Assembly: GCA_002898715.1 (NCBI GenBank)
Contig: BEIA01000001.1
Span: 1,994-65,993, forward strand
Source of the DNA: a bacterium HR24
Lineage (GTDB): Bacteria > Chloroflexota > Dehalococcoidia > SM23-28-2 > HRBIN24
Reading direction: 5' to 3'
Length of the DNA stretch: 64,000 nucleotides
In this document: one piece after another, positions 1 to 64,000 of the stretch
How positions within the stretch are numbered: the first letter of the stretch is position 1
Layout: every line of letters starts with the position of its first letter
Program-made: the position numbers and the translations under genes
The notes under the pieces: model-generated
Database searches by the model: none
Seen by the model: only the letters and a program-made list of their open reading frames with translations
What the model was told of the DNA's origin: nothing

Positions 1-225
1 TCCGTGGCCTCACATCCTCCTACAGCGGTAGATACAGAGGGCTGCACAGGGCATACCATCAATGCTAGACCTTGTCGCCATTGATACCTCGATGGCCGCC
101 TATGTCAAGGCTTGCCGAGCCCCATCCCGTATAGCCCCATCGTGCAGCGACTACGCTCAAGGGCGTCGACGCTGCCTTGGCCGTCCTTGACGCCGCAACG
201 GCAGCGGTGATAAAGTTATCCTTGG

Positions 226-252
226 TTAGCACTCTCGGGTCGAGAGTGCTAA
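226..252 (+). promoter_or_regulatory. CIRCE operator (HrcA binding site) upstream of hrcA
   Basis: Perfect inverted repeat TTAGCACTC-N9-GAGTGCTAA at 226-252, immediately before the hrcA start at 275. Confidence 0.85.
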
Positions 253-274
253 ACGGCAAGGGGGTGTCAGCGGG

Positions 275-1291
275 ATGCTGACGGAGCGGCGGGCCGCCGT
301 CCTGCGCTCCATCGTCGACGAGTACATAGACTCGGCCCAGCCCGTGGCCTCGCGCACGGTGGCCCTCAAGTATCTGGCCCACGTCTCGCCAGCCACCATC
401 CGCAACGAGATGATGCGGCTGGAAGAGGAGGGCTATATCTCTCAGCCCCACACCTCCGCCGGCCGCGTCCCCTCCGATAAGGGCTACCGCTACTACGTGG
501 AGCGCCTCATGCGCGAGGAGGCCCCCTCCCGCGAGATGGGCCTAATGGTCCGCCATCAGTTCCACCAGGTGGAGGAGCGGCTGGAGGACTGGGCCCGGCT
601 GGCAGCGGTGGTCCTCTCCGCCCACGTCCAGGCGGTGGCGGTGGTGACGGCGCCCCGCACCCGGCCCGCCCGACTGCGCTGGCTGGAGCTGGTGAAGCTG
701 CAGGAGCTTCTGGCCCTGCTGGTGGTGGTGCTGCAGCATGCCCAGGTGCGCCAGCAGCTCCTGGCCCTGCCCGAGGCCCGGGAGCAGGACGAGCTCTCAG
801 CGCTGGCCCGTTCCCTCAGCGAGCGCTTCGCTGGCCTGGGCGCTCAGGAGGTGCGCAGCCGGCTGGAGGGCCTCCCAGAGGTGGAGCGGTCGGTCATGGA
901 GGCCGTGGCCTCCATCCTCGAGGCCGAAGACCGCGCCAGCCACGAGGCAGCGGCGGTGGAAGGGTTGCGGGACGTCCTCCACCAGCCCGAATTCGAGGAG
1001 CGGGAGCGGGTGCTCGGCCTGCTGGAGTTCCTAGAGGGCAGCCGCCTGGGCCGCCTCCTGCCCTTCCCCACACCACAGCGGGGGCAGGTCCAGGTCATCA
1101 TCGGCAGCGAGCACCCCGAGGCGTCCCTGCGCCACTACAGCGTGGTGGCAGCGGCCTACGGCCTGCCCGGTGCCGTGGGGGCAGTGGCCCTGGTGGGCCC
1201 CACCCGCCTCCGCTATGGCCGCGCCGTGGGCATGGTCCGCTTCGTGGCCTCCTTGCTGGACGAACTCATCGCCGCCAGTTTCGGGGGGTAG
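275..1291 (+). CDS. hrcA: Heat-inducible transcription repressor HrcA
   Basis: 338-aa ORF; N-terminal winged-helix (LTERRAAVLRSIVDEYIDSAQPVASRTV) and overall HrcA-like sequence; CIRCE upstream; followed by grpE-dnaK. Confidence 0.9.
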   Translation: MLTERRAAVLRSIVDEYIDSAQPVASRTVALKYLAHVSPATIRNEMMRLEEEGYISQPHTSAGRVPSDKGYRYYVERLMREEAPSREMGLMVRHQFHQVEERLEDWARLAAVVLSAHVQAVAVVTAPRTRPARLRWLELVKLQELLALLVVVLQHAQVRQQLLALPEAREQDELSALARSLSERFAGLGAQEVRSRLEGLPEVERSVMEAVASILEAEDRASHEAAAVEGLRDVLHQPEFEERERVLGLLEFLEGSRLGRLLPFPTPQRGQVQVIIGSEHPEASLRHYSVVAAAYGLPGAVGAVALVGPTRLRYGRAVGMVRFVASLLDELIAASFGG

Positions 1292-1297
1292 ATAGCT

Positions 1298-1879
1298 TTG
1301 GCCGAGGAGCAGAAAGTCTCCCAGGAGCGTCCGGCCCAGGGGCAGGCGACGCCCCAGGAAGAGGTTGACGACCTGCGCTCCCAGCTCGAGTCCGCCCGCA
1401 GTGAGGCCCAGCGCTACCTAGACAACTGGCGCCGGGCCGAGGCCGACTTCGCCAACTACAAGAAGCGGGTCGAACAGGAGAGGGAGGAGACCCGACGCTT
1501 CGCTAACGCCTCCCTCATCATCAACATACTGCCGGTGCTGGACGACCTGGAGCGCGCGCTCCAGAGCCTAGACGCCCGTCTGGCGGGCCTCACCTGGTTC
1601 GATGGCATCCGTCTCATCTATCGCAAGCTCCAGGCCGTCCTGGAGAGCGCCGGCGTCAAGGAGATCCCGGCCGATGGCCAGCCCTTCGACCCCCGCTACC
1701 ACGAGGCCATCCACTATGCCGAGGGCGATGAGGGCAAGGTGCTGGCGGTGGTGCAGAAGGGCTACACCTTGCACGACCGCGTCCTGCGCCCGGCCCTGGT
1801 CATAGTGGGCAAGCGTCTGACCGAGAGCGGCGGAGGCCAGCAGGGCAGCCAGCAGGCCCAGGAGGGAACGACATCATGA
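1298..1879 (+). CDS. grpE: Nucleotide exchange factor GrpE
   Basis: 193 aa; GrpE-like coiled-coil N-term and motif [19 protein letters not shown]; TTG start; classic hrcA-grpE-dnaK order. Confidence 0.9.
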
Positions 1880-1916
1880 GCGACCGGTACAGCCAACAGC
1901 AGTGGGGGTGGGCAGC

Positions 1917-3803
<1,887 letters not shown>

Positions 3804-3827
3804 GGCCAGACTGTCACCGCCGCAGCG

Positions 3828-3851
3828 GGGGTGGGACGCGGGGCCCACCCC
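3828..3851 (+). terminator. Possible stem-loop terminator after dnaK
   Basis: GGGGTGGG..CCCACCCC inverted repeat 25 nt after the dnaK stop; weak U-tract (high-GC genome). Confidence 0.3.
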
Positions 3852-3927
3852 TCGCCGCTTCCTCGTCGTTCCTGCAACTAGGCGACGCTGCTAAAATGGG
3901 CCTGGGACTCCACCGAGGGAGGACGCT

Positions 3928-4947
3928 ATGGCCACAGTCGGTCGCACCGCTCTGCCCAAGCTCTGGTGGCAGGCCATCTACACCGTGCCCCAGGTAGATT
4001 TGTCGCGCGTGGACCCGGTAACGCGCTGGTTGGTGCTGTCGCGGGCAGCGGTGGTGGCCATGACGGTGACCTCGGCCGCCATTGGCGGGCTGCTGGCAGC
4101 CAGGGACGGCGTGTTCGACGGCCCCCGCTTCGTGCTGGCCCTGGTAGGGCTGGTGCTCGCCCACCTGGGCTCCAACCTGGTCAACGACCTGGGCGACTAC
4201 TTGCGGGGCATCGACGCGCCCGATTCGCCCCGGGCCCAGTACGGCCCGCACGGCCTGGCCCACGGGGGTGCCTCGCTGGCCCGTTTCGCCCTGGCTACGG
4301 CCCTGGTGCTGGCTGCCGCCACCGCAGTGGGGGTGTGGCTGGTGGTGCTGGCCGGCCCGTGGGTGCTGGCCTTCGCCCTCGGCGGCGCCTTCGTTCTTCT
4401 GTTCTACTCCGGCTTTCCCTGGTCCCTCAAGTACGTGGGCCTGGGTGAGCCCTCGGTGCTGCTGGTGTGGGGCCCGCTGATGGTGGGCGGGACGTACTAC
4501 GTCATGGCCGAGACCGTGCCTGCCCACGTCTGGGTGGCATCCCTCCCCTACGGCCTGGCCGTTACGGCGGTGCTCATGGGCAAGCACATCGACAAGCTGG
4601 AGTTCGACTCCGCTCGCGGCGTCTGGACCATGCCGAGGCTGCTGGGCGAGGCGCGGGCGCGACGCTTCACCCAGGCCCTCATTGTGGCCGGCTATCTGGC
4701 CGCCCTGGCGGTGGCCATCTGGCAGGTCATGCCCGGGCTGCTGCTGGCGGCCCTCGCCCTGCCCGTGGCCAGGCGAGTCCTGGCCGTCTTCCAGCGCCCC
4801 AAGCCGACCCAGCCCCGCCGGCCGGTGCCCGGCTGGCCGTTGTGGTTCGTCAACTTCGCTTTCTACCACACGCGGCAGTTCGGCGCCTATCTGGTAGTGG
4901 GGCTAGCGCTGCAAGTAGCGGTGGAGCGGCTGCTGGACGCTTTCTGA
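3928..4947 (+). CDS. UbiA-family prenyltransferase (MenA-like polytopic membrane protein)
   Basis: 339 aa, multiple hydrophobic helices, Asp-rich motif NDLGDYLRGID typical of the UbiA/MenA family. Confidence 0.65.
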   Translation: MATVGRTALPKLWWQAIYTVPQVDLSRVDPVTRWLVLSRAAVVAMTVTSAAIGGLLAARDGVFDGPRFVLALVGLVLAHLGSNLVNDLGDYLRGIDAPDSPRAQYGPHGLAHGGASLARFALATALVLAAATAVGVWLVVLAGPWVLAFALGGAFVLLFYSGFPWSLKYVGLGEPSVLLVWGPLMVGGTYYVMAETVPAHVWVASLPYGLAVTAVLMGKHIDKLEFDSARGVWTMPRLLGEARARRFTQALIVAGYLAALAVAIWQVMPGLLLAALALPVARRVLAVFQRPKPTQPRRPVPGWPLWFVNFAFYHTRQFGAYLVVGLALQVAVERLLDAF

Positions 4948-5008
4948 GCGCGCTGCGTACACCAAAGCAGGGGGGTAAGTGCCCCCTGCTCCTGCCACCG
5001 CCCCGGGG

Positions 5009-5563
5009 CTAGTCCTGCTTGACCGCCTCCACCTCGAGGTTGATACGCACCGTGTCGGCCACCACCACACCGCCCGTGTCCAGGACGGCGTTCCACTTTA
5101 CGCCGAAGTCGTGCCGGTTGATGGCGGTCTGGGCGCTGAAGCCGATGCGCTCCTTACCCCACGGGTCGCGGGTGCGGCCCAGGTACTCCACGTCCAGGGC
5201 AACCTCCCTGGTCACGTCGCGGATGGTGAGGTCGCCGATGACACGGGCCCTGTCCTCGCCCAGCAGCTCCACCCGCTTGCTGCGGAAGGTGATCTTGGGG
5301 TACTTCTCGGCATTGAGGAAGTCGTCGGAGCGCAGGTGGGCGTCGCGCTGGGGCTCGTTGGTGTCGATGCTGGCCGTGTCGATGGTGACCTCCACGGAGG
5401 AGTTCTCGGGGTTGGTCTCGTCCAGCCGGATGGTGCCCTCGAAGGTGCGGAAGCGCCCCTTCACGGTGGCGACCATCATATGGCGGACGGAGAACTCCAC
5501 CAGGGAGTGGCTGGGGTCGATGACCCAGGTGCTGACAGCAGCCGGCGCAGGTGCAGTGGTCAT
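5009..5563 (-). CDS. yceI: YceI-family periplasmic/lipid-binding protein
   Basis: 184 aa; YceI-like beta-barrel sequence (WVIDPSHSLVEFSVRHMMVATVKGRF...); convergent with the upstream gene. Confidence 0.75.
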   Translation of the reverse strand: MTTAPAPAAVSTWVIDPSHSLVEFSVRHMMVATVKGRFRTFEGTIRLDETNPENSSVEVTIDTASIDTNEPQRDAHLRSDDFLNAEKYPKITFRSKRVELLGEDRARVIGDLTIRDVTREVALDVEYLGRTRDPWGKERIGFSAQTAINRHDFGVKWNAVLDTGGVVVADTVRINLEVEAVKQD

Positions 5564-5706
5564 ACCGTCACCTCCCTCGTCGCTGGTCTCTGTCTCTGGT
5601 TTCCAGGCTAAGGGGCGTGCCTTACTTTGGTCAAGTAGCTAATGAAAGAATAGTACAGCGCCAGCGGTGGGCTTTAGCCTCGGCAGCCGGGTTACAATGT
5701 AGGGGA

Positions 5707-5783
5707 GCGCCCCAGTAGCTCAGTAGGAAGAGCGGCGGCCTCCTAAGCCGCAGGCCGAGGGTTCGAGTCCCTCCTGGGGCGCC
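5707..5783 (+). tRNA. tRNA-Arg (anticodon CCT)
   Basis: Acceptor stem GCGCCCC/GGGGCGC; D-arm AGCTCAGTAGGAAGAGC; anticodon loop CTCCTAA with stem CGGC/GCCG; T-arm GGTTCGAGTCC. Confidence 0.85.
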
Positions 5784-5856
5784 ACTGCGTTGGCCATCGG
5801 CGGGCGCAGGCGCTATAATGAGGGGTGCGAGCGCCAGCAAAGCGGGGGATGGAGCC

Positions 5857-6216
5857 ATGATCAACATGACCGAACGGGCAGCCAGCAAGGCCAAGGAGAT
5901 ACTGGAGCAGAAGGGCATCGGCCCCCAGGGCGGTCTGCGCGTGTTCGTTGTCGGCGGCGGCTGCTCCGGCTACCAGTACGGCATGGCCCTAGCCCGTGAG
6001 GTCGAAGAGGACGACTTCGTCATTGAGAAGGACGGCATCCGCCTGGTGGTGGACCCCGAGAGCGCCGCTCTGCTGGAAGGGGCGGAGATCGACTACGTGG
6101 ACGACCTCATGAAGGCCGGGTTCACCATCTACAACCCCAACGCCGTCCGTACCTGCGCCTGCGGGCACTCCTTCGCCACCGCCGAGGGCGGCGGGGCGCC
6201 CCGGCCCTGCCACTGA
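5857..6216 (+). CDS. Iron-sulfur cluster insertion protein (IscA/ErpA/HesB family)
   Basis: Core RVFVVGGGCSGYQYGM ... CACGHSF with the three conserved Cys; start at MINMTE inside the 5818 ORF. Confidence 0.8.
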   Translation: MINMTERAASKAKEILEQKGIGPQGGLRVFVVGGGCSGYQYGMALAREVEEDDFVIEKDGIRLVVDPESAALLEGAEIDYVDDLMKAGFTIYNPNAVRTCACGHSFATAEGGGAPRPCH

Positions 6217-6367
6217 CGGCATCGGGCACCACTGACGCGCTTGCGGCTCTGGAGCCTGCATCCTCGCTATCTGGACCCCCGGGGCCTGACCGCGCTATGG
6301 CGTTGCCCCTTTACAAGGGCGGGCCGGCCCGCTAGCCTACGAACTGGCCCACCGCCGGAGGTGACCC

Positions 6368-6511
6368 ATGGCCTACTGGATCGTCGTCGGCTCGGAGGAG
6401 AACTTCCGCATCGCTCAAGAGCGAGGTTTCGACATCTTCGGCTTCAACGGCGACGTCACCTCGGCACCGTTGTGGTCCGGTAGGTGGCTCCGCCCAGGCG
6501 TCGCCTGCTGA
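6368..6511 (+). pseudogene. Truncated EVE/PUA-like domain gene fragment (48 codons)
   Basis: MAYWIVVGSEENFRIAQERGFDIFGF resembles the start of EVE-domain proteins, then stops after 48 codons; it lies between the tRNA and the IS fragments, so it is probably a host gene truncated by insertion. Confidence 0.3.
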
Positions 6512-6999
6512 AGGACGCGATCTACCGCGTCGGCCTGGGAAGGAGCGTACCTAGAGACGGCATTCTTGTCCCTAATCACCCCATACTGCCGCTGGCCGCC
6601 GATAAGTGCCATCGCCGGTAGCCGTGCCCGCGACCGCCTGCAGGGCCTTACTTTACACTTGGTCATCAAACTGGTCATCAAAACCTGACCACCCCCTGCC
6701 AGATTTGGGCCGGCCACCCCCAACAGGTCCTGCCCAGGCCTACCGCCATATGACGTGGCGGGGGAGCCGTATCTACTGAAACAGTTGCGAAACAGATGGG
6801 CCGGCGCTGGAACAGTTGGAAACGGTCCGGCAACAAAACTCCGGAGATAAAGTCTGCATATAATGGAAACAGTGTGAAACAGATGGCCCGGCCTCAACAT
6901 GCCCGCTGGCCCTAACAGTCCCGTCGTAGGGAAGGACATGATGAGACGGAGCACGCAAGACCACCGGTTGAGGCCCAGCCCTAAGGCGCATTATGCGCA

Positions 7000-7720
7000 T
7001 TAGACCAGCCGGAGGGTCATGATGGTGTGGGCGAGGATGGCGGCAGCGGTGCGGGTCAGCAGGCCCCGGAAGCTCTTGGCCCTATGGCGAGCAAGGCCCA
7101 GTCGCTCCATGAGCTGCGCCTGCCCCTCTCGGCAGCTGGTCGGCCACGGCCCGCTCATCGACAGCGGCCGGCACAATGGCCTAGGCCCGCACGAGCCTGC
7201 TGGCCAGCTCGCTGCGCAGGGCCAGCCGGAAGCGGCACGTCCACTCGCTGTGGGCGGCATCCCAGCCGAAGCCTGCCACCAGGCCACCAGGCCCCTGCCA
7301 CTGGTCTGCGCCCCGCACCCGGCTGGGGTGCTTGACGGGCAGGGCGGTGGTGTCCACCTGCTGCCAGGGGTCCTCGGGCAGGTTGGCCATCAGGCAGGCC
7401 GGCAGCTCCTCGAAGGCGACGTGCAGCCAGCGCAGGCGACGGGCGAGCTCGCTCTGGCTGGGCAGGTGGGGGAAGCGGTGGCGCCACTCCCGCCTGACCT
7501 CTTCCAGGAAGGCCTTCTCGCTGTGGCAGCCCAGGAGGTGGCGCACCAGGGCGATGGCCAGCAACGTCGGCGTCGCTGCAGGCGGGCTTGGGGCCTGGGC
7601 GGTTGGGGATGCTGACCCTCTCCTCCTCGATGGCGTCGTCAACCAGCACACAAGTGTGGACGAACAGGTCGGCCAGTGGCCGTCAAGACTGGGGGCCTCC
7701 GCAGCTGGGGTTGTCTGCAT
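7000..7720 (-). pseudogene. IS4/IS5-superfamily DDE transposase remnant (frameshifted and internally deleted)
   Basis: ORF 7181-7720 has a DDE_Tnp_1-like N-terminal region (WQQVDTTALPVKH); ORF 7000-7287 in another frame ends with a typical transposase C-terminus (ERLGLARHRAKSFRGLLTRTAAAILAHTIM); total length is too short for an intact gene. Confidence 0.5.
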
Positions 7721-7936
7721 CCCCTTTAGTGCTGCGGTAGGCCTCCACTTCTCAATTCATCTCTAAGGGCGGGGGCCGAGTCAACGCTTCCTCAGGGCGC
7801 CATGGCCTCCTCCCTCCTGGCCACAGGGCCAAAGGACACGCTCCCGAGCAGCGCCGAGAGTCACTCTCCGTCCCTGCCCGAGGACAATATGTCCCGTATG
7901 CGAGGCAGGCTGGGAGGTCACAGGGCCGGCCATCGT

Positions 7937-8979
7937 CTAGGCCATGTAATGGCTCGAGCCCGCCTGCCCCTGGGGAGCAAGGTGCGGGCCCACCTCCCTG
8001 TAGGACCTGCCCGTCCTGAGCATCCAGAAGACGGCCTTGGCGAGCTTCCTTGCCACCGCCACCCTCGCCTTCTGGGTCCCCTTGCCCACCAGGAGCCGCC
8101 GGTAGAACTCCTGCAGGGGCCCAGGCCGCCCCACGGCGCCCGTGCCCGCCTCCACCAGGGCCCACCTGAGGAAGCGGGAGCCCTGCTTGGTGATGGCGCC
8201 GTGCCTTACCGCCCCTCCCGAGGCGTAGGTGGAGGGCACCAGCCCGGCGTAGCTGGCGAGGTGCCTGGCGCTGGGGAAGCGGGAGACGTCCCCTATCTCG
8301 GCCAGCACCAGGAGGGCAAGATAGTAGCCTAGGCCGGGCACGGTGGTGAGCAAGAGGGCCCGCTCGTCCCTCCTGGCCACCTCCCGCACCCTCCCTGCCA
8401 GCAGCTCAAGCTCCTGCCTGAGGGCCGAGAGCAGCCGCAACAGGCCCCCAAGCTCCTCGCCGTAGGGCTCGGGCAGCCTGAGCCCCGCCAGCCACCCGAG
8501 CCCCTTCCTGGAGAAGGGGGTGGGCATGGGCGGCCGCACCGGCAGCCGGTCCAGGAGGGCGTGGATGCGGTCCTTCACCGCCCTCTGCAGGCCCACCAAG
8601 AAGGCCCGGTAGCGCAAAAGCTCCCTCAGGGCCCTCGTCTCCTTGTCGGCCACGTAGGCCCTCGCCACCAGGTCTGCCCGCATCTCCGGGCCAGGATGTG
8701 GGCGTCCGGCCGGTCGCTTCCCCGGCCTGGCCGAGGCTATGGCTCTTGTCTTGTAGGGATGGACGAGGGTCACCTCCAGCCCTGGTCAGAGAGGAGGCCC
8801 ATGGCCCACTCCCAGGCCCTGGTGGCCTCCAGGGCCACCTTGAGCCCTCCGCTCAGGCCCGCAAGGGCCGCAAGCAACCCCTCGGGGCTGCTCTCGGCCC
8901 TCCCCTGCCTCACGGTCCTACCCCTCTCGTCCACCACCGCCAGGTAGGAGTGCCTTCCCCTCAAGGTCCAGGCCCGCAT
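7937..8979 (-). mobile_element. IS110-family transposase gene, split by a frameshift near 8770
   Basis: ORF 8770-8979 is the IS110 N-terminal DEDD domain (YLAVVDERG...LKVALEATRAWEW); ORF 7937-8773 is the C-terminal IS116/IS110/IS902 domain (VPGLGYYLALLVLAEIGDVSRFPSARHLASYAGLVP); the two frames overlap by 4 nt. Confidence 0.75.
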
Positions 8980-9075
8980 AGAACATCTCTCTGGGGCCTC
9001 CTTTCCCTCAGGGTTTCTCTCTTTACCCCCACTGTAGGGCAGGAGGCCCCCGCCCTTATAACATCACGTAACGCG

Positions 9076-10296
9076 CTAACGCAGCGCTTCGCCCGTCTCC
9101 CGCCCCTCGCCACCCACGAGGCGGTCCAGGAGGCGCATGGCCTCCTCGCTGCCGCCCGCCAGCACGTGCGAGTAGACGTCCAGAGTGGTGGACGGCACCC
9201 GATGCCCCAGCAGCTCGGCAACCACCCGCACGCTCACGCCGTGCCCCAGCAGTAGGGATGCCACCAGGTGCCGCAGGTCGTGTACCCGCAGCCCGGCCAT
9301 GCCCAGCCTGGCCGCGGCCTGCCCCAGGTAGTACTGGACCCGGCGGGCGCTCTCCGGCGCCCCGCCCTCCCTCACGAACACATAATCACCGGGGCTGGGC
9401 TCCCGCCCCATCATCTGTCGCCACGCCGCCGCCTGCCGCTCCAGGGCCCGGCAGGCCATGTCCCCGATAGGGATGGTCCTGTCCGAGCCTGCCTTGGCGC
9501 CCCGCTCGTGCACGCCGCCGCTCGTCCGGCTCAGGGTGCGCCTCACCTGGACCAGCCGCCGCTCCAGGTCCACATCCCCCCAGCGCAGCCCCAGCGCCTC
9601 TCCCAACCGCATGCCCGTCGCCGCTATGAGCGCTATCGCCGGCCCCACCGGCGACCCCTCCACCTCCCTGAGCAGCCGCGCCAGGCCCTCCGGCGACGGC
9701 AGCTCGGGCCTGCGCGGCCGGTACACTCCGGGCCTCACCCGAGCGCACGGGTTGTCTGGGAGCAGCCCCATGCTCACTGCATCGTTCAGGGCCTGCCTCA
9801 GCACGGCGTGGATGTTCCTCACCGAACCCTGGCCCAGGCCCCTCTCCCGCGCCCGGAGCAGCACCGCCTGCACGTCCATCGGCGTCAGCTCGCGCAGACG
9901 CAGGTGCCCGATGACCGGCACCAGGTGGTGCTGCACGACGATCCGCTGCCCCTCCACCGTAGCCGGCGCAAGGCCTCCTTCCCGCATCGCCAGCCACCTC
10001 TCCAGATACGCCGCCACCGTCACCCTCCCCGTCCCCCTCGCCTGCCCCAGCCTCCCCTCGTCCCGCCTGCGCAGCAGCTCCGCCCTAACCCGCTGAGCGT
10101 CCTTGTATGTGCCGCGGACGGTCACCCGTATGTACGTCCGCTTCTTCTGGCGCGAGTCGTAGCCCATGTAGACCCGCACGGACCACGAGTTGCTTCCCCG
10201 CTTCTCGATCCCCTCGGGCACGGCCCACCCCCGACGTGCAGCGTGGGTTGTCCACCAGCGCCATCCCGTCACCGGCCCCGCATCTCCTCCTGCCAC
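9076..10296 (-). CDS. int: Tyrosine-type site-specific integrase (phage integrase family)
   Basis: 406 aa; conserved box II/catalytic region HDLRHLVASLLLGHGVSVRVVAELLGH...TLDVYSHV; AP2-like N-terminus; 3' end faces the tRNA-Arg; true start may be an internal Met. Confidence 0.9.
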   Translation of the reverse strand: MAGGDAGPVTGWRWWTTHAARRGWAVPEGIEKRGSNSWSVRVYMGYDSRQKKRTYIRVTVRGTYKDAQRVRAELLRRRDEGRLGQARGTGRVTVAAYLERWLAMREGGLAPATVEGQRIVVQHHLVPVIGHLRLRELTPMDVQAVLLRARERGLGQGSVRNIHAVLRQALNDAVSMGLLPDNPCARVRPGVYRPRRPELPSPEGLARLLREVEGSPVGPAIALIAATGMRLGEALGLRWGDVDLERRLVQVRRTLSRTSGGVHERGAKAGSDRTIPIGDMACRALERQAAAWRQMMGREPSPGDYVFVREGGAPESARRVQYYLGQAAARLGMAGLRVHDLRHLVASLLLGHGVSVRVVAELLGHRVPSTTLDVYSHVLAGGSEEAMRLLDRLVGGEGRETGEALR

Positions 10297-10393
10297 CCGG
10301 CAGCGGCCACCAGGTGGGCAAGCAGGCGCACGGTCAGCCGCACGAGCGCCTCCAGGTCATCGCCGGACCATCCCCCTGCCTCGGCCATCATCT

Positions 10394-11119
10394 TCAGCCG
10401 CCTTCCCCCGTCTTCCCCTTCCCCTCGCCTCCCCCCTCTTCCGGGGGCCACTCCAGGGCCGACAGCAGCGCCCGCCGCGCCCGTCTCACCCGTTCCTGCC
10501 ACGGCATCACCTCCTCCAGCAGCTCCAGCAGCCTCTCCAGCCACTCGTAGACGTCCCGCGGCGTCCGCCACAGGCTGCCCATATTCTGTTCGAACACATG
10601 TTCGGGTGTCAACGGCCCGGCGCCACCCGTCCCCTCCTGCAGCAGCCCGGCCAGCCGCGATGAGAGCGAAGCCGCGACGGGCCACACCTCCTGCAGGACC
10701 GCCAGCTCCCTGTCGCCGCAGCGCCTGAGCCACTCCTCCACCGCCCGCAGCAGGCGCACCCGCCGGGCGAAGGCGTCCTGGGGATGGCGCCATGCCGGCC
10801 CGGGGAAGCGCTGTCCCTCCTCCCCCTCCCCCAGCTTTTCCCATTCCAGCCCCAGCACCTCTGCCACCGCCCGCAGCTTCGCCTCCGAGGTCCACGCCAC
10901 CTCGCCCCACTCCACCCGCCGGATGTAGTCCGCCACCACACCCTGCCTTGCCCCCTGCTCCAGCAGCCGCCGGCTGGCCATCTCCGCCACCTGCTCCCGC
11001 GAGAGCCCCAGCTGCCGCCGCCGCCGGTAGACAGCCCATGCCCTGGCCGGGGTAACCTCCACAAGGTCCCTGCCCCCCATGCGCCGCCGGCCCCTTCGTC
11101 CCGCAGATCCATTCAACAT
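10394..11119 (-). CDS. HTH (XRE-like) DNA-binding regulator, possible element repressor
   Basis: HTH segment QLGLSREQVAEMASRRL near the N-terminus; adjacent to and co-oriented with the integrase; start may be the internal MGGRDL. Confidence 0.45.
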   Translation of the reverse strand: MLNGSAGRRGRRRMGGRDLVEVTPARAWAVYRRRRQLGLSREQVAEMASRRLLEQGARQGVVADYIRRVEWGEVAWTSEAKLRAVAEVLGLEWEKLGEGEEGQRFPGPAWRHPQDAFARRVRLLRAVEEWLRRCGDRELAVLQEVWPVAASLSSRLAGLLQEGTGGAGPLTPEHVFEQNMGSLWRTPRDVYEWLERLLELLEEVMPWQERVRRARRALLSALEWPPEEGGGEGKGKTGEGG

Positions 11120-11358
11120 AGCCGCCTCCTCGCAGCAGGTCCGCTCGCATCCCGGTCGCTGCTATCGTAAGCCATCACGCCCATCTTCGCCCCACCTCCC
11201 CCGCAGCCGTCGCAGACGGCAGATCTCCGCACACCGCCCCCACCACCCCGGCGCCACACTTCCGGCCGCGCGCCCCCCCTTTGACAACCGCTGCTCGAAC
11301 AGATATGCTGAGTGCACAAGGTCGCGAGTGTCACACGACATGGCATGAGACCCTAGAG
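11120..11358. promoter_or_regulatory. Divergent intergenic region between the regulator and the excisionase-like gene (putative genetic switch)
   Basis: ~240-bp gap between oppositely oriented HTH genes, the typical position of phage or ICE switch promoters; no motifs verified. Confidence 0.25.
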
Positions 11359-11847
11359 ATGCGGTCGCAACAGCCGGGCAGCATCCGCTCCATCGCCGCC
11401 AAGCTCGGCATCTCGCCCACCCTCGTATACCGCATCCTGCACGGCACCGCGAGCCCCGAGAGCATCATGGCCTACGGCCCGCTGGTCAACGCGCTGCGCC
11501 AGGGCAACGGCACACACGATGCCGCCCCGTCCGCCACTGCGGCGGCTACGCCCCGGGGGCACGCCACAACGCGCCACCCGCCGGCAGCTGTAGATACGGC
11601 GCTGACCCCTGCCCAGGCAGCCCGCCTCCTTCAGCTAAGCACGCGGACGGTCTACCGCCTTTGCCGGCGCGGTCTCATCCCCCATGCTCGCATCGGCCGC
11701 CTGTACCGCATCTCGCCGCAGGCCGTCCGCTGGATCCTGGCATCGCGAGGCGCCATCCCCATCCAGATGGCCCAGACAACAGGACTGCTGCCGCCCCGCC
11801 CCGAAGGCGTCCCACCGTCCGCCAGGAAACGAGGTGAAGGTCGATGA
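11281..11847 (+). CDS. Excisionase/MerR-like HTH_17 DNA-binding protein
   Basis: C-terminal LTPAQAARLLQLSTRTVYRLCRRGLIPHARIGRLYRISPQAV matches the excisionase/HTH_17 fold; an earlier HTH-like SIAAKLGISPTLVYRIL is also present; start may be at 11359. Confidence 0.5.
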   Translation: MTTAARTDMLSAQGRECHTTWHETLEMRSQQPGSIRSIAAKLGISPTLVYRILHGTASPESIMAYGPLVNALRQGNGTHDAAPSATAAATPRGHATTRHPPAAVDTALTPAQAARLLQLSTRTVYRLCRRGLIPHARIGRLYRISPQAVRWILASRGAIPIQMAQTTGLLPPRPEGVPPSARKRGEGR

Positions 11848-12926
11848 CGACCCAGCTGCCCACCGAGCAGCGTGACGCCCCCCAGAGCCCGGCCCCCTGG
11901 CCCATGGCCATCGCCCTCGACGAGATCGAGGCCCAGGCCCGCTACAACGCCATGGTGGCCGACCGCATCGCCGCCGTCATCCGTGACCACATGCAGCCGG
12001 GCGTCCACTACACCTACAAGCTGGGCGAGACCTACTTCCCCAGGCCCGTCCTGCTCGATGCCGGCGTCGCCTACATCATGAGCGTCCTGCGGCTCGTGCC
12101 GCGCCACCACGTGGAGCTCGCCCTGCGCGAGCCGGTGCCCGTCCAGCGCCCCGACGGCAGCACGGAGCACCGCCTGCTCATAAAATACGTCGTTCGGGCA
12201 GAACTGTGGCACATCTCCCCCGACGGCAAGGAGCGGCTGGTGGCCGAAGGGCTAGGCAGCGCCAGCTCTTTCGAGACCCGCCACCTCTACCGCTGGGTGT
12301 CGGACCGGGAGCTACCCGCCGGCGCCGACCCCTCCCGGCTCCCCAGCCGTGGCCAGGGCAGCTCGGCCCGCTACCGGGTCTACAACCCCGACCCCGACGA
12401 CCTGGACAACACCATCCTCAAGATGGCCGCCAAGCGCGCCGAGGCGGACGCCATCCGCCAGCTGCCGGGCGTCCTGGAGGCGTGCGCCCTCCTGCCCGAT
12501 GCCGAGATCCAGGCAGGGGGGCAGCCCCCACGCTCCCCGGCCCCACGCAAGCAGGAGTCACAAGGGGAGGCCCAGAGCGCCCCGTCACAGCCCCCACCCC
12601 GGGCGCAGCCGGGCAGCGCTCCTCGCCTAGCCGCCCCACAACAGGCCCCCACACAGTCGGAGAGGCGGCAGCGCCCCTCCCAGACCGAGGTGACCGAATT
12701 GGCGGCGGAGAGGGCCCTCATAGACATAGCCCACGACCTCTCGCCAGACGTCCCCGTCCACGTCACCATCGCCCGCCTGCTGGGCGTGCCCGAGCCCGAA
12801 AGGGGCAGGGCCGCTATCGTCCGTTGGCTGCAGCAGCACGGCCGCACCTGGCAGGACGCCCTCCAGCAGGTGCGGGAGAAGGTCGCCGCCCAGAGGCCGC
12901 AAGAGGGCCGGGGCGGCGCCAACTGA
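11844..12926 (+). CDS. Putative phage single-strand-annealing protein (ERF/RecT-like), uncertain
   Basis: 360 aa; segment DLDNTILKMAAKRAEADAIRQLPGV resembles the conserved KMAxKRA motif of phage SSAPs; C-terminal half is low-complexity and Pro/Gln-rich; sits among replication genes. Confidence 0.35.
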   Translation: MTTQLPTEQRDAPQSPAPWPMAIALDEIEAQARYNAMVADRIAAVIRDHMQPGVHYTYKLGETYFPRPVLLDAGVAYIMSVLRLVPRHHVELALREPVPVQRPDGSTEHRLLIKYVVRAELWHISPDGKERLVAEGLGSASSFETRHLYRWVSDRELPAGADPSRLPSRGQGSSARYRVYNPDPDDLDNTILKMAAKRAEADAIRQLPGVLEACALLPDAEIQAGGQPPRSPAPRKQESQGEAQSAPSQPPPRAQPGSAPRLAAPQQAPTQSERRQRPSQTEVTELAAERALIDIAHDLSPDVPVHVTIARLLGVPEPERGRAAIVRWLQQHGRTWQDALQQVREKVAAQRPQEGRGGAN

Positions 12927-13081
12927 GGACGGCACGAAGGGGAAAGGAGGTGAACGGGCCGCATTAAATTGAAGGCCTGCGACCACCCCGTTGGCCGCAG
13001 GCCCCCAAAACCTATCCTGAGACCCCTAGCGGCCTCAGGATAGCACAATCCTCGCCCCATGACAAGAGCGGCCCCCGCATC

Positions 13082-14416
13082 ATGCCCTACGCCGCTGCTA
13101 CCTCCGGCAGGCCCGAGATGGACATCTACCGCATCGGCCGCGCCGTCCTCGCCGAGATACCGGTGAACGGGGGCGTCCCGTTGCGCCTCCTGGCCACCAA
13201 CGTCCGCCGCGAGCGCACCGGCATCCACGCCACCCTCCACATCGTCCTGGGCGACCACGAGCTCGCCTGGACCACCTGCAACGTCGAGCGCGACGAGGAG
13301 CGGGGGCGGCTGGCCCGCAAGGCCCACCGCATCCTCAAGAGCGCGCCCGACACGGCCAAGGACTGCCCCGCCGAGCAGGACCTAATCCGCTGGCTGGACG
13401 AGTTCTGTCGCCAGGTCTGGCCCGTCTACACCGAGGCCCTCACGCCCATCCCCCTGGTGCCGGAGCCTGGCCCCCCTTACAACCCCCTCCTCGACCCTCC
13501 CCTCATCATCGAGGAGGGGGGCACCATCCTCTACGGCCCTCCCGGCCGCGGCAAGTCCTACACCGCCCTCGCCCTGGCCGTCGCCGCCGACGCGGGCGTC
13601 CCCCTGGGCCCCATCCGGCCCGTCCGCCCCCTGCGGACGCTGTACGTCAACCTGGAGCGCCCCACTATCAGCATGGCCCGCCGCCTCTATGCCGTGAACG
13701 TCGCCCTGGAGCTCCCGCCCGACCGCCCCCTCCTCATGACGCCCGCCCGGGGCCACACCCTCCACGACCTCCTGTCGGCCATCGAGCACGCCGTCTCCTC
13801 CGAGGGCGTGGAGCTGGTGGTAGTGGACTCCCTCTCTCGCGCAGGCATGGGATCCCTCGTCGAGGACGCCTCCGCCAACAGGGTCATGGACGCCCTCAAC
13901 TCCCTCCACGTCCCCTGGGTCGCCATCGCCCACACGCCCAGGGCCGACGCCACCCACGTCTTCGGCTCCATCATGCTGGATGCCGCCGCCGACATCTGCG
14001 TCCAGGTCATCACCCAGCGCCAGGACCGCTCCCTGGGCGTCGGCCTCAAGGTCACGAAGGCCAACGACATACCACCCCTACCCCGCTTCCCCATCCTCTG
14101 CTACGAGTTCGACGGCGGCGTCCTCGTCTCCATACGCAGGGCGGCGCCGCGGGAGTTCCCCGAGATCGAGGCCGAGCGGCAGCTGCCGCTGCCCGACCTC
14201 ATCGTCGAGACCATCCTCGATCAAGGGCCCATGACCGCTGCCCACCTGGCCGAGCTCCTGGGCTACTCCCGCTCACATGTCGTCAATACCCTCTCGGCCC
14301 TCCAGGCGAAGGGGGCCGTCACCGCCTACCGCTCAGGAAAGGAAGTGCTGTATGCCCTCAGGCAGGACACGCTGCCCCTGGACGGCGAGGAAGGGGAGGG
14401 GGAGGACGAGCTATGA
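13082..14416 (+). CDS. RepA-like replication ATPase (AAA_25 / RecA-fold) with C-terminal winged helix
   Basis: Walker A GTILYGPPGRGKSYTALALA, Walker B ELVVVDSL; resembles plasmid/phage RepA-type replicative helicase-loader proteins; followed immediately by iterons. Confidence 0.65.
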   Translation: MPYAAATSGRPEMDIYRIGRAVLAEIPVNGGVPLRLLATNVRRERTGIHATLHIVLGDHELAWTTCNVERDEERGRLARKAHRILKSAPDTAKDCPAEQDLIRWLDEFCRQVWPVYTEALTPIPLVPEPGPPYNPLLDPPLIIEEGGTILYGPPGRGKSYTALALAVAADAGVPLGPIRPVRPLRTLYVNLERPTISMARRLYAVNVALELPPDRPLLMTPARGHTLHDLLSAIEHAVSSEGVELVVVDSLSRAGMGSLVEDASANRVMDALNSLHVPWVAIAHTPRADATHVFGSIMLDAAADICVQVITQRQDRSLGVGLKVTKANDIPPLPRFPILCYEFDGGVLVSIRRAAPREFPEIEAERQLPLPDLIVETILDQGPMTAAHLAELLGYSRSHVVNTLSALQAKGAVTAYRSGKEVLYALRQDTLPLDGEEGEGEDEL

Positions 14417-14476
14417 TAGACATGCTCTATCACAAAAAGATTGACCTACGGGCAATCTGTCTGATGAAGGCCCCTC

Positions 14477-14637
14477 GCCAACACTTGCGCCAACACTTGC
14501 ACGCAGCCAAGTCGTATTTGGCCGCAGCGCCTCGGGAAGTGTTGGCAGATACAACACTTCCGGAAGTGTTGGTAGATACAACACTTGGGGGCCAACGGCC
14601 GGTCTCCAAATACGGCCGGGGCGCAAGTGTTGGTGGG
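14477..14637. repeat. Iteron-like cluster of 8-mer CAACACTT/AAGTGTTG (putative origin of replication)
   Basis: GCCAACACTTGCGCCAACACTTGC, then two tandem 27-bp units GAAGTGTTGG(C/T)AGATACAACACTT each with an internal inverted repeat, then GCAAGTGTTGG; 8 copies within 160 bp, plus one more at 14945. Confidence 0.6.
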
Positions 14638-14987
14638 GGGCGTCGACCAACAGGTGCATCAACAGTTGCGGTGCCCAAACGGGCGGGCGCAGATATGCCG
14701 AGCGGCAGCGAAACGGCCGCCGGCGCGCTTAATACACTACCGGGTAGCGTAAGCGTACCTCATGCCAAATGGTGTATAAGGGGACGGGACCGGTTAGCCA
14801 TTGCTACCATTGGCCTATTGGGTACGCCTGCCAGGAGAACGGTATGGCTGCTGCCCAGAAGGGAGATGAGAGGGAAGGCGGCGGTCTTTGGCTTACGAGC
14901 TACCATAGGCAACACAACGGCAGGAATAGACTTAGGGGGCCGCCGCCAACACTTGGCCACGGCCCCACAGCGCAAGGAGGTGTCACC

Positions 14988-15701
14988 ATGGCCACTGCTA
15001 TGACGGCTCGATCGCAGACAGGCGTCACGCTGCTCCGGCCCCGGCCGCCGCAGCGCGGGCTGGCGCCTCGCCCTCGCCAGACGCCTCGACCCCCACAAGC
15101 GCGCCGGCCATGCCGCTTCCTCGTGCCGCCCGAGGAGATAGAGCCCTGTCGCGAGCGCCTCATCCCCCTCTTGCGCCGCCTGGGCAGCGTGGCGCCAGGC
15201 AGCATCATCCACCGCTACGGCGCTGCCAACGTGGCAGCGGCCCTCTACTACGTCATCTACCAGCGACAGCGCGGCTACCGGCCCCGGAACGCGGGCGGCC
15301 TCCTTACCTGGCTCCTCAAGGCCTACGATGAGCGCAAGCTGCAGGGATGGCAGCTACGGCGCATCCTCAGGTTCGCTTGGGGCTTCCGCGAGGTGCCATG
15401 GTGGGCCAGGTGCCGCCTCCTCCTCTGGGCCAAGGAGCTACATGCTACCTGGCTGGGCAGGACCGCCTGGCGGCGCCTGCACCGCCTCTACAGCGAAGGC
15501 CTGCTGATGGACATGCTGCACCGCTGCCCGCACCCGGACATCTGGCGCACCATCCGCTACCTCCTGGCCACGTACTACAAGCCGCTGCCGCCGCCGACGC
15601 GGCTCCATACGCTCCTGTCATTGGCCAAGACCTTCCCTGGCAAGGAGGCGGCAGCGCGGCTCGCCGCTTCCCGGGAGCAACGGGTATTCCTCATGCCATG
15701 A
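14988..15701 (+). CDS. Hypothetical protein (Arg/Trp-rich)
   Basis: Start at MATAMTARS preceded by AGGAGG at 14975-14980; no recognisable domain. Confidence 0.4.
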   Translation: MATAMTARSQTGVTLLRPRPPQRGLAPRPRQTPRPPQARRPCRFLVPPEEIEPCRERLIPLLRRLGSVAPGSIIHRYGAANVAAALYYVIYQRQRGYRPRNAGGLLTWLLKAYDERKLQGWQLRRILRFAWGFREVPWWARCRLLLWAKELHATWLGRTAWRRLHRLYSEGLLMDMLHRCPHPDIWRTIRYLLATYYKPLPPPTRLHTLLSLAKTFPGKEAAARLAASREQRVFLMP

Positions 15702-15729
15702 CGTGTGCCACGACGTAGGGAGGCAGAGC

Positions 15730-15981
15730 ATGGACAAGACCCGTCAGGCCGGTGATGGGACGGCCCAGGAGAGGCCGCCAAGACTCCCTGTGCAGGAGCG
15801 CTTTCTCAGCCGCTGCCTGGGGAAGCCCATCGCCATCGAGCTGTCGGCGCCGCATATGGTCCTCGAGGGGGTGCTCCTCGGCTACGACGACTATACGCTG
15901 CTCGTCCGCCTCTCCGCCGAGGAGGGCGAGCAGCCGAAGGAGGTGCTGGTCTTCAAGCATGCCGTCGCCTTCGTCCACTGA
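15730..15981 (+). CDS. Hfq-like Sm-fold RNA chaperone
   Basis: QERFLSRCLGKPIAIELSAPHMVLEGVLLGYDDYTLLVRL...VLVFKHAVAFV matches the Hfq Sm1/Sm2 pattern (FLN..RK...V.I.L.NG..L.G.I..FD.F.vlL....Q.v.YKHAIST); GGGAGG RBS upstream. Confidence 0.6.
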   Translation: MDKTRQAGDGTAQERPPRLPVQERFLSRCLGKPIAIELSAPHMVLEGVLLGYDDYTLLVRLSAEEGEQPKEVLVFKHAVAFVH

Positions 15982-16213
15982 CCCCAGGCCGCGGGGCCAC
16001 CTCCTGCGTGCCGCCCTGCAGGCCCGCAAGGGCAGGCCGGTGGCGGTCGTCCTCCGGGACGGGCGCGCCCTGGTGGGCATCCTCTCCCGTTTCGAGGGGC
16101 ACCTGGCCTTCTGGCGGCTGGACAGCCTCGTGCTGACGGTGCCGGCCGAGCAAGGGGGCGCCATGACCGTGGCGGTGCCCCTTCGGAAGGTGGCCGCCGT
16201 CGTCGATGGCTGA
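15980..16213 (+). CDS. Second Sm-like segment directly after the hfq-like gene (start codon unclear)
   Basis: LRAALQARKGRPVAVVLRDGRALVGILSRFEGHLAFWRLDSLVL resembles an Sm1 motif; it is in the +1 frame relative to hfq-like and has no obvious ATG/GTG/TTG near its 5' end. Confidence 0.25.
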   Translation, partial: DPRPRGHLLRAALQARKGRPVAVVLRDGRALVGILSRFEGHLAFWRLDSLVLTVPAEQGGAMTVAVPLRKVAAVVDG

Positions 16214-16225
16214 AGGAGGTAGTCG

Positions 16226-16606
16226 ATGGCGCAGGGCCGCTCGCCGGTAGGACATGGGCCGGGGCAGGACGCGTCGCGCCCTCCCCCTGGGTCATTCCTC
16301 CTCCCTGCCCTCGTCCCGTCACCCCTCGTCAGGATGGCCATGAGCATGGGTGCAAGGCCCGCCATCCGCCTTACCCTGCGTGAGACGACCAACGAGGCGA
16401 GCGACCTGGGCCTCCTCCGGTCGGTGGTGGACCTGGTGCATGCTTATCCGGGCAATGACATCCTCCTTCTGACGGTAGTCACCCTGGACGGCGAGCGCCG
16501 TCGCTTCATCTGGCGGGTCCGCGCCTGCCGTGAGCTGCGCTTCCTACTGGCCTCCCTCCTCGCCGCCTGGGCCAGGCCCAGGCCCCACGGCGGCGCGGCG
16601 GGCTAG
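16226..16606 (+). CDS. Hypothetical protein
   Basis: 126-aa ORF, no recognisable motifs; its end overlaps the stop of the convergent RM gene. Confidence 0.25.
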   Translation: MAQGRSPVGHGPGQDASRPPPGSFLLPALVPSPLVRMAMSMGARPAIRLTLRETTNEASDLGLLRSVVDLVHAYPGNDILLLTVVTLDGERRRFIWRVRACRELRFLLASLLAAWARPRPHGGAAG

Positions 16607-19320
16607 GCATCATCCCTGCCGGCATGGGCCTGGCCCTCGGGACCGCCCGCGCCAAGCGCGGCAATGCCCTCGAAGATGCTGGCCTCAGCATCGGCCAGAG
16701 CACGCTCCAGCTTCTGCTTCGCCTCGTCCAGCTCCTGGCGAGCGACACGTACTTGCTGAGCTATGGCACGTTGCTGCTCTAGCGGTGGGACAGGCACCAT
16801 CAGCGATTCGAAATCCACCGGCTGCGTTCTTCGCCGGTTGGAATGCCCGGTGGTGATAGCTCGCAAGGCAGCGCGGAACGTGTTGCTCCGAAGGAGGATG
16901 GTCAGGTAGTCCGGGTCGATCCTGCTGCGCCATTCCTCACGGACCTGGTAGACCGGAAACTCCTGGGTTACGATAGCGCCATCATACTCCTCAGGGACCA
17001 CTGTGATGCAGCCACGCCAGAGGTCGATACGAGAAAAGAGCACATCGCCTGCATGGACACGGTACCAGACGGTGCCTGGACGGAAGTAGCTGCCCTGCCA
17101 GGCAGGGGGGTTGATGCCCTTGCCGGCCTCCCTCCGGCGCAGAGTGCCATCCTGGCCCAGCTCGATAGTTACAAATTCCTGCTCAGGCTCTTGCCAGGGT
17201 CGCACTACTTCGCGCCTTCGGACCAGGATTTCGCCCAGGCGGGCCATGGTAGTCCTGCCGGCATGAGTCAGGCTACGCAGCCTGAATAGGTGATACTTAG
17301 CGTCCAGCCTCCGGGAGGGGTGTGCCTGGAAGATATCAACAATGGAGGCACAAGCGGTGCGTGGCGTGTCGCTCCCCGCGAAGGAGCTGGGATTGCGGAG
17401 GAACACCCGCCATTGACCCAACACCGTGCCCGGGTCATCTTCGCAAATGTGGCCGTCGTCGGTGAGCGAGTACAGGTCATTGCGGGGAGATCGCTGCCCG
17501 GCCGGCAAGTACCCGATATGCTCGGCCTCTGCGAAGAAGACGGGATAATTTAGCGCTGCCAGTCCGGCATGAATAGCGGCATCTTCGGGCAGGATATGGC
17601 TACTGGAGGTGTCCAGCAGGCATCTGTTGTAGGCCTCCTGGAACCGAGCATGCTCCTCGTCGGTGAACTTTTGTAGGAAGATAAGGCTAGTCTTGTTCTG
17701 AGCGCCAGCTTTCCTGAAGGCATAGTCCGGTAGCGAGACGACTGCCAAGACCTTCGTCCGTTTCAGGATGAGGCGGCGGGCAGCCGGGCAGCCGCTCGCT
17801 TCGCTCGCGTTGTTGAGAAGGCCGTCGGGGACTACCATGCCAAGCCGTCCCCCAGGGGCAAGGAAGTCGATAGCCCGTTCCAGAATGACGATCTCGCTGC
17901 TGATCCTGCTCCTGCCTCTGGCTACGGCAAAGTCGCTCAGCGACGCATCACCCAGACGGTCACGGTCTCCCTCCCGGACCTCGTCGCCGAACGGCGGATT
18001 GCCCATTACGACTGTGAAGCGTCCTAGGTCGAGCCCGGCGACGGAAAAATGCCTATCGAGACAGCTGTGCCCCACCTCGACATTAAGGTGGCCATCCTTA
18101 TGCAATAAGAGGTTGGTCTTACAGATGCGCCCAACTACCTCATGTATCTCTATGGCATAGACATGTTTCTGGGCGAATTCGATCTTGAGGCGCTCGATGT
18201 CAGGTCTCCCGACGAAGCTGGTATCGATCCGCCGCCATACCTGCAAGAGGGCCTCCAGCAAGAAGCCGCCGCTGCCGGCCGTTGGGTCCAGGACAAAATC
18301 CTTGTGTGTCGGTGCCAGCAAGGCACATACGAAGCGACAGATCTCGCGACGGGTGAAATACTGCCCAAGCTGCCCGCGAAAGATTTCCCCGAAGAAGCTC
18401 TCGAAGGCCGTGCCCAGCGCATCGACTTCGCACATAGTGAAGCCGATGTCCTGCACCAGCTGGACTACCTGCCATATCGTTTCGTCTGGCAGGTGGATCT
18501 CCGGATCGGCGAATATGGTGGGGTCCTGTCGTATGGCCTCTCTGTAGCACTGGCGAATGCGCCTGGCTACATCCGTGGGAGGCTCACCAACGCCTGCCTG
18601 GAACTGACGGGGATCACCATTGGGAGTGAAGCGCTCGTCCCACACCTTGGCAAACATGAGCTTGCTCCACTCGTCGAAGGCTGTAAGCGGGTCCCTTCTC
18701 CCGCCAGCCCAGATGCGTCCGTGGGCCTGCCTGATGCGGGCTGAAAGGGTGCGAGCGTCTACGGGGCGAACATCTTGCGTCGAGCCGGCAACGAGGCGCA
18801 AGCGTACGGCTGTGCCAAATGCCTTAGGCAGAGAACGGCGATCCCCTAGTACATATTCCTCGATGTCATCCGGGCTGGGACAGTTATCGACGTCAATAAG
18901 GACCGATGTGTGGCCGTCGTCCACCAAAAGGTACCGGGCCCGGAGGCTAGCGGCATAACCGAAACCCTGTCGCAATCCCTCCTCCCACTCGCTGGAGCTG
19001 CAATTCTCGCGTTTGGCCTCTACCACTAGGTAAGGCCTTCTGGCGTTATACAAGACAATGTCCGCACGCTCATCGCCCTTCTTGGGAACACGCACCTCGA
19101 CTGCGATGTCCCAAGGGTTGTACCCCCGATCGAGCACCAGCCAGGCATAGAGGCGTGCTCGAACACGCTCCTCGGGATGACCATAGTCACAGGTACGGGC
19201 CTGGCGACAATGGTAGGTTATGAGGGCACCTTGCTCGTCCAGGGAAAGGTAGCGCAGCGTCTCAGCCCGAGAGACGACAGAGTCGTCCAAAAGGGGGCCC
19301 GTGAACCTGAGCCGGGCCAT
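16603..19320 (-). CDS. Type IIG/IIL restriction-modification enzyme (fused PD-(D/E)xK nuclease + gamma-class N6-adenine methyltransferase + target-recognition domain), MmeI-like
   Basis: N-term nuclease motif DIVLYNARRPYLVVEAKREN; MTase motif I VLDPTAGSGGFLLEA and motif IV NPPFG; C-terminal HsdS-like TRD; start taken at MARLRFTG (19320) with AGGAG RBS, though the ORF extends to 19569. Confidence 0.8.
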   Translation of the reverse strand: MARLRFTGPLLDDSVVSRAETLRYLSLDEQGALITYHCRQARTCDYGHPEERVRARLYAWLVLDRGYNPWDIAVEVRVPKKGDERADIVLYNARRPYLVVEAKRENCSSSEWEEGLRQGFGYAASLRARYLLVDDGHTSVLIDVDNCPSPDDIEEYVLGDRRSLPKAFGTAVRLRLVAGSTQDVRPVDARTLSARIRQAHGRIWAGGRRDPLTAFDEWSKLMFAKVWDERFTPNGDPRQFQAGVGEPPTDVARRIRQCYREAIRQDPTIFADPEIHLPDETIWQVVQLVQDIGFTMCEVDALGTAFESFFGEIFRGQLGQYFTRREICRFVCALLAPTHKDFVLDPTAGSGGFLLEALLQVWRRIDTSFVGRPDIERLKIEFAQKHVYAIEIHEVVGRICKTNLLLHKDGHLNVEVGHSCLDRHFSVAGLDLGRFTVVMGNPPFGDEVREGDRDRLGDASLSDFAVARGRSRISSEIVILERAIDFLAPGGRLGMVVPDGLLNNASEASGCPAARRLILKRTKVLAVVSLPDYAFRKAGAQNKTSLIFLQKFTDEEHARFQEAYNRCLLDTSSSHILPEDAAIHAGLAALNYPVFFAEAEHIGYLPAGQRSPRNDLYSLTDDGHICEDDPGTVLGQWRVFLRNPSSFAGSDTPRTACASIVDIFQAHPSRRLDAKYHLFRLRSLTHAGRTTMARLGEILVRRREVVRPWQEPEQEFVTIELGQDGTLRRREAGKGINPPAWQGSYFRPGTVWYRVHAGDVLFSRIDLWRGCITVVPEEYDGAIVTQEFPVYQVREEWRSRIDPDYLTILLRSNTFRAALRAITTGHSNRRRTQPVDFESLMVPVPPLEQQRAIAQQVRVARQELDEAKQKLERALADAEASIFEGIAALGAGGPEGQAHAGRDDA

Positions 19321-19519
19321 ACGAACTCCTGCCCTGGCCAGCAATCGATATCCTGGCAATGATAGTACCTGGACTCTCTCACCCTGACAACAGGGATAAC
19401 CTACAACTAACACCGGCCATCTGGGCCGTGGACGGCCTCCCCGTCGCGCACCGTCCCTGAATCCCCTGCCCACCCCTTTCCTGGCAGCGTTCCCTCTCGC
19501 CGTGCTATATTGACGCTTG

Positions 19520-21187
19520 ATGAGTGTGGCATCGCATCGCTCAAAAGCCTCGCCATCCCTGCCCTCCACCCCTGCCCGGCTGGGCCTGTCCGGGTTCTCG
19601 TCCTGGCGGCCCGGGCAGCGGCAGGTCGTGCAGTCCTTCCTCCAGAGCTCCCGGCCCTACGTGATGCTGGAGGCGCCCACGGGGTCGGGCAAGAGCCTCA
19701 TAGCCGTGGCCGCCGCCAGGGCCATGGGGGCGCGCCTCCTGTACGTCGTCTACACCCGCCAGCTGCAGGAGCAGCTGGCGCGGGACTTCCCGGTGGCCGT
19801 CATCATGGGCCGCAACAACTATCCCACCGCCAACCATCCCTCCCTCACAGCCGAGGCGTGCGAGCTGCGGCCCGGCAGGCGTCACTGCCCCCACTGCTGC
19901 AGCCCGCGCCTGCGCTGCAGCGGCCCGACGCCGGGCTGTGATGCCCCCTCCCGCTGCCCCTACCTCCGCGCCCGCGCCCTTGCCGAGGACGCGGATATGG
20001 TCGTCGCCAACGTGGCCTACCTGCTGCACGACCTGGAGGCGGGAGGAGGCCTCGCCACCGGCCGGCAGCTCCTGGTCATCGACGAGGCGGACGAGCTGCC
20101 GTCGGCCCTCGTGCAGCACCTGACGGTCCACATTACGGCCGATGACCTGGACCTGCTGGGGATGGGCCCGCCTCATGACCCCTCCCTGCCCGACGCCTGG
20201 CAGGGGTGGGCAAGCGAGGCCCTCCGTGCCCTCGACGCCGCCTGCGACCGCCTGTCGGAGCTGCTGGAGGCCGACGACGACCCCTTCGAGAGGGCGGGCC
20301 TTGCCCGGGACCTGCATCGCCTGGAGGCGCTGCAGCCCCGCCTCGAGCGGCTCGCGGCAGGAGGCCGTTCCCCCTGGGTGGCGGCCGTGGAGGACCCCCG
20401 CCGGGGCCCCTTCACCCTGCGGCCCCTCTATCCGGCGGCGTACGCGAGGGGGCTCCTGTGGGGCAGGACCGAGGGGCGGGTCCTGCTCATGAGCGCCACC
20501 GTCCTGGACCCCGCCGCCCTTGCCCGTGACCTGGGCCTCCCCGAGGGCTCGTGGGAGCGTCTCTCCCTCCCATCACCTATCCCGCCCGAGCGCCGGCCCG
20601 TGGTCTACATGCCCGTGGCGCCCCTTTCCCACACCAACGCCGCCGACACCTGGCCCCTGGCGGTGCGTGCCCTGGACCGCATCCTGGACCGCCACCGGGG
20701 GGAGCGGGGCATCGTCCATACCCAGAGCTACCGCCTCGCCGCCTACGTCATGTCCCACAGCCGCCACAGGCGCCGCCTGCTGGGCCACGAGGACGCGGCC
20801 GGTCGCAGCCGCGCCCTCCGCCGCCATGCCGAGAGCGAGGACGCAGTCCTCATCTCCCCCTCCATGGAGCGGGGGGTGGACTTCGCCGGCGACCGTGCCC
20901 GCTTCGCTGTGGTCCTCAAGGCCCCCTACCCCAACTTGTCGGACCCGTGGGTGGAGGCCCGCCTCCGGGCGCCCGGCGGCCAGGAGTGGTATGCCCGCGA
21001 GACGGTGCGCGCCCTGGTGCAGGCCTGCGGCCGTGTCTGCCGTGGTCCCGACGATTACGGCGTCACCTACATCCTCGATGCCGGGGTGGGCCGCCTGCTG
21101 GCGCGCCACCGGCGCCTCTTCCCCCAGTGGTTCCTCGCTGCCCTCAGGGAGGCGCCTGACGGTGCGGCACTGCCGGAGGTGATCTAG
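19520..21187 (+). CDS. DinG/Rad3-family ATP-dependent DNA helicase
   Basis: Walker A LEAPTGSGKSL, DEAD/H-like box LLVIDEADEL, Cys-rich insertion (CPHCCSPRLRC...CPY), C-terminal helicase_C_2-like region (QACGRVCRG). Confidence 0.75.
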   Translation: MSVASHRSKASPSLPSTPARLGLSGFSSWRPGQRQVVQSFLQSSRPYVMLEAPTGSGKSLIAVAAARAMGARLLYVVYTRQLQEQLARDFPVAVIMGRNNYPTANHPSLTAEACELRPGRRHCPHCCSPRLRCSGPTPGCDAPSRCPYLRARALAEDADMVVANVAYLLHDLEAGGGLATGRQLLVIDEADELPSALVQHLTVHITADDLDLLGMGPPHDPSLPDAWQGWASEALRALDAACDRLSELLEADDDPFERAGLARDLHRLEALQPRLERLAAGGRSPWVAAVEDPRRGPFTLRPLYPAAYARGLLWGRTEGRVLLMSATVLDPAALARDLGLPEGSWERLSLPSPIPPERRPVVYMPVAPLSHTNAADTWPLAVRALDRILDRHRGERGIVHTQSYRLAAYVMSHSRHRRRLLGHEDAAGRSRALRRHAESEDAVLISPSMERGVDFAGDRARFAVVLKAPYPNLSDPWVEARLRAPGGQEWYARETVRALVQACGRVCRGPDDYGVTYILDAGVGRLLARHRRLFPQWFLAALREAPDGAALPEVI

Positions 21188-21188
21188 C

Positions 21189-22265
21189 ATGCCTGCCGTC
21201 CCATCGCTGCTGCTGGTGGACCCCGACGAGGCTGCTCGCGAGGAGACGCGTCGCCTCCTGTCGGTGGCCGGCCTAGCGGTGGTAGCCCATGCCGGCTACG
21301 GGCCCGAGGCCGTGCGGCTCCTGCAGGAGATGCGCCCCGATGCCGTCGTCATGGCGGCAAGGGGCATGCCGCAGCGGGTGGAGGCGATGCTGGAGCGCCT
21401 GCGCCGGGCGGCGCCGGATGTCCCCGTCCTCCTCTACGGCATGCCGTCCTTCGCGGGCCGCGCCATGGCCCTTGGCGCCCGCTCCTGCCTGCCCGACCGC
21501 CCGGGGGATGCCCTGGTGGAGGCCGTGCGCTCCGTTCTGGCGGCGGAAGGGCGCCTCCGCAGCGCCGACGGCGCCCTCCCCGCAGGCGGCGCCGTCCTCG
21601 CCGTCGTGTCGGCCCGTGGCGGCGTGGGCAAGACGACGGTGGCCGCCGGCCTTGCTGCCGCCTTCCACGCGCGGCTGGAGCTCTCGGCCGTCCTCATCGA
21701 CTGCGACCCCTACGGCGGCGCTGCCGCCCTCTTGCCCCACGACCGAGGGGCGCCGGCCGTCCTGCCGCCGTCGGCCCTCGAAGAGGCGCAGCGGCTGGCG
21801 GGCGCCCACGACTGGGTGGTAGTGGACACGGCTGCCGGCCTGCGGGAGGAGGCGCTGCGCGCCCTCGAGCTCTGCGACCTGGCCCTGCTGGTGACGACCC
21901 CGGAGGTGGGGGCCCTCAGGGAGCACGGCCGCGCCATCAGGCAGCTCGCCGACTGGGGCTTCCCGCCGGACCGCCTCCTGGCGGTCCTGGACCGCACCCA
22001 CCCCTCCCATACGGCACCGGCGGCGGAGGTTGCCCGCGCCCTGGACTGGGAGGTGGTCGCCGACATCCCCTACGACCGGCGGCTGCGACGCCTGGCGGGA
22101 GAGGGCGTGACGCCGGTGCTGGCCGCCCCCTCCTCGCCGGCCGCCCGCTCCCTCCTCCGGCTGGCCGCCCGGCTGGCGGGCGTGGGCGACCCTTCCCGCC
22201 GGCGCCGCCTGAGCCTGCCGCCCCTCCTGGCTGCCCTCCTGCGGCGCCGGGGCGGCGCTGTGTGA
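21189..22265 (+). CDS. cpaE: CpaE/TadZ-like pilus-assembly protein (receiver-like N-domain + ParA/MinD-type ATPase)
   Basis: Deviant Walker A VVSARGGVGKTTVAAGLAAA, MinD/ParA-like core, N-terminal pseudo-receiver; heads a cpaF-tadB-tadC operon. Confidence 0.7.
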   Translation: MPAVPSLLLVDPDEAAREETRRLLSVAGLAVVAHAGYGPEAVRLLQEMRPDAVVMAARGMPQRVEAMLERLRRAAPDVPVLLYGMPSFAGRAMALGARSCLPDRPGDALVEAVRSVLAAEGRLRSADGALPAGGAVLAVVSARGGVGKTTVAAGLAAAFHARLELSAVLIDCDPYGGAAALLPHDRGAPAVLPPSALEEAQRLAGAHDWVVVDTAAGLREEALRALELCDLALLVTTPEVGALREHGRAIRQLADWGFPPDRLLAVLDRTHPSHTAPAAEVARALDWEVVADIPYDRRLRRLAGEGVTPVLAAPSSPAARSLLRLAARLAGVGDPSRRRRLSLPPLLAALLRRRGGAV

Positions 22266-22323
22266 GAAAGGCGTCATATGTCACGTCTAACGCATGCTAT
22301 AATGCCTCCCGTAGCGGAGCGAG

Positions 22324-23757
22324 GTGACGCCGAGCATGCCCACAGGATGGCGCCGTCCTGAGCGGCCGCCGCCGGGCCAGCCTGCGCGCTTGCCCCCCAT
22401 GGCTCCCCCGGTGCGGGCGCCCGAGCCCTCCGGGGGCGCCGGATCGGAGCCGGCCGGGCCGCCAGCCCTCCCTCCCGACCTGGAAGAGGCGGCCCTCGCC
22501 ATATATGACGCCCTGCTGCGCGACCTGGACACGGCCCGCCTGGGCCGCCTCTCTCCCGAGGAGGCCGCCGCAGCAGCCAGGGAGGCGGCCAGGCGTGAGG
22601 TAGAGGCGCGCCACCCCGACCTCTCGTCCCCCCTCCAGGAACGGCTCATAGAGAGGGCCCTCTGGGAGGTGGTGGGGCTGGGACCCCTGGAGCCGCTCCT
22701 GCGGGACCCGACCGTCACCGAGGTGATGGTCAACTCGCCCGTCGAGGTGTTCGTGGAGCGCGGCGGCCGCCTCCTCCGCGTCCCCGTGCGCTTCCGGGAC
22801 GGGGAGCACATCATGCGCATCGTCCAGCGCATCCTCGCCCCCCTCGGCCGCCACGTGGACGAGGCGTCGCCCATGGTGGACGCCCGGCTGCCCGACGGCT
22901 CCCGCGTCAACGTCATCATCCCTCCCCTGTGCCCCCGCAGCCCGGCCGTCACTATCCGCCGCTTCCGCTCGGAGCCGTTCTCCCTGGACGACCTGGTGGG
23001 CCTCGGCAGCCTGCCTGCCCCCCTTGCCGCCTTCCTGGCAGCTGCCGTGCAGGCCAAGACGAACATCCTCATCTCCGGCGGCACGGGATCGGGCAAGACG
23101 ACGCTCCTTGCCGCCCTGGCGGGGCACATCCCCGGCGACGAGCGCGTCATCACCATCGAGGACCCCATCGAGCTCCGCCTCAAGCGGGAGCACCTCCTGC
23201 AGCTGGAGGCGCGACCGCCGGGCATCGAGGGGCGGGGGGAGGTAACACAGCGCGACCTCCTGCGCAACGCCCTGCGCATGCGCCCCGACCGCATCATCGT
23301 CGGCGAGGTGCGCGGCCCCGAGGCGTTCGACATGCTCAACGCCATGAACACCGGCCACGAGGGCTCCCTCTCCACCATCCACGCCAACTCGGTGGACGAC
23401 GCGCTGCACCGCCTGGAGAACATGGTCCTCATGGCCGGGTTCGACCTCCCCCTCAGGGCAGTGCGGGAACAGGTGGCGTCGGCCCTGCACCTGGTGGTCC
23501 AGGTGTCGCGCCTGCCCGACGGCCGCCGGCGCGTCGTCCAGGTGATGGAGGTCCTGGGCATGGAGGGCGACCAGGTGTCGCGCCAGGAGCTGTACCGCTG
23601 GCGCCAGATGGGGGTGGACCCATCGGGCCAGGTCGTAGGCCGCGACGAGGTAGCCCCCCTGCGGCCCCGCCTGGCCGACCGCCTGGAGGCGGCGGGGTTG
23701 GCCGACGCGGTGCGCTCCCTCATGGCCATGGCCGAGGAGGTGGCATCCTGGCGCTAG
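22324..23757 (+). CDS. cpaF: CpaF/TadA-family secretion ATPase (type II/IV secretion NTPase)
   Basis: Walker A ILISGGTGSGKTTLL, Asp box and His box (IIVGEVRGPEAFDMLNAMNTGHEGSLSTIHANS); T2SSE-family core. Confidence 0.85.
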   Translation: MTPSMPTGWRRPERPPPGQPARLPPMAPPVRAPEPSGGAGSEPAGPPALPPDLEEAALAIYDALLRDLDTARLGRLSPEEAAAAAREAARREVEARHPDLSSPLQERLIERALWEVVGLGPLEPLLRDPTVTEVMVNSPVEVFVERGGRLLRVPVRFRDGEHIMRIVQRILAPLGRHVDEASPMVDARLPDGSRVNVIIPPLCPRSPAVTIRRFRSEPFSLDDLVGLGSLPAPLAAFLAAAVQAKTNILISGGTGSGKTTLLAALAGHIPGDERVITIEDPIELRLKREHLLQLEARPPGIEGRGEVTQRDLLRNALRMRPDRIIVGEVRGPEAFDMLNAMNTGHEGSLSTIHANSVDDALHRLENMVLMAGFDLPLRAVREQVASALHLVVQVSRLPDGRRRVVQVMEVLGMEGDQVSRQELYRWRQMGVDPSGQVVGRDEVAPLRPRLADRLEAAGLADAVRSLMAMAEEVASWR

Positions 23758-24644
23758 CGGCAGCCTTGCTCGCCGGCATCGCCGTCTTCCTGGCCCTCCT
23801 GCCCCCGCCCGGCCCGACCCTTGCCGAGCTGGTGCGCGGCGACCTGCCGCACCGCCGGTCGCGGCCCCGGCCGGTGCCGCTGCGCCGCCGCCGAGAGGCC
23901 ATCCTGGACCGCCGGCTGGCACAGGCAGGCATCCCCATGCGGGGCGCCGCCTTCCGGGCCCTCTGCATCGGCGCCGGCGCCCTCATCGCTGCCGCCGGCG
24001 CCCTGGCCGGCCTGCCCGTCCCTGCCCTCCTGCCCCTGCCCCTGGCGACCCTGCTCCTTGGGAGCGCCATCGTCGCCATGCGTGCCGACCGTGCCTGCGG
24101 CCGCATGGAGGCTGCCCTGGTGGGAGCCCTGCCGTCCCTGGTCGCCTCGCTGCGGGCAGGGGTGGGCATCGAGCTCGCCCTGGCCGAGCTCGCCTCGCGG
24201 GCGGCACCGCCCCTGCGTGAGGAGCTGGAGGGCGTCCTCGCCCAGGTCCGCCTGGGCCTCCCCCTCCCTCAGGCGCTGGAGGAGATGGCAGCCCGCTGGC
24301 CCCTGCCGCCGGTGCGCACCCTGGCCATGGCCGTCGCCCTCCAGCGGGAGACGGGCGGCCCCCTCGCCGAGGTGCTGCAGGTGGCCGAGGAGGGGATCCG
24401 CAGCCGGCACGAGCTGCTGGGAGAGGTACGCTCCCTCACCGCCCAGCAGCGGCTCACGGCCTACCTGCTGCTGGCCCTGCCCTTCGCCGTCATGGGCGGG
24501 GTATCCCTCTTCTCGCCCGACTATGCCTCCCGCCTCTTCCTCACCACCGCCGGCCGCCTCATGCTCACCGGCGCCATCCTCCTCCAGGCGGTGGGCTACT
24601 TCTTCATGCGCTCCTTCATGAGGGTGGAGGTATACGGTGGCTAA
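23748..24644 (+). CDS. tadB: TadB-like inner-membrane platform protein (T2SS-F domain)
   Basis: C-terminal ~300 aa of ORF 22929-24644: TM helices plus the T2SSF-type cytoplasmic domain (LPLPQALEEMAARWPLPPVRTLAMAVALQRETGGPLAEVL); 5' end uncertain (no clean ATG; possible CTG/TTG start after GAGGAGG). Confidence 0.6.
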   Translation: MALAAALLAGIAVFLALLPPPGPTLAELVRGDLPHRRSRPRPVPLRRRREAILDRRLAQAGIPMRGAAFRALCIGAGALIAAAGALAGLPVPALLPLPLATLLLGSAIVAMRADRACGRMEAALVGALPSLVASLRAGVGIELALAELASRAAPPLREELEGVLAQVRLGLPLPQALEEMAARWPLPPVRTLAMAVALQRETGGPLAEVLQVAEEGIRSRHELLGEVRSLTAQQRLTAYLLLALPFAVMGGVSLFSPDYASRLFLTTAGRLMLTGAILLQAVGYFFMRSFMRVEVYGG

Positions 24645-25467
24645 CATCGCTGCCGTCCTGGCAGGGCTTGCCGTCGTCCTCCTCCTCTGGCCTCAGGAGA
24701 CGACGGCCGCGAGGGGGAGCGGCCTCCGCTCTGTGCTCGCCTCGCTGCAGGAGCGGCTGGGCAGCCTCCTCGTGCGCCTCCTCCCCTCGCGTCTCGTGAG
24801 CGCCCTCGCCTTCGACCTGGACCGCTCCGGCCTACCCCTCAACCTGCCGTCCTTCGCCCTCCTCTGGGCTCTCTCGGCCCTTGCCCTGCCGCTTCCGGCC
24901 CTCCTCATGGGGGACGGGGGCCCCCTGTCACGCCTGCTCATCGTCCTCTCCCTGGCAGCAGGCATTGCGGCGCCGCCCTACTGGCTCCGGCTGCGCATAC
25001 GCCACCGCCGGCAGGCTGCCCTGAGCGAACTGCCCCTCTTCCTGGACCTGCTGCGCGTCGCCGTCCAGGCCGGCCAGGGCATCGATGCCGCCCTCGCCCA
25101 CGTGGGCCGCCACCTCTCGGGGCCCCTGGGCGAGGAGGTGCTGCGCCTCCTCCACCGCCTCCGGCTGGGATACGACCGCGAGGAGGCGTACCTAACATTT
25201 GCCCGCCGGCTGGACCTGGAGGAGGCCCATTCCCTCATCTCGGCCATCATGCAGGCCGAGCGCACGGGAGGGGGCCTCGCCCCCGCCCTGGCCTCCCAGG
25301 CCTCCTACCTGCGGGGCCGCCTCCGGCAGCGGGCCCAGGAGGAGGCGCGCCAGGCGCCCATCAAGATGCTCCTGCCCATGGCGTTCTGTCTGCTGCCCGC
25401 GATGATGGTAGTGCTCATGGGACCTGCCGTCCTGGACCTGGTGCAGAGCTTGCGCGGGGCGAGGTGA
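24637..25467 (+). CDS. tadC: TadC-like inner-membrane platform protein (T2SS-F domain)
   Basis: GTG start overlapping the tadB stop; T2SSF-like core (LPLFLDLLRVAVQAGQGIDAALAHV ... AIMQAERTGGGLAPAL) with flanking TM helices. Confidence 0.65.
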   Translation: MANIAAVLAGLAVVLLLWPQETTAARGSGLRSVLASLQERLGSLLVRLLPSRLVSALAFDLDRSGLPLNLPSFALLWALSALALPLPALLMGDGGPLSRLLIVLSLAAGIAAPPYWLRLRIRHRRQAALSELPLFLDLLRVAVQAGQGIDAALAHVGRHLSGPLGEEVLRLLHRLRLGYDREEAYLTFARRLDLEEAHSLISAIMQAERTGGGLAPALASQASYLRGRLRQRAQEEARQAPIKMLLPMAFCLLPAMMVVLMGPAVLDLVQSLRGAR

Positions 25468-25880
25468 TGGCGATGACGGCGCCCTTCCACCCACCTGGCT
25501 GCCGCACGGACGATGCCGCCCCTCGCCTCCCGGCCGTCGTGGACGAGCTCATGGCCCAGTGGCAGGAGACACGCTCGCTTTTGCAGGCAGCGGTGCAGCA
25601 CCTGCGACGGCTCCTCGCCGCCCGGCCCTGGCAGGAGGAGCTGGAGCGCCTCCGCCGCCGCGTGGAGGCGCTGGAGCGGGAGCGCGATGCCCTCTGGCAG
25701 GAGGTGTGGCAGCTGCGACGCCGCCTGGAGCAGGAGTCCTCCCTCCTGTCCCTGCCCCAGCGGCTGGCCCTGGCCAGGGACGAGCTGGCGACCCTGCAGC
25801 AGGAGCTGCACCGGCTATCGCGCGCCATCGAGCGCGCCTCGGCCGCCATCGAGGAGGCCGGCCCGGAGGAGGAGGTGTGA
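25464..25880 (+). CDS. Coiled-coil protein (hypothetical)
   Basis: Heptad-rich, Arg/Glu/Leu-rich sequence (ELERLRRRVEALERERDALWQEVWQLRRRLEQE); stop-start overlap with tadC. Confidence 0.4.
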   Translation: MMAMTAPFHPPGCRTDDAAPRLPAVVDELMAQWQETRSLLQAAVQHLRRLLAARPWQEELERLRRRVEALERERDALWQEVWQLRRRLEQESSLLSLPQRLALARDELATLQQELHRLSRAIERASAAIEEAGPEEEV

Positions 25881-25899
25881 GGCCCTGATCCTGCCCTGT

Positions 25900-26568
25900 A
25901 TGGAGCATCGCCAAGGCCGTAGCGCCCACCTGTACGCCTGGCGCCACTGGCAGGCGCCGGACCCGCACGACCTGGCCTGGCGCGTCTTCTTCGGCGCCCT
26001 GCGCATGCCGGTGGAGTACCGGGTGGGACACCTGCGCCTGGCCTGCGTATGGCGTGGCCACCCGCCCGATGCCTCCTGCTACACCGTCACCTGGTTCTGG
26101 CTGCCCTCCCTTGCCAAGGGGTGGCTCGTCCTCCCGCCCCTTCCTGTGGAGGAGCCCATCGGTTATGCCCTCACCCCGGTCACGAGCCTCGCCCGGCTCA
26201 TAGGTGCCCCCCTCTACATAGCCACCATGCCGCCTGCCCTGAGCTCGTCCTGGTCCGACCTGTGCGGCCGCTGCCCTTCGCTGCCGGACGACTACGAGGG
26301 CTACTACGTGGTCTACCCCGATCTGGGCTGGGACCATTTCCAGCAGTGGTGCCAGTGCCCATCATGTGGCGCCATCGATGTCCAATTCGAGGCGAGGGCC
26401 GCCCGCAACTGCGGCTGCCGGCCCGACGACGACCGGGGCCATAACGCGCACACGCTTGCCCTTTGTGGCGCCTATCAGGCTGCCCAGGCCTGCCTGCGGG
26501 ACCAGCCGCTCTATGCGGTCTCGCGCCTGTGGCGGGAGCTGTGCGCTCCGGACAGGGCGTGGAGGTGA
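25900..26568 (+). CDS. Cys-rich hypothetical protein
   Basis: Start MEHRQG; multiple CxxC-like pairs (CQCPSCG, CGCRPDDD, CGRCPSLPDDYEGYY); no recognisable fold. Confidence 0.4.
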   Translation: MEHRQGRSAHLYAWRHWQAPDPHDLAWRVFFGALRMPVEYRVGHLRLACVWRGHPPDASCYTVTWFWLPSLAKGWLVLPPLPVEEPIGYALTPVTSLARLIGAPLYIATMPPALSSSWSDLCGRCPSLPDDYEGYYVVYPDLGWDHFQQWCQCPSCGAIDVQFEARAARNCGCRPDDDRGHNAHTLALCGAYQAAQACLRDQPLYAVSRLWRELCAPDRAWR

Positions 26569-26575
26569 TGACCCG

Positions 26576-27451
26576 ATGGTGATGCCCATCGACCTGTCCC
26601 TGCATCAGGACGGCCCGGCTGCTCCGGAGGTCTACCGGGAGGCCGCGGTCCCGGCGGACGCCGCCGTGCCGCTGCCGTACGCCCTGCACGCCGTCGTCCC
26701 TGGCGACACCCTATGGGATATCGCCCGTCGCTACGGCACGTCCCTGCGCTGGCTCGTCCTCTCCAATCCCGACGTCGCGCCACACCCCGACCTCATCCGG
26801 CCGGGCCAGCAGCTGCTCGTGCCGCTGGGCGACGGGCTCGTCCACCGCCTGGCGCCGGGCGAGACGGTGGAGCAGGTGGCTGCCGCCTACGGCCTCGATG
26901 CCGCCGCCGTCCTCGCCCACCCCCTGAACCGGGGCGGCCTCCTCCCTTTCGCCCACGGCATCCTCTTCGTGCCCTCGCCCCGGTCGGTCGACGACCGGCA
27001 GCCGTCTGCCCCCTGGCACAGGGACCGGGTGCTGGGGGCCGTGCCTGCAGATGATGGCCTGCCCAGGGGCACGCCCCTCATAGGTCCCATCACATCCCTC
27101 TTCGGCGAGATGGCGCCCGAGCTCCGCTCCGGTCCCCACACGGGCATCGACATCGCTGCCCCGGCCGGCACGCCCGTCGTGGCCACCGCGTCCGGCGCCG
27201 TCGCCTTGGTCGCGTACGATGACGGCGGCTATGGGCTGTACGTGGTTATCGACCACGCCGGCCGCTATTCCACCCTGTACGCCCATCTGGGACAAGCAGC
27301 CGTCCGGCCCGGCCAGAGGGTGGAGCGGGGGCAGGTGATCGGCCGCGTGGGCACGAGCGGCCGCTCTACCGGCCCCCACCTGCACTACGAGGTCCGCCTG
27401 GCGGGCCGGCCCATTGACCCGCTGCTGACGCCGCGCGAGGGTGGGCCGTGA
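26576..27451 (+). CDS. Peptidoglycan hydrolase: two LysM repeats + M23 (LytM) metallo-endopeptidase
   Basis: LysM HAVVPGDTLWDIARRYGTSLRWLVLSNPDV and HRLAPGETVEQVAAAYGLDAAAVLAHP; M23 motifs HTGIDIAAPAGTPVVA, GRVGTSGRSTGPHLHYEV; GGAGGTG RBS. Confidence 0.8.
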   Translation: MVMPIDLSLHQDGPAAPEVYREAAVPADAAVPLPYALHAVVPGDTLWDIARRYGTSLRWLVLSNPDVAPHPDLIRPGQQLLVPLGDGLVHRLAPGETVEQVAAAYGLDAAAVLAHPLNRGGLLPFAHGILFVPSPRSVDDRQPSAPWHRDRVLGAVPADDGLPRGTPLIGPITSLFGEMAPELRSGPHTGIDIAAPAGTPVVATASGAVALVAYDDGGYGLYVVIDHAGRYSTLYAHLGQAAVRPGQRVERGQVIGRVGTSGRSTGPHLHYEVRLAGRPIDPLLTPREGGP

Positions 27452-29034
27452 TGGCGAGACGCAAGACTCCCCCCACACCTGTAGAGCTGCCGCCCCTCAC
27501 CGACGAGCAGGAGGCGGTGGTGGACGCCGTCCTGCAGGGACAGGACCTGAAGGTCCAGGCCTTCGCCGGCAGCGGCAAGACCACCACGCTCCTTGCCGTT
27601 GCCCGCGCCTACCTGGAGAGGCATCCCGAGGCACGGGTCCTCTATGTCACCTTCAACAACCGCCTCCTCAAGGAGGCCAAGGCCCGCTTCGAGGCCCTGG
27701 ACGCCTCCCTGCCGGGGGCAGGCAAGCGCCGCATCTATGCCTTCACCAACCACGGCCTGGCGTTCCACCACCTGGGCTGGCGCTACAGCGACCGGCTCCT
27801 CTCCGGGGGGTCCCTCCTCCAGGTGCGGCATGCCCTGCTGGAGCGCCTGCCCAGCCTGGGCGACTTCCGGCCCCTCCTCTACCCCGAGGATGCGGCCATC
27901 ATCGTCCTCGAGGCCCTCACCCGCTACATGTACTCGGCCGACGCCCGGCCCGGGCGGGAGCATCTGCCGGAGCTGCTGCCCTACGTCCTGGACGACCCCA
28001 TCTACGAGCCGGTGGTACGTGCCCTTGTTGCCCTGATGTGGCAGGCATGGCAGCTCCTCTCCGCCCCAGGGGAGCTGTCCGACCTGCCCATCATCCACGA
28101 CGTTTACCTCAAGACCTTCCAGCTCATGTCGCCCCGCCTCAACTACGACCTCATACTGCTCGATGAGGCGCAGGACGCCAACCCCGCCATGCTGGACATC
28201 ATTCTGCGTCAGCCGGCCCAGAAGGTGTGCGTGGGGGACGCCTACCAGCAGATCTACGCCTGGCGCGGGGCCGTCAACGCCATGGCATCGCTCCCCTGGC
28301 CGTCATACCCCCTCACCACCTCCTGGCGCTTCGGCGACGCCATCGCCGCCTACGCGTCCCGCCTCCTGCAGACCTTCCTGGGCGAAGAGGCTGCCATCAG
28401 GGGGGCGCCGGGCAAGACGTCGTCCATCGGCCCCCTCGCCGCCGCCGATGCCGTCATCGCCCGCACCAACGTGGGCGCCCTGCGCGAGCTGCTCATGCTC
28501 CTCCAGAAGGGAAGCAGGGTGGCCTTCGCCGGGCCCCTTGCCGACCTGACCGACGCCCTCATGGCCGCCTACCGCCTCTGGCGGGGCTACAGGCCTGCCC
28601 ACCCCGAGTTCGCGGTCTTCCGGAGCTGGGACCAGCTGCTGGCCCTCATGCAGCGCCTGCCGGCCGTCGCCAACCAGTACCGCCCCTACGTCAACATGGT
28701 GGAGGAGTTCCGGGACGAGGTCCCACGCATCTGCCAGACTGTACGCTCCCTGGTGGCCGTCGACGCCGGGGGCACCCGCCACTCGTGGGACGTGACCGTC
28801 TCCACCGCTCACCGCGCCAAGGGCCGTGAGTGGCGCCGGGTCCGCCTGGCGGCCGACTGGGCTGCCTTCTACCTCGTGGCCTTCGACGGGACCGTCAACG
28901 CCGAGGAGGTCAACGTGGCCTACGTGGCCGCCACGCGGGCGGCCGAGGCCCTCGACCCGGGAGGGCTCGACGAGGCAGTCGAGAGGGCGGCGGGCATGCT
29001 GGGCGAGGCGGCCACCGTCTACCCCTTCTCCTGA
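27451..29034 (+). CDS. Superfamily-1 DNA helicase (UvrD/Rep/PcrA-like, short form)
   Basis: Walker A VQAFAGSGKTTTLLAV; LILLDEAQDANP; UvrD_C-like WRFGDAIAAYASRLL and STAHRAKGREW; no relaxase domain. Confidence 0.75.
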   Translation: MARRKTPPTPVELPPLTDEQEAVVDAVLQGQDLKVQAFAGSGKTTTLLAVARAYLERHPEARVLYVTFNNRLLKEAKARFEALDASLPGAGKRRIYAFTNHGLAFHHLGWRYSDRLLSGGSLLQVRHALLERLPSLGDFRPLLYPEDAAIIVLEALTRYMYSADARPGREHLPELLPYVLDDPIYEPVVRALVALMWQAWQLLSAPGELSDLPIIHDVYLKTFQLMSPRLNYDLILLDEAQDANPAMLDIILRQPAQKVCVGDAYQQIYAWRGAVNAMASLPWPSYPLTTSWRFGDAIAAYASRLLQTFLGEEAAIRGAPGKTSSIGPLAAADAVIARTNVGALRELLMLLQKGSRVAFAGPLADLTDALMAAYRLWRGYRPAHPEFAVFRSWDQLLALMQRLPAVANQYRPYVNMVEEFRDEVPRICQTVRSLVAVDAGGTRHSWDVTVSTAHRAKGREWRRVRLAADWAAFYLVAFDGTVNAEEVNVAYVAATRAAEALDPGGLDEAVERAAGMLGEAATVYPFS

Positions 29035-29054
29035 CGGGCCGCCCCGCCGGCCTC

Positions 29055-30797
29055 CTACCCGTCGCCCGCCTCCCCATCGGGCCACAGGCCCGCAAAGAGG
29101 CCCCCTCGCCTTTCTCCGCCCACCTCGCGCCACACCTGCCCCAGGGCCCCCCTCGACTCGAGGGCGAGCATGTTGGTGGTCCGCACTGCCGGCAGCATGC
29201 CGCCGGGCATCACCTCCGTGGCCGCCCGGGCGATGGCCTCCTCGCGCGTCCCGTCGGGCGCCACCACCAGCAGCAGCGGCCAGTATAGGGGGCGACCGTA
29301 CCTCAGCAGGTGGCGGTAGTACCCCACGTACCCCCTCAGCTTCTGCCGCCAGCGGCCGTCGCCGGCGGTGCCCCGGTCCCACTCCAGCAGCAGGTGCACC
29401 ATCCTGCCCCCTATGACCACCGCCGCCGAAGCGTCGGGCACCAGCCGCCGCACGCGCCCATCCTCGGCGAACTCACGCGCCGTCAGGGGTGCCTCCCGCA
29501 GGGCCGCCACCCGTCCCCCAACGGCCCTCACCTCGCGGGCAAGCCTCGCGAGAAAGGCCCGCAGCTCCAGCTGGTGGGGCAGGAAGGACGGCGCCGGGAA
29601 GACCCGCTTGGCGCCTATGGGGATGCCCAGCAGCCGGCGTCCCAGCCGCTCCCCCTCGCCGGTGGCGGTCCACCTGCCCTCCACTTCCCTCGCAAGCCCC
29701 TCCCGCTCCATCGCCTCCAGCACCCGCCCCGCCTCCTCCGGCGTCGTGTCCGCCAGGGCAGCAACCTCGGCGGCGGTGCTGCCGGGGTGCCTGAGCAGCG
29801 CCGCCAGCACCCGCCTCCGCCCGGCGCCGGGAGGCATGGTGGGCGACCTCTCGCCACTCCCCGGCGGCGTCCAGGGCGGCAGGGCCGGCGCCCTCGCCTG
29901 GCGGAACGGCAGGGGCAAGGAGAGGGGCGCCTGGCCCAGACGGTGGAGGGTCGCATATAGCCGGCCCGTTCCCCTCCCCTCCACCCTGGTCCACAGCGCC
30001 TCCCAGGGACGAGAGAGGGCGCCGGCCGTGGCCATGTAGACCGGCGGCGCAGGCACACCCCTCCGGCCCCGGGAGGCAGAAAGGTACATGTCCCACTGGT
30101 CCATCTCCTCGTAGCTCGGCGTCACCAGCAGGAGCATGGCGCCGGCCATGACCGGCATCTCGGCCAGGAGACGCGTCCAGGCGCGGGCAAGGGCCTGGCG
30201 CTGCCTTGCCGGCCGCTCTTGCCTGTCCACCAGCACGAAGATGGGGGTGCACCAGTCCTCCCCCACCAGCACGACGATGCCCTGCGCGCCGGCGAAGGCT
30301 GCCCCCTCGACGCCCTGCCGGAGGCGGCACGCCTCCGCCACCGTCAGGCCCCGCTCGCGAGCGCCCCGCGCCAGCCTGGAGATGATGCGGGCGGCGGCGA
30401 GCGCGCCCGTCCCGTCCCACAGCAGGGCCTGCAGCCGCTGCGTCGCCAGCGGCAGGGCCTCCATCTGCACCCCCGCCGCCTCATAGGCCGCCAGCACCCC
30501 TTGGGATGGCAGCCACACCCGCACCACGTCCTCCCGCCCGGTGGAGACCATCTCCTCTCGTGCCCATCCCCTCCTGGCGAGCCTCTGCAGGGCAGCCTCC
30601 ACGTCGGGCAAGGCCATGCCCAGCAGGTCTGCCAGGTGCTCGGCCGCCGCCGCCGGGAGGCGCACCGTGCCCGCCAGCACACGCCGGTCATAGCGCTCCC
30701 AGGGCTTGAGACGTTCTAGGTCTGATGGCGCCGTGGGGGCGTCCATAACCGTCCCGGCGCCCCCACGGGAGTCCCCGTCCGACAGGACTGCTCTCAT
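29055..30797 (-). CDS. Replication-relaxation (Replic_Relax) family protein with two wHTH-like repeats
   Basis: 580 aa; N- and C-halves both carry a winged-helix-like segment followed by a similar conserved block (LVTPSYEEMDQW... / LLVVAPDGTREEA...), as in Replic_Relax proteins of actinomycete conjugative plasmids; co-directional with the T4SS genes. Confidence 0.5.
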   Translation of the reverse strand: MRAVLSDGDSRGGAGTVMDAPTAPSDLERLKPWERYDRRVLAGTVRLPAAAAEHLADLLGMALPDVEAALQRLARRGWAREEMVSTGREDVVRVWLPSQGVLAAYEAAGVQMEALPLATQRLQALLWDGTGALAAARIISRLARGARERGLTVAEACRLRQGVEGAAFAGAQGIVVLVGEDWCTPIFVLVDRQERPARQRQALARAWTRLLAEMPVMAGAMLLLVTPSYEEMDQWDMYLSASRGRRGVPAPPVYMATAGALSRPWEALWTRVEGRGTGRLYATLHRLGQAPLSLPLPFRQARAPALPPWTPPGSGERSPTMPPGAGRRRVLAALLRHPGSTAAEVAALADTTPEEAGRVLEAMEREGLAREVEGRWTATGEGERLGRRLLGIPIGAKRVFPAPSFLPHQLELRAFLARLAREVRAVGGRVAALREAPLTAREFAEDGRVRRLVPDASAAVVIGGRMVHLLLEWDRGTAGDGRWRQKLRGYVGYYRHLLRYGRPLYWPLLLVVAPDGTREEAIARAATEVMPGGMLPAVRTTNMLALESRGALGQVWREVGGERRGGLFAGLWPDGEAGDG

Positions 30798-31225
30798 CTC
30801 CCCTCCCCCTCGTCCTCCGGCCCCACGACGACGAAGGCCAGCCGCTCGCTGCAGTAGCCGCAGTACCTCTGCTGCGGCGGCCTATCGGGGTCGAACTCCC
30901 GCACCTCGACAATGACGGGCGTCGCCCCTGCCCCTTCGACGGCGCGGCGGCAGCTCTCGCAGAGGTCGCGCCGGGCCACTATCCGCGCCGGCCCGTGCGG
31001 GCAGCAGATGCCTGCCTCCTCCCAGCGCAGCAGCATCTCCAGCCGGCACCGGTCCGGCTCCCCGTCCAGGTCGGCGAAGGCACGAGCGCAATACTCCTCC
31101 AGCTCCCGCACCCACTCCTCCATGCCGTCCTCGTCCCGGCGCACCAGCGCCGCCAGGTCGTAGGCAGGCAGCCGCTCCCCCACCCGGTAGTGCCTGTCCA
31201 GCACGGCTATGACCTTCGTCTCCAA
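30794..31225 (-). CDS. Hypothetical zinc-finger-like protein
   Basis: 143 aa with CCPHGP...CESCRR and CGYCSERL cysteine pairs; stop/start overlap with neighbours. Confidence 0.4.
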   Translation of the reverse strand: METKVIAVLDRHYRVGERLPAYDLAALVRRDEDGMEEWVRELEEYCARAFADLDGEPDRCRLEMLLRWEEAGICCPHGPARIVARRDLCESCRRAVEGAGATPVIVEVREFDPDRPPQQRYCGYCSERLAFVVVGPEDEGEGR

Positions 31226-31252
31226 GGCTCTCCCCTCCTCCTGCCTTGTGTC

Positions 31253-33922
31253 CTACAGCTCGTACTCCGAGTCCTCCACCTCGCGCACCCCCGTTGGCAG
31301 GACTAGGCCCGGCCCCTCGCCGGCCGGCATCCTGGCCGCCATGAGCTCCCGCACCTTCGCCTCCACCTCCTGCCGGGGCCGGCCGTAGCGCTCGGCCGAC
31401 CGGCGCCGCACCTCCTCGGCCCGTCCCTCGTCGGGCAGGGGCGGCGGCAGGAGACGGAAGCGGAAGGTGGGCATCGTCTCGCCCTCGCTCCACCAGCGGG
31501 CGTAAGCCTCATGGTCGGGCAGCGACACCAGGTCCTCCACCTTGACGCCGTGGCCCAGCTCCTCCTGGAGGTAGCGCGCGTCCTGTGCCGACACGGTGAA
31601 GACCGTGAGACCATCGATGTTGGCAAACACCATGGGCGCCAGCCGCTCATCGTACTGCTTGAGCCTCTCCAGGCTCTGGGTCACCAGCACCAGCGACAGG
31701 CCGTACTTGGCCAGCTCCGACAGCATGCGCCCGAAGTCGGCTGCCCCCAGGGTGGCCGACTCGTCCACCAGGGCTACCACCCGCTGCCGCTCCTCCCTGG
31801 GCATCCGCACCTGCTCCTCGATGAGGCCCGCCACCAGGTTCAGCAGGCTCGCCCCTATGAGCATGGCGCTGCCCTCGCCCAGGTCGCCCACGGGCACGTT
31901 CACCACCAGCACCCCACCCCCGCGCAGCACCGCCCGCGGGTCCACCGTGGAGCTGGGCTGCCCCACGAACAGCTTGGCCGCCTCCGTCACGCCCCAACGG
32001 GTGACGCGGTTGACGATGGGCTGGGCCATCTCCAGGCGCCGGCTGGGCGGCTGGTCCTCGAAGTTGGGCTTCCACCACCCTATGAGCCCCTCGTCGGGCA
32101 CCTGCTTCAGCACCTCCTCGCGCCGGAAGGTCTGGTTCATGATCATGGGCACCACGTCCAGGATGGTGTACTGGTCCTCCCCCCTCCGCACGCGCGCCTC
32201 GTTGGCCATGTGCAGGCATGCCACCGCTGCCCGCAGCAGCCCCTCCATCCTGGCGCCCCAGGCGAGGGGGTAGAGGCGGTGGAACATGGAGATGATGCGC
32301 TCCACCTGCAGGTCCCGCTCGGGGAAGAGGCGCACGTCCAGCAGGTTAAGCCCCACCGGCCTCCTCAGGCCCTCGTGGCTGAAGTCCAGGTAGGCCACTC
32401 GTTCGGCCAGCGCATCGGGCACCAGCCCCGTCACGGCCCGCGCCAGGTCCCCGTGGGGGTCCACCACCAGCAGCGAGAGCCGCTCCCCCCGGGCCATCTT
32501 GTTCATGACATAGGCGGCGAGGTGCAGGAGCAGCGAGCTCTTGCCCCGCTGGGTCTTGGCCACCACCAGCTGGTGCTTGCCCAGCATGTCGTCAGGCATG
32601 TGGACCGGCATCTCCCGCCCCTGCCATATCACCATCCCCACCTTGCAGCCCGATGGCGCCGTGGCCCCTCTGGGCAACACCATCCGCGCGCCGGCAGGGC
32701 GGTACAGGGGCAGCGAGGCGTCCAGGTGGAAGAGCAGCGCCGCCTCCCCCGACCCGAGGATGTCCCTCCTCCCGGGCGGCGACGGCGCCATCGCCCTCTC
32801 CCCCTTGAGGACCCTCGGGACGAGGGCGCCGCCGGCCGGGTGGGCCACGGACCGGGCAGCGTCGGCCTGCCGCTCCACCAGCGCCAGCAGCCGCTCCCGT
32901 GCCCCCGGCCCGGCCGGCCCGATGGCCGCCACCCTCAGGTCGGCAGCGAAGAGGGCACCGGCCAGCATCTTCTCCTGGGCCTGCTCCGCCGTCAGGCCCG
33001 AGTCGCGGGTCAGCCGGCCCCAGGCATAGAGGGCAAGAGGGGTGCCGACGAGGGCTACCGCCCCGAGGGCCAGCAGCTTCTCCATCTCCCCCTGCCGGTA
33101 GAAGCTCATCCCCAGGAGCACGCCCATGAGCAGCAGGCCCCCCAGCACCAGGGTGACGGCGTCGTTCACCGGGCTCTGCCACTGGTAGTGCAGCCGCGCC
33201 TGGCGCATGTAGTCCTGTCGCATCTTGTGTCTGAGTATGACCTGGCGCAGGTGGGCGGCGATGGCGGCCGGTGCCGGCGACAGGTCCAGCCGCAGCACCG
33301 CCCGCTCCCGCGGCTGCAGGAGGCCCATCACCGCCACCGGCAGGGGCGGCGGCGCGTCGCTCAGGGCGTAGGAGATGGAGAGCTGCGACAGCGACGCCCT
33401 CGCCCCGGGGCCCATCTCCACCCGCGCCAGGGGGGCAAGCCTGCCCGGCCGCAGCTGCAGCCGCGCCGCTGTCATCTCCTCGCCCTCCCTCTTCGACCAC
33501 GGCGACCATCGCGCCTCCTCCACCTCCGCCTGCGGGTAGGCCGCCGAGAGGGCCGTGAGCGCCTGGCGGGCGAACTCCGCCGGCGCCTCGATGAAGTAGC
33601 GCAGGCTGCCGTTCTCGGCCGCCACCATGAGGGCGCAGGACGGCAGGGAGGCGAGCCCCGCGATGAGCCACTCCGCCCGCCGCGCCGGCTCCACGTCCAG
33701 CCGCGAGGCGAACACCTCGTACGTCACCATGCCACCGGCTGCCCCTGCGCCGGGGGTGCTGCCTGCCTCCTCCTCTCTGTCCAGGAGCAGTGCTCTCCCC
33801 TCCCGAGGCGGCCGGTCGTAGAGGGGCTCGTCCAGGGCGGTGTAGCGCAGCGCGTCCTCTATGGGCCGCTCCTTCTCCCATGAGAAGATGCCGGCATCGT
33901 CGGTCGGGTCCCACCTGCTCAT
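31253..33922 (-). CDS. T4SS coupling protein (VirD4/TraD/TraG-like, TraG-D_C/AAA_10)
   Basis: N-terminal TM helices, Walker A QLVVAKTQRGKSSLLLHL, Walker B RVVALVDESATL, C-terminal TraD-like region; start at MSRWDPTDD (33922) preceded by GGGAGGGAGG. Confidence 0.8.
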   Translation of the reverse strand: MSRWDPTDDAGIFSWEKERPIEDALRYTALDEPLYDRPPREGRALLLDREEEAGSTPGAGAAGGMVTYEVFASRLDVEPARRAEWLIAGLASLPSCALMVAAENGSLRYFIEAPAEFARQALTALSAAYPQAEVEEARWSPWSKREGEEMTAARLQLRPGRLAPLARVEMGPGARASLSQLSISYALSDAPPPLPVAVMGLLQPRERAVLRLDLSPAPAAIAAHLRQVILRHKMRQDYMRQARLHYQWQSPVNDAVTLVLGGLLLMGVLLGMSFYRQGEMEKLLALGAVALVGTPLALYAWGRLTRDSGLTAEQAQEKMLAGALFAADLRVAAIGPAGPGARERLLALVERQADAARSVAHPAGGALVPRVLKGERAMAPSPPGRRDILGSGEAALLFHLDASLPLYRPAGARMVLPRGATAPSGCKVGMVIWQGREMPVHMPDDMLGKHQLVVAKTQRGKSSLLLHLAAYVMNKMARGERLSLLVVDPHGDLARAVTGLVPDALAERVAYLDFSHEGLRRPVGLNLLDVRLFPERDLQVERIISMFHRLYPLAWGARMEGLLRAAVACLHMANEARVRRGEDQYTILDVVPMIMNQTFRREEVLKQVPDEGLIGWWKPNFEDQPPSRRLEMAQPIVNRVTRWGVTEAAKLFVGQPSSTVDPRAVLRGGGVLVVNVPVGDLGEGSAMLIGASLLNLVAGLIEEQVRMPREERQRVVALVDESATLGAADFGRMLSELAKYGLSLVLVTQSLERLKQYDERLAPMVFANIDGLTVFTVSAQDARYLQEELGHGVKVEDLVSLPDHEAYARWWSEGETMPTFRFRLLPPPLPDEGRAEEVRRRSAERYGRPRQEVEAKVRELMAARMPAGEGPGLVLPTGVREVEDSEYEL

Positions 33923-34854
33923 GTCCTCCCTCCCTGTGTCTCCAGCGCTGCCACGGCCAAGCGGTCTATGACGGCCGCCACCTCCTCGCCCCCCCAGAGC
34001 CAAGTGTGGAGGCCGCGCAGGCGCGAGCGGCGCATGCGCAGCCACCAGCGCGCCTGGGCTGCCGACAGGGCCCCATGGCCGGCAGCGCCGCCGCCGTACC
34101 GCCTGGCCCAGCGCCGCAGGAGCGGCCTTCTCGCCCAGACGCATGCTATGGCCGTCAGGAGCAAGGCCGGCACGGCTGCAGCAGGGCATGCCCAGAGGAA
34201 GGCGCTTGCCGGCAGCGTGGCTATGATGGGCGCCGCCGACAGGCCCACCACCAACAAAGCTAAGGCCGGCCGCCACTCATCGGTGGTCGCCCACATGGCC
34301 GGCCCCAGCCGCAGGGCATCGACCGCCTCCGGGGCCATCGCCTGGGCGCTGCCTGCCAGGACGAGCACGGTCCCGGCCAGCACCGTGACGCCCGCCGCCG
34401 CCCTCAAGGCCCGCCCCTCCGCCGGGACGGCCCAGGGCATGGCCACCACCTCCAGGAGGGTGCCTGCCGGAAGGCGTGGCCTGCCGGTGATGGTCCAGTG
34501 CGAGAGCCGCCACCAGAGGCGCCACCAGCCGACGGCCCCGGCCCACACCAGAAGGGGGACCGCCGCCCGGACCGGAAGGGATGCCGCGGCCGGCAACCTG
34601 GCGCCGATGACCTCGCCCGCCGCAAGGGGGGCGGCCAGGAAGAACAGGGCGAGCCCGGCCGCCCGTTGCAGCGCCGGGCCGTCCCAGCTCGCCTGCAGGC
34701 CCTGCCATGCCACCTGCGAGGCGCCCGGGCCGAGGAGGACGGACGCGGCTGCGACCGCGGCGACGGCCCCCAGGCGCCAGGCGGCCCTTCCCCGGCCGCC
34801 GCTCCTGCCGGGCGCCGCCCCGCCCGTTCCCACTTGGCCTCTCCCCGTCCTCAT
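33919..34854 (-). CDS. Polytopic membrane protein (conjugation-associated)
   Basis: Repeated hydrophobic helices (LALFFLAAPLAAGEVIG, AVPLLVWAGAVGWWRLWW, LALLVVGLSAAPIIATL, AVPALLLTAIACVWA); 4-nt overlap with the coupling-protein start; start taken at MRTGRG. Confidence 0.5.
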   Translation of the reverse strand: MRTGRGQVGTGGAAPGRSGGRGRAAWRLGAVAAVAAASVLLGPGASQVAWQGLQASWDGPALQRAAGLALFFLAAPLAAGEVIGARLPAAASLPVRAAVPLLVWAGAVGWWRLWWRLSHWTITGRPRLPAGTLLEVVAMPWAVPAEGRALRAAAGVTVLAGTVLVLAGSAQAMAPEAVDALRLGPAMWATTDEWRPALALLVVGLSAAPIIATLPASAFLWACPAAAVPALLLTAIACVWARRPLLRRWARRYGGGAAGHGALSAAQARWWLRMRRSRLRGLHTWLWGGEEVAAVIDRLAVAALETQGGRT

Positions 34855-35504
34855 GGCGCCCCTAGCTCCGCCCGAGGGCATGCCAGCGGGAGCGCGCCTC
34901 GGTGGCGGCGAGCAGCGCTGCCCTGTCCTCGGCCCGTCTGGCCGCCCTCTCGACCGCTCCCATGACCAGCTCCACCGACAGGGGCTCGCCCACCGCCTGG
35001 GAGAGCCTGATGGCCCATGCCACCTGATGGGGGATCTCGCCCTCCCTCCCCACCAGCAGGTCCAGCAGGAAGGAGACGCCTGCCCGGAAGCCGGCAAGGA
35101 AGGCCGCCTCGCCGCCGACGCAGCGGCACACGGGACCATCCCGGTTACGGCTCACGGCAGCCTGCTCCCCCGGGCCGGCTGCTCCCCGCATCGTGCTCTC
35201 CTCGGCCATACGCTCAACCCCACCCGACACATGTGCAGCGCTGCCATCGCCCCTGCCCCCGCCAGGGCGGCCGGCCACCAGCGCAGCCAGACGCCTGCCG
35301 CCCCCATGTGCCCGGCCGCCAGCAGCTCGCCGCCGGCAAGGGGCCAGAGGACCGCCGCCGCCGGCGCTGCCAGGAGGCCGTGCCGCTCGCCTGCCGCTGC
35401 GGCGATGGCTGCCGCCGTCCCGCCCAGGGCCTGGGCGGCGATCCCCAGCGCTGCGGCGGCGCAGACCATGGCCCCGAGAAGCCTTGCCGCCCTCCGCCAC
35501 GCCG

Positions 35505-37370
35505 TCACGACTCTCCCTCCAGGCCTCGCCCCGGCGCCTCCCCGCAGGGGCCGCGCCCCGACCTGCCCCATGCCCTGCCGGCCTCCTGCATGGCCGCCAG
35601 CTCCCGCGGGTCGGTGGTGCACAGGGCGTGCTCCTGCGGGCTGGCCACGATCCTCACCGCCGCTCGCGACCCGAGGGCCATCATCAGGCCCTCGCCCTTG
35701 TCGCACGACAGCAGGAACTGCCGCTCCTGCGGCGAGAGCTTGAACACCTCCTCCACCAGGTCCATCACCGCCGGGTCCTGCCGCATGAGGAAGGTGACGG
35801 CCACGTTCTGCAGCACCGCCCTCCCCTCCTCCGCCATGAGCATGTCGGCCACGTCCTGCGAGACGACCGTCAGGCCCAGGTAGTGCTTTCGCGCCCGCCT
35901 GGCCAGTGCCGACAGGAAGCGTGCCCCCTCCCGGTGGCGGGCCAGCGTCCACGCCTCGTCCACCAGGAAGATGCGCGGCCGGGGCCGGCGCCTCACCTCC
36001 CGCCAGACGTGGTCGGCGATGAGGTAGAAGACGATGGGGCGCAGCTCCTCCTCCAGGTCGCGCACGCCGAACGCCACCAGGGGCCGCCGCAGGTCCACCG
36101 AGGTCGGCTCGCGGAACAGGTGGGCATATGCCCCCTCGACGTAGCGCACCAGCCGGTCGGCAAGCCCGTAGGGGTTGCCCTGCGCCCGCAGCACCTCGTA
36201 CAGGTCGGCAAGCAGCGGCGCCGGGCGGCGGTGGGTGTGCGGCTCCCTGGTGATGCCCGCCCGCCGATAGGTCTCGCGGATGGCCACGTCCAGGGCACCC
36301 TGCTCCCGCGACGACAGCACCTCGCCGGGGGTCGTGATCATCAGGGAGACGAGCCCCTGCAGGGCCGCCACCCGCTCGGCCAGCACGTCCTCCCCCTCCT
36401 CCAGTGGCCGCTCCGGCAGGTCGAACGGGTTGATGTGCGCCGCCCTCGCCCCCGACAGGGTGATGAACTCTCCCCCTACCGCCTCGCACAGGCGCCGGTA
36501 CTCGTGCTCAGGGTCGACCACGTAGTACTCGATCCCCAGCAGCAGGGCGCGCAGCGCCTCCACCTTGCAGAAGTAGCTCTTGCCCGCCCCCGACTTGGCG
36601 AAGACCACCTTGTTAGCATTGGGCAGCTCCCTACCGAAGGGGTCCAGCACCACCAGCGAGTTGCCCTGCAGGTTGATGCCGTAGAGGATGCCGCTGCCCG
36701 TGCCCAGGTGGGAGGACGCGAACGGGAAGGAGTAGGCGAGGGTGGTGGTGTCCACGTTGCGTCTCCTGCCCAGGTAGTCCAGCCCCAGCGGCGCTGCCGA
36801 CAGCAGCCCCTGCCACTGCTCGTAGAGGGCCGGCCGGATGGCCGCCAGCATCCCCTCCAGGGCGGCGGCTGCCTGCCGCTGGCGCATCTCCAGGTCCGCC
36901 TCGCCCTTGCCCCTGAGGAGGACGTAGACGCGCAGCGAGTAGGCACGCTCGTCGCCCCTGGCCAGCGCCTCCCGCAGGCGCGCCACGTCCTCGAACGCCA
37001 CCATGCGGTAGGCCTCCTCTACCCGCCCCGCCTTGGCGTCCAGCATGCGCGAGCTCTGCAGCTCCGACAGCTTGCGCGTCAGCTGGCGCACGATGGGGCC
37101 TGTCGGCAGCGGCTCGATGTGCAGGGAGACGTCCACCGGCTCCTCCATGTCCAGCAGCGGCAGGAGCCAGCCGGCACTTACATGCCTGGGCAGGGCCGAC
37201 ATGTAGCAGGCGCGCACCCGCTCGCGGCCCTCCACCAGCAGGTGGTCGCGCCCTATCTCTATGGCCGTGGGCGCCGCCAGGTCGGCAACGCTGCGCCCTC
37301 CGCGGGCGGCGGCGCCTGCCCGGGGGCCTTCGGTCGCTCCCAGCGCCTTCTTAACTAGCCCGTAGAACAT
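35505..37370 (-). CDS. VirB4/TrbE/ConE-like conjugal transfer ATPase
   Basis: Walker A VVFAKSGAGKSYFCK, Walker B RIFLVDEAWTL, CagE_TrbE_VirB-type organisation; 621 aa. Confidence 0.85.
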   Translation of the reverse strand: MFYGLVKKALGATEGPRAGAAARGGRSVADLAAPTAIEIGRDHLLVEGRERVRACYMSALPRHVSAGWLLPLLDMEEPVDVSLHIEPLPTGPIVRQLTRKLSELQSSRMLDAKAGRVEEAYRMVAFEDVARLREALARGDERAYSLRVYVLLRGKGEADLEMRQRQAAAALEGMLAAIRPALYEQWQGLLSAAPLGLDYLGRRRNVDTTTLAYSFPFASSHLGTGSGILYGINLQGNSLVVLDPFGRELPNANKVVFAKSGAGKSYFCKVEALRALLLGIEYYVVDPEHEYRRLCEAVGGEFITLSGARAAHINPFDLPERPLEEGEDVLAERVAALQGLVSLMITTPGEVLSSREQGALDVAIRETYRRAGITREPHTHRRPAPLLADLYEVLRAQGNPYGLADRLVRYVEGAYAHLFREPTSVDLRRPLVAFGVRDLEEELRPIVFYLIADHVWREVRRRPRPRIFLVDEAWTLARHREGARFLSALARRARKHYLGLTVVSQDVADMLMAEEGRAVLQNVAVTFLMRQDPAVMDLVEEVFKLSPQERQFLLSCDKGEGLMMALGSRAAVRIVASPQEHALCTTDPRELAAMQEAGRAWGRSGRGPCGEAPGRGLEGES

Positions 37371-38067
37371 CGCCCTTCACCTGTCCTCTCCCATTGGTGA
37401 GCGCAGGGGTAGCCATGTGCACCGGCAGCAGCTCCGCCGCTATGTCCTGGGGCAGGGGCGCCGACGAGCCCAGAAAGTCGTGCAGGACCTGCACCAGCTC
37501 CTGTCCCGAGAGGCGGCGGCAGGGGATGCCCAGCGAGACGAGGCCGGTCAGCACCTGCTCCACCCTCATCTCCAGCAGGCGCAGGGTGCTCTCCAGCTGC
37601 TCCTCGGCCAGGCGCGCCGCCTCGTCACGTCTCCGAAAGGCCAGAAGGCCCTTGAGGAGCGACGGCGACGGCGCCGCCAGCGGCGGCAAGGGGTCTGCCG
37701 CCACCACCACGTAGATGCGCCGCTCGAGGATGGTCCTCTCCTGGGCCAGGCGGCGTACGAACGCCTCGTGCTCCACCGCCAGCCGCTTGAGGACGGGCGA
37801 CATGAGGAGCCCCTGCCGGGACCGCAGGTGCGCCAGGTAGTCGTCCACCGGCGCCGGCATGCTGCGCACCACGATCTGCAAGGGGAAGGAGAGCGAGTGC
37901 AGGAACGCCCGGAAGGAGGCCACCATCGCCTCCTGCTCGGCCGGAGGCCGGAGCACGAAGTTCACGGGCCTCGCCTCCAGGGCTGCCCTCGCCCTTCCCC
38001 CTTTCAGCACTATGCAGCCCTGACGCACGCCGGCGATGGGCAGGAGCTCCTGTACCGCGCCCGGCAT
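37351..38067 (-). CDS. Hypothetical conjugation protein (possibly VirB4 N-domain-like)
   Basis: Start MPGAVQELL directly after the upstream stop; weak resemblance to the N-terminal domain of the adjacent VirB4 (PVNFVLRPPAEQEAMVASFRAFLHSLSFPLQIVVRS vs VDVSLHIEPLPTGPIVRQLTRKL). Confidence 0.4.
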   Translation of the reverse strand: MPGAVQELLPIAGVRQGCIVLKGGRARAALEARPVNFVLRPPAEQEAMVASFRAFLHSLSFPLQIVVRSMPAPVDDYLAHLRSRQGLLMSPVLKRLAVEHEAFVRRLAQERTILERRIYVVVAADPLPPLAAPSPSLLKGLLAFRRRDEAARLAEEQLESTLRLLEMRVEQVLTGLVSLGIPCRRLSGQELVQVLHDFLGSSAPLPQDIAAELLPVHMATPALTNGRGQVKGDVLRAS

Positions 38068-38069
38068 CG

Positions 38070-39797
38070 CTAGCTGCCTCCCCCCGTCAGACGCCCGTAG
38101 CCGGGGGCCTGACGGATGAACTGGGAGATGTCGCCTGACCGCACGTAGTCCTCGTAGGCCTGCCTGGGCACGTCCACCGCTATGTACCGCGATGCACCAT
38201 AGGCTACGATCCGTGGGCCCCACTCGCGGAAAAGGTCCATGAGCGGCTGCAGGCCGGGCCACTCACCATAGGGCGCATAAGCCCTGCCCTCGGGTATGTA
38301 TATCTCCAGGTGGACCTTGTCGACCGTGCCAGGGGGTAGGATGGGCAGCCCCATGGCGTCCACCGGCTGGCCTGGCAGCGGGCCGCCGAGCAGCCCTCCT
38401 TCCTGTGCCGCCCGCTGGACTTGCGCCGCCCCCTCCTTCGCGATGCGCAGGGCATTCGGATAGTCCAGCGCATAGACGATGTTCAGCCACACTACCGGGT
38501 CCACGCCGGCGGGAGGCGAGGGCGGAGCGTCGCTCCAGGGGCGGGCACTCAAGGGGAAGCCAGCCGGGTTGTAGGCCCAGAAGTCACGCGGCGTGCTCGG
38601 CATGCCAAAGCCCAGGCCCCATGTGTACTTCTCCCCCAGGTACCGACGCACCCACTGCCCCAGGGGCGACGAGGCGAACTGCCCTCTTATCTCATTCACC
38701 ATCTGCATCGTCGCGTTGGCGCCGGCAAGGATCTCATCGAGGCTGGGCACGGCCGCTCCGTCGGCTCCGCTGAGGGCTGCGGCGCTGCCGGCAGAGCCTC
38801 CGCCACGTGCATCCTTGTCCCCCTTGGCAGCGGAGGCCTGCCCGCCGCCGGCAGTGGAGACCTGCACCGCGCCGGCCGTGCCGTTGCTGCTGCTGCCGGA
38901 GGCGCTGCCGCCGCCTATCGCACCGCCGGGCGCGGCCGCCACAGCGGTCGGGGCACCGCTGGCTACCTGCTCGCTGCCTCGGCTCTGCTGAGGGGTCGCA
39001 GCCGGGGCGGCAGGCGGGCCGGGTATCTGTGGGGTGGAGAGCCCGTTCGTGCCGGTGAACGCCCACAGGTAGTCGTCGTAGTACGGGTCCGTGATGCTGG
39101 GCTGGAAGGTGTTCACGATGTCAGGGATTTCGTCATCGAAGCCCGCGTACTCCACGGCCGCCACGATAAGCCCCGCCCCTGTCGATGGCCCCGCGGCAGC
39201 CGTCTGGCTGCCCCCGCCGGCGCCGGCAAGGACCTCGCTGGCTCCCTGGCTGTATGTCTCCCCTGCCGGGGTTGCCAAACCGGCCGTCGGCAGCGGCGCG
39301 ATGCCGATGACGTGGCCTTGCTCTACGGCAGCGGCCGGCGGTGCAGCCGGCTTCGGCACTACCTGCACGAAGGCGCTCAGGAAGACGGCGCCGGCTAGTC
39401 CTCCCTCCAGAAGGCGGCGCAGTGGCGGCACCGTCATCGCCCGCCACACCCTCTCCATCGCTGTCGCCTGCCGAGTATTGCCTCCGGCGGATGCGATGCT
39501 GATGGCGAGCCGCCCGGTAAGCACTGCCCCCAGGTAGGCTACGAGCGCCCAGCCGGCCAGGCTGACCACATAGCGTGCCGCCTCGAGCGGCGGCTCGGTG
39601 GCCGTCAGGGCACGGAGTACGTCGGCGCCGCCGGGCCATGTGGGCGGCGGCCCGGGTGGTGCACCTACGGCGGCCAGTGTGCAGCCGATGGCGGCCGTCA
39701 GGGCGGCTGTGCCCATGAACGTCAGCACCTTTGCCACCCCGACCGCTCCCGCCTCTTCCAGGGCTTCCCGGCGCGCTTCATGTGCGTTCATCCCCAT
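38070..39797 (-). CDS. Membrane-anchored protein with long Gly/Ala/Ser-rich linker and C-terminal globular domain
   Basis: N-terminal TM helices, ~150-aa low-complexity linker (GGGSASGSSSNGTAGAVQVSTAGGG), structured C-terminal domain; position fits a T4SS surface or channel component. Confidence 0.45.
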   Translation of the reverse strand: MGMNAHEARREALEEAGAVGVAKVLTFMGTAALTAAIGCTLAAVGAPPGPPPTWPGGADVLRALTATEPPLEAARYVVSLAGWALVAYLGAVLTGRLAISIASAGGNTRQATAMERVWRAMTVPPLRRLLEGGLAGAVFLSAFVQVVPKPAAPPAAAVEQGHVIGIAPLPTAGLATPAGETYSQGASEVLAGAGGGSQTAAAGPSTGAGLIVAAVEYAGFDDEIPDIVNTFQPSITDPYYDDYLWAFTGTNGLSTPQIPGPPAAPAATPQQSRGSEQVASGAPTAVAAAPGGAIGGGSASGSSSNGTAGAVQVSTAGGGQASAAKGDKDARGGGSAGSAAALSGADGAAVPSLDEILAGANATMQMVNEIRGQFASSPLGQWVRRYLGEKYTWGLGFGMPSTPRDFWAYNPAGFPLSARPWSDAPPSPPAGVDPVVWLNIVYALDYPNALRIAKEGAAQVQRAAQEGGLLGGPLPGQPVDAMGLPILPPGTVDKVHLEIYIPEGRAYAPYGEWPGLQPLMDLFREWGPRIVAYGASRYIAVDVPRQAYEDYVRSGDISQFIRQAPGYGRLTGGGS

Positions 39798-39838
39798 GGT
39801 CCATCCCTCCTTTACCGACCTTTATCGGTGCGCTCTAT

Positions 39839-40306
39839 TCATCCTCTGCTCTCTGCCATCGCTCTCGGCAGAGACCCCTTTATCCCTCTTATCCCTCCGG
39901 CCTGCGCCGTATCGCCTCCTCTCGTGCTCCTCGCTCTCCCTCCGGCGGCGGTCCTACCGCCCAAGACGAGCACCCCCTGCGCCGCCTCCTCGTCTGCCCA
40001 GTCGTTGTCGGCCGGCGTCCAGACCAGCACCCGCGGCGTCGTCCGGTACCTGGCGAAGGCGAGCAGCCAGTCCTCCATCTTGCGCCCGTCAGGCTCTATG
40101 AAGGCCACCGCCAGCGTCGCCGCTCCTATGACGGCCGCTACCAGGTAGCGCAGGGCGCCCGGCAGCGGCAGCGGCGGGGAGAGCACCACTGCTGCCGCAA
40201 AGAAGAGGCCGATGGCCATGACCATGACGTGCCGCACCGTCATGAAGCCGAAGAACACACGGTCCTCCACGTCCAGGTGGGTCGGCACCTCATGTCGCGG
40301 CAGCAT
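39839..40306 (-). CDS. Small membrane protein (VirB3/PrgI/TcpE-like candidate)
   Basis: Two hydrophobic helices (FFGFMTVRHVMVMAIGLFFAAAVV; LVAAVIGAATLAVAFI) in ~155 aa; location between the pilin-like gene and the large membrane protein. Confidence 0.35.
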   Translation of the reverse strand: MLPRHEVPTHLDVEDRVFFGFMTVRHVMVMAIGLFFAAAVVLSPPLPLPGALRYLVAAVIGAATLAVAFIEPDGRKMEDWLLAFARYRTTPRVLVWTPADNDWADEEAAQGVLVLGGRTAAGGRARSTRGGDTAQAGGIRGIKGSLPRAMAESRG

Positions 40307-40330
40307 GGCGCCCTCCCCTCGCCGCTCGCT

Positions 40331-40630
40331 CTAGCCACGCTCCATGCGGGCGGGGTTGCCCTCGGCCGTCATGTAGAGGAACGCTCCCCAGGCGATGAAG
40401 AGGGCGCACAGGGCCAGCGCCACGCCGGTGCCGATGTTGAGCAGGTTGTTGAAGAGCGTGTTGAGCTCGGAGGCCGGCGAGCCCTCGGCGCCTCCGCTGA
40501 CGCCTGGGATGGCGTCCTGCAGCATCCCTGCGATGGTCCGGGCCATAAGGACGATGATGAACCCCACGCCGGCGTTGATCATGGCCGCCTTGCCGGAAAC
40601 GTCCCGCAGGAGCGCATGCAGCCTCCGCAT
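40331..40630 (-). CDS. VirB2/TrbC-like pilin candidate (99 aa)
   Basis: Start MRRLHALL with AAGGAGGTGAAGG RBS; hydrophobic-charged-hydrophobic layout (AAMINAGVGFIIVLMARTIAG ... NIGTGVALALCALFIAWGAFLYM) typical of T4SS pilins. Confidence 0.45.
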   Translation of the reverse strand: MRRLHALLRDVSGKAAMINAGVGFIIVLMARTIAGMLQDAIPGVSGGAEGSPASELNTLFNNLLNIGTGVALALCALFIAWGAFLYMTAEGNPARMERG

Positions 40631-40707
40631 GGCCTTCACCTCCTTTCCCTCTCTCTGTCGCGCTACGGACCGTGTGTCCTCCATGGCGGTCGTCACCTCC
40701 CTTGCGT

Positions 40708-41232
40708 CTAGCTGCCCGGCAGAATCAGGTCCGATACCAGCCATCGCTCTCCCTCCTTTACGATCTGCAGCACTACCAGCCTCTCCGCCTGCCTCGGCCC
40801 GCTCCATTCGCCCCCGGGAGCGCCCGGCACGGCCCGAGCCGTTGCTCGCACCGCCATCTCGGCCCTGCCCTCCCCCTGGCGCAGGTCCACCGTCTCCACC
40901 TTGAGGACGGTGACCGTCAGCCGGTAGACCGACAGCTCCGGCTCGGGCTGCCGCGAGAGGATGCGGGAACGGATGGGGTCGGTGGCCAGCTCCGCCGCCC
41001 TCCGCCGCCACGCCTCATAGTCGCCCTCGTAGGTGTAGTAGCGGCGCACGAACTCCTCTCCCACCTTCTGAGGGCTCCGGGTGACATCCTCCTCCGCGGC
41101 CTTCGCCAGGATGCCTCCCTCCTTGGCACCCCCCTCCCCGCCGTCGCCGCCGCAGCGCACGAATGGCAGGGCGATGGCCGCTATGCATACGGCGGCGAGG
41201 GCGAAGAAGGCGAGCTCCAGCCTGGGCCTCAT
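40708..41232 (-). CDS. Secreted/lipoprotein-like protein (TcpC/NTF2-like candidate)
   Basis: Signal peptide MRPRLELAFFALAAVCIAAIALP followed by Cys; size and position match TcpC-like T4SS proteins. Confidence 0.4.
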   Translation of the reverse strand: MRPRLELAFFALAAVCIAAIALPFVRCGGDGGEGGAKEGGILAKAAEEDVTRSPQKVGEEFVRRYYTYEGDYEAWRRRAAELATDPIRSRILSRQPEPELSVYRLTVTVLKVETVDLRQGEGRAEMAVRATARAVPGAPGGEWSGPRQAERLVVLQIVKEGERWLVSDLILPGS

Positions 41233-41235
41233 CCT

Positions 41236-42213
41236 CTACACCTCCAGGAAGAGCAGCGGGTCCACCGCCTTGCCGTCCACGATGACCCCCAGGTGCAGGT
41301 GGGGCCCGGTAGACTGGCCCGTGTTCCCCACGGCCCCGATGACCTCGCCCTGCTGCACGGCCTGCCCGGGCGCCACCCACGCTTCGGACAGGTGGCAGTA
41401 GACCGTCCTGACGTTCTCCCTGTGGGCGATGACGATGCCCAGGCCACAGATGCTGTCCATCGTCACCGCCTGCACCACTCCACCGGCCGCGGCATGCACA
41501 GGCGTTCCTATGGGTGCAGGAATGTCGATGCCGGTGTGGGGTGTCGGCCCTCTCGCCTCGTCCACCTGCCCGAAGTAGCTGGAGATGCCATAGTAGCCCG
41601 GGACGGGCCACTTGAGGCCCCCTTGCCACTCGCCGCCCAAGCCGTAGGTGGCGGCCACCACCAGGATGCGGTCCACATAGCTCCAGTCGTGGTTGTAGGC
41701 GTACAGGGCCTGGCGCTGCGCCTCCAGGTCGTCATTGCGCCACCCGTGGTCCAAGAGGAAGCGCGCCACCGCCGGCAGGCAGTCCCGGTAGTCGTAGGGG
41801 TCTGCCACCCCGTCGCCGTTCTCGTCGCGGCCGTAGGCGGCCCACGTGTCCGGCATGAACTGACAGTAGCCCACGGCTCCTGCCGATGACGGCCCCATGT
41901 TCTGGCCGAAGCTCGATTCCTCCCTGGCGATGGCTGCCAGCACCTGCCAGGGAATGCCGTACCGCTCCTCGACGGTGATCATCACCTCCAGGTGGTCGGG
42001 CGGCACTGCCAACCCCTGGGGCCCGAAGTAGCTGCCCGCCTGCACGACCACGATGCCCATGAAGGTGGCGAGGGCGCCCAACAGGGCCGCCACGGCAGCG
42101 CCCACCGCCAGCATCACCCCTACCTTCACTCCCAGGATGCCGGCAAGCAGGCGCGCCGCCTGGCCTATCTGCCAGGCCGTCCCTATCGGGTTGGCATCCT
42201 GCTCCCTTCTCAT
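41236..42213 (-). CDS. Bifunctional cell-wall hydrolase: lytic transglycosylase (SLT) + M23 peptidase (CwlT/TcpG-like)
   Basis: SLT motif AIAREESSFGQNMGPSSAGAVGYCQFMP; M23 motifs HTGIDIPAPIGTPVHAA and GAVGNTGQSTGPHLHLGV; N-terminal TM anchor. Confidence 0.85.
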   Translation of the reverse strand: MRREQDANPIGTAWQIGQAARLLAGILGVKVGVMLAVGAAVAALLGALATFMGIVVVQAGSYFGPQGLAVPPDHLEVMITVEERYGIPWQVLAAIAREESSFGQNMGPSSAGAVGYCQFMPDTWAAYGRDENGDGVADPYDYRDCLPAVARFLLDHGWRNDDLEAQRQALYAYNHDWSYVDRILVVAATYGLGGEWQGGLKWPVPGYYGISSYFGQVDEARGPTPHTGIDIPAPIGTPVHAAAGGVVQAVTMDSICGLGIVIAHRENVRTVYCHLSEAWVAPGQAVQQGEVIGAVGNTGQSTGPHLHLGVIVDGKAVDPLLFLEV

Positions 42214-42229
42214 TTCCTAGCTGCCCCTG

Positions 42230-43462
42230 CTAACTGCTCCCGCTATTTGTCCGTGTGAAGCTACGCACCAGGTTGACGGTGCTGATGACGGGAGACCAGC
42301 CGGGCTGCCAGTAGCCCACGGCGCGGCTCAGCAGGTCAGGCACCTTCAGAGCAGCCAGCATGACGGCGATGGCAGCCACTGCCGTCACGACGAGGGGTAC
42401 TGACACCCCTGCTGCCCCCTGGACGGGGATGTAGAGTAGCCCCAGGGTCCCCCCCGACTCCTGCCAGATGATGTTCACCAGCCGGAAGCCCAGCACGAGC
42501 GTCCACACCTGGAGCGCCTGCTGAAAGACGGTAGCCGGGAAAAGGTCTGCCCACAGGCTGCTCCACTTCCGGGTCTGGGGCAGGATCCAGAGCATGAAGG
42601 CGATGGGCCCTGTCACCAGCAGCAGGTCGAGGATGACGAAGCGCATGAATAGCTGGCCGGCAAGGAATACCCCCAGTACCAGCATCACGATCCAGAAGAT
42701 GATCATGGGGACGACCCCAAGGGAGTTGAGCAGCTCCATCCCCGTGTTCTTCAGCTCGTCAGGGTGGATGACGGCCCGCACTAAGACGTTGTTGACGTCC
42801 ACGAGGAAGGTGGCAAGCCATGGGAACACGGCGATAAGGGCGATGGCCGCCGTTGCCCTAGGTAGCAGCTCTCCCACCTCATGGTAGGGGCTGGCTATGT
42901 GGCGGTTGGTCATGATGGCCACGCCGCCCCACATGAGGATGACGGCCAGGAGGCCGAGTGCTATCGCACGGGTGACCTGCATCATGTCCTGGACGAACGG
43001 GGCATGCACCGTGACCTCCTTGCCGGTGTTGCCCAGGAGGTCGTTAAAGGTAAACTCCACCAGCGCCACGAATGGCGCGAATATGAGCTTTATGAACCCC
43101 ACAAACACGTCCAGGAAGCACTTGGGCAGGTCGCCGAAGCACTCGCCCACCTTGCTGATGGTGCTGCCGATGCCGGTGAAAAAGCCCACGATGCCTCCCT
43201 CGCCCACCGGCCCCGGCGCATAGTAATAAGGAGGGCGCTGCTGGGGGGTCTCCTGGCCCGTTGGCGGCTCCGCCCCGCTCTCACCCTGGTCCTGCTGGGC
43301 CGCGGAGGGTGGGGGAGCATCGGCCCAGGCCCTAGCCGGCAGGCCCAGGCCGATGCTCCCCAGGGCAAGGAGCAACACCGCTACTGTCAGGAGTCGTGCC
43401 GCCGTCGTAGCTCGCAACATGCTCTCGCCTCGCTGCACGCCTCCCAGGGTAATGAGGCCCAT
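42230..43462 (-). CDS. Polytopic membrane protein (VirB6/TrbL-like channel component candidate)
   Basis: Signal/TM N-terminus then at least 6 hydrophobic helices (IIFWIVMLVLGVFLAGQLF, ILDLLLVTGPIAFMLWIL...); first gene of the minus-strand T4SS block; alternative start at MLRATTA (43420). Confidence 0.5.
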   Translation of the reverse strand: MGLITLGGVQRGESMLRATTAARLLTVAVLLLALGSIGLGLPARAWADAPPPSAAQQDQGESGAEPPTGQETPQQRPPYYYAPGPVGEGGIVGFFTGIGSTISKVGECFGDLPKCFLDVFVGFIKLIFAPFVALVEFTFNDLLGNTGKEVTVHAPFVQDMMQVTRAIALGLLAVILMWGGVAIMTNRHIASPYHEVGELLPRATAAIALIAVFPWLATFLVDVNNVLVRAVIHPDELKNTGMELLNSLGVVPMIIFWIVMLVLGVFLAGQLFMRFVILDLLLVTGPIAFMLWILPQTRKWSSLWADLFPATVFQQALQVWTLVLGFRLVNIIWQESGGTLGLLYIPVQGAAGVSVPLVVTAVAAIAVMLAALKVPDLLSRAVGYWQPGWSPVISTVNLVRSFTRTNSGSS

Positions 43463-43472
43463 GGTCTCCAGA

Positions 43473-43703
43473 GGGTCAAAGTGGCCTTCTTCGTGGTCTT
43501 GCCGGGGTCAAAATGGGCAGTTTCGGGGTCGTCTTAGGGTCAGATGGCGTAGTGTTGGCTAACCTAGTCGGGGTGGGCTATAGAGAGCTAGCGATACCTA
43601 TCTTGACCCTCAGGAGACCCTGGGAGGCGCCGATTTGACCCCCTGGAGACCCTGGAGAGGCGCGATTTGACCCTCTGGAGACCCTGGGGAGGCGTAGAAT
43701 GGG
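43473..43703. repeat. TTTGACCC-box array: inverted boxes (43473-43547) plus three ~35-bp tandem repeats (43603-43703); putative parC-like centromere or operator
   Basis: GGGTCAAAGTGG, GGGGTCAAAATGGG, GGGTCAGATGG (reverse orientation), then TTGACCCTCAGGAGACCCTGGGAGGCGCCGAT / TTGACCCCCTGGAGACCCTGGAGAGGCGCGAT / TTGACCCTCTGGAGACCCTGGGGAGGCGTAGA in tandem; lies downstream of parR. Confidence 0.55.
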
Positions 43704-43739
43704 GGAAGGGGGATGTCTCCACTGCTGCCGGGAGGATGC

Positions 43740-43979
43740 TTATAGGTCGTCATCCTCGCCGGCGATGTAGTCGAGCCACTCGTCCTGCCGATCGTCCTGG
43801 CACTGCTGTAGGTTCTGCCTCTCCAGCTCCGCATAGCTTGAGCGCAGCAGCTCCCGTATGAGGCTTGCTCGCTTCCCCCTCGGCGTCCTTGCCAACAGCT
43901 CCAGGAAGGTGCCATCTATGTCCGGGTCAAGGGTCACCCGCAGGCTGATGTGCACCCTCCTGGACCGTCGCCTGGGCAT
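43740..43979 (-). CDS. Ribbon-helix-helix (CopG/Arc/ParR-like) DNA-binding protein
   Basis: Start MPRRRSRRVHISLRVTLDPDIDGTFLELLARTPRGKRASLIREL is an RHH beta-strand plus helices; acidic C-terminal tail; directly downstream of the parM-like gene (ParR position). Confidence 0.55.
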   Translation of the reverse strand: MPRRRSRRVHISLRVTLDPDIDGTFLELLARTPRGKRASLIRELLRSSYAELERQNLQQCQDDRQDEWLDYIAGEDDDL

Positions 43980-45000
43980 CGGCCCCCTCCTCCTGCCTGT
44001 GCTCGAAATCGTCCTTCTGGGCCTGCTGCCTGGCAAGTAGGGCTGCACCTAGCTTCTGCAGACCGCGAGCGCCCGCTGCTATAGGATCCGTGGGGATGTG
44101 CACGTCACAGCGGACCGCCCTGCGCAGCTGGTCCAGTAGGCCCCTTTCCCGCAGCAGAGCCACGCCGCCGCCCGCCATGATGGTGAGGCTAGGACGTATG
44201 CCTGCCCAGCGTCTCCGGATGAAGCTGGCCACCTCGCTTGCCCATCTCGTGACTATCTCTTCACCCACAGTCAGCGTTCCTTCAGTGTATCGTCGCAGCA
44301 GCTCGTGGTAAGGCAGGTCCTGGTCGCCAGCTGCCTGTTCCAGCAGGAGCCGTACTCCCAGATCTGCACCCGCCATCATTCCCAAGTGGGCCTGCCCTCC
44401 TTCTATGCCCAGCAAATCGACAGTATTGAAGCCTATGTCGACAATGCCCACCAATGCTTTACGTGCTCCCGTAAGCAAGGAGCCGTCCGGCGTCACTGCC
44501 CAGTCCGCCCATACTCCCAGGGGCTGTGCCCTTATCCAGACTCGCTTGATGTCCAGGGTCATGGGGATGCCATCCACTTCGACGGTATGACAGCCTAGCA
44601 GGCGCTGTCGCGCTGCCCTTGTCACGTTCTCACTTCGGCCGCTCCCCTCGAGAACTGACACCGGTAGCCCTACCATGAGGCCGACCTGTCCCCCTTGGCC
44701 ACCAAGCGCCTTTGCCAGTGCACCGAGCATAAGTGCAATCGTCGGTGAGGTGACGAAGCGCATATCGTCGATGCTCTCGTAGGCGATGCCCCGCAGGGGG
44801 GCACCGCTTCCCACTGCGTACTCCTGGCCCTGCATCCGCACGATGGTGGCCTTGGCAACTCGCAGGCCGCTGGCAGCGAGTCCCACCCTACGCGGCGCGG
44901 CTACCAGGCTAGGCATGACTACGACGGACCTCTCAGTCGCCACCTTCACGTTGCCGAACCCGGGATCGAGTCCTACTGCCTGGAGCTTCACTGTCCTCAC
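43927..45000 (-). CDS. parM: ParM/StbA-family actin-like segregation ATPase
   Basis: N-terminal phosphate-1 motif VGLDPGFGNVKVA, later GIVDIGFNTVD (phosphate-2/adenosine motif), ~350 aa ASKHA fold; flanked by repeat arrays. Confidence 0.75.
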   Translation of the reverse strand: MRTVKLQAVGLDPGFGNVKVATERSVVVMPSLVAAPRRVGLAASGLRVAKATIVRMQGQEYAVGSGAPLRGIAYESIDDMRFVTSPTIALMLGALAKALGGQGGQVGLMVGLPVSVLEGSGRSENVTRAARQRLLGCHTVEVDGIPMTLDIKRVWIRAQPLGVWADWAVTPDGSLLTGARKALVGIVDIGFNTVDLLGIEGGQAHLGMMAGADLGVRLLLEQAAGDQDLPYHELLRRYTEGTLTVGEEIVTRWASEVASFIRRRWAGIRPSLTIMAGGGVALLRERGLLDQLRRAVRCDVHIPTDPIAAGARGLQKLGAALLARQQAQKDDFEHRQEEGADAQATVQEGAHQPAGDP

Positions 45001-45185
45001 CCCGTTTCATGTTACACGATTCGACCTCCTACGAAATATGTTACACGTTTGGCTCTGCTGCGGGAGACGCTACATGCAAGACATGACTCTCATCATCGCA
45101 CCATGCTCCCCCTGGTGCCCATTGCCTTCCTCACCAACTGCGCTCGGGAGGCCCCTACCGTTACCGCCCATTACGTCGTGCAGGC

Positions 45186-45465
45186 TACTGACTACTCGGT
45201 TTGACCCTGAAGGCGTAGATGTGACAGAGGAGAAAGAGGGAGATGGTAGGCGCGTGAGCAGATTGTACCACCTGCACTTTGGCTCCTGGCATGCCACCGG
45301 TTCTAGTCTTCTGTAGATGACTCCCAGATAGGACCTAGGGCGTGCCGCTTTATGGCTACCGACTACTCGTTTTGACCCTGAAGGCATAGCCGTGACACGT
45401 AAGCAAATGGGAGATAGCATGAGCAAGGGGAGATTGTACCATTGCCACTTGCCGTGTGCTGCCCT
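45186..45465. repeat. Two ~110-bp imperfect direct repeats upstream of parM (TTTGACCCTGAAGGC-containing; putative parC/promoter)
   Basis: Copy 1 ~45186-45300 and copy 2 ~45356-45465 share GACTACTCG(G/T)TTTGACCCTGAAGGC(G/A)TAG...GTGACA...GGGAGAT...GAGATTGTACCA...CTTG; a third TTTTGACCCTGAAATGACCCTGACATGAC box lies at ~45555. Confidence 0.6.
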
Positions 45466-46177
45466 CATACCCTGTCCGTAGCGTTAAGCTCATGCCAAAT
45501 AGGGGCCTCGGCCCTGCTCGTCCGGCCGCCTTAATTAAGTGAGCGCCCAATGTTTTGACCCTGAAATGACCCTGACATGACTATACCTCCCCCCAAAATC
45601 CCCCCGTCATTGCACCCGCGTGCTGCCATGACCACACCCGTGCCCATCATCACCTGTGCACCCGTTGGGGTATCGTCTTCCATGCTTTCCCTCTCGCCCA
45701 CATCGCCACCGGATCTCCTTCACCCGGCTACCGGTTCTCTCCTTCTCTCACCCACCGTCCCCTTCCACCGGTATGCCGTGTTCTTTGGGCTCGCGCATGC
45801 GATGTCGCAGCGGTCTGTGTCCCCATGTGCACCGTCGCGTGCCACAAGGCATGCGGGGGCAGGGACCGGCGGGTCCCAGCGCTTACCCACCACATCTCTC
45901 TGCGGGGGCATGCAGGTGCCCGATTGGGAGCGCATACAGACTCCCCTCACCTGGAGTACCCGAGGGGGTGCTATGGGAGGATAGGTAGGCGCGATCTGCT
46001 GTGAGGTCTGCCCGTTTTCAGATAGACAGGTGGCTATGGGCCGTGCTACCCAGGGGGCTTCCGTCCCATACCGCGGGACCTGTCCCCGTACAGGCCACGG
46101 CGGGACGACCTGCCGGGTGCGGGAGACGCCTCTGTTTGAGCCACCTGATGACTCGGGCCACTCGCCTGTGGGGACCT

Positions 46178-46606
46178 TCAGGCATGGGGGCCTTCCTGGC
46201 AGGCGTTCCCCATGAGGGCGCGGGCGCACCTGCACCGGTGAGCGCCGTCATCGGCGCCTGCCGGCGCGTGCAGGGCAAGCCGATGCCCCGGCGCGGCGCC
46301 TGCCCTAGCCAGCGTCCCGGCTGGCAGCTCCAGGGCGATGCGGGCATGGGGGCCTCCCATCACCATGCGGAACGGCGGGACGGCACTTGCCGTCTTGAGC
46401 ACCAGCCCGGTGCGGTCCAGGAAGGCGACATCGAGGGGGAAGCGCATGAAGAAGGTATGGATGGCAGAGCAGGGGGCTAGAAGGAGGCCCTCGCCCGGGT
46501 CCAGGCATCTGCGGCCCAGGAGGCCCACGAGCCTCCTCCACCAGGTGCAGGCACAGGCAAGGCGGTAGGCAAGGATGCTGCCGGTCGTGAGGTCTACCAC
46601 CTGCAT
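46178..46606 (-). CDS. DUF192-family protein
   Basis: MQVVDLTTGSILAYRLACACTWWRRLVGLLGRRCLDPGEGLLLAPCSAIHTFFMRFPLDVAFLDRTGLVL...ALELPAGT follows the DUF192/COG1430 pattern. Confidence 0.5.
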   Translation of the reverse strand: MQVVDLTTGSILAYRLACACTWWRRLVGLLGRRCLDPGEGLLLAPCSAIHTFFMRFPLDVAFLDRTGLVLKTASAVPPFRMVMGGPHARIALELPAGTLARAGAAPGHRLALHAPAGADDGAHRCRCARALMGNACQEGPHA

Positions 46607-47391
46607 CCTATAACCATGATAGGACGGGTGGATAGGGGCATCCCCGCCGTGTGCCTGCCCTCCCTTCGGGGAGCATCTCATCTCGTCGACCGTGCGCCGT
46701 GGCTGCCGGTGCACCGCCGGGGTGGTGGGGGCAGCCTCAGGGGTGGCGGATACACAGTCGGGTATGCCGGCGCTGCCGTCGGGAGCCTCGCTTCTGGGAG
46801 GGGCCTACCTAAGCGAGGGGCTGCAGCACAAATTGACCCCAAGCCGACCCTGGAGGGGTGGACGAGGGATAGGTGAGAATGTGAGATCATGGTTGGAGCG
46901 GTGATATCCTCGGGCGATGGATGCCTTGGAGTGCCTTAAGGTGACAGTATCCGCCCCTGAAGGTGTTGACAACCCTAGAGGGAGGCGCTAGCGTTAGCGG
47001 TTGCGAAGAGTGGTGTGATAGCCCCCAAGAGGGGGCACCTCGCCTCATGGGCGAGGCTCCGCCACCCCCGGCGGCGGCGTGAAGCCTATCCCCCTACAAG
47101 GGGCTCTGGGCTGAAGTGGCCGGGGAAGCGGACTGGGCCCTGTCGTGATGGGCCTTGGTCCGCACAGGAGGTAGCCTCCAGGAAGCGGGAGGAGGCACCT
47201 CCAGAGTGCCGTCGGCGCTCCGGTTGGGGACCGACGGCTGCGGGCAGTAGGAAAAAGCCCCCTCAGCAGGGGGGCCAACCCCAGGATTGAACGGGTTGGC
47301 GTCCCTGCCGAGGGGGTTATTGTCGTTTGACAGCCCCCTCGTCGGGTAGGGTGGCAGCATCCTGCCCCATCAGGGGGCTGTCGACCCCCAG

Positions 47392-47435
47392 GCCCCAGGA
47401 GGATGGCCCCACCTCCTGGGGCTTTTGTATTTGGG
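47392..47435 (+). terminator. Intrinsic terminator-like hairpin
   Basis: Perfect 10-bp stem CCCCAGGAGG / CCTCCTGGGG with 9-nt loop, followed by CTTTTGTATTTGGGG; a near-identical copy lies at 48832. Confidence 0.5.
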
Positions 47436-47495
47436 GCCCTCCGTCGGAGCTGGCCCGGCCGGCGGTGCAAAACCAAAAGGGCTGGAGGTGAACGT

Positions 47496-48242
47496 ATGCG
47501 ACGGTGGGTGTTGTTCTTCCTCCTGGGGGGCATCCCGGGGCTCCTCCTGGCACTCCTGCTGGGGGCTGCTCCCATGCCTCCCATTTTGCGGCGCCTCCTC
47601 CTGGTGGGGGGCGCCGGCCTGCTGGGGGCCCTCTTCCTGGGGGCCATAGCAGGCAACTTGGGGCTCCGGGCGACGGGGCCCGAGGACCCCACTCCCGCAT
47701 TCGCGGCTGCGGGCGCGGTGGCCGTGGCGGGCGCAGCCGTCACCCTGGCAGTCGTGGCCGCCATGGCCGTCCGGGCTGCCCGCCGGCCCGGACGGCCCGC
47801 TCAGGCCGCCCCGACCACCCCGACCGCCGCGGCCGCCACAGGGAGCGAGGGCACCCAGGGCAGCCCCGCTCCCGCCGTGGCCGTGCACGGCGCCGCCCCG
47901 GAGGAGGCGGCCCGGCTGGAGGCCCTGCTGCGGCCGGTCTCGTCCCTCCTGGGCCGGCCCCTGGTGGTGGTCATCACGCCAGGGAGGCCCCGCGGGTGGC
48001 GGCTGGAGGGGGGCGTCCTCCTCCAGGTCCCCCGCCCCCAGGAGCGGCTCCTGCTAGCCGCCCTGGAGGATGCCCTCCTGGGCAGCGGCAGCCCAGGCGC
48101 CCCTCGACGGGAGCGGCCGTCGCGGCGTGCCCCTGAGGCCGACGTGGCCACAGCATCCCGCCGGCCGCGGCCCGAGGACATCGCCGCCGCTGTGGGAGGC
48201 GCCACACCGGAGGGGAATGGTCCAATGAATGGAGGTGTATAA
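47496..48242 (+). CDS. Membrane protein, paralog A (Ala/Gly-rich TM helices + Pro/Arg-rich C-terminus)
   Basis: MRRWVLFFLLGGIPGLLLALLLGA... ; about 85% identical at the protein level to the product of 59106-59822; start chosen at the ATG preceded by GGAGGTGAACGT. Confidence 0.55.
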   Translation: MRRWVLFFLLGGIPGLLLALLLGAAPMPPILRRLLLVGGAGLLGALFLGAIAGNLGLRATGPEDPTPAFAAAGAVAVAGAAVTLAVVAAMAVRAARRPGRPAQAAPTTPTAAAATGSEGTQGSPAPAVAVHGAAPEEAARLEALLRPVSSLLGRPLVVVITPGRPRGWRLEGGVLLQVPRPQERLLLAALEDALLGSGSPGAPRRERPSRRAPEADVATASRRPRPEDIAAAVGGATPEGNGPMNGGV

Positions 48243-48469
48243 TGATGCTGGCGATGGTCAGTCGAGAGCTGAAGGAAGCGTTTCGAGCTGCAACGCGCCT
48301 GCCTCCGGAGGCACAGAGGGAGCTTGCCGCCTTGATCATGGAAGAGATTGCCGACGAAGAGCGATGGGCTGCCCTGTTTGCCGATCCTCGCAGTGAGCCA
48401 CTCATTGCGCGCCTTGCGGCTGAGGCGGTGGCAGAGGATGATGCAGGCCTCACCGAGCCCTGCGATTGA
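48242..48469 (+). CDS. Putative antitoxin (small acidic protein)
   Basis: 75 aa; ATGA overlap with the downstream RelE/ParE-like gene; acidic C-terminus. Confidence 0.45.
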   Translation: MMLAMVSRELKEAFRAATRLPPEAQRELAALIMEEIADEERWAALFADPRSEPLIARLAAEAVAEDDAGLTEPCD

Positions 48470-48738
48470 GGTCCAGGACAACTCGCTCGTTTAGACAGCA
48501 GTTGGAGGCCCTGCCACCGCACATCCGACGTCAGGCGCGCAAGGCGTATGAACTCTTCCGTGCCAATCCTTCGCACCCCAGCCTCCACTTCAAGCACGTT
48601 ATCGCTAATGTCTACTCAGTCCGCATCACACGAGGATACCGGGCGCTCGGCGTGAAGCGGGGGGATAGCATAGTCTGGTTCTGGATTGGCAGCCACGACG
48701 AGTATGAGCGCATGTTGAGGGCAGAGCCTGGGATCTAG
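48466..48738 (+). CDS. RelE/ParE-superfamily type II toxin
   Basis: 90 aa; core VYSVRITRGYRALGVKRGDSIVWFWIGSHDEYERML matches the RelE/ParE pattern (YR(I/V)..R.GDYRiiY.....i.il.IGHR.e.Y). Confidence 0.55.
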   Translation: MRSRTTRSFRQQLEALPPHIRRQARKAYELFRANPSHPSLHFKHVIANVYSVRITRGYRALGVKRGDSIVWFWIGSHDEYERMLRAEPGI

Positions 48739-48831
48739 CCTAACGACCGGTACTGAGGAGTCTCACCCCCCCAGCGCCCTTCGTGACGGGAGGGCGCCGG
48801 AGAGGGGGTGAGAGATTCATATGTCCCCAAG

Positions 48832-48875
48832 CCCCAGGAGGATGGCCCCACCTCCCGGGGCTTTTGTATTTGGGG
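48832..48875 (+). terminator. Intrinsic terminator-like hairpin (second copy)
   Basis: CCCCAGGAGG-ATGGCCCCA-CCTCCCGGGG followed by CTTTTGTATTTGGGG; ~95 nt after the toxin stop. Confidence 0.45.
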
Positions 48876-50322
48876 CCCCTGTCTGGCGGCGGGGCCGCAG
48901 GCGGCCAGGCGGGGAGTTTGTCGACGGGACTGCGGCAGGTGCCGGCAGGACGCCGTCCCCCAGGAGAGGGTGGGCCTGGGCGAGAAGGCCAGGGCCTATA
49001 GCGCCCCCGCCACCTGCTCCATCCCCATCTCCTGCGGGCGCCCGGGCGGAGTGGGGATGGTGCTGGTCGGGACCGGGCGTCGGGGTGGCCCCGCCCCGTC
49101 CTCTCGGAGAGCGGGAGGGCCGAGAGGAGAAGGACGCGCCTGCACCTCCATGGGAGGGGGCGCGTCCAGGGGGACCCTTCCCCGATGCTCCCCAGGGGAA
49201 GGGTGCTCAGTCCGGGGGAGCACCCGCCGGAGCTGGCCCGGCCGGTGGGGAAAGTTATGGGCCAAAAGGGGGGAAGAAGGGGTGAAGGAGGTGCTGTGTA
49301 GTCAGCGCTCCCCGGGCTGCCTGCCCACCCGGGAGGGGCGCTAGTAACTGAATCCCACCCACCCCTGTGGGTGAGGTGGGGGACGCCCCAGGGTTAGCCC
49401 TCCTGGGGCGATAAAGGCGGAGGGCCCCCAGGAGCCCCAAGGCGGGGGGCGCTCCCCCGCGCGGCGGGTATGGCGTCCGCGGCGGGGCCCCTGGGTTTTC
49501 CCCCCTCGTGTCGGGGCTACCGGCGCACGGAGGGTTGGCCGTCCGGCAGGCGGCCTGGCCCGGGCCGGCTGCGGCGAAGGAGTGTCCACCCCAGGGCGGA
49601 GAGGTCACCCCCTCTCCAGCGCTCTTTCTCAAGGGGAGGGCGCCGGAGAGGGGGTGAGAACTTTTTGAGAACTTTTAAGGCCTGCCTCAGGGATACGGCC
49701 CCGGAAGAGGAAGGGCCGCAGCCGGGGCACGTCCCTGTGGCCCATGTCCGGCCGCGGCCCTACCTCACCAGGAGGTTCGCATGGACAGGCGGACCCATTC
49801 GTGGTCCGTCCCGTGCTCCTGCGACCTTGGCGACGCTTGCCCCGTCGCCAAGGCCATTATAGCACAGAGCACGGCGACGGGCCGCGGGCAGGGCCGCTAA
49901 GCCCCTGCCCGCTCCAACCGAATCCCCCCACCCCGTGGGGCGGTGTTGGCCTGGTAGCCGCACCGGGGGCGATGCTCCAGCCCTGCCGGGGGACGTGGGG
50001 ACTCTCTCCCTACCATCGTGGCCGGATGGTAGGGGTCCGGGAAGGCCCTCCTCCCCGCACCCGCCAGGGAGGGGCCAACTGAATAGGGCTGGAAAACTGA
50101 ATAGCCCCGGCGCTCTCCCCGAGGCACCGGGGCAGGCGGGATAGGGGCAGGGGGTGGGAAGCCGCGGCAGCCGGCACCCACCCCTGTGTGTTGCTGCCCT
50201 CCCCTGTGGAGCGCCCGCCGCCACGGGGGAGTAGAGAGGGCGGGCTTCCCGCCCCTGGCCCCGGGGGCAAAGCCCTCCCCGAATGGGGCACAAATCGAAG
50301 GGGAGGGCAGGAGGAGCATCCC

Positions 50323-51423
50323 ATGGCAACCAGCAAGAAGAGCCATATCATCGACCCCCTTGACGAGGGGGTCGACCCCAGGCTGGCGGTTCTCGCCGCT
50401 ATCCGGGAGCAACTCCCGGAGGGCGGCGATGACGCCGCCGCCCCCGCCAAGACCGAGGCGCCCAAGGCGGGCGCCAAGGCTCAGGCCCAGGCCCCGGCCG
50501 TGGCTACCGTGGCCGACACCGACCTCCAGGCGGCCTTGCGCCGCCTGGAGGAGCGGGCCAAGACGGCCCGCCAGGAAGCCGAGGCCCGACTGGCGGAGGC
50601 CAACGGCCTCCGCCAGCGGCTGGGCGAGCTAGCCCGGGAACGGGGCCGGCTCGCCCACGTCGCCCGCCGCGCCCAGGCGCTTGCAGCCTGGGCCGGCGAG
50701 GAGGCCCGGGCCCTGGCGGAGCAGGCCGAGGCCCGCATGCGGGCCATCGAGGAGGAAATGGACGCCATCCGCATTCGCCTCCAGGAGATGGAGGCGGACC
50801 AGGGCATTCGCCTCCTCCGCGCCGAGGAGGCGGCCCGGGCCGAGGCCGAAAAGGCCAAGGCCCAGGCCGAGCAGGCCCGCCAGCTGGCGCGCGAGGGCAA
50901 GCTGGCAGAGGCCCTGGCCAGCCTCCCCGCCCGGCCCGAGGAGGGCTCCCCCGTGGCGGAGGCCCGGCAGGAGCTCCTGCGCACCGCCCACCGTGTGGTG
51001 GGCAACGCCATCTTCCGCGCCCGGGAGGCCCTCGCGGCCGGCGAGGCCGAGCGGGCGCTGAAGGAGATCCAGGGGGTAGCCCGCCTCCTCCCCCACGTTC
51101 GAGGGGAGGACCGGCGGGCGGCCCATGGGGTGTTTTGCCAGGCGGTTCACCGCCTGGCACCCCCCGGCCAGCCCCTAGTGGTCATCCGGGGGCGGCGGCT
51201 TGCCCGAAGGGGCCGTCTCACATGGACGGCCCCGCCCGGGGCCATTGCTGTCGGCACCCCCCTTCGTGGGGCTGCCAGAGTGCTCTACGACCTGGGCACC
51301 CCCTGGAAGGAAGGGGCCTTCGTGCGCGCGGAGGAGGCTGACATACAGCCCCTCCGCACGCGGCACGGTGCGGAGGGGAACAAGCCCCCCGCACCGTGCC
51401 GCAGCAAGGGGGCGAGGGGATAA
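50323..51423 (+). CDS. Coiled-coil hypothetical protein
   Basis: Start MATSKKSH preceded by AGGAGG; long Ala/Glu/Arg-rich heptad region (EEARALAEQAEARMRAIEEEMDAIRIRLQEMEADQG); conserved leader motif upstream. Confidence 0.45.
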   Translation: MATSKKSHIIDPLDEGVDPRLAVLAAIREQLPEGGDDAAAPAKTEAPKAGAKAQAQAPAVATVADTDLQAALRRLEERAKTARQEAEARLAEANGLRQRLGELARERGRLAHVARRAQALAAWAGEEARALAEQAEARMRAIEEEMDAIRIRLQEMEADQGIRLLRAEEAARAEAEKAKAQAEQARQLAREGKLAEALASLPARPEEGSPVAEARQELLRTAHRVVGNAIFRAREALAAGEAERALKEIQGVARLLPHVRGEDRRAAHGVFCQAVHRLAPPGQPLVVIRGRRLARRGRLTWTAPPGAIAVGTPLRGAARVLYDLGTPWKEGAFVRAEEADIQPLRTRHGAEGNKPPAPCRSKGARG

Positions 51424-51889
51424 CCCTCGCCCCCTCCCCTCCTAACGGAGGGGGCCTCCTGCTCCCACAGGGGGCCCCGAGAGGGAGGTGACAGTATGCC
51501 GTATCCCTTTCTCCTGTCACCCCGGCCCTCCAAGGGGAGGGCCCAACCTCCATCCTCGGGGCTCCCTGCGGGGGCAGGAGCCTCGTACCCCCATCGCCAC
51601 GGGCCCCCTGTGTCGCTCCGCCGCCCACCGCATCCCCGCGTGCCCCAACCTCGTCGCCGGCACTCCTGGGACGCGAGCGGCCCCGGGGCAGCGGGCGGCG
51701 GGTGGCAGAGGGAGGCCAAAGGCCAGCACGACCCCTGTCTTGGGGGGTGGTGCTGTCGGGGCCCCTGGGGGCGGAGGCCCCCACCCCCTTTCCTCTTCCC
51801 CCTTCCCCCCTTCGGGGGGGAGGGGGAGAAGTGTGCCGCTCAGAGCTCCACCCTGGGCGGCAGAAAGGGTATTGGGGAGGTGAGGTGAG

Positions 51890-52159
51890 ATGGTAAGCAT
51901 CACCGACCTCCTCCTACTGGCCAGGCGCCAGCAGGAGGACACCTTCGCTGCGGCCCTGGCGACAAGGCTCGGGCCGCCAGGGGAGGCGTGGGAGGCCGTG
52001 GCCCAGGCGCTGGGGATGCCCTGGGAGCGGTTCCTGTGCCTCCTTACCTGCCGCCTGCCCAGGACGGCAGCGGCGGCCGAGGCCCTGGCCGGGGCCTTCG
52101 GCCTCCCCAAGGAGGCCATCCTGGCCCTGGCCGAGGGGGAGCTGCCGGGAGGGGTGTGA
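51890..52159 (+). CDS. Small hypothetical protein
   Basis: 89 aa; GGGGAGGTGAGGTGAG RBS; TGATG overlap with the primase start. Confidence 0.35.
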   Translation: MVSITDLLLLARRQQEDTFAAALATRLGPPGEAWEAVAQALGMPWERFLCLLTCRLPRTAAAAEALAGAFGLPKEAILALAEGELPGGV

Positions 52160-53220
52160 TGGCCCGACCCGGCAGCGGGTGGAGGGACCTCAAGGAGGAG
52201 GTCCTCCGCCTGTACTCCCCCCTGGACGTGGCCCAGCGCTATGGGCTCGAGCTCCGGCGCATGGGCCGTGTCTGGGCAGCGAGGTGTCCCTTCCATCCGG
52301 ATACACGGCCCTCCTTCTTCGTGTATCCGGATGGCTTCCACTGCTTCGGCTGCGGCTGGCACGGGAACGTGGTGGACTTTGTCGCCGCGGCCGAGCAGGT
52401 GGGGTGGCGGGAGGCCCTCGACCTCCTCGCCGGCGGGCACCTCGGTGCCCCCAAGGCCGTCCGCCCACCGGCCCCGGAGGAGCGGGCGCCGACGGCCGAG
52501 GAGCTGGCCGCGGTGCAGGTCGCCTGGGAGACCTGCCGCCGGCACCTCCGGGACCGCCGGCCCCGCGAGTACCTCACCAGGCGGGGCATCCCCCTGGACG
52601 TGGCCGAGGAGCTCGGCCTCGGCTACTGGGCGCCAGGGGTGGCCACCCGCCTGGAGGCGCTGGGGCTGGTGGAGGCCGCCCTCGCAGTGGGGCTCCTGCG
52701 ACGGCGACGCTCCCCTATGGGGGAGGAGCTGCCGCGCTACTGGGAGCCCTTCCGGGGTCGGGTCATCATACCCGACCTCACGAGGGGCGGCCAGGCCCGG
52801 TGGCTCACCGGCAGAGCCGCCGATGACGTCACCGAGCCCAAATATCTCAACCTCTCCCTCCCCAAGCCCCTGCTGGGGCTGGACACGGTGGAGGGAGAGG
52901 AGGCGGCCCTGGTGGAGGGGCCCCTCGACTGGGTGGCGGCAAGGGCCATGGGCCTTCCCGCCGTCGCCACCCTGGGGGCCCACGTGGGCCGCCTGAAGAT
53001 CACCTCGCTGGCCAGGTTCCGGCGGGTGTTCCTGCTGTTTGACGCCGACGAGGCCGGGCAGCAGGCAGCCAGGGACCTGGCCAAGGCCCTGGGCCGGCGG
53101 GCGGTCATCGTCCCCATCCCCAAGGGGGCCAAGGACGTGGCCGACCTGCTGCTGGCCCAAGGCGGAAAGGGCCGCCTCCTCAGGGCCATGGAGGCGGCCA
53201 GAGAGAAAAAGGGAGGATGA
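52159..53220 (+). CDS. DNA primase (DnaG-type: CHC2 zinc finger + Toprim)
   Basis: Zinc finger CPFHPDTRPSFFVYPDGFHCFGCGWHG; Toprim motifs VIIPD...EGPLDWV...FLLFDADEAGQQAA. Confidence 0.75.
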   Translation: MARPGSGWRDLKEEVLRLYSPLDVAQRYGLELRRMGRVWAARCPFHPDTRPSFFVYPDGFHCFGCGWHGNVVDFVAAAEQVGWREALDLLAGGHLGAPKAVRPPAPEERAPTAEELAAVQVAWETCRRHLRDRRPREYLTRRGIPLDVAEELGLGYWAPGVATRLEALGLVEAALAVGLLRRRRSPMGEELPRYWEPFRGRVIIPDLTRGGQARWLTGRAADDVTEPKYLNLSLPKPLLGLDTVEGEEAALVEGPLDWVAARAMGLPAVATLGAHVGRLKITSLARFRRVFLLFDADEAGQQAARDLAKALGRRAVIVPIPKGAKDVADLLLAQGGKGRLLRAMEAAREKKGG

Positions 53221-53534
53221 GGATGGCGCTTGTCATCTCTCCCCTCCCTGCCCAGGCGCCCGCCTCTCGCCACCGGCGGGCACGGGAGCTCCTGCGGCTC
53301 ATGAGGGCCCATGCAGCTCTCATGGCAGCCGCCTCAAGGGTCTGCCCCGGCGCCCCAATGCCCGTCGGTGGCCCGGAGGCGCGCCGCTTCCTGCTACTCC
53401 TCCAGGAGGCAGGAGCGAGCCCCTATGCCCAGGGGCGCGCCCTGGCCCTGCTGGAGTGGCAGGCGGAGCGGCTCCTGAGGCAAGGAGGGGAGAGAAGTCC
53501 TACCTGCCGGGCAAAGATGCCACCCGGCAGGTAG
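53217..53534 (+). CDS. Hypothetical protein
   Basis: 105 aa; overlaps the primase stop; no motifs. Confidence 0.3.
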   Translation: MRMALVISPLPAQAPASRHRRARELLRLMRAHAALMAAASRVCPGAPMPVGGPEARRFLLLLQEAGASPYAQGRALALLEWQAERLLRQGGERSPTCRAKMPPGR

Positions 53535-53600
53535 AATGAGAGAGGGAGAGGGGCCCAGGGACTGCCCAGGGAGCCCTCCCCTGTGGGAGGGCAGGTGAGC

Positions 53601-53765
53601 CATGCCTCTACAGCCGGAGGCGGCCACCATACTGAGGCCCCTCGTGGAAGGGGGCCTCGCCCTGGGCGTAGGCATGGCCCTCCTCCTCTGGGCCGCCGGC
53701 TCCCGCTACTTCGAGGTCATCTTCATCCTCGCAGCCTTCGGGCTGCTCGTCTACATCTGGCGGTA
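53601..53765 (+). CDS. Small membrane protein (54 aa), absent from the ORF track
   Basis: MPLQPEAATILRPLVEGGLALGVGMALLLWAAGSRYFEVIFILAAFGLLVYIWR; GGGAGGGCAGGTGAG RBS 7 nt upstream. Confidence 0.3.
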
Positions 53766-53901
53766 GCCCGGAGGCCGCAGCAGTCCTCCCCCTGACCCCA
53801 ACCCCAACCCCAACCGAGATACCACCATCCTCGCCCCTAGTCCCGGGGGCATAAGCCTGTCCGAACGGGGCACGAATCGAAGGGCAGGCGGAGGTGAACA
53901 T

Positions 53902-55155
53902 ATGCGCGATGTCATCTTCACCGCCACCCCCTGTGGGGTGGCGGTCCTCCCCACCACCGACACTGCCCCCGCCGGCGCCCGGCGCCTTCTGGCGGGGCGC
54001 GCCTACCTTCTCCCCTCCCGGGAAGGCCTCCCGGCGGAGGGTGAGAGAGAGGTCCTCGACCTCGCCTCCCGCCTCGCCCGCCTGCGGGACGAGGTGGCGG
54101 TGAGGTTCGTGGCCAGGGACGAGCTCGCCCTGGCCACCGCCTGCGCTCTTTCGTCGGGAGAGCACCTCTTCGTCCTCTCCCCTCCCGGGGCGGCGAAGAG
54201 CGCGTTCCTCCGCGCCTTCGCCGAGGGCATTGGGGGCCGCTTCTTCCGGGTGGTCCTCAATCCCGATATCCCCCGGGAGGCCATCTTCGGCGCCATCGAC
54301 CCCTCGGCCCTCGCCGAGGGCAAGTGGCGCCGGCGGTGGGACGGGCTGGCCCGGGCCCACCTGGCGCTCCTGGACGAGGTGTTCAAGGCCTCGCCACAGG
54401 TCTTGAACACCCTCCTGGACGCCCTTGAGGAGAGGCGGGCCGGCCAGGGGGAGGACGAGGTCGTCCTCCCCCTCATCTCCGCCATGGGTGCCTCCAACGA
54501 GGCGCCCGAAGAGCCGGAGCTGAGGGCGGTCTATGACCGCTTCCTCGTCCGGCTCTCGGTGGGGTACGTCCAGGACCCCACCGCTTTCAAGGGGCTGCTC
54601 GTGGCCGATGCCGGCAGCAGCCCCATCACCCCTGTCATGACAGCAGAGGAGCTCATGCTCCTTGCTGCCGCCGTGGAGGCCATGAGCCTCCAGCCGCCCG
54701 CCGAGGTGGTGGAGGCCATGGCCACCATCTGGTCGGAGATGCGCGACCGCGCCGTCTCCGACCGCCGGTGGCGGCGCTCCCTCAAGGTCGCCACCGGCCA
54801 TGCCCTCCTGCGGGGTGCCCAGGCGCCGGAGGTCTATGACCTCGCTGCCCTGCGGTGGACCCTCTGGGTCGACCCGCAGGAGGAGAAGGAGGTCCGGGAC
54901 CTGGTCCTGGGCCTCACCGACCCCCTGGCGGGGAAGGTGCTGGACCTGGAGGCCCTCCTCGCCGATGCCGCCCGCCGTATGGCGGGCCTCGGCCAGATGA
55001 AGGCCGAGGAGAAGGCCCGCCTCCTGCGGGAGCTGCGGGAAATTCGCAGCGAGGCGGAGGGGGTCCTGCCCCAGGCGGGGCGCCATGCCCCGCGCGTCTC
55101 GGCCGTCGCCGAGGAGGCCCAGGCGATGGTCGAGAAGATCATCTCCAGCTTCTAG
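53902..55155 (+). CDS. MoxR-like AAA+ ATPase (AAA_5/AAA_3)
   Basis: Walker A HLFVLSPPGAAKSAFLRAF, Walker B ALLDEVFKASPQVLNTLLDALEER, sensor region; conserved leader GGGGCACGAATCGAAGGGCAGGCGGAGGTGAACAT directly upstream. Confidence 0.75.
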   Translation: MRDVIFTATPCGVAVLPTTDTAPAGARRLLAGRAYLLPSREGLPAEGEREVLDLASRLARLRDEVAVRFVARDELALATACALSSGEHLFVLSPPGAAKSAFLRAFAEGIGGRFFRVVLNPDIPREAIFGAIDPSALAEGKWRRRWDGLARAHLALLDEVFKASPQVLNTLLDALEERRAGQGEDEVVLPLISAMGASNEAPEEPELRAVYDRFLVRLSVGYVQDPTAFKGLLVADAGSSPITPVMTAEELMLLAAAVEAMSLQPPAEVVEAMATIWSEMRDRAVSDRRWRRSLKVATGHALLRGAQAPEVYDLAALRWTLWVDPQEEKEVRDLVLGLTDPLAGKVLDLEALLADAARRMAGLGQMKAEEKARLLRELREIRSEAEGVLPQAGRHAPRVSAVAEEAQAMVEKIISSF

Positions 55156-55167
55156 GGGGAGGGGGCC

Positions 55168-55902
55168 ATGCAGAACCTTCTCCGCCACACCTGCCCCTCC
55201 TGCCAGGGGCGATTCTGGCTGGAGCGGCTCCCGCAGGGGACCATCCTGTGTCCCTACTGCGGGGCGACTGTCTCCGGCTCCGGCCGCCTCGGGCGGAGGA
55301 GCAGCGCGGTCCCGGCGTGCACGGTCCGCAACGGGACCGCCGTCCCCGGCATCCGCACCGAGGATGGCCTCATCATCCTCGGTGAGGAGGGCCGGGGCAG
55401 GCGACTCACCCGGGTGCCCCTGCCGTCGGGGGCATCCCTAGACCGGGAGGGGACCGTGCAGGCCCTCCCGGTGTCCCACCCCGCCGCGGTGGCAGTGATC
55501 CTCATCCGGGACCACTCCGGCTACCGCGGCGGGTGGGAGCTCCTCACCCTCCCAAGGGAGGACTGCCCCCTGCGGGGCAAGCTGGAGCTCCTGTGGGAGG
55601 AGACCTGCCCCGTCTGCGAGTGGTGGGGCAGGCATGGGCCCTACCCCGTCCGCCAGCTCCGGGCGCAGGACCTCGGCCACCTCATCGCCGAGGGCTACTG
55701 TGCCCAGGGAGCTGCCGGGCGAATGGGCGGCGGGCCCGAGTACCTCATCGCCGCTCCCCCGGGGGAGTTCTGCATTTACCGCTGGGGGCGGCTCTACGGC
55801 GCACCCCGCTTCGTGGGGGTGCGCATCTACCCCGACGGCCGGGTGGAGACGTGGGACGTCATGGAAGCCCTCTCCTCCACCCGTGCCGCCGAGTCCTGGT
55901 AA
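55168..55902 (+). CDS. Zinc-ribbon protein (candidate vWA-MoxR-associated middle component)
   Basis: N-terminal CPSCQGRF...CPYCG zinc ribbon, further CPVCEW; sits between the MoxR and VWA genes. Confidence 0.45.
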   Translation: MQNLLRHTCPSCQGRFWLERLPQGTILCPYCGATVSGSGRLGRRSSAVPACTVRNGTAVPGIRTEDGLIILGEEGRGRRLTRVPLPSGASLDREGTVQALPVSHPAAVAVILIRDHSGYRGGWELLTLPREDCPLRGKLELLWEETCPVCEWWGRHGPYPVRQLRAQDLGHLIAEGYCAQGAAGRMGGGPEYLIAAPPGEFCIYRWGRLYGAPRFVGVRIYPDGRVETWDVMEALSSTRAAESW

Positions 55903-55918
55903 GGAGGGGGGTGAGGCC

Positions 55919-57493
55919 ATGAACGGCCCCATCCCCTACCTCCCTCCCGCCGCCGAGCGGGTCCTGGAGCAGGCCCGCAGGCTCTTCCTCCTGCGGGACC
56001 TGCGCTCGGTGGCGGCGGGGGCCGACCGCCTCTCCTTCCGCCAATGGGCGGAGGGGGTGCGCGGCTACCCCCAGGCCGCCGAGGCCAACGAGGACCTCGG
56101 CGGCATCCTCGGCGGGGAGCCGGTGAGGGACGCCTTCTTCCTCGTCACCTCGCCGGCGCCGCAGCTGGTGCCGCAGCCCCCACAGGGCACCGAGCTGCTG
56201 CACCGCATCCTGGGGGAGGCCATCACCACCCCGGGCTTCGGTCGCCTGCGGGAGACGGCGGGCGATGACCCGGTGGTGGCTGCGTACGGCGCCTCCCACT
56301 GGGCGCGGGAGCTCGTCTCGCAGCTCCCGGAGTCCATCAAGGAGGCCGCCCGCGAGGCAGCCGCTGCCCAGGGGGAGGTGCAGGAGGCCCGGGAAGCCCT
56401 GCAGCAGCTCGCTGCCCTCAAGGCCTCCCTCGAGGAGCAGGGCCGGGAGGTGCCCGGCGAGCTGGTGGAGCAGCTCGCCCAGGCCGAGGCAGCCGTCCAG
56501 GCAGCCACCGCTAGGGCCCAGGCGGCCTCCTCGACCACCCTCGCCCTCCTGGAGGAGAGGGCAGCAGAGGTGCGGGCCGCCGCCTCCCGAGCCGCCGAGG
56601 CGGCCTCCACCCAGGGCCGCCAGTTCGAGGCCTCGGTGAGGGGCTTCGACCTGGCGGCAGGGGGCGAGGGGGCCGTCTCGCCCGAGGCGGCGAGGGCCTG
56701 GATGGAGGTCCTCGCCCGCCATCCCCGCCTGGAGGCCCTGGCTCGCGAGCTGGGCTGGGCCCGCCGCCTGGTGGGCTCCCTCTGGCGCCAGTCGCCACAC
56801 GCCCGCACGGAGCTGGTGGGCTACCGCTCCGGCTACCTGCGGGCCGAGGAGCTGGCGCCCTGGGAACTGGCCCTCATGGTGGGGCCGGCGCCTGCCCGGC
56901 TCGACTTCCTGCGCCGGGCTGCCGAGGGTGACATCCGCCACCGGCAGCTGCAGGGCAGGGAGAAGATGGGACGGGGGCCGCTGGTGGTGGTCAGGGACGA
57001 GTCGGGCTCCATGCAAGGGGGTCCGCATGCCCTGGCCGTCGCCATCGAGTGGGCCCTCCTGGAGGTCTGCCGCCGGGAGGGCAGGCCCCTCGTCTCCATC
57101 TGTTTCTCCGGGCCGGGGCAGGTCCGGGCCTGGAGGGCGCCCACAGGCGGGCGGCCCGACCACGAAGGGCTGCTCCGCCACCTCTCCCACTTCTACGGGG
57201 GAGGGACGGAGCCCTACCAGGCCCTCTCCCTCGCCCTCCGGGAGGTGGAGGGGAGCGCCGAGATGAGGCGGGCCGACATCCTCCTCATCTCGGACGCCAT
57301 CTTCCCACCTCCGCCGGAGGAGGTGCGACGGCTGCTGGAGGCCGCCCGCCGGCGCCGCCCCCTGCACCTGGCCGCCGTCCTGGTGGGAACGGTGCCGGGA
57401 CCCCTGGAGGGGCTGGCACACCCCATCGTCAGGGTGTCAGACCTCCTCCAGGAGAGGGAGCGGCTGCGGGAGGCCCTCTCCGCCGTCCTGTAA
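55919..57493 (+). CDS. VWA-domain protein (MoxR partner)
   Basis: C-terminal VWA/MIDAS-like block LVVVRDESGSMQGG ... ILLISDAIF; long coiled-coil/Ala-rich N-terminal half. Confidence 0.65.
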   Translation: MNGPIPYLPPAAERVLEQARRLFLLRDLRSVAAGADRLSFRQWAEGVRGYPQAAEANEDLGGILGGEPVRDAFFLVTSPAPQLVPQPPQGTELLHRILGEAITTPGFGRLRETAGDDPVVAAYGASHWARELVSQLPESIKEAAREAAAAQGEVQEAREALQQLAALKASLEEQGREVPGELVEQLAQAEAAVQAATARAQAASSTTLALLEERAAEVRAAASRAAEAASTQGRQFEASVRGFDLAAGGEGAVSPEAARAWMEVLARHPRLEALARELGWARRLVGSLWRQSPHARTELVGYRSGYLRAEELAPWELALMVGPAPARLDFLRRAAEGDIRHRQLQGREKMGRGPLVVVRDESGSMQGGPHALAVAIEWALLEVCRREGRPLVSICFSGPGQVRAWRAPTGGRPDHEGLLRHLSHFYGGGTEPYQALSLALREVEGSAEMRRADILLISDAIFPPPPEEVRRLLEAARRRRPLHLAAVLVGTVPGPLEGLAHPIVRVSDLLQERERLREALSAVL

Positions 57494-57614
57494 CCGCCAC
57501 CCCTGATCCCTGTGCGTCCATGACGCCGCGAGGCGCACAGAAGGGGACAGGGGTCCCCACCGGCGTCGGCCCGGCCGGCGGGGTGAAGCTATGGGCCAGG
57601 AGGTGATATGTGAT

Positions 57615-59072
57615 ATGATACTGAACCTCCTACCCCCGCTTCACCGCCCTGCCTACATGGTGGGCGGGGCGGTGCGAGACATGCTCCTGGGGAGACCCCT
57701 CCACGACATCGATATCGTCGTGGAGGGGGACCCCCATGAGGCCGCCCGCGAGATCGGTGCTGCCCTCGCGGGCGCCCTGGTCCCCCTCAAGGGCCTGGTG
57801 CGGGTGGTGGCCACCCATGTGCAGGTGGACATCACCCGCCTTTCGGGGCCTATCGCCGAGGACCTGGCCCGCCGCGACTTCACCATCAACGCCATGGCCC
57901 TCCCGCTGGGATCCGGGAGGGAGAAGGGCCTGCCCCCGGTCCTGGACCCCACGGGTGGCAGGGACGATCTCCGCCGGGGCGTCGTGCGACTCGTCTCGCC
58001 CGATGCCCTGGCAGCCGACCCGGTGCGGCTCCTGCGGGGGCCCAGGCTCGCCCTCGAGCTGGGCTTCCGCGTAGAAGGGCACACCGCCCGGGCCATCAGG
58101 GCGCATGCCCAGCTCCTCGGCAGGGCAGCCCCTGAGCGGCTGGCGGAGGAGCTGCGCCGGCTGCTCCACCTGCCGGACGGCGGGCGGGGGATGGGCCTCC
58201 TCCACCACCTTGGCCTCCTCGTACAGCTCTTCCCCGAGCTGCAGGAGGCCGAGGGGGTGGCCCAGCCCTACCCCCACCGGCAGGACGTCCTCGCCCACCT
58301 GCTGGACGCTGCCAGGTGGGCCGACGTCATCCTCGGCCGCTCGGCGACGGCCGAGGAGGAGCGCGTCCGCCGGGCCACCGGCCACCTCATGACCCCACAG
58401 GTGCACGAGCGCCTGGGGGAGGAGGTGGCCCACGGCTGGCAGCAGGCGGCCCTCCTGCGGTTGGGGGCACTCCTGCACGATATAGGCAAGCCCCGCAGCC
58501 GTAGGAGAACCCAGGACGGCCGTGTCCACTTCTATGGACACGACCGCCTGGGCGCCGAGATGGCAGCAGCCATGGCGGCGCGCCTCCGGCTCCCCGCCAG
58601 GGCCGGCACCTTTCTCATGGCCCTGGTGAGGGAGCACATGCGGCCGGTGGGGCTCGCCGCCGCCCCCGGCCTGCCCTCCCGCCGTGCCCTCTACCGCCTC
58701 CACCGCGACGCCGGCGGCACCGCCACCGCCCTGGCCCTCCTGTTCGTGGCCGACACCCTGGCCACGAGCGGGCCCGGGGACCGGGAGCGGCTGGGGCGGG
58801 CGCTAGAGGTGGCCCGCCACCTCGTGCTCTACGGCCACGAGCAGGACGCGGTGCCCAGGCTCCTGTCCGGCCACGACGTCATGACCGCCCTGGGCATCGG
58901 GCCTGGGCCCCTCGTGGGCCGGGTGCTGCGGGCCGTGCAGGAGGCGGCAGCCGCGGGGGAGGTATGCAGCAAGGAGGAGGCGCTGGAGCTGGCCAGGCGC
59001 ATAGCCCAAGCTCCCGCGCCCTCCCAAGAGCCCATCCCTGCCCCTGGCCCCGGGGGTGAAGCCTGCCCGTAA
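57615..59072 (+). CDS. CCA-adding tRNA nucleotidyltransferase / poly(A) polymerase-family enzyme with HD domain
   Basis: Pol-beta NTase head GGAVRDMLLGRPLHDIDIVVEG, RRDFTINAMAL, HD motif ALLHDIGKP...HFYGHD; start at MILNLL with AGGAGGTG RBS (ORF extends to 57591). Confidence 0.75.
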   Translation: MILNLLPPLHRPAYMVGGAVRDMLLGRPLHDIDIVVEGDPHEAAREIGAALAGALVPLKGLVRVVATHVQVDITRLSGPIAEDLARRDFTINAMALPLGSGREKGLPPVLDPTGGRDDLRRGVVRLVSPDALAADPVRLLRGPRLALELGFRVEGHTARAIRAHAQLLGRAAPERLAEELRRLLHLPDGGRGMGLLHHLGLLVQLFPELQEAEGVAQPYPHRQDVLAHLLDAARWADVILGRSATAEEERVRRATGHLMTPQVHERLGEEVAHGWQQAALLRLGALLHDIGKPRSRRRTQDGRVHFYGHDRLGAEMAAAMAARLRLPARAGTFLMALVREHMRPVGLAAAPGLPSRRALYRLHRDAGGTATALALLFVADTLATSGPGDRERLGRALEVARHLVLYGHEQDAVPRLLSGHDVMTALGIGPGPLVGRVLRAVQEAAAAGEVCSKEEALELARRIAQAPAPSQEPIPAPGPGGEACP

Positions 59073-59105
59073 GGGGCACAAATCGAAGGGCAGGCGGAGG
59101 TGAAC

Positions 59106-59822
59106 ATGCGTAGGTGGGTCTTCTTCTTCCTGCTGGGGGGCATCCCGGGGCTCCTCCTGGCACTCCTGCTGGGAGCTGTCCCGGCGCCCCCCACCCTGCG
59201 GCGCCTCCTCCTGGTGGGGGGCGCCGGCCTGCTGGGCTCCCTCTTCCTGGGGGCCATAGCAGGCAACCTGGGGCTCAGGGCCACGGGGCCCGAGGACCCC
59301 ACGGCGGCCTTCGCCGCCGCCGGCGCGGTGGCCGTGGCCGGCGCAGTCGTCACCCTGGCAGTCATCACCGCCATGGCCGTCAGGGCTGCCCGCCGGCCCG
59401 GGCAGCCTGAGCAGGCCACCCCGGCTGCCCCGGTCGCCAGGGGGAGCGAGGGCGCCCAGGGCGGCCCTGCTCCTGTGGTGGCCGTGCACGGTGCCGCCCC
59501 GGAGCAGGGGGCCCGGCTGGAGGCCCTGCTCCGGCCGGTCTCGTCCCTCCTGGGCCAGCCCCTGGTGGTGGTCATCACCCCAGGGAGACCCCGGGGGTGG
59601 CACCTGGAGAAGGGCATCCTCCTCCAGGTGCCACGTCCCCAGGAGCGGCTCGTGCTTGCCGCCCTGGAGGACGCCCTCCTAGGCGGGGGCAGTGAGCGCC
59701 CTCGCCGCGAGAGGTCGCCTCGCCAGCTCCCCGAGGGAGGCGGGCCGACTGTGTCGCGCCGCCCTCGGCCCGAGGACATCGCCGCGGCCGTGGGTGGCGC
59801 CACGACGGAGGGGGAGGCATAG
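59106..59822 (+). CDS. Membrane protein, paralog B
   Basis: MRRWVFFFLLGGIPGLLLALLLGAVPAPPTLRRLLLVGGAGLLG...; near-identical to the product of 47496-48242; leader GGGGCACAAATCGAAGGGCAGGCGGAGGTGAAC upstream. Confidence 0.55.
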   Translation: MRRWVFFFLLGGIPGLLLALLLGAVPAPPTLRRLLLVGGAGLLGSLFLGAIAGNLGLRATGPEDPTAAFAAAGAVAVAGAVVTLAVITAMAVRAARRPGQPEQATPAAPVARGSEGAQGGPAPVVAVHGAAPEQGARLEALLRPVSSLLGQPLVVVITPGRPRGWHLEKGILLQVPRPQERLVLAALEDALLGGGSERPRRERSPRQLPEGGGPTVSRRPRPEDIAAAVGGATTEGEA

Positions 59823-59826
59823 CAGC

Positions 59827-61065
59827 ATGCACCCACCCCACTACCCCTCCGGCCAGGACCTGGAGCGGCTGGCCGAGAGGGCCATCGTCTTCCTCAACCG
59901 GTGGACGACCCTCGTCCCCTGCTTCTGGGGACCGTCCTCGGAGGGGAAGACCTACTTCGTGCGGGCCATGGCCGCACGCCTGGGCGCCTGCTTCCTGCAC
60001 GTCATCCTCAAGAACATGAAGCCCGATGACGTGCTGGGCGCCCAGGTCCTCACCCCATCAGGTGAGCTCAGGGTCGAGCTCTCCTGGTGGGTCAAGGAGG
60101 CCATGGGCGCCGCCCAAGGGGGGCGTAAGGTCGTCGTCTTCCTGGACGAGCTGGACAAGGCCGACGACGACCTCATCGCCCCCATCCTCACCTTCCTCCG
60201 GGACCGCACCGTCTACGGCGTGGCCCTGGAGGACGAGGAGGCCATCAGGGAAGGGAAGGAGGAGCGGCGCATCTACCTCGTCGCCGCCTGTAACCCGGGC
60301 GCTTTCGACGAGGCGATGCGCTGCCGGCTCGCCTTCATCTGGTGGCCCACCGACGCTGCCGGCTACTACAGCGTGGCCGGCAGCTCGCCCCTGGCGAGGG
60401 CAGCCGTCGAGAAGGCCGCCCCGCTGCTCGCCGAACGGCGCCGGCAGGCCGAGCGGCAGCCACCCCCGATGCCGGAGTTCACCAAGGCCACGGTAGACGC
60501 CCTCCGGCGGGGGGAGCAAGAGCTGCTACGCATGGCCCGCGACGAGCGCTGCTTCATCCTCTCCCTCCTCATGCCGCCCTCCCTCGCCGAGGCGGTGGAG
60601 GAGGAGATGGCCCACCGGCAGGAGCAGCCGCCGCTGGACCTGCTGGTGGAGCAACCCCAGGAGCTGGCGAGGCTCCTTGCCCGCCTGGAGCTGCCCGAGT
60701 TCGTGGCCACCGCCGCCTCGGCCCTCGGGCATGCCCTGAAGGTGGGCAAGAGGGAGGCACTCCCGGCCATCACCGCCGCCATCTACCGCGGCGCCCTCGC
60801 CCCCGTCGCCGCGGGCGGCAAGGATGCCGGCGCGCGGCGCGAGGCGCTGGAGCGTCTATCGGCCTGGATGGCCGAGCGGCCCGACAAGGAGCCGCTGGGG
60901 GAGCTGGTGGCCGACGCCCTCTCCCGGCTCGGAGGCGAGGCCTTCTTTGAAGCCCTCGCCAGGGACGGGCTGCTCCGCCTCCAGGAGGACGGCAGCCTCG
61001 GCGGCGAGCTGGTGGAGCTCCTGCAGGCCCTGCAGGAGCCCGTCCAGGGGGCGCTCATCCCATGA
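59827..61065 (+). CDS. MoxR/CobS-like AAA+ ATPase (AAA_5)
   Basis: Walker A GPSSEGKTYFVRAMAARLG, Walker B VVVFLDELDKADDDLIAPILTFL; followed by a VWA/metallopeptidase partner. Confidence 0.7.
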   Translation: MHPPHYPSGQDLERLAERAIVFLNRWTTLVPCFWGPSSEGKTYFVRAMAARLGACFLHVILKNMKPDDVLGAQVLTPSGELRVELSWWVKEAMGAAQGGRKVVVFLDELDKADDDLIAPILTFLRDRTVYGVALEDEEAIREGKEERRIYLVAACNPGAFDEAMRCRLAFIWWPTDAAGYYSVAGSSPLARAAVEKAAPLLAERRRQAERQPPPMPEFTKATVDALRRGEQELLRMARDERCFILSLLMPPSLAEAVEEEMAHRQEQPPLDLLVEQPQELARLLARLELPEFVATAASALGHALKVGKREALPAITAAIYRGALAPVAAGGKDAGARREALERLSAWMAERPDKEPLGELVADALSRLGGEAFFEALARDGLLRLQEDGSLGGELVELLQALQEPVQGALIP

Positions 61066-62393
61066 GCCACCCCCTCCTGGGCAAGGTCTTGGCTGCCCTG
61101 CCGCCGGCCCTGGCGGGCCTCTTCGAGACGGGCCTCCTCGCCATCGAGATACGCGACGGCCCCGAGGCCCGCCGGCCCTACGCCATGACCGTCTACCGGC
61201 GGGGCAGCTACACGTTCGCCATCGTCCTCGACGCCCACGCGGTGGCAGTGGCGTCGAGGACGGCCCTGCAGGCCATCGTCCGGCACGAGGTGGGCCACAT
61301 CGTCCTGGGCCACTTCGGGCCGGAGCACGAGGCCTGCCACCTCCCCTGCAACACCCTCGCCGAGGAGGCGGAGGTCAACGGCTTCCTCTCCCGGGAGGAG
61401 CGGGAGGCGGTGGCCGACGCCTGCACGGTCCTCGCCCTCAGGAGCCTCGCGAGGCGCCTCGGGCCGGCCATCGCCATGCTCCTTGCGGGCGCCGGCTTCA
61501 GGGCGAAGGTCGTGGACCCGGACGAGGTGCGGGCCATGGCCGGCCTCTCGCCTGACCTGCCGCCCCGTTGGAGGTGGCTCCATCCCCTCCTGCACCCTAT
61601 GCCGTCCGATCGGGAGCTGCCGGGTCTGGACGCCCACGGGGCGGGCGGCCCAGGCGCAGGGGTCGGGGCAGGAGAAGGGGACCACCTGGGCGAGGGCTAC
61701 CCCTGCGGAGGCGTCCAGGTGGAGGAGGGCGCCACGGAGGAGGCCGCCGGCGTGGCGGCAGCCCTTGCCGCCTCGCCCAGGGCGCAGGCAGCGCTGGAGG
61801 GACAGGGCCTGCGCGGATGGGGCAGCGGGGCGGGCAGCGCGACCATGGAGTGGCGCCCTCCCCTCCTGCCGCGCTGGGCACAGGAGGTGCTGGAGTGGGC
61901 ACGCAAGCTCGCCCACCGCACCTGGGCCCTCCGCCGCATCCGCCACCGGCCCCGCATCGACTTCCTGCGAGCCACCGGCCTCTACCGCCCCGACCGGGGC
62001 TACGACCGGGTGCGGGCCGGAGGGGAGGTGGTCTTCGTGGTGGACGCCTCGAGATCCATGGTCCAGGACGTCCACTATGCCCACCCGGCCATAAGCTTCC
62101 TCCTCCACCAGGGCATCACCGTCAGGTTCATCTGCGGCGATGTGCAGGTGGAGGTGGACACGCTCTTGCGGCCGGGAGATGAGATCCCCGCCCCCAAGGG
62201 GTGCGGGGGCACCGATATCTGCCCGCTCATGGAGCGGGCAGCCTCCTACCGGCCACACGGGATATGCGTCTACACCGATGCCGCCATCCCGCGCTGGCCA
62301 CCCCAGCCCGAGGGGGCAGAGGTCCTCTGGGTCGTCCCGGAGGGCATCACGCCCCCTTACGGGCAGGCCGTCCACTGGCGGCCGGAGAGCTAG
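61062..62393 (+). CDS. Putative metallopeptidase (HExxH, DUF2201-like) fused to a VWA-like domain (MoxR partner)
   Basis: HEVGHIVLGH zincin-like motif in the N-terminal half; C-terminal VWA-like block VVFVVDASRSM ... GGTDICPLM; ATGA overlap with the upstream ATPase. Confidence 0.6.
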   Translation: MSHPLLGKVLAALPPALAGLFETGLLAIEIRDGPEARRPYAMTVYRRGSYTFAIVLDAHAVAVASRTALQAIVRHEVGHIVLGHFGPEHEACHLPCNTLAEEAEVNGFLSREEREAVADACTVLALRSLARRLGPAIAMLLAGAGFRAKVVDPDEVRAMAGLSPDLPPRWRWLHPLLHPMPSDRELPGLDAHGAGGPGAGVGAGEGDHLGEGYPCGGVQVEEGATEEAAGVAAALAASPRAQAALEGQGLRGWGSGAGSATMEWRPPLLPRWAQEVLEWARKLAHRTWALRRIRHRPRIDFLRATGLYRPDRGYDRVRAGGEVVFVVDASRSMVQDVHYAHPAISFLLHQGITVRFICGDVQVEVDTLLRPGDEIPAPKGCGGTDICPLMERAASYRPHGICVYTDAAIPRWPPQPEGAEVLWVVPEGITPPYGQAVHWRPES

Positions 62394-62414
62394 GGAACTA
62401 CAGGAGGTGAGAGG

Positions 62415-62954
62415 ATGAGGTCAGAACTCCCCCTCCCCCAACAGGTGTGGGAGGCCCTCTATGGCCTCGCGGCCGAGGCCCGGCGGCAGGTGGAGAAGGA
62501 CGGGGGGATGAACCCCATCGTCGTGGCCATCGGCCGCGAGCAGGCCATCGTGATGGAGGCCAGTCACTGGGACGAGGCCTCCAAGCACGAGACCATGCGC
62601 ACCGCCGGGGCCATAGCGGCCCGCATCTCGCCCATGGCCGTGGCCCTGGTAGCCGACATTTACTACCTCGCCCTCACCCCCTCGGAGGGGGCGGCCGACT
62701 TCCCTCCCTCCCTCGCCGACGACCCGCGGTCGGTGGAGGCGGTGTGCCTGGCCGTGGTCGACCGGCGGGGGAACAGCTTCGTGCGCCTCTGGCCCTACCG
62801 GCGAGAGGTGCACGGGCTGGATGTGAGGACCGTCTGGCTGGACGAGGGAGAGGTCGGCCACCCGCCCCAGGACGCAGGGAGCATCGTCTCCCCCGTCGTG
62901 GCCAGCTTCTGGCAGGGGGTGGACGAGGCAACGCCCCCGCCTCATCAGGGATGA
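62415..62954 (+). CDS. Hypothetical protein
   Basis: 179 aa; GGAGGTGAGAGG RBS; no motifs. Confidence 0.35.
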   Translation: MRSELPLPQQVWEALYGLAAEARRQVEKDGGMNPIVVAIGREQAIVMEASHWDEASKHETMRTAGAIAARISPMAVALVADIYYLALTPSEGAADFPPSLADDPRSVEAVCLAVVDRRGNSFVRLWPYRREVHGLDVRTVWLDEGEVGHPPQDAGSIVSPVVASFWQGVDEATPPPHQG

Positions 62955-63247
62955 TGGCGGGACCTCCTGCCCCCTCCCACCTCGTCACCGAGGCCCTCGC
63001 CCTAGGGGCACGCCCCCGCCTCCAGATCTCCCTCAGGGAGACCTCAGACCCGGAGGGGGACCTGGCGCGGGCGCGTCCCCTCTTCCGCCTCCTCCAGTCC
63101 CACCCCGGCAAGGACGCCGTGGTGGTGACGGTCCATACGGCAGACGGCAGGAGGCGTCAGGTCCTCTTCCGCTGCTGCGTGGACAAAGATCTACTCTCAG
63201 CCATCGCGGCGGTCATGCGCCGCGACAAACAGGGGGTGAGAGCTTAG
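62951..63247 (+). CDS. Hypothetical protein
   Basis: 98 aa from MMAGPP, overlapping the previous stop by 4 nt. Confidence 0.3.
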   Translation: MMAGPPAPSHLVTEALALGARPRLQISLRETSDPEGDLARARPLFRLLQSHPGKDAVVVTVHTADGRRRQVLFRCCVDKDLLSAIAAVMRRDKQGVRA

Positions 63248-63443
63248 CTGCCCCGAGCGCTAGATAGCAGGCAAGACATCCCAGTGCAGGCGCCAGACCA
63301 GTGCATGACAAGCTAGTACAGCAAACGCCACCCCAAGGCACCCCGTGCCCCGATGACACGGCAGCCACATACCAGTTGAGGCCACGACCGTTCAGGCTAG
63401 CTCACCATACGCTACAAGCTTGCAACCACAGGAGGTGAGACGC

Positions 63444-64000
63444 ATGCGCAAGGATGCCTTGCAGGACCTCAAAGACTTCCTCTTCCGCAAGATCGCCGAC
63501 CTGGGCTGGGCGCCCCAGGAGCAACTGGCCCGCCTTGCCCAGAAAGAGATGGGCGCCGATGCCCTCTCGGTCCACCAGGCCCTCCGCTTCCTGGTCCGCC
63601 AGGACTACGTCACCCTCAAGGAGGGGCCCGATGGCCAGAAGGGCTACGAGGTGCTGCCACCCTCCACCTCTCAGAAGGGCCGCCAGGGGACCAGGTATGG
63701 CCAGTGGTCGCCCATCACGGTGGTCACGGCTACCTTTATCACGCACTCCCTGGCGCCCATGACCAGGCCGGGGGACGACACCCACTTCTTCTTCCCGCGC
63801 ATCCCCGACGGTCGCATCATCATCCCCCGCGCCAACATTATCGCCATGCTCAAGCGGGCATGGCTCCTCCTCGACAAGGAGGACGGCGTGGCCCAGGCAG
63901 CCCTCAAGCGCTGGGACGTCTACCCCGTCCTCTTCCCCCAGGACGCGGCCGCCGAGACGGTGGTCAGGCGCGTGGTGCGGCCCGACGGCCGCACCACCGA
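63444..64000 (+). CDS. Hypothetical protein, 3'-partial (runs off the window); not in the ORF track
   Basis: ATG at 63444 preceded by AGGAGGTGAGACGC; open frame with no stop to 64000 (MRKDALQDLKDFLFRKIADLGWAPQEQLARLAQ...). Confidence 0.4.
   Translation, partial: MRKDALQDLKDFLFRKIADLGWAPQEQLARLAQKEMGADALSVHQALRFLVRQDYVTLKEGPDGQKGYEVLPPSTSQKGRQGTRYGQWSPITVVTATFITHSLAPMTRPGDDTHFFFPRIPDGRIIIPRANIIAMLKRAWLLLDKEDGVAQAALKRWDVYPVLFPQDAAAETVVRRVVRPDGRTT

Follow-up and report, generated by a model that had tools for sequence, protein, structure and literature searches.

'Bacterium HR24' is a Chloroflexota MAG from a hot spring, and its chromosome contains a region where housekeeping genes give way to genes for integration, conjugation and plasmid-like maintenance. 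What kind of mobile element is it? The initial annotation of the 64,000-nucleotide stretch analysed here (the window) described a mosaic element of at least 58 kb at tRNA-Arg(CCT), which no single known architecture would account for, and proposed a conjugative phage-plasmid-like hybrid. Our analysis confirmed one large integrated mobile element in which the three groups of modules occur together; it begins about 6.4 kb into the window, takes up all the rest and runs on beyond. Positions 6448–64000 are very probably the left 57.55 kb of a single large putative integrative and conjugative element (ICE) of about 160 kb in total.

Insertion site, ends and extent

The housekeeping flank reported earlier (hrcA-grpE-dnaK-ubiA-yceI-iscA) was present, with tRNA-Arg(CCT) at 5709–5784. 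Six contigs of the same species (L003–L008), with identical YceI, carry the empty site in the order hrcA-grpE-dnaK-ubiA-yceI-tRNA-iscA-DenV/Pyr_excise-EVE-dnaA-obg-nadD. The supposed start of the element at the tRNA (5784) had to be moved: the window was colinear with the empty sites through the tRNA, iscA and the following DNA, and blastn homology ended at 6447, which is 663 bp beyond the tRNA and within the EVE-domain gene. Because homology to the element-free contigs reaches 6447, iscA, the DenV-like remnant and the first 26 EVE codons are chromosomal. The target is the small EVE-domain gene directly upstream of dnaA, not tRNA-Arg, and the site is empty in other strains. Comparison with an element-free locus had been suggested as a way of recognizing separate smaller elements; it shifted the boundary without dividing the genes among such elements.

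On either side of the element lies an 11-bp direct repeat, TTCGGCTTCAA, present at attL, at attR and once in the empty site (attB). The right junction was found on two contigs (L055/L056; runs DRR101363, DRR101365), in which cpaF'-tadZ-cpaB are followed by the 3' part of the EVE gene and dnaA, and fused ORFs (P0133, P0135) link element sequence to EVE residues 24–148. Run DRR101365 also contains the exact window protein 62415–62954. The insertion is thus chromosomal, has defined ends (the break at 6447 and the repeat at both junctions) and is absent from homologous genomes, as expected of an ICE. A tRNA-targeting genomic island, for which a repeat of the tRNA 3' end had been predicted as attR, was ruled out by the colinearity with the empty sites, by the lack of a second copy of the tRNA 3' end within the window and by the attR core, which comes from the EVE gene.

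The right arm (L055, 2900–3100) holds the same motif types as the left arm (Table 1), and these repeated motifs are candidate arm-type sites for Int or Xis. The left arm is kept beside int in three relatives (L073, L077 and L154), where int adjoins it directly and the IS982 remnant is missing. No excised circle or attP was seen, and two guessed attP ORFs were absent from the protein collection, which is a weak test. The IS remnants beside int indicate some decay of the element.

Relatives are inserted at four or more further sites: in amt, in an SBP gene, in a proA-side gene (proA/proB region) and beside a transketolase-like gene. This gives five chromosomal contexts overall, and all copies with an end in view are integrated in the chromosome. 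In one of them (L057) the right end lies against a truncated amt gene with the same core. The right end was 98.6% identical between two hosts whose common housekeeping stretch was 76.5% identical. A near-identical element in hosts about a quarter apart in housekeeping nucleotides suggests active exchange of genes within hot-spring communities. Together, the at least five insertion sites and the difference between these identities are indirect signs that the element may excise as a circle and pass from cell to cell.

The full length was estimated from a 180-kb contig of a relative (JAVQSQ010000002.1). Its homologue of the last window gene (63420–64000; g63, HRbin24_00067) starts at 73,175 and its right core lies at about 180,290; the contig implies a total of about 164 kb. 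For HR24 this length is an extrapolation from an approximately 90% identical relative, the left and right ends of the HR24 element being on separate contigs. HRbin24_00009 and HRbin24_00067 share one contig of 137,298 bp.

Such a size, about 160 kb, could also be reached by accretion of two or more tandem elements or by an ICE lying beside an unrelated island. Lower-GC patches at 16–19.5 kb and 42–47 kb and the two Tad-type gene sets would fit this composite structure, and about 66 kb of the relative (93.6–159.4 kb), outside the sampled sequence, may hide a second element or integrase. Nevertheless, there is one integrase in the window and no second core copy there, and the two arms have motif types in common. 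In metagenome 3300002851 one variant core, TTCGAGGGCAA, occurs both at the int end and at the Tad end (L071, L154), and paralogues and a repeated leader motif tie distant parts of the window together. We therefore regard a composite as very unlikely and treat the region as one element.

Modules of the element

Profile searches (Pfam, NCBIfam and PADLOC) showed that the mobile gene content noted earlier is real: the tyrosine integrase, the Xis-like HTH protein, the RepA-like ATPase with iterons, the monoderm-type T4SS, ParMR, the ParE toxin pair, the DnaG-like primase, the RM enzyme and two decayed IS elements were all recovered (Table 1). The label 'SSAP-like' for the protein at 11844–12926 was not retained; PHROG 10048, of unknown function, was its one match, and no NCBIfam profile matched.

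Table 1. Features located in the window, in order of position (Int, integrase; empty cells, no entry).
Feature	Position	Strand	Description
attL core TTCGGCTTCAA	6437..6447	+	Inside EVE-domain gene, codons FGF + AA; same 11 bp at attR, L055 3110-3120
Left arm	6448..6980	+	TGGTCATCAAA twice at 6660-6682; three GAAACAGTnnGAAACAGATGG-type units at 6777-6892
IS982-family transposase remnant	7000..7720	-	Broken ORFs; NF033520, E 9e-12; secondary insertion between int and arm
IS110-family transposase pseudogene	7937..8990	-	Frameshifted; profile match; missing from relatives
Tyrosine integrase	9076..10221	-	SAM-like N domain and catalytic Phage_integrase domain; R, HxxR and Y present; reads toward attL; phrog_1, E 4e-70
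Putative HTH regulator	10394-11080	-	Half of divergent pair 10394..11847; without profile match
Two-HTH protein	11359-11847	+	Other half of the pair; HTH_17 excisionase-type domain; Pfam/PHROG match
Unknown-function protein	11844..12926	+	Sole match PHROG 10048; paralogue further right in relatives
RepA/DnaB-like AAA_25 ATPase	13082..14416	+	C-terminal winged HTH; Pfam, PHROG
Iteron field	14476..14955		CAACACTTG/CAAGTGTTG, including 27-nt palindromic unit twice; TRF
Two small Hfq/LSM-like proteins	15703..16213	+	Weak profile matches
RM enzyme, single-chain R-M-S fusion	16603..19344	-	HSDR_N-type nuclease, N6 methylase, specificity domain; Type IIG-like cargo; lower-GC patch
DinG/Rad3-like helicase	19517..21187	+	Best PADLOC profile: type IV-A CRISPR-associated DinG
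Tad-like set	21189..25467	+	REC+ParA-type TadZ/CpaE, CpaF/TadA ATPase (T2SSE), two TadB/TadC platform proteins (T2SSF)
LysM+M23 peptidase and UvrD/PcrA-like helicase	26576..29034	+	Profile matches, PADLOC
Putative relaxase	29055..30797	-	Replic_Relax PF13814 and wHTH; PD..ExD motif; adjoins T4CP as on Embleya plasmid
VirD4-type coupling protein (T4CP)	31253..33922	-	T4SS-DNA_transf, TraG-D_C, DUF87
VirB4-like ATPase and TrsD/TraD-like protein	35505..38067	-	VirB4 35505-37370: P-loop_TraG/AAA_10, conju_CD1110, E 2e-83
Further mating-pore genes	38070..43462	-	575-aa Ala/Gly/Ser-rich protein, PrgI/VirB3-like, T4SS-pilin-like, lipoprotein-like 174-aa protein, SLT+M23 cell-wall hydrolase, TrbL_4/VirB6-like
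ParMRC-like partition locus	43471..45581	-	RHH ParR-like gene 43740-43955; ParM actin-like ATPase 43927-45000
Toxin-antitoxin pair	48242..48738	+	75-aa upstream ORF; ParE-like toxin 48502-48738
Two-hairpin leader motif, three copies	50240..59107	+	Just upstream of starts 50323, 53902, 59100
DnaG-like primase	52156..53220	+	CHC2 zinc finger and Toprim
Accessory block	53902..62393	+	bpMoxR ATPase, zinc-ribbon protein, VWA protein, CCA-adding/poly(A) polymerase-HD enzyme, membrane protein, AAA_5 ATPase, DUF2201 VWA-like protein
Three conserved hypothetical genes	62415..64000	+	Last, HRbin24_00067, leaves the window; element goes on

The integrase and the HTH_17 protein, a putative excision helper, lie together at one end of the element, as in ICEs. 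The conjugation genes include a coupling protein, VirB4 and mating-pore genes by Pfam and NCBIfam. VirB4 scored 281 bits against the NCBIfam CD1110 family, below the cut-off of 325, and this was still its best profile. Its best relatives, by match and not by phylogeny, belong to Actinomycetota, Chloroflexota and Bacillota, and the system has a dedicated wall hydrolase; no Pfam match to outer-membrane T4SS parts (VirB7/9/10-type) was found among the window genes. These features place the T4SS in the monoderm type MPF_FATA. The relaxase is putative: its assignment draws on one Pfam match, PF13814 (34.1 bits, gathering cut-off 25.3), on synteny with the T4CP and on the PD..ExD motif, and no PDB relative was found. 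PF13814 is taken as MobC, and FATA T4SSs have been reported together with MobC and VirD4 (PMC5357655).

Judged by sequence, the element also has plasmid-type maintenance functions: an initiator-like ATPase with adjoining iterons, ParM accompanied by ParR and by centromere repeats, and a toxin with an upstream antitoxin. The iteron CAACACTTG occurs in five exact copies at 14479–14955 (0.11 expected), and the field at 14476–14955 is a candidate replication origin, with the AAA_25 protein as the probable initiator; some homologues of this ATPase are fused to DnaG-type primase domains. Clusters of TTGACCCTS repeats flank the ParM and ParR genes on both sides (43471–43694 and 45183–45581) and were found nowhere else in the window.

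This kit, complete with RepA and iterons, ParMRC and toxin-antitoxin genes, would also suit a conjugative plasmid with a mainly extrachromosomal lifestyle whose chromosomal copies are occasional integrations, and the closest T4SS relatives in annotated records sit on plasmids. However, each copy with an end in view is integrated, in five chromosomal contexts, no attP-type ORF is on record, and the element brings along an integrase, an Xis-like protein and structured att arms of its own. Such a plasmid and an ICE differ only in degree (PMC4489591). We consider an integrated plasmid unlikely and retain the ICE reading.

The right-end Tad locus of relatives consists of CpaB, TadZ, TadA, TadB, TadC, Flp, two TadE and TadG, whereas the window set has only TadZ, TadA, TadB and TadC; a prepilin peptidase was seen neither in the window set nor in the right-end locus. 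The RM enzyme, the DinG-like helicase, the MoxR/VWA pairs and the CCA-adding enzyme are cargo, with a probable role in defence or counter-defence. Neither cas genes nor a CRISPR array accompany the helicase. The membrane protein of the accessory block is a paralogue of 47496–48242.

Phage genes and comparison with known systems

The 'phage hallmarks' of the initial annotation came down to three genes, those for the integrase, an Xis-like protein and the primase. Capsid, terminase, portal, tail and lysis genes were not detected in the window (of the 58 gene calls to the right of the tRNA, 42 were scanned with PHROGs and the rest with Pfam), and virion genes were not detected in sampled relatives (PHROGs, and precomputed Pfam annotation covering about 30 kb of flanking element sequence). 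IMG/VR held no relatives of the element. A conjugative phage-plasmid-like hybrid integrated at tRNA-Arg could still draw on these three genes, on the plasmid modules and on the 66 kb outside the sampled sequence. Against it, the tRNA is not the target, and no structural, packaging or lysis PHROG was matched in the window or in sampled relatives. With no positive evidence for its phage part in the window or in the sampled relatives, the hybrid is extremely improbable, and we prefer to see here an unexceptional type of mobile element from a phylum that has received little study. The 66-kb part (93.6–159.4 kb of JAVQSQ010000002.1) could encode virion or particle genes and make a true conjugative-and-packaged hybrid, which we think highly improbable as well. 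Phage-plasmids of the P1, N15 and SSU5 types share plasmid replication, partition and toxin-antitoxin modules with the HR24 element; they encode capsid, tail and packaging genes, as a rule without a T4SS, whereas this element encodes a T4SS and yielded no virion gene.

In its VirB4, PrgI/VirB3-like and VirB6-like proteins and SLT+M23 hydrolase, the element resembles ICEs and conjugative plasmids with monoderm-type T4SSs (MPF_FATA, VirD4, MOBC/PF13814; Guglielmini et al., PMC4027160; Coluzzi et al., PMC5357655; Ghinet et al., PMC3218068). It likewise shares with monoderm MPF_FATA ICEs the VirD4-type T4CP, the Replic_Relax protein, the tyrosine integrase with an Xis-like protein and the lack of outer-membrane T4SS parts. 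It differs from known MPF_FATA systems in its thermophilic Chloroflexota host, its size of about 160 kb, its two Tad-type sets and an integrase using several short-core sites, and its VirB4 is at most 40% identical to those in plasmid records. The best match (40%) is on the linear plasmid unnamed2 of Embleya sp. NBC_00896 (NZ_CP108778.1), which also has PrgI, VirB4, T4CP and a replication-relaxation protein in one block and, about 8 kb away, a SAF/CpaB-CpaF-TadB-TadC-TadE/TadG locus that parallels the Tad pairing in HR24. Unlike the HR24 element, this actinomycete plasmid is linear and extrachromosomal and encodes a wall hydrolase of the NlpC/P60 type, and the two relaxase-like proteins align weakly (27%, E 0.04).

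The statement that no single architecture accounts for the gene content does not hold, since an ICE covers all modules. SXT/R391 ICEs, which are integrated and conjugative, also replicate and carry ParM-type partition and a toxin-antitoxin module (PMC4489591, PMC2654960); they differ in being proteobacterial, with an MPF_F T4SS, a MOBH relaxase, the single site prfC and a size of about 100 kb. As judged from its genes, a putative ICE with a FATA-type T4SS, a VirD4-type coupling protein, a PF13814/MOBC-like relaxase and SXT/R391-like plasmid-type maintenance would explain every module. No new category is needed: the 'hybrid' look is normal for ICEs with plasmid-like maintenance.

Proposed life cycle and significance

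In the life cycle that we propose, the tyrosine integrase and the HTH_17 Xis-like protein would recombine the two cores to give a circle. The RepA-like ATPase would maintain it through the CAACACTTG iterons, and the DnaG-like primase, ParM/ParR acting on the TTGACCCTS repeats and the ParE-type toxin pair would add to maintenance. The PF13814 (MOBC-like) putative relaxase would nick an oriT, and the UvrD-like helicase may unwind the DNA. The VirD4-type coupling protein would then pass the strand to the monoderm (FATA-type) T4SS with VirB4, PrgI, the VirB6-like protein and the SLT+M23 hydrolase, while the Tad-type pilus genes of the window set and the fuller right-end locus may provide cell contact. 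In the recipient, the integrase would insert the element at short matching cores.

The conserved combination of FATA-type T4SS, MOBC-like relaxase and Tad pili, here and on the Embleya plasmid, could represent an unrecognised pilus-assisted conjugation type of monoderm Terrabacteria; we offer this tentatively, as a possibility likelier than a packaged hybrid. PLSDB types the Embleya plasmid as 'non-mobilizable'. Since related actinobacterial systems are typed in this way, standard tools probably under-count this T4SS/relaxase type. Conjugation in Chloroflexota has so far barely been described, and the HR24 element, for which the two junctions, the unoccupied site and several other insertion sites have been found, is a clearly bounded representative of a family of very large conjugative elements in thermophilic members of the phylum.

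Insertion site and ends of the element

An exact look-up of the YceI protein matched six contigs, drawn from metagenomes and a single MAG, that had the same chromosomal neighbourhood and no mobile genes. The gene order in these empty sites was hrcA-grpE-dnaK-ubiA-yceI-iscA-Pyr_excise-EVE-dnaA-obg-nadD. The six contigs were 97.9–99.7% identical to window bases 1–6447, where the homology ended. According to the alignment, the break directly follows ...GACATCTTCGGCTTCAA and falls within codon 26 of the 148-codon EVE-domain gene, 663 bp from the tRNA. Since homology to the empty sites runs to 6447, the iscA gene, a DenV remnant, and the 5′ part of EVE are chromosomal. In element-free contigs, the DenV-like gene (Pyr_excise, pyrimidine-dimer glycosylase) sits between iscA and EVE; 467 bp of it, corresponding to 8795–9261 of the element-free contig L003, are absent at window 6302/6304.

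The initial annotation had placed the start of the element at 5784, at tRNA-Arg, and had proposed a search for a direct repeat of the tRNA 3′ end as attR as well as comparison with element-free loci. The tRNA 3′ end was not repeated elsewhere in the window. This result and the break at 6447 in the empty-site comparison rule out the tRNA as the att site, and therefore both the start coordinate and the assignment to tRNA-Arg were wrong. Element-free loci do exist; they shift the boundary to 6447, within the EVE gene. An origin of the left junction through IS-mediated cointegration was rejected because relatives lack the IS remnants, and in the window these separate int from an arm and core that are both intact. 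Searches of the window for a further copy of either the breakpoint flank or the downstream EVE sequence were negative, so the right end lies outside it, as had been suggested. A look-up of the last complete window gene gave no contigs other than 3-kb Logan ones.

The right junction was traced through homologues of the intact EVE protein, whose 90% cluster was then listed. A search of genome contigs with this protein (Chloroflexota/Dehalococcoidia-like MAGs; best match 93% identity) revealed no element genes at the loci found. Two cluster members were unusual: P0133 (138 aa, HRbin24_01343 of bacterium HR24, on a 13,125-bp contig) and P0135 (145 aa), in both of which foreign N-terminal residues were followed by EVE residues 24–148. 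P0135 was encoded on Logan contigs of runs DRR101363 and DRR101365; the latter run also contained the exact window protein encoded at 62415–62954. The P0135 contigs carried, in order, CpaF (partial), TadZ, and CpaB/SAF (all three on the minus strand), a non-coding stretch of 340 bp, the 3′ part of EVE, dnaA, obg, and nadD, and their chromosomal part was 99.5% identical to an empty-site contig. Comparison of attL, attR, and attB thus revealed an 11-bp direct repeat, TTCGGCTTCAA, at both ends of the element, present once in the empty site. Two attP-spanning ORFs, whose sequences were guessed, had no match in the protein collection.

The DNA just inside both ends shared two types of motifs, tandem TGGTCATCAA and GAAACAG/CTGTTTC repeats (four of the five window copies of the latter type at 6778–6882). 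Arm-type sites recognised by integrases that have an arm-binding domain look like this, and the motifs are candidates for this role.

About 530 bp separate the insertion from the start of dnaA downstream of it (window 6447; 3110–3650 of the right-junction contig L055), which places ~160 kb of foreign DNA beside the probable origin region. At this locus, dnaA is followed by obg and nadD, not by dnaN.

A 47-aa chimeric ORF across attL was identical to GBD12009.1 (HRbin24_00009 of bacterium HR24), and the last window gene to HRbin24_00067. Both are on one 137,298-bp contig, so the window represents its first 64 kb and 73 kb more lie beyond. The homologue of the last window gene was found at 73,175 in JAVQSQ010000002.1 (180,292 bp), a contig of a related MAG which ends 2 bp past the right-end core. 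Approximately 107 kb lie to the right of this homologue and 57 kb to the left of the gene in the window, giving a total of ~164 kb. Extrapolated in this way from a relative ~90% identical in the shared part, the element is probably about 160–164 kb in size.

Only one integrase and one copy of the core were present in the window, and its distant parts were linked by paralogues and by a repeated leader motif. The diverged paralogues were a small protein of 90–98 aa (16334–16606 and 62951–63247) and a membrane protein of ~240 aa (47496–48242 and 59100–59822; DNA 76–88% identical). Of the earlier view, one large integrated conjugative element is supported; a location at the tRNA and a hybrid outside known architectures are not.

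Gene content and type of the element

Genes were called with a codon model trained on long high-GC3 ORFs (window G+C ~70%), giving 63 gene calls, the last of which (g63) spans 63420–64000. The left 5.6 kb encoded HrcA, GrpE, DnaK, a UbiA-family prenyltransferase, and YceI, and mobile-element genes prevailed from ~7 kb rightward. Annotation with Pfam, PHROGs, NCBIfam, and PADLOC largely bore out the mobile-element genes listed in the initial annotation. An Rfam scan of the window gave no match besides the tRNA.

Features of the window, attachment sites and integration sites of the family
Feature	Location	Details
attL		...GACATC TTCGGCTTCAA CGGCGAC...
attR		...CAGTGGAG TTCGGCTTCAA GAGCACC...
attB (empty site)		...GACATC TTCGGCTTCAA GAGCACC...
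attB, synthetic		...GACATC TTCGGCTTCAA GAGCACCCGCC...
attP, synthetic (predicted)		...CAGTGGAG TTCGGCTTCAA CGGCGACGTCACC...
tRNA-Arg(CCT)	5709–5784	single tRNA in window
IscA/HesB-type gene	5857–6216	directly right of tRNA
IS982 remnant and frameshifted IS110 transposase gene		left end of mobile genes
Tyrosine integrase	9076–10221	minus strand
Two-HTH protein		excisionase-type HTH_17 domain
AAA_25 RepA/DnaB-like ATPase		followed by iteron field
Single-chain RM enzyme
DinG/Rad3-like helicase	19517–21187
TadZ-CpaF-TadB-TadC set	21189–25467
UvrD-like helicase
Replic_Relax protein, VirD4-type coupling protein, VirB4
PrgI, pilin-like protein, SLT+M23 hydrolase, TrbL_4/VirB6-like protein
ParM		with RHH partner
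ParE-like toxin		small ORF upstream
DnaG-like primase
Two MoxR/AAA-VWA pairs
CCA-adding/poly(A)-polymerase-HD enzyme	57591–59072
Right-end Tad locus	L055 3–2713; L072 411–13915	L072, contig of a relative
Site in amt	L057 9593	same core
Site beside transketolase-like gene	L071 ~40–60
Int-side junction with core TTCGAGGGCAA	L154 881
Sites in SBP_bac_5 gene and at end of 111-aa gene next to proA/proB	L073 and L077 11700

Iteron CAACACTTG occurred five times, always within 14479–14955 (0.11 expected from shuffles), and TTGACCCTS six times, always around parMR (0.78 expected from shuffles). Two adjoining small genes (15703–16213) gave weak Hfq/LSM-domain matches; these are unusual cargo, with the replication module on one side and the RM gene on the other.

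VirB4 was closest to plasmid VirB4s of actinobacteria, Chloroflexota, and Bacillota, with identities of 40% at most. Its best NCBIfam profile was the Gram-positive CD1110 family (E 2e-83, under the cut-off), and no outer-membrane component of a T4SS was detected. The gene beside T4CP scored above the gathering threshold of Pfam Replic_Relax, the family which CONJscan recognises as MobC; the combination of a FATA T4SS with VirD4 and MobC relaxases has been described (PMC5357655). In the best-matching record, an Embleya linear plasmid, PrgI, VirB4, T4CP, and a replication-relaxation protein form one block. Four plasmids with the closest VirB4 relatives (L050, L051, L152, and L153; PLSDB) were all classified by MOB-suite as 'non-mobilizable', yet genes for VirB4 and T4CP are present on each of them and a Replic_Relax gene on one or more.

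Two sets of Tad-type genes belong to the element. The one in the window is limited to TadZ, CpaF, TadB, and TadC; the right-end locus is much fuller (CpaB-TadZ-CpaF-TadB-TadC-Flp-...-TadE-TadE-TadG), and no prepilin peptidase was seen. The Embleya plasmid has a CpaB-CpaF-TadB-TadC-TadE/G locus ~8 kb from its T4SS block, so the pairing of T4SS with Tad is not unique to the element. No Tad genes were found next to VirB4 on Rubrobacter and Miltoncostaea plasmids, and the link is therefore not general. A literature search on Tad pili in monoderm conjugative elements gave nothing specific.

According to its gene content, the element is a putative ICE with all defining parts present at the gene level, including a putative relaxase. 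The initial annotation had stated that no single known architecture accounts for these modules; an ICE covers them, as SXT/R391 elements have well-documented modules for replication, partition of the ParM type, and TA (PMC4489591, PMC2654960), and nothing in the window calls for a new architecture. A phage-plasmid-like hybrid had also been proposed. Of the 58 genes called right of the tRNA, 42 were scanned against PHROGs (the other 16 by Pfam only), and matches were confined to integrase, excisionase, primase, helicase, and ATPase families. The pattern was no different for ten large proteins that relatives encode beyond the right edge of the window. For ~30 kb beyond the window, precomputed Pfam tables listed SSB, HicA, Rce1-like, AbiEii, TadE/TadG, PIN/Phd, DruA, and similar families and no virion genes. 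IMG/VR contained no close relative of two right-part proteins. These data argue against a phage component; there is a small residual probability of surprises in the stretch matching 93.6–159.4 kb of JAVQSQ010000002.1.

The DinG/Rad3-like helicase matched the PADLOC profile of type IV-A CRISPR-associated DinG over its full length (E 2e-73). A type IV CRISPR system was rejected: this helicase was the sole match, no cas genes were present in the window, and repeat searches revealed no array. For the MoxR/VWA/CCA block, PADLOC gave no match to a known defence system. Approximately 4.5 kb past the window end, relatives encode a protein of 376 aa whose KxDG motif (EKLDGTN) is of the ligase type (L052 10267–11397; L070 4965–6095). 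Together with the CCA-adding enzyme, this putative ligase, called from the motif, hints at an RNA-repair pair.

Three genes that each head an operon have a two-hairpin motif of ~85 nt immediately before their RBS and start codon (50240–50325, 53821–53905, and 59023–59107); the motif was also present on relatives' contigs (L052 1439–1514; L062 ~1887–1968 and 5558–5641; L066 ~5569). Hairpin 1 is GCCCCTGGCCCCGGGGGC; in hairpin 2, the 19-nt loop GAAYGGGGCACRAATCGAA is conserved. Compensatory stem changes were seen in one copy (GCCCTCCCC/GGGGAGGGC vs. GCCTGCCC/GGGCAGGC), and the Shine-Dalgarno sequence was partly paired in MFE folds. The motif had no Rfam match and may serve the element as a cis-regulatory leader.

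Relatives, alternative sites and probable life cycle

In GCA_025062275.1, a 98.6% identical right end abutted a truncated ammonium-transporter gene (amt) at TTGAAGCCGAA, where the core encodes FGFN of the Amt signature. The sole housekeeping stretch common to this host and the HR24-type chromosome was 76.5% identical; near-identical element DNA is thus present in divergent hosts. A metagenome scan with the integrase revealed 93% identical integrases on contigs of 118 and 338 kb, the left 11 kb of which were 95.8% identical to window 9099–20173. On both contigs, int directly adjoins the arm, with no IS remnants. Both have the same sequence as far as one point, beyond which one runs into an SBP gene and the other into a proA/proB region. 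In the JGI metagenome 3300002851, the variant core TTCGAGGGCAA was found at both the int-side (L154) and the Tad-side (L071) junctions, and the int end and the Tad end therefore behave as two ends of one element. In the TTCGAGGGCAA variant, the last ~200 nt of the left arm differ, and the integrase is 93% identical. Overall, members of the family have integrated at five or more sites with common short cores (TTCGGCTTCAA, TTCGAGGGCAA, and TTCGAGAAGAA; consensus TTCGNNNNNAA).

Judging from what is known of these protein families, Int and Xis would excise the element at the core. The circle could be maintained by the RepA-like ATPase acting on the iterons, the primase, ParMR acting on the TTGACCCTS repeats, and the ParE-type module. 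The PF13814 protein would nick at a putative oriT, and transfer would proceed via the VirD4-type T4CP through the FATA-type T4SS, with Tad pili possibly serving cell contact. The RM enzyme, DinG-like helicase, MoxR/VWA pairs, and CCA-adding enzyme may function in defence or counter-defence. The element is a further putative ICE. It stands out for the phylum of its host, for its size, and for an integrase that uses multiple sites.

What the first reader, a model, noticed from the sequence alone, without database searches (positions are those of the whole stretch)
14430..14960. Iteron cluster immediately downstream of the RepA-like AAA_25 gene: candidate vegetative origin
Eight copies of CAACACTT/AAGTGTTG occur within ~160 bp. 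They include two 27-bp tandem units that are themselves palindromic, and a ninth copy lies at 14945. Iterons flanking a RepA-type initiator are the standard theta/iteron origin arrangement. This would let the integrated element replicate autonomously after excision. The region is otherwise non-coding, so the overlapping ORF 14413-15003 is probably spurious.
Basis: seen in the sequence. Interest (0 to 1): 0.55.

Follow-up and report, generated by a model that had tools for sequence, protein, structure and literature searches.

The report
Likely replication origin of an ICE
A dense cluster of short repeats just after a helicase gene, inside an integrated conjugative element of a Chloroflexota-type genome, is most likely where that helicase docks through its own DNA-binding tail to start copying the element; the layout recurs in many related elements and phages, but nobody has tested it experimentally.

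Summary
The repeat cluster is real. CAACACTT occurs exactly 8 times in the 64 kb window (0.28 expected). Seven copies lie at 14479-14632 in both orientations, one lies at 14947, and two degenerate copies lie at 14647-14668. ORF 14413-15003 is spurious.

In 73 related loci, the 300 bp after this gene holds the locus's densest repeat array in 18 cases (0.55 expected). Some relatives are fused to DnaG-type primases. Repeat sequence tracks the winged-helix recognition helix, even where it conflicts with ATPase-core relatedness.

Best reading: an origin bound by an initiator-helicase, working like SaPI Rep/ori or phage P4 alpha but built on an SF4 motor. The host element is a roughly 37 kb integrative conjugative element with a type IV secretion system.

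Caveats: no binding or replication was tested. GC skew shows no bidirectional-origin signature. The AT-rich segment and the DnaA-box-like pair are conserved only in close relatives. The array is absent or degenerate in about half of the distant relatives.

Verdict: a new variant of a known kind, of moderate interest.

The parts
13082..14416 (+). rep gene, 444 aa. It has an N-terminal beta-rich domain (about residues 14-120), an RSF1010-RepA-like RecA-fold helicase core (AAA_25, residues 129-276 and beyond) and a C-terminal MarR/ArsR-like winged helix (about residues 370-426; recognition helix SRSHVVNTLSAL).
14409..14470 (.). Low-stability, relatively AT-rich segment between the rep stop codon and the first iteron. 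It is a candidate unwinding element and contains the small palindrome GATAGAcatgcTCTATC.
   Evidence: The 40-mer at 14409-14448 has dG -47.8 kcal/mol, against a window mean of -63.8 +/- 3.9. It is the 2nd least stable 40-mer in the 64 kb. It is not conserved in L013.
14476..14500 (+). Tandem pair of iterons, CGCCAACACTTGC x2, 12 bp apart (cores at 14479-14486 and 14491-14498).
   Evidence: A 12-bp tandem pair recurs in L015, L001, L002, L003 and L004; L018 has 13-bp tandem spacings.
14513..14521 (+). CGTATTTGG motif, with its inverted partner at 14606-14614. It is a second conserved element inside the array.
   Evidence: Read. A related CCGTATTTGG is present in L013 and CCGTATCTGG in L015.
14534..14589 (.). 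Central block of four iterons arranged as two 27-bp palindromic units, (G)GAAGTGTTGG-yAGATA-CAACACTT(CC). Cores at 14537(-), 14552(+), 14564(-), 14579(+).
   Evidence: The same unit, with the same 15/12/15 spacing, is present in L013 with CGACACTT in place of CAACACTT. It is the 10th least stable 40-mer of the window.
14606..14614 (-). Inverted copy of the CGTATTTGG motif (CCAAATACG on the + strand).
14622..14634 (-). Seventh exact iteron (core 14625-14632). It is the right arm of the 22-nt inverted repeat that brackets the array (14470-14491 / 14620-14641).
14647..14668 (+). Two degenerate iteron copies 12 bp apart: CCAACAGGTG and TCAACAGTTG.
   Evidence: They align with CCAACACATG and CCGACACTTG in L013, and with the CAACAGTT / CGACAGTT iterons of L001 and L015.
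14729..14779 (.). Conserved inverted pair TTAATACAC ... GTGTATAA, resembling two facing DnaA boxes (TTATNCACA with 2 and 1 mismatches). Alternatively, the right arm is a -10-like TATAAG.
   Evidence: The pair is conserved in L012, L013, L015 (which has one perfect TTATACACA) and L001, but not in distant loci.
14936..14966 (+). Isolated eighth iteron (core 14947-14954) inside a 14+14 inverted repeat, 41 nt upstream of the start codon of the next gene.
   Evidence: An equivalent single CAACACTT lies 45 nt upstream of the orthologous gene in L013, and at the same 287-bp distance from the array.
14988..15701 (+). Next real gene, 237 aa, no recognised family, with SD AAGGAGG at 14974-14980. It is the first gene of the downstream block of the element.
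   Evidence: Orthologues are present in L012, L013, L015 and L001, but not detected in distant loci.
14413..15003 (+). Spurious ORF of 196 aa that overlaps the non-coding region.
   Evidence: GC3 is 0.56. There is no protein-level conservation outside the 98% relative, and it diverges faster than the flanking genes.

Best explanation
The region 14409-14990 is the cis-acting replication origin of an integrative conjugative element, and the 8-10 bp repeats are binding sites (iterons) for the protein encoded immediately upstream.

That protein is a hexameric-type RecA-fold replicative helicase of the RSF1010 RepA kind that carries its own C-terminal winged-helix DNA-binding domain.

Proposed mechanism, all steps inferred:
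1. After excision, winged-helix domains of several protomers dock on the iterons. Tandem sites lie about one helical turn apart, and the array contains oppositely oriented sites.
2. This concentrates and orients helicase subunits on both sides of an easily melted stretch.
3. The duplex opens, and helicase rings assemble on single strands without a separate initiator or loader. It is a 'self-loading' initiator-helicase.
4. Priming comes from the host primase in this element. In some relatives it comes from a DnaG-type primase fused to the same polypeptide.

The isolated iteron 41 nt before the next gene may couple Rep occupancy to transcription of the downstream block, or may loop to the array.

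Shown here: the repeats, their family-wide linkage to this gene, their co-variation with the recognition helix, and the helicase and winged-helix folds.

Inferred: binding, melting, self-loading and actual origin activity.
For: 1. Non-random and site-specific. All 8 exact copies in the 64 kb window lie in this intergenic region.

2. Purifying selection. Against the 98% relative L012 the intergenic region has 29 substitutions in 571 bp, and none fall in the 64 iteron core positions (P about 0.03).

3. Family-wide linkage.
- In an unbiased scan of whole loci, the densest 8-mer cluster starts -2 to +68 bp after the rep stop in 8 loci besides the window (L002, L003, L004, L005, L012, L013, L017, L018). 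The amplified L014 array begins about 130 bp after the stop.
- Across 73 loci, the 300 bp after the gene beats every other 300-bp window of its own locus in 18, against 0.55 expected.
- The neighbouring genes p241, HTH_17, p360 and p237 are not detectable in the distant loci. The helicase is the only shared partner.

4. Specificity co-variation.
- Repeat sequences differ between loci but stay related: CCAACACTTG, CCGACACTTC, TCCGACAGTTG, GGAACACAT, GGCAACACAT, TGCACACTT, TTTACACAT.
- 9 of 9 GGCAA(A/C)A arrays go with an NxxN recognition-helix start, against 0 of 18 others.
- L042 is 71% identical in the ATPase core to L025 and L029 but has a different helix and a different iteron.

5. The protein is replicative.
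- The catalytic residues are invariant.
- Relatives are fused to a DnaG Zn-ribbon and Toprim primase. Among the fused members, L017/L018 (P0026) carry a clear array and L016 (P0048) a weak 4-copy one.

6. Architecture typical of origins.
- Same-orientation neighbours are 10-14 bp apart in 21 of 30 cases, and orientation flips within arrays.
- An AT-rich, low-stability stretch lies next to or inside the arrays.
- A DnaA-box-like pair is conserved in the close clade.

7. Precedent. SaPI Rep helicases use a C-terminal winged helix to bind short iterons located immediately downstream of rep, in opposite orientations around an AT-rich centre, and they self-load (PMC9371898).
Against: - No experiment. 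Neither binding nor replication has been shown.
- Cumulative GC skew has no inflection at 14.4-15.0 kb. The + strand is uniformly C-rich from about 8.5 to 46 kb whatever the gene orientation. That fits unidirectional or rolling-circle copying, or ssDNA transfer, better than bidirectional theta replication from this site.
- The AT-rich segment at 14409-14470 is absent from L013.
- The DnaA-box-like sites carry 1-2 mismatches. As a class they are not enriched in the window (4 found, 5.9 expected).
- About half of the more distant relatives show no clear array in the 300 bp after the gene, and L007 shows none.
- No primase is encoded next to rep in this element. The upstream 360-aa protein looks at most Rad52/Sak-like.
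- The ICE also encodes a Replic_Relax protein with its own winged helix (29055-30797), which could not be excluded as a binder.
Confidence: 0.65

Rival explanations
1. The array is mainly a transcriptional operator. The winged helix of the helicase, or another element regulator, binds the repeats to control read-through from rep and/or the promoter of the downstream gene block (p237 onward, leading into the conjugation genes). It would have no role in initiating replication.
For: - A single iteron sits 41 nt before the next gene's start codon in the window, and 45 nt before it in L013.
- In distant loci the array fills the whole 130-200 bp gap up to the next gene's ribosome-binding site, so it must overlap any promoter there.
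- A -10-like TATAAG/TATAAT is conserved at 14776 and its equivalents.
Against: - It does not explain why the DNA-binding domain is fused to a catalytically intact replicative helicase, and in relatives to a primase as well.
- The consensus scan found no sigma-70-type promoter in 14200-15200.
- 7-10 sites, or about 39 in L014, is far more than an operator needs.
- The two roles are not exclusive. Origin-bound initiators often autoregulate.
Confidence: 0.15
2. The array works as single-stranded DNA. Its inverted repeats fold into a large hairpin that serves as a priming or second-strand origin (sso/ssi-like) after conjugative ssDNA transfer or rolling-circle copying. Alternatively, it is a cis-acting transfer locus recognised by a ring ATPase, as Streptomyces TraB recognises the 8-bp repeats of clt.
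For: - ssDNA of 14465-14645 folds at -59.2 kcal/mol, against -32.8 +/- 3.0 for shuffles (z = -8.7).
- Most related arrays also fold better than shuffles, with z from -2 to -5.
- The uniform strand skew across the ICE suggests a single-strand-biased copying or transfer mode.
- The element has a T4SS and a Replic_Relax protein.
- Precedents: TraB-clt, a hexameric ATPase whose C-terminal region recognises direct 8-bp repeats (PMC4447253), and pMEA300 RepAM, which binds 8-bp repeats that can form a hairpin (PMC2440964).
Against: - The strong fold follows automatically from having sites in both orientations. Arrays made mostly of direct repeats (L003, L005, L016, L019) fold weakly, with z from -1 to -2.5.
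- Winged helices read duplex DNA, and the helix-iteron co-variation points to duplex recognition.
- The ATPase has the RepA/DnaB fold, not the FtsK/SpoIIIE fold, and no membrane-translocase features were found.
- The relaxase-like gene lies 15 kb away.
Confidence: 0.08
3. The array is a partition (centromere-like) site or a handcuffing/incompatibility locus for the excised element. It would be bound by a partner of the ParA/CpaE-like ATPase rather than used for initiation.
For: - Centromere sites are also arrays of short repeats in both orientations.
- A ParA/CbiA-family ATPase gene lies downstream in the window (21189-22265) and in L013 and L001.
Against: - The ParA-like protein carries a response-regulator receiver domain and sits beside CpaF/TadB-type genes, so it looks like a pilus/secretion CpaE rather than a partition ATPase.
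- The arrays follow the helicase gene in phage-like loci where no ParA-family gene was called.
- The repeat sequence tracks the helicase's own recognition helix.
Confidence: 0.04

Closest known systems
SaPI (Staphylococcus aureus pathogenicity island) Rep / ori: self-loading initiator-helicases
   Same: - The helicase carries a C-terminal winged-helix domain.
- Short iterons (5-6 bp there, 8-10 bp here) lie immediately downstream of the rep ORF.
- Copies point in opposite directions around an easily melted stretch.
- Iteron sequence is specific to each Rep.
- The element layout has the integrase and a divergent regulator upstream of the replication module (PMC9371898).
   Different: - SaPI Reps are AAA+ SF3/MCM-like 3'-5' helicases. 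This protein is a RecA-fold RSF1010-RepA/DnaB-like (SF4-type) helicase.
- The host element is a roughly 37 kb T4SS-bearing ICE (and, in relatives, phages), not a 15 kb phage satellite.
- The window's origin region is longer (570 bp) and has extra conserved elements: the TTATACAC/GTGTATAA pair and a distal iteron.
IncQ plasmid RSF1010 replicon (RepA helicase, RepB' primase, RepC initiator, oriV)
   Different: - In RSF1010 the iterons (about 20 bp, direct) are bound by a separate protein, RepC, which melts oriV so that RepA can load (PMC8965321).
- Here no RepC-like or RepB'-like protein was found among the scanned neighbours.
- The helicase itself carries the DNA-binding domain.
- The sites are 8-10 bp and occur in both orientations.
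Phage P4 alpha protein and its ori/crr (own knowledge; also the N15/pRN1-type multifunctional Rep proteins)
   Same: One polypeptide combines a motor with a C-terminal winged-helix origin-binding domain that reads 8-bp iterons in direct and inverted orientation. Relatives of the window protein add an N-terminal primase (DnaG Zn-ribbon + Toprim), which gives the full primase-helicase-origin-binder design.
   Different: - P4 alpha uses an SF3 helicase and a different primase type.
- The window protein itself has no primase domain.
- A second cis site like crr is represented here at most by one isolated iteron 287 bp away.
Classical iteron theta replicons (pPS10, F, P1, RK2, R6K; Rep_3-type winged-helix initiators)
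   Same: Repeated initiator-binding sites lie next to the rep gene, with an adjacent AT-rich stretch and possible DnaA boxes. The initiator possibly autoregulates.
   Different: - There the initiator is a dimer/monomer winged-helix protein without an ATPase, and it recruits the host DnaB.
- The iterons are 17-22 bp direct repeats.
- Neither feature is met here.
Streptomyces TraB-clt and pMEA300 RepAM
   Same: A ring ATPase or Rep recognises multiple identical 8-bp repeats located at or just beyond the 3' end of its own gene in an integrative conjugative element (PMC4447253, PMC2440964).
   Different: - TraB is an FtsK/SpoIIIE dsDNA pump acting in transfer.
- RepAM is described as unrelated to known Rep proteins, and its repeats lie inside the gene.
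- The protein here has the RepA/DnaB helicase fold.

Membership tests
Classical iteron-type theta replicon (Rep_3 / WH1-WH2 initiators) | The initiator is a Rep_3-type winged-helix protein without a motor domain. | tested here: not met
   [not shown]
Classical iteron-type theta replicon (Rep_3 / WH1-WH2 initiators) | Several 17-22 bp iterons in direct orientation. | tested here: not met
   The sites are 8-10 bp and occur in both orientations (+,+,-,+,-,+,-).
Classical iteron-type theta replicon (Rep_3 / WH1-WH2 initiators) | An adjacent AT-rich unwinding element and host DnaA boxes. | tested here: inconclusive
   14409-14448 is the 2nd least stable 40-mer of the window but is not conserved in L013. 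The TTATNCACA-like inverted pair at 14729-14779 has 2 and 1 mismatches. It is conserved in 5 close loci only, and the motif is not enriched window-wide.
Initiator-helicase ('self-loading') origins of the SaPI Rep/ori type | A helicase with a C-terminal winged-helix origin-recognition domain. | tested here: met
   [not shown]
Initiator-helicase ('self-loading') origins of the SaPI Rep/ori type | Short iterons immediately downstream of the rep ORF, with copies pointing in opposite directions. | tested here: met
   The first iteron is 63 bp after the stop codon. Arrays start -2 to +68 bp after the stop in 8 further loci (L014's begins about 130 bp after it), and orientation flips within arrays.
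Initiator-helicase ('self-loading') origins of the SaPI Rep/ori type | An AAA+ (SF3/MCM-like) ATPase motor homologous to SaPI Rep. | tested here: not met
   [not shown]
Initiator-helicase ('self-loading') origins of the SaPI Rep/ori type | Sequence-specific, ATP-independent binding and melting of the cognate ori, and replication of an ori+rep construct. | not testable with these tools
   Only indirect support exists: the recognition helix and iteron co-vary.
IncQ / RSF1010-type replicon | A RepA-type hexameric RecA-fold helicase. | tested here: met
   [not shown]
IncQ / RSF1010-type replicon | A separate RepC iteron-binding initiator and a RepB' primase with ssiA/ssiB sites. | tested here: not met
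   None of about 29 neighbouring ORFs scanned with Pfam (the nine nearest also with PHROGs, three with NCBIfam) matches RepC or RepB. No ssi-like structure was found in 14700-14990 (z = +0.29).
P4 alpha-type primase-helicase-origin binder | Primase, helicase and a C-terminal origin-binding winged helix in one polypeptide. | tested here: inconclusive
   The window protein lacks a primase. Family members P0026 and P0048 carry a DnaG Zn-ribbon, with or without Toprim, in front of the same core; L017/L018 (P0026) have a clear downstream array and L016 (P0048) a weak 4-copy one. The motor is not SF3.
Streptomyces TraB-clt dsDNA transfer locus | An FtsK/SpoIIIE-type membrane-associated translocase that recognises the repeats. 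| tested here: not met
   There is no FtsK_SpoIIIE Pfam hit. The fold is RepA/DnaB-like.
Integrative and conjugative element (context of the origin) | A tyrosine integrase plus a type IV secretion/coupling apparatus within one compositionally distinct block. | tested here: met
   Components found:
- Integrase, 9076-10296
- VirD4-like, 31253-34276
- VirB4-like, 35505-37370
- TrbL, 42230-43462
- SLT/M23 hydrolase, 41236-42213
- Replic_Relax, 29055-30797
- T2SSE ATPase, 22324-23757
Strand skew delimits the block at about 8.5-46 kb. The att sites were not identified.

The most novel reading that the evidence does not exclude
These proteins define an uncharacterised class of sequence-specific, self-loading SF4 (RSF1010-RepA/DnaB-fold) initiator-helicases. 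They are widespread in Chloroflexota ICEs and in uncultured phages. A C-terminal winged helix reads an iteron array placed just after the gene, so one polypeptide (or primase-helicase fusion) replaces initiator, loader and helicase. This would be the RecA-fold counterpart of the AAA+ initiator-helicases (SV40 LTag, E1, P4 alpha, SaPI Rep). It would give a theta-like or strand-displacement replicon to a T4SS-type ICE.
Probability: 0.45. Interest if true: 0.65.

Novelty: new variant of a known kind. Interest (0 to 1): 0.5.

Why it matters
If the reading is right, it would matter in four ways.

- It supplies a defined origin and initiator for mobile elements of Chloroflexota (Dehalococcoidia-type MAGs) and their phages. 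No replicons are characterised for this group, so it could be a starting point for genetic tools.
- DnaB/RepA-fold helicases are normally put on DNA by separate initiators and loaders. This would show that such a helicase can acquire origin specificity by fusion to a winged helix, converging on the design of the AAA+ viral initiator-helicases.
- It adds a non-relaxase replication module to the ways ICEs can maintain themselves after excision.
- The clear pairing between recognition helix and iteron across dozens of loci is a ready-made data set for studying how replicon specificity and incompatibility evolve.

Tried and rejected
- **Coding repeat.** Rejected, because ORF 14413-15003 has GC3 of 0.56 and no protein-level conservation.
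- **Structured RNA or known RNA family.** Rfam at E <= 1 finds nothing in 14417-14990; the only hit in 12800-16500 is a chance snoRNA match inside rep. The segment 14700-14990 does not fold better than shuffles.
- **Promoter or terminator consensus.** None found in 14200-15200.
- **A second iteron cluster elsewhere in the window (crr-like or handcuffing).** None found. Matches with up to 2 mismatches outside the region are at chance level.
- **Characterised relatives.** tblastn of the protein against PLSDB plasmids and INPHARED phages gave no match at 1e-5. A profile search of PDB sequences gave only Walker-A and wHTH fragments. NCBIfam gave only ArsR-type wHTH hits below cut-off.
- **att sites and exact ICE ends.** No convincing direct repeat was found from the tRNA-Arg (5709-5784), from the integrase-proximal flank, or from 5.6-7.1 kb against 43-47 kb. 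An 11-bp match, ACATCTCTCTG at 8983 and 45892, coincides with the skew boundaries but is no better than chance.
- **Identity of the downstream 237-aa protein.** Only one 90% homologue was retrievable, so no structure was attempted.
- **GC skew as origin evidence.** No inflection at the site.
- **Literature.** Full-text searches found no description of a RepA/SF4-fold helicase with a winged helix and downstream iterons. These searches cover open-access papers only.
Full report
**1. Observation**

The sequence at 14430-14960 was read directly. Exact CAACACTT/AAGTGTTG occurs 8 times in the 64 kb window, and every copy lies in this one intergenic region. Dinucleotide shuffles give 0.28 +/- 0.55.

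- Seven copies lie within 154 bp: 14479+, 14491+, 14537-, 14552+, 14564-, 14579+, 14625-.
- The eighth copy is at 14947+.
- Two degenerate copies, 12 bp apart, lie at 14647 and 14659.

The site extends to about 10 bp, CCAACACTT(G/C).

The two 27-bp units and their palindromic character are real. A 22-nt inverted repeat (14470-14491 / 14620-14641) brackets the array.

**2. The region is non-coding**

- ORF 14413-15003 has GC3 of 0.56, against 0.87-0.91 in neighbouring genes.
- It has no tblastn counterpart in L013, L014, L015 or L001, although every flanking gene does.
- In the 98% relative L012 it is only 90.8% identical at the protein level, against about 98% for the flanking genes.
- The intergenic DNA differs from L012 at 29 of 571 positions with no indels. 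None of the differences falls in the 64 iteron core positions (P about 0.03).
- The real downstream gene starts at ATG 14988, behind AAGGAGG.
- No Rfam family matches the region, there is no consensus promoter or terminator, and 14700-14990 shows no excess RNA/ssDNA structure.

**3. The upstream protein**

Gene 13082-14416 matches Pfam AAA_25 (2.4e-20). It also has sub-threshold MarR/TrmB/Crp-type HTH hits at residues 374-421.

K158, E192, D249 and H284 are invariant in the family alignment. They correspond to the Lys/Glu/Asp/His catalytic set described for RepA-type helicases (PMC8965321).

So 'RepA-like' here means the IncQ helicase. It does not mean the winged-helix initiator of classical iteron plasmids. 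In RSF1010 the iterons are bound by RepC, which opens oriV for RepA (PMC8965321). Here the helicase carries its own winged helix.

Some family members add an N-terminal DnaG-type primase: P0026 has a Zn-ribbon at 7.9e-30, and P0048 has a Zn-ribbon plus Toprim. This fixes the family as replicative.

**4. Context**

The gene order is conserved in metagenomic relatives at 54-98% identity (L012-L015, L001):
- integrase (9076-10296, -)
- 241-aa protein (-)
- HTH_17/excisionase-like protein (+)
- 360-aa protein (+)
- helicase (+)
- a gap of 480-570 bp
- 237-aa protein (+)

Further downstream the window encodes:
- a DinG-like helicase
- a CpaE/ParA-like ATPase
- a T2SSE ATPase and a TadB-like protein
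- a UvrD helicase
- a Replic_Relax protein with a winged helix
- a VirD4-like coupling protein
- a VirB4-like ATPase
- an SLT/M23 hydrolase
- TrbL

This is an integrative conjugative element. The + strand is uniformly C-rich from about 8.5 to 46 kb regardless of gene orientation, and the flanks are neutral. That delimits an element of about 37 kb. The att sites could not be found. Genome-collection hits place the family in Dehalococcoidia/Chloroflexota MAGs.

**5. Comparative test of the repeats**

This is the main evidence.

*Presence of arrays.* A cluster of short repeats in both orientations directly follows the homologous gene in most of the first 11 loci with a true homologue (L001-L007, L012-L015). 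The repeat sequence differs from locus to locus:

| Locus | Repeat | Copies |
|---|---|---|
| L013 | CGACACTT | 7-8 |
| L015 | TCCGACAGTTG | 3 |
| L014 | TCCGACAGTTG | about 39 |
| L001 | CAACAGTT | 3 |
| L002 | GGAACACAT | 6-9 |
| L003 | GGCAAAACAT | 4-6 |
| L004, L017, L018 | GGCAACACAT | 6-10 |
| L005 | TGCACAC(T/A)T | about 9 |
| L016 | TTTACACAT | 4, around an AT-rich palindrome |
| L019 | ACTGTGAA | 3-4 |

In L014, a 54-bp (-,+,+) unit is amplified about 15-fold.

*Unbiased scans.* An unbiased scan of whole loci puts the densest 8-mer cluster -2 to +68 bp after the stop codon in the window and 8 other loci (L002-L005, L012, L013, L017, L018). In L014 the amplified array begins about 130 bp after the stop. 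With 62 additional loci from viral contigs, the 300 bp after the gene beats every other 300-bp window of its own locus in 18 of 73 loci, against 0.55 expected.

*Limits.* The association is not universal. Roughly half of the distant (31-37% identity) relatives show no clear array there, and L007 has none.

*The shared partner.* The other neighbours (p241, HTH_17, p360, p237) are undetectable in the distant loci. The helicase is the only protein common to the arrays.

**6. Who reads the repeats**

The recognition helix of the winged helix was aligned across 27 loci that have clear arrays.
- All nine GGCAA(A/C)A arrays go with an N-x-x-N helix start (NRSN and variants). None of the 18 others does.
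- CAGTT-type arrays go with RSYV.
- The window and L013 share SRSH and differ by one iteron base.

This is not just phylogeny.
- Core identity is 49% within the GGCAAxA group and 44% to outsiders.
- L042 is 71% identical in the ATPase core to L025 and L029, yet it has a different helix (PRHEVA) and a different iteron (CACACAT).
- L004's nearest core neighbour, L016, has a different helix and a different iteron.

This modular pairing is what a specificity determinant and its site should show.

**7. Architecture**

- Neighbouring copies in the same orientation are 10-14 bp apart in 21 of 30 cases, about one helical turn. A 12-bp tandem pair recurs in most loci.
- Arrays typically start with copies in one orientation next to the gene and then flip.
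- In the compact distant origins, two sub-clusters flank an AT-rich spacer.
- In the window, the least stable DNA lies between the stop codon and the first iteron. The 40-mer 14409-14448 has dG -47.8 against a mean of -63.8 +/- 3.9, which makes it the 2nd least stable 40-mer in the 64 kb. The central palindromes rank 10th. The AT-rich flank is missing from L013.
- The close clade shares further blocks: a CGTATTTGG inverted pair inside the array; an inverted pair TT(A/T)ATACAC ... GTGTATAA at 14729-14779, resembling facing DnaA boxes (one perfect TTATACACA in L015, otherwise 1-2 mismatches); and a single iteron 41-45 nt before the next gene, at an identical 287-bp distance from the array in the window and in L013. 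The DnaA-box reading is only a lead, because the right arm could equally be a -10 element.
- As single-stranded DNA, the array folds into a large branched hairpin (z = -8.7). This follows from the inverted sites and is weaker in arrays made of direct repeats.

**8. Interpretation**

The best-supported explanation is an origin of replication recognised by an initiator-helicase. Winged helices of several protomers dock on phased, oppositely oriented iterons, the adjacent weak duplex opens, and RepA-type rings assemble without a separate initiator or loader. Priming would come from the host, or from the fused primase in relatives.

The closest functional precedent is the SaPI Rep/ori system. There the helicase has a C-terminal winged helix, 6-12 short iterons lie immediately downstream of rep in opposite orientations around an AT-rich centre, and the helicase self-loads (PMC9371898). 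Phage P4 alpha is a second precedent (own knowledge).

It is not a member of those families, because their motors are AAA+ SF3/MCM-like and this one is RecA-fold. Nor is it a classical iteron theta replicon or an IncQ replicon, since it lacks a Rep_3-type initiator, a RepC or RepB', and long direct iterons.

I put about 0.8 on the repeats being binding sites of the adjacent protein, and about 0.65 on the region being a functional origin.

**9. Rivals and caveats**

- A purely regulatory operator (0.15) is compatible with the promoter-proximal iteron. It does not explain the fusion to an intact helicase and primase, and it is not exclusive of an origin.
- A single-strand hairpin origin or transfer locus (0.08) is suggested by the strong ssDNA fold, by the uniform strand skew, and by TraB-clt and RepAM precedents (PMC4447253, PMC2440964). 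It fits poorly with duplex-reading winged helices and with the direct-repeat arrays.
- A partition site (0.04) is unlikely.
- The main weaknesses of the origin reading are as follows. Nothing has been tested experimentally. GC skew shows no bidirectional signature at the site. The AT-rich and DnaA-like elements are not conserved beyond close relatives. The element encodes no primase. A second winged-helix protein (Replic_Relax) could not be excluded as a binder.

**10. Novelty**

No relative was found in PLSDB plasmids or INPHARED phages. There is no close solved structure by sequence. Open-access literature searches found no description of a RepA/SF4-fold helicase with a winged helix and downstream iterons.

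The kind of thing is well known: an iteron origin 3' of an initiator-helicase gene in an integrative element. The motor class and the host lineage are new. I rate it a new variant of a known kind, with interest 0.5.

Noticed in passing
window 8500-46000: The finding sits in an integrative conjugative element of about 37 kb. It has a tyrosine integrase (9076-10296), a VirD4-like protein (31253-34276), a VirB4-like protein (35505-37370), TrbL (42230-43462), an SLT/M23 hydrolase (41236-42213), a Replic_Relax+wHTH protein (29055-30797), a UvrD helicase, and T2SSE/TadB-like and CpaE-like genes. The + strand is uniformly C-rich across the whole block regardless of gene orientation, while the flanks are neutral. 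This suggests a strand-asymmetric copying or transfer mode.
   Followed up: partly
window 16603-19569 (-): A 988-aa fused restriction-modification enzyme (N6_Mtase, HSDR_N, Eco57I-like domains) of lower GC (0.59-0.61) lies exactly between the p126 and DinG-like genes. Those two genes are adjacent in the syntenic loci L013 and L001. It looks like a defence cargo inserted into the ICE backbone.
   Followed up: partly
window 6980-9099: About 2.1 kb, including an IS110-family transposase gene (7937-8773, -), is present in the window but absent from the 98% relative L012. In L012, the sequence matching window 6643-6980 lies directly beside the integrase gene. This looks like an IS insertion near the left end of the element.
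   Followed up: partly
window 6640-6900: A second set of short repeats lies in the segment that is integrase-proximal in L012 and L014: GAAACAG about 5 times and GGTCATCAAA twice. These may be arm-type recombinase or excisionase sites of the attachment region. The tRNA-Arg(CCT) at 5709-5784 lies 0.9 kb to the left, but no att repeat was found.
   Followed up: partly
window 45150-45600: A direct repeat of about 110 bp (two copies, each containing ...ACTACTCG(G/T)TTTGACCCTGAAGGC...GGGAGAT...GATTGTACCA...) plus further TGACCCTGA motifs lies in a lower-GC non-coding stretch at the right edge of the skewed block. Its function is unknown. It could be the other attachment arm or small RNA genes.
   Followed up: no
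L014 6180-7070: In this 57% relative the basic iteron unit (one inverted plus two direct TCCGACAGTTG copies, 54 bp) is amplified about 15-fold in tandem over about 900 bp. An automatic annotation called it a 352-aa gene. It is either a real origin expansion or an assembly artefact.
   Followed up: partly
[not shown]
   Followed up: partly
window 15703-16213 (+): Small ORFs after the 237-aa gene give weak Hfq/LSM-domain hits (E 3e-4 and 3e-3, both below the cut-offs). Orthologues are conserved in L012, L013 and L015. They may be Sm-like proteins encoded by the element.
   Followed up: no
IMG/VR loci L021-L082: The helicase-winged-helix family (31-44% identity) is common on 30-46 kb contigs classed as viral. 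The same replication module therefore seems to serve both ICEs and phages of uncultured bacteria, and one iteron specificity (GGCAACAC) recurs in many of them.
   Followed up: partly

What the first reader, a model, noticed from the sequence alone, without database searches (positions are those of the whole stretch)
21189..29034. Tad/Flp-like secretion ATPase operon inside the same element, followed by a LysM-M23 peptidase and a UvrD-like helicase
cpaE-cpaF-tadB-tadC are present on the plus strand. No Flp-type pilin or prepilin peptidase was visible among ORFs of at least 60 aa. Immediately downstream are a coiled-coil protein, a Cys-rich protein, a LysM-M23 murein hydrolase and an SF1 helicase. 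A Tad-like machine plus a wall hydrolase and a helicase next to a VirB4/VirD4 T4SS suggests a second DNA- or protein-translocation apparatus. It could be a DNA-uptake or transfer pilus, or an adhesion pilus aiding mating-pair formation. It is unusual for Gram-positive-type ICEs.
Basis: partly seen in the sequence, partly recalled or inferred. Interest (0 to 1): 0.65.

Follow-up and report, generated by a model that had tools for sequence, protein, structure and literature searches.

The report
Pilin-less Tad pilus motor on ICE
A mobile element in a hot-spring Chloroflexota genome carries, as a conserved backbone part beside its DNA-transfer machine, only the motor half of a Tad pilus system with no pilin of its own; it probably builds a mating pilus from the host's pilins, which has not been described for single-membrane bacteria.

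Summary
Window 21189-25467 (+) encodes intact CpaE/TadZ, CpaF/TadA, TadB and TadC. They are followed by a coiled-coil protein, a 12-Cys protein, a leaderless LysM-M23 hydrolase and a UvrD-like helicase. All of them, together with an upstream DinG-like helicase, form one tightly packed operon (19517-29034). This operon converges on the relaxase/T4CP/VirB4 operon of a monoderm-type ICE in 'bacterium HR24' (Chloroflexota).

The four Tad genes keep the same backbone position in about eight diverged relatives (59-96% identity, dN/dS 0.1-0.66). The genes between TadC and the relaxase vary from element to element.

No Flp, TadE, TadG, CpaB or prepilin peptidase is present in any of these elements, although positive controls were detected. 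The host lineage has a separate, complete chromosomal locus, flp-tadE-tadG-cpaB-cpaE-cpaF-tadB-tadC. The ICE proteins are 32-61% identical to it.

The best reading is that the ICE carries its own Tad motor and polymerises host-supplied pilins into a mating or aggregation pilus. The UvrD-like helicase more likely serves the relaxase. This function is inferred, not shown.

Precedents are the type IVb pili of R64 and PAPI-1 in Gram-negatives, and an annotation-level Tad-like module on Sulfobacillus plasmids. Verdict: a new variant of a known kind, of moderate interest.

The parts
19517..21187 (+). DinG/XPD-family SF2 helicase with a Cys cluster. It is the first gene of the operon, and its stop lies 1 nt before the cpaE start.
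   Evidence: Pfam Helicase_C_2/DEAD_2. NCBIfam YoaA/DinG, below cut-offs. PADLOC type IV-A DinG model, 245 bits, but no cas genes nearby. Conserved upstream of the Tad genes in L001, L002, L003, L093, L101 and L102.
21189..22265 (+). CpaE/TadZ-like protein: an atypical receiver domain plus a MinD/ParA ATPase. The ICE variant has RGG in place of KGG and a 39-aa deletion.
   Evidence: Pfam. Alignment with chromosomal TadZ. 36-39% identical to the chromosomal homologue and 71-97% within the ICE family.
22324..23757 (+). CpaF/TadA secretion ATPase with Walker A, Asp box, Walker B and His box intact. The true start may be about 25 codons later, as called in L003.
   Evidence: Pfam T2SSE, 234 bits. 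PDB CpaF 8rjf, 389 bits. dN/dS 0.16-0.26.
23766..24644 (+). TadB inner-membrane platform protein.
   Evidence: Pfam T2SSF, 64 bits. Frame established by GC3. Transmembrane segments.
24637..25467 (+). TadC inner-membrane platform protein.
   Evidence: Pfam T2SSF, 75 bits. The family has only 8 clusters at 61-100% identity, then a gap to 41% or less.
25464..25880 (+). Soluble coiled-coil protein of 138 aa. It follows TadC in most relatives but not all.
   Evidence: No transmembrane segment and no family match. Homologues in L001, L002, L003, L093, L099, L100 and L101; absent from L006 and L091.
25900..26568 (+). Protein of 222 aa with 12 Cys (CxxC and CxCxxC motifs, zinc-ribbon-like). Accessory.
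   Evidence: No Pfam, NCBIfam or PADLOC hit. Found only in close relatives, with fragments in L091 and L100. AlphaFold2 model unusable, pLDDT 34.
26576..27451 (+). LysM-M23 peptidoglycan endopeptidase with no signal peptide or transmembrane segment. It lies in the variable junction.
   Evidence: Pfam M23, 121 bits, and LysM, 45 bits. All orthologues start MVMP with no hydrophobic leader.
27448..29034 (+). UvrD/PcrA-like SF1 helicase, the last gene of the operon. It is probably the accessory helicase of the relaxase.
   Evidence: Pfam UvrD-helicase/AAA_19. Present in L002, L003, L093 and L101; reduced to a fragment in L091; absent from L006.
29055..30797 (-). Replic_Relax-family relaxase with a winged helix-turn-helix domain. 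It converges on the Tad operon.
   Evidence: Pfam PF13814. The family has 12 clusters at 56-94% identity.
30794..31225 (-). Conserved 143-aa Cys-containing partner of the relaxase.
   Evidence: Conserved next to the relaxase in L003, L006, L091 and L179.
31253..34276 (-). VirD4-type coupling protein. The real start is probably near 33.9 kb.
   Evidence: Pfam T4SS-DNA_transf/TraG-D_C. Frame plot.
35505..38262 (-). VirB4-type ATPase encoded as two ORFs (37351-38262 and 35505-37370).
   Evidence: Pfam P-loop_TraG/AAA_10. The same two-gene arrangement occurs in L179.
39839..43462 (-). Rest of the monoderm-type T4SS: PrgI/VirB3-like; T4SS_pilin/VirB2-like (40331-40627); a 174-aa protein with an N-terminal transmembrane segment; an SLT+M23 hydrolase; and TrbL/VirB6-like.
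   Evidence: Pfam.
9076..10296 (-). Tyrosine integrase at the left side of the element.
   Evidence: Pfam Phage_integrase. The order int, 241-aa gene, HTH_17, 360-aa gene is the same in L002 and L093.

Best explanation
This is a backbone module of a small family of integrative conjugative elements of thermophilic Chloroflexota.

The module is the cytoplasmic and membrane motor of a Tad (type IVc) pilus: the TadZ/CpaE organiser, the CpaF/TadA ATPase and the TadB/TadC platform. It has no fibre subunits, no CpaB and no prepilin peptidase. It is transcribed with the element's helicase genes and lies opposite the relaxase/T4SS operon.

Proposed mechanism (inferred):
1. When the element is activated, its own motor assembles in the donor membrane.
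2. The motor extracts host-encoded Flp, TadE and TadG pilins, which the host peptidase has already processed.
3. It polymerises them into a pilus that captures or pulls in recipient cells, or causes cells to aggregate.
4. This helps mating-pair formation for the separate, complete monoderm-type T4SS.

The LysM-M23 hydrolase, where present, would locally open the cell wall. The UvrD-like helicase works with the Replic_Relax relaxase on the DNA, not with the pilus.
For: - Gene identities and intact motifs.
- A single packed operon with no internal terminators.
- The Tad genes are embedded between the integrase/replication genes and the relaxase/T4CP.
- The same four genes hold the same position in relatives that differ by 20-40% in protein sequence. 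Examples are L001, L002, L003/L004/L098, L006, L091, L093/L094, L101 and L102. The junction cargo differs between them.
- Purifying selection: dN/dS 0.13-0.66.
- The TadC family and the relaxase family are equally small and co-distributed.
- No pilin, pseudopilin or CpaB is present, while controls were detected.
- The host HR24 genome has a second CpaF (GBD13265.1). Loci encoding that exact protein carry flp-tadE-tadG-cpaB-cpaE-cpaF-tadB-tadC.
- The T4SS is complete on its own.
- Type IV pili encoded on conjugative elements promote transfer in R64, or are required for it in PAPI-1 (PMC12857230; PMC5297154).
- A distantly related Tad-like module (35-37% identical ATPase) sits on Sulfobacillus conjugative plasmids.
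Against: - No experiment or expression data exist for this element.
- ICE TadB and TadC are only 32-40% identical to the host platform proteins, so use of host pilins is not assured.
- It is unclear why an element would duplicate a motor the host already has rather than just induce it.
- ICE CpaE has lost the signature lysine and a 39-aa segment.
- A host prepilin peptidase was not seen, because only a 64-kb window was available.
- The Sulfobacillus module appears more complete, with a CpaB-like gene and small hydrophobic ORFs. It is therefore not a precedent for the pilin-less state.
Confidence: 0.45

Rival explanations
1. The module is part of the DNA-transfer channel itself. CpaF acts as a VirB11-like third ATPase, with TadB/TadC as its membrane dock. 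Alternatively it forms a chimeric pilus-machine/T4SS route, as has been proposed for PAPI-1. On this reading the flanking helicases feed DNA to it.
For: - VirB11 is rare outside MPF_T, so monoderm systems lack a third ATPase (PMC4027160).
- CpaF scores 238 bits on the VirB11 model, close to its 250-bit cut-off.
- Helicases flank the module on both sides.
- The PAPI-1 chimeric model is described.
Against: - The host chromosomal CpaF scores the same on the VirB11 and TIGR03819 models (241 and 344 bits). The resemblance is therefore generic.
- Solved CpaF matches at 389 bits, against 148 bits for VirB11.
- The T4SS here has all the usual monoderm parts.
- UvrD is absent from L006 and L091.
- TadB and TadC are known only as pilin platforms.
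Confidence: 0.13
2. The module is cargo that benefits the host rather than transfer. It would provide extra Tad pilus capacity for adhesion or biofilm formation in mats, or a Tad-dependent DNA-uptake (competence) pilus like that of Micrococcus luteus.
For: - Tad loci are the type IV filament systems most often found on plasmids and most often transferred horizontally (PMC6668835).
- An Arthrobacter plasmid carries a complete Tad locus as cargo.
- Flp-pilus-dependent transformation is known (PMC4322843).
Against: - Cargo Tad loci carry their own pilins; this one never does.
- The module occupies a fixed backbone position and is translationally coupled to a backbone helicase. The true cargo slot next to it varies between elements.
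- No ComEC- or ComEA-like gene is present in the window.
Confidence: 0.2
3. The module interferes with the host system. A pilin-less, diverged motor would compete with or rewire the host Tad machine. This could block pilus-dependent phages or incoming elements (exclusion), or force pilus retraction.
For: - The module has a motor but no fibre genes.
- The ICE TadZ is altered at the signature lysine and has a deletion.
- The element carries other defence genes, including an RM fusion.
Against: - Four intact genes kept under purifying selection are more than interference would need.
- There is no precedent.
- CpaF catalytic motifs are intact.
Confidence: 0.07
4. The module is a decaying remnant of a formerly complete Tad locus captured from a host chromosome.
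For: It corresponds exactly to the 3' half (cpaE-cpaF-tadB-tadC) of the chromosomal operon order in Chloroflexota.
Against: - Reading frames and motifs are intact.
- dN/dS is well below 1.
- The module is retained in at least five sublineages that have diverged to 59-82% identity.
Confidence: 0.03

Closest known systems
Canonical Tad/Flp (type IVc) pilus loci, for example Caulobacter cpa and the chromosomal flp-tadE-tadG-cpaB-cpaE-cpaF-tadB-tadC locus of the host lineage
   Same: The TadZ/CpaE, CpaF/TadA, TadB and TadC genes are homologous and in the same order. The ATPase is closest to the solved CpaF structure.
   Different: There is no Flp, no TadE/F/G pseudopilins, no CpaB and no peptidase. 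The module sits on an ICE backbone. The platform proteins are only 32-40% identical to the host's. TadZ carries the RGG change and a deletion.
Conjugative type IVb pili of IncI plasmid R64 (thin pilus) and of the ICE PAPI-1
   Same: A type IV filament machine is encoded on a conjugative element beside a separate T4SS. It aids contact with the recipient, and in PAPI-1 it is required.
   Different: Those systems are in Gram-negative hosts, belong to the type IVb class and encode their own pilin, peptidase and adhesin. This one is of the Tad class, is in a monoderm-type element and has no pilin.
Sulfobacillus thermotolerans plasmids pL15 and pY0017, and the Kr1 integrated element
   Same: These are monoderm conjugative elements whose backbone combines a MinD-like gene, a CpaF-like ATPase and TadB/TadC-like genes with a relaxase, TraG/VirD4, VirB4, a lytic transglycosylase and ParM. 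The window also has a ParM-like gene.
   Different: The relationship is distant: ATPase 35-37% and VirB4 28% identical. In pY0017 the module points the same way as the T4SS. It is followed by small hydrophobic ORFs and a CpaB-like protein. Its function has never been tested.
Actinobacterial 'helicase/secretion neighbourhood' (NCBIfam TIGR03819 TadA-family conjugal transfer-associated ATPase, and TIGR03815)
   Same: A Tad-like ATPase and a CpaE-like protein are linked to a helicase gene. TIGR03819 is the best NCBIfam hit.
   Different: The score is below the cut-off (338 against 373 bits) and is no better than that of the host's ordinary CpaF. The helicase here is DinG-like, not the DEAH-box type. 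No TadE-like genes are present.
Ups pili plus the Ced DNA-import system of Sulfolobales (from my own knowledge)
   Same: A type IV pilus mediates cell aggregation, which enables DNA exchange through a separate VirB4/HerA-related machine. Tad systems are of archaeal descent.
   Different: That system is archaeal and chromosomal, is induced by UV, imports DNA rather than exporting it, and encodes its own pilins.

Membership tests
Tad/Flp type IVc pilus system | TadA/CpaF-family hexameric ATPase | tested here: met
   Pfam T2SSE, 234 bits. PDB CpaF, 389 bits. Motifs intact.
Tad/Flp type IVc pilus system | Paired TadB and TadC platform proteins (T2SSF) | tested here: met
   PF00482, 64 and 75 bits. 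Transmembrane segments.
Tad/Flp type IVc pilus system | TadZ/CpaE (atypical receiver plus MinD/ParA) | tested here: met
   Response_reg and ParA/CbiA hits. Aligns with chromosomal TadZ, but has RGG for KGG and a 39-aa deletion.
Tad/Flp type IVc pilus system | Flp prepilin with a G/XXXXEY class III signal, plus TadE/F/G pseudopilins | tested here: not met
   The regex and phmmer searches found none in the window or in 7 related elements. Flp and TadE were found in controls L007, L008 and L010.
Tad/Flp type IVc pilus system | Prepilin peptidase TadV/CpaA (Peptidase_A24) | tested here: not met
   No A24 hit for any called or multi-transmembrane ORF of the window. No dedicated six-frame HMM search was possible.
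Tad/Flp type IVc pilus system | CpaB/RcpC | tested here: not met
   phmmer with Chloroflexota CpaB gave E>0.5.
VirB11 / TrbB T4SS ATPase | Score above the family cut-off and closer to VirB11 than to CpaF | tested here: not met
   TIGR02788 scores 238 bits against a cut-off of 249.95, and the host CpaF scores 241. PDB VirB11 scores 148 bits against 389 for CpaF.
TIGR03819 helicase/secretion-neighbourhood ATPase | Score above the trusted cut-off; neighbouring DEAH-box helicase and TadE-like genes | tested here: not met
   338 bits against a cut-off of 373.15, and the score does not discriminate. The helicase is of the DinG/YoaA type. No TadE is present.
Monoderm-type (MPF FA/FATA-like) integrative conjugative element | Integrase, relaxase, T4CP, VirB4, VirB6-like, VirB3/PrgI-like and a wall hydrolase, with no VirB7/9/10 | tested here: met
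   Pfam hits. Conserved synteny in relatives. The element ends were not found.
Conjugative type IV pilus (R64 thin pilus, PAPI-1) | Element-encoded pilus shown to promote or be required for transfer | not testable with these tools
   This needs mating assays. Only the gene linkage is shown here.
Type IV-A CRISPR-Cas (DinG/Csf4) | csf1-3,5 genes and a CRISPR array next to DinG | tested here: not met
   The DinG model matches at 245 bits. No Cas hits were found in neighbouring genes and no array was found.

The most novel reading that the evidence does not exclude
A monoderm conjugative element has taken over the motor half of its host's Tad operon as a conjugation-specific pilus engine that runs on host-encoded pilins. 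This would be the first type IV-pilus-assisted conjugation in single-membrane bacteria, and the first 'motor-only' pilus module that parasitises a resident fibre system. The leaderless LysM-M23 hydrolase might be exported by the same machine.
Probability: 0.3. Interest if true: 0.75.

Novelty: new variant of a known kind. Interest (0 to 1): 0.5.

Why it matters
Conjugation in single-membrane bacteria is thought to rely on surface adhesins rather than pili. The accessory type IV pili of conjugative elements are known only from Gram-negative plasmids and ICEs. A Tad motor that is conserved on the backbone of a Chloroflexota ICE family and has no pilin would extend pilus-assisted mating to monoderm lineages. 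It would also show a new form of dependence, in which a mobile element brings the engine and borrows the fibre from its host. This may bear on how genes spread in hot-spring mats. An independent, distant parallel on Sulfobacillus plasmids suggests the solution may recur, and those organisms are culturable and could be used to test it.

Tried and rejected
- Pilin searches. A class-III signal regex (two versions) and phmmer with Chloroflexota and Arthrobacter Flp, TadE, TadG and CpaB were run against six-frame ORFs of the window and of L001-L006, L091, L093 and L094. Only noise came back (E>0.1), while controls were positive.
- The NCBIfam label 'conjugal transfer-associated ATPase' (TIGR03819) and the near-cut-off VirB11 score were rejected as evidence. 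The host's ordinary CpaF scores the same.
- A type IV-A CRISPR reading of the DinG-like helicase was rejected. There are no cas genes and no array.
- The scan of genome contigs with CpaF found no close ICE-type relative, best 57-61%. The scan of viral contigs with TadC found nothing.
- The search for att direct repeats, or for a tRNA-Arg 3' duplicate that would mark the element ends, found nothing convincing.
- The AlphaFold2 model of the Cys-rich protein was unusable (pLDDT 34), so no fold search was run.
- The promoter/terminator scan was uninformative in this 72% GC DNA, beyond showing no internal terminators.
- tblastn of CpaF against plasmids returned mainly proteobacterial megaplasmids with ordinary Tad loci.
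- L178, a relaxase homologue with no neighbouring T4CP or Tad genes, looks like a decayed element and says nothing either way.

Full report
**Source and setting.** The window is about 72% GC. Exact-sequence look-ups place it in the metagenome-assembled genome 'bacterium HR24', annotated as Chloroflexota (GBD12026-GBD12040). Because spurious ORFs abound at this GC content, genes were called from third-position GC and then named with Pfam, NCBIfam and PADLOC.

The left end of the window is chromosomal: hrcA-grpE-dnaK-dnaJ, tRNA-Arg and an IscA-like gene. From about 9 kb it is an integrative conjugative element, laid out as follows.
- A tyrosine integrase, an HTH_17 protein and an AAA_25 replication-type ATPase.
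- Two small Sm/Hfq-like proteins.
- An inserted restriction-modification fusion gene.
- The operon in question.
- On the opposite strand: a Replic_Relax relaxase, a 143-aa partner protein, a VirD4-type coupling protein and VirB4 (as two ORFs).
- Also on the opposite strand: a PrgI/VirB3-like protein, a VirB2-like T4SS_pilin, an SLT+M23 hydrolase, a TrbL/VirB6-like protein and an actin-like ParM.

**Check of the observation.**
- 21189-22265 encodes a receiver-domain plus MinD/ParA protein, the TadZ/CpaE architecture.
- 22324-23757 encodes a CpaF/TadA ATPase. It scores 234 bits on T2SSE, and all nucleotide-binding motifs are readable in the translation. Its closest solved relatives are Caulobacter CpaF structures at 389 bits, against 148 bits for VirB11.
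- 23766-24644 and 24637-25467 encode TadB and TadC, each with a T2SSF domain.
- The mechanically listed ORF 23821-24621 is the wrong frame. TadB lies in the frame of ORF 22929-24644.

Downstream come a soluble coiled-coil protein (25464-25880) and a 222-aa protein with 12 cysteines and no family match (25900-26568). Then come a LysM-M23 endopeptidase whose real start is 26576 and a UvrD-like SF1 helicase (27448-29034).

The DinG-like helicase gene upstream (19517-21187) ends 1 nt before cpaE. The other junctions are overlaps or gaps of 20 nt or less, with one gap of 58 nt. No terminator-like site lies inside. I therefore read 19517-29034 as one operon of nine genes. It meets the relaxase operon head-on, with 20 bp between the two stop codons. 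The Tad genes are thus not co-transcribed with the T4SS.

**No fibre genes.** I searched all six-frame ORFs of at least 25 aa in two ways. One was a pair of class-III signal patterns. The other was phmmer, using Flp, TadE, TadG and CpaB from Chloroflexota chromosomal loci and from an Arthrobacter plasmid as queries. The window and seven related elements gave only noise. The same searches recovered Flp and TadE in all three control loci. No Peptidase_A24 match was obtained for any membrane ORF. The only pilin-like gene is the VirB2-type T4SS_pilin inside the T4SS cluster.

**The module belongs to the element and is conserved with it.** Homologues of CpaF at 75-96% identity and of TadC at 61-95% all sit in the same context. 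That context is integrase, HTH_17 and replication genes; then the DinG-like helicase, sometimes followed by a 128-133-aa Cys protein; then CpaE, CpaF, TadB and TadC.

In three separately diverged lineages the next conserved block is the convergent relaxase, 143-aa protein and coupling protein. These lineages are the window with L003/L004/L098, then L006, then L091 with L179.

What lies between TadC and the relaxase varies.
- Coiled-coil protein, Cys protein, LysM-M23 and UvrD in the window's lineage.
- Coiled-coil protein, LysM-M23, UvrD and a HEPN/nucleotidyltransferase pair in L002 and L093.
- An M23 domain alone in L001.
- A Cys-protein fragment, a UvrD fragment, and CalY-like, haemolysin-type and S24 genes in L091.
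- Nothing recognisable in L006.

They are frequent neighbours of the Tad machine, not obligate parts of it.

The TadC family stops abruptly: eight clusters at 61-100% identity, then nothing above 41%. The same gap appears in the metagenome scan. The relaxase family is equally small. Pairwise dN/dS values for the Tad genes are 0.13-0.66.

**Relation to the host's own Tad system.** The next-best CpaF relatives (55-63% identity) are ordinary chromosomal genes of Chloroflexota. Their loci read flp-tadE-tadG-cpaB-cpaE-cpaF-tadB-tadC, flanked by housekeeping genes.

HR24 itself has such a second CpaF (GBD13265.1). Contigs encoding that exact protein carry the full locus, including a Flp with the sequence GQALTEYGLIL. 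The host lineage therefore supplies everything the ICE module lacks.

The ICE copy corresponds to the 3' half of that operon but has diverged from it. Identities are 61% for CpaF, 36-39% for CpaE, 32-36% for TadB and 36-40% for TadC. ICE CpaE also has RGG in place of the MinD-type KGG and lacks a 39-residue segment. Both changes are conserved within the ICE family.

**Mechanism.** Three things are shown. The element carries a selected, intact Tad motor without fibre genes. The motor sits at a fixed backbone position. The host encodes the missing parts.

The rest is inferred. On activation, the element would use its own motor to polymerise host pilins into a pilus. That pilus would bring donors and recipients together for the separate, complete T4SS. 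This is the role type IVb pili play for R64 and PAPI-1. I put this at about 0.45.

The UvrD-like helicase lies next to a relaxase that has no helicase domain, and it is lost along with other junction genes in some relatives. By analogy with PcrA-dependent elements (my own knowledge), it is best read as a DNA-processing helper.

The LysM-M23 enzyme is a second wall hydrolase, in addition to the SLT+M23 enzyme of the T4SS. Oddly, it has no signal peptide or membrane anchor in any orthologue. Its export route is unexplained.

**Rivals.**
- A VirB11-like or chimeric-channel role (0.13) is weakened by the control. The host's ordinary CpaF scores the same as the ICE protein on the VirB11 and TIGR03819 models, so those hits are generic. 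The T4SS also lacks nothing.
- A host-benefit cargo role in adhesion or DNA uptake (0.20) fits the known mobility of Tad loci. However, cargo loci bring their own pilins, and this module is not in the variable slot.
- Interference with the host pilus (0.07) and decay (0.03) fit the selection data poorly.

**Comparison with what is known.** By membership tests the four proteins are members of the Tad motor families. The locus as a whole fails the definition of a Tad pilus system, because it lacks a pilin, pseudopilins, a peptidase and CpaB. It is not VirB11, not a member of TIGR03819, and not a type IV-A CRISPR DinG locus.

The nearest described thing is the backbone of Sulfobacillus thermotolerans plasmids pL15 and pY0017. 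It was annotated as combining 'T4SS and T2SS' homologues (PMC6803676). I inspected pY0017.
- Its ATPase is only 35-37% identical to the ICE and host CpaFs.
- The module points the same way as the T4SS.
- It is followed by small hydrophobic ORFs and a CpaB-like protein.

It therefore looks like an independent and more complete recruitment. A December 2025 review of T4SS diversity discusses pilus-T4SS partnerships only for R64 and PAPI-1 and never mentions Tad.

**Verdict.** This is a new variant of a known kind, namely accessory type IV filament machinery on a conjugative element. It is distinguished by the Tad class, the monoderm-type element and the consistent absence of fibre genes. Interest is moderate (0.5). 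The pilin-less, host-dependent design is unusual, but the host is uncultured, the family is small and no functional data exist.

Noticed in passing
window 43740-45450: An actin-like ParM/ALP gene lies at 43927-45000 (-) (PF17989, 65 bits), with a 102-aa ORF downstream. Two 97-nt direct repeats lie upstream at 45183-45279 and 45354-45450. Together they look like a parMRC-type partition locus on the ICE. The region is only about 61% GC, and my GC3 filter missed it.
   Followed up: partly
window 26576-27451 and orthologues in L002, L003, L100: The LysM-M23 peptidoglycan hydrolase next to the Tad genes has no signal peptide or transmembrane segment in any orthologue; all start MVMP. The SLT+M23 hydrolase of the T4SS does have a membrane anchor. 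The export route of the LysM-M23 enzyme is unexplained.
   Followed up: partly
window 21189-22265: The ICE-type CpaE/TadZ has RGG in place of the MinD-type KGG signature lysine. It also lacks about 39 residues after the Walker A region compared with chromosomal TadZ. Both changes are conserved across the ICE family.
   Followed up: partly
window 50253-50319, 53835-53901, 59041-59107: Three copies of a 67-nt sequence (75-84% identical) end in a Shine-Dalgarno-like GGAGG and a start codon. Each lies directly upstream of a + strand gene: the 411-aa coiled-coil protein, the MoxR-like ATPase and a 240-aa membrane protein. This may be a shared leader or regulatory element.
   Followed up: no
window 47403-48242 and 59100-59822: Two paralogous three-transmembrane proteins, 75-88% identical at the DNA level over about 700 nt, lie 11.6 kb apart. 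They have no family match.
   Followed up: no
window 19517-21187: The DinG-like helicase matches the PADLOC type IV-A CRISPR DinG (Csf4) model over its full length (245 bits). No csf genes or CRISPR array are nearby.
   Followed up: yes
window 15730-16213: Two small Sm/Hfq-like ORFs (83 and 57 aa; Hfq Pfam hit of 21 bits, below the cut-off) are conserved in the replication-side module of the ICE family, including L001 and L003.
   Followed up: partly
window 16603-19569: A single-polypeptide HsdR_N + N6-methyltransferase + specificity-domain restriction-modification gene has a lower GC content (62-65%). It is inserted on the opposite strand, just upstream of the helicase/Tad operon. It is present only in the window's closest relatives (L003, L004, L098).
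   Followed up: partly
window 7937-8773: An IS110-family transposase abuts the integrase side of the element, next to the conserved 69-aa ORF at 8770-8979. It may obscure the left attachment site. No att repeats were found.
   Followed up: partly
window 46178-46714: A DUF192 (COG1430) gene sits alone in a gene-poor stretch (45-47 kb) with mixed GC content, to the right of the T4SS.
   Followed up: no
L097 (pY0017) 21304-26639: On the Sulfobacillus plasmid, the Tad-like ATPase/TadB/TadC genes are followed by several small hydrophobic ORFs and a protein with CpaB-like features (an N-terminal transmembrane segment and a SAF-like motif). That module may therefore encode its own fibre parts.
   Followed up: partly
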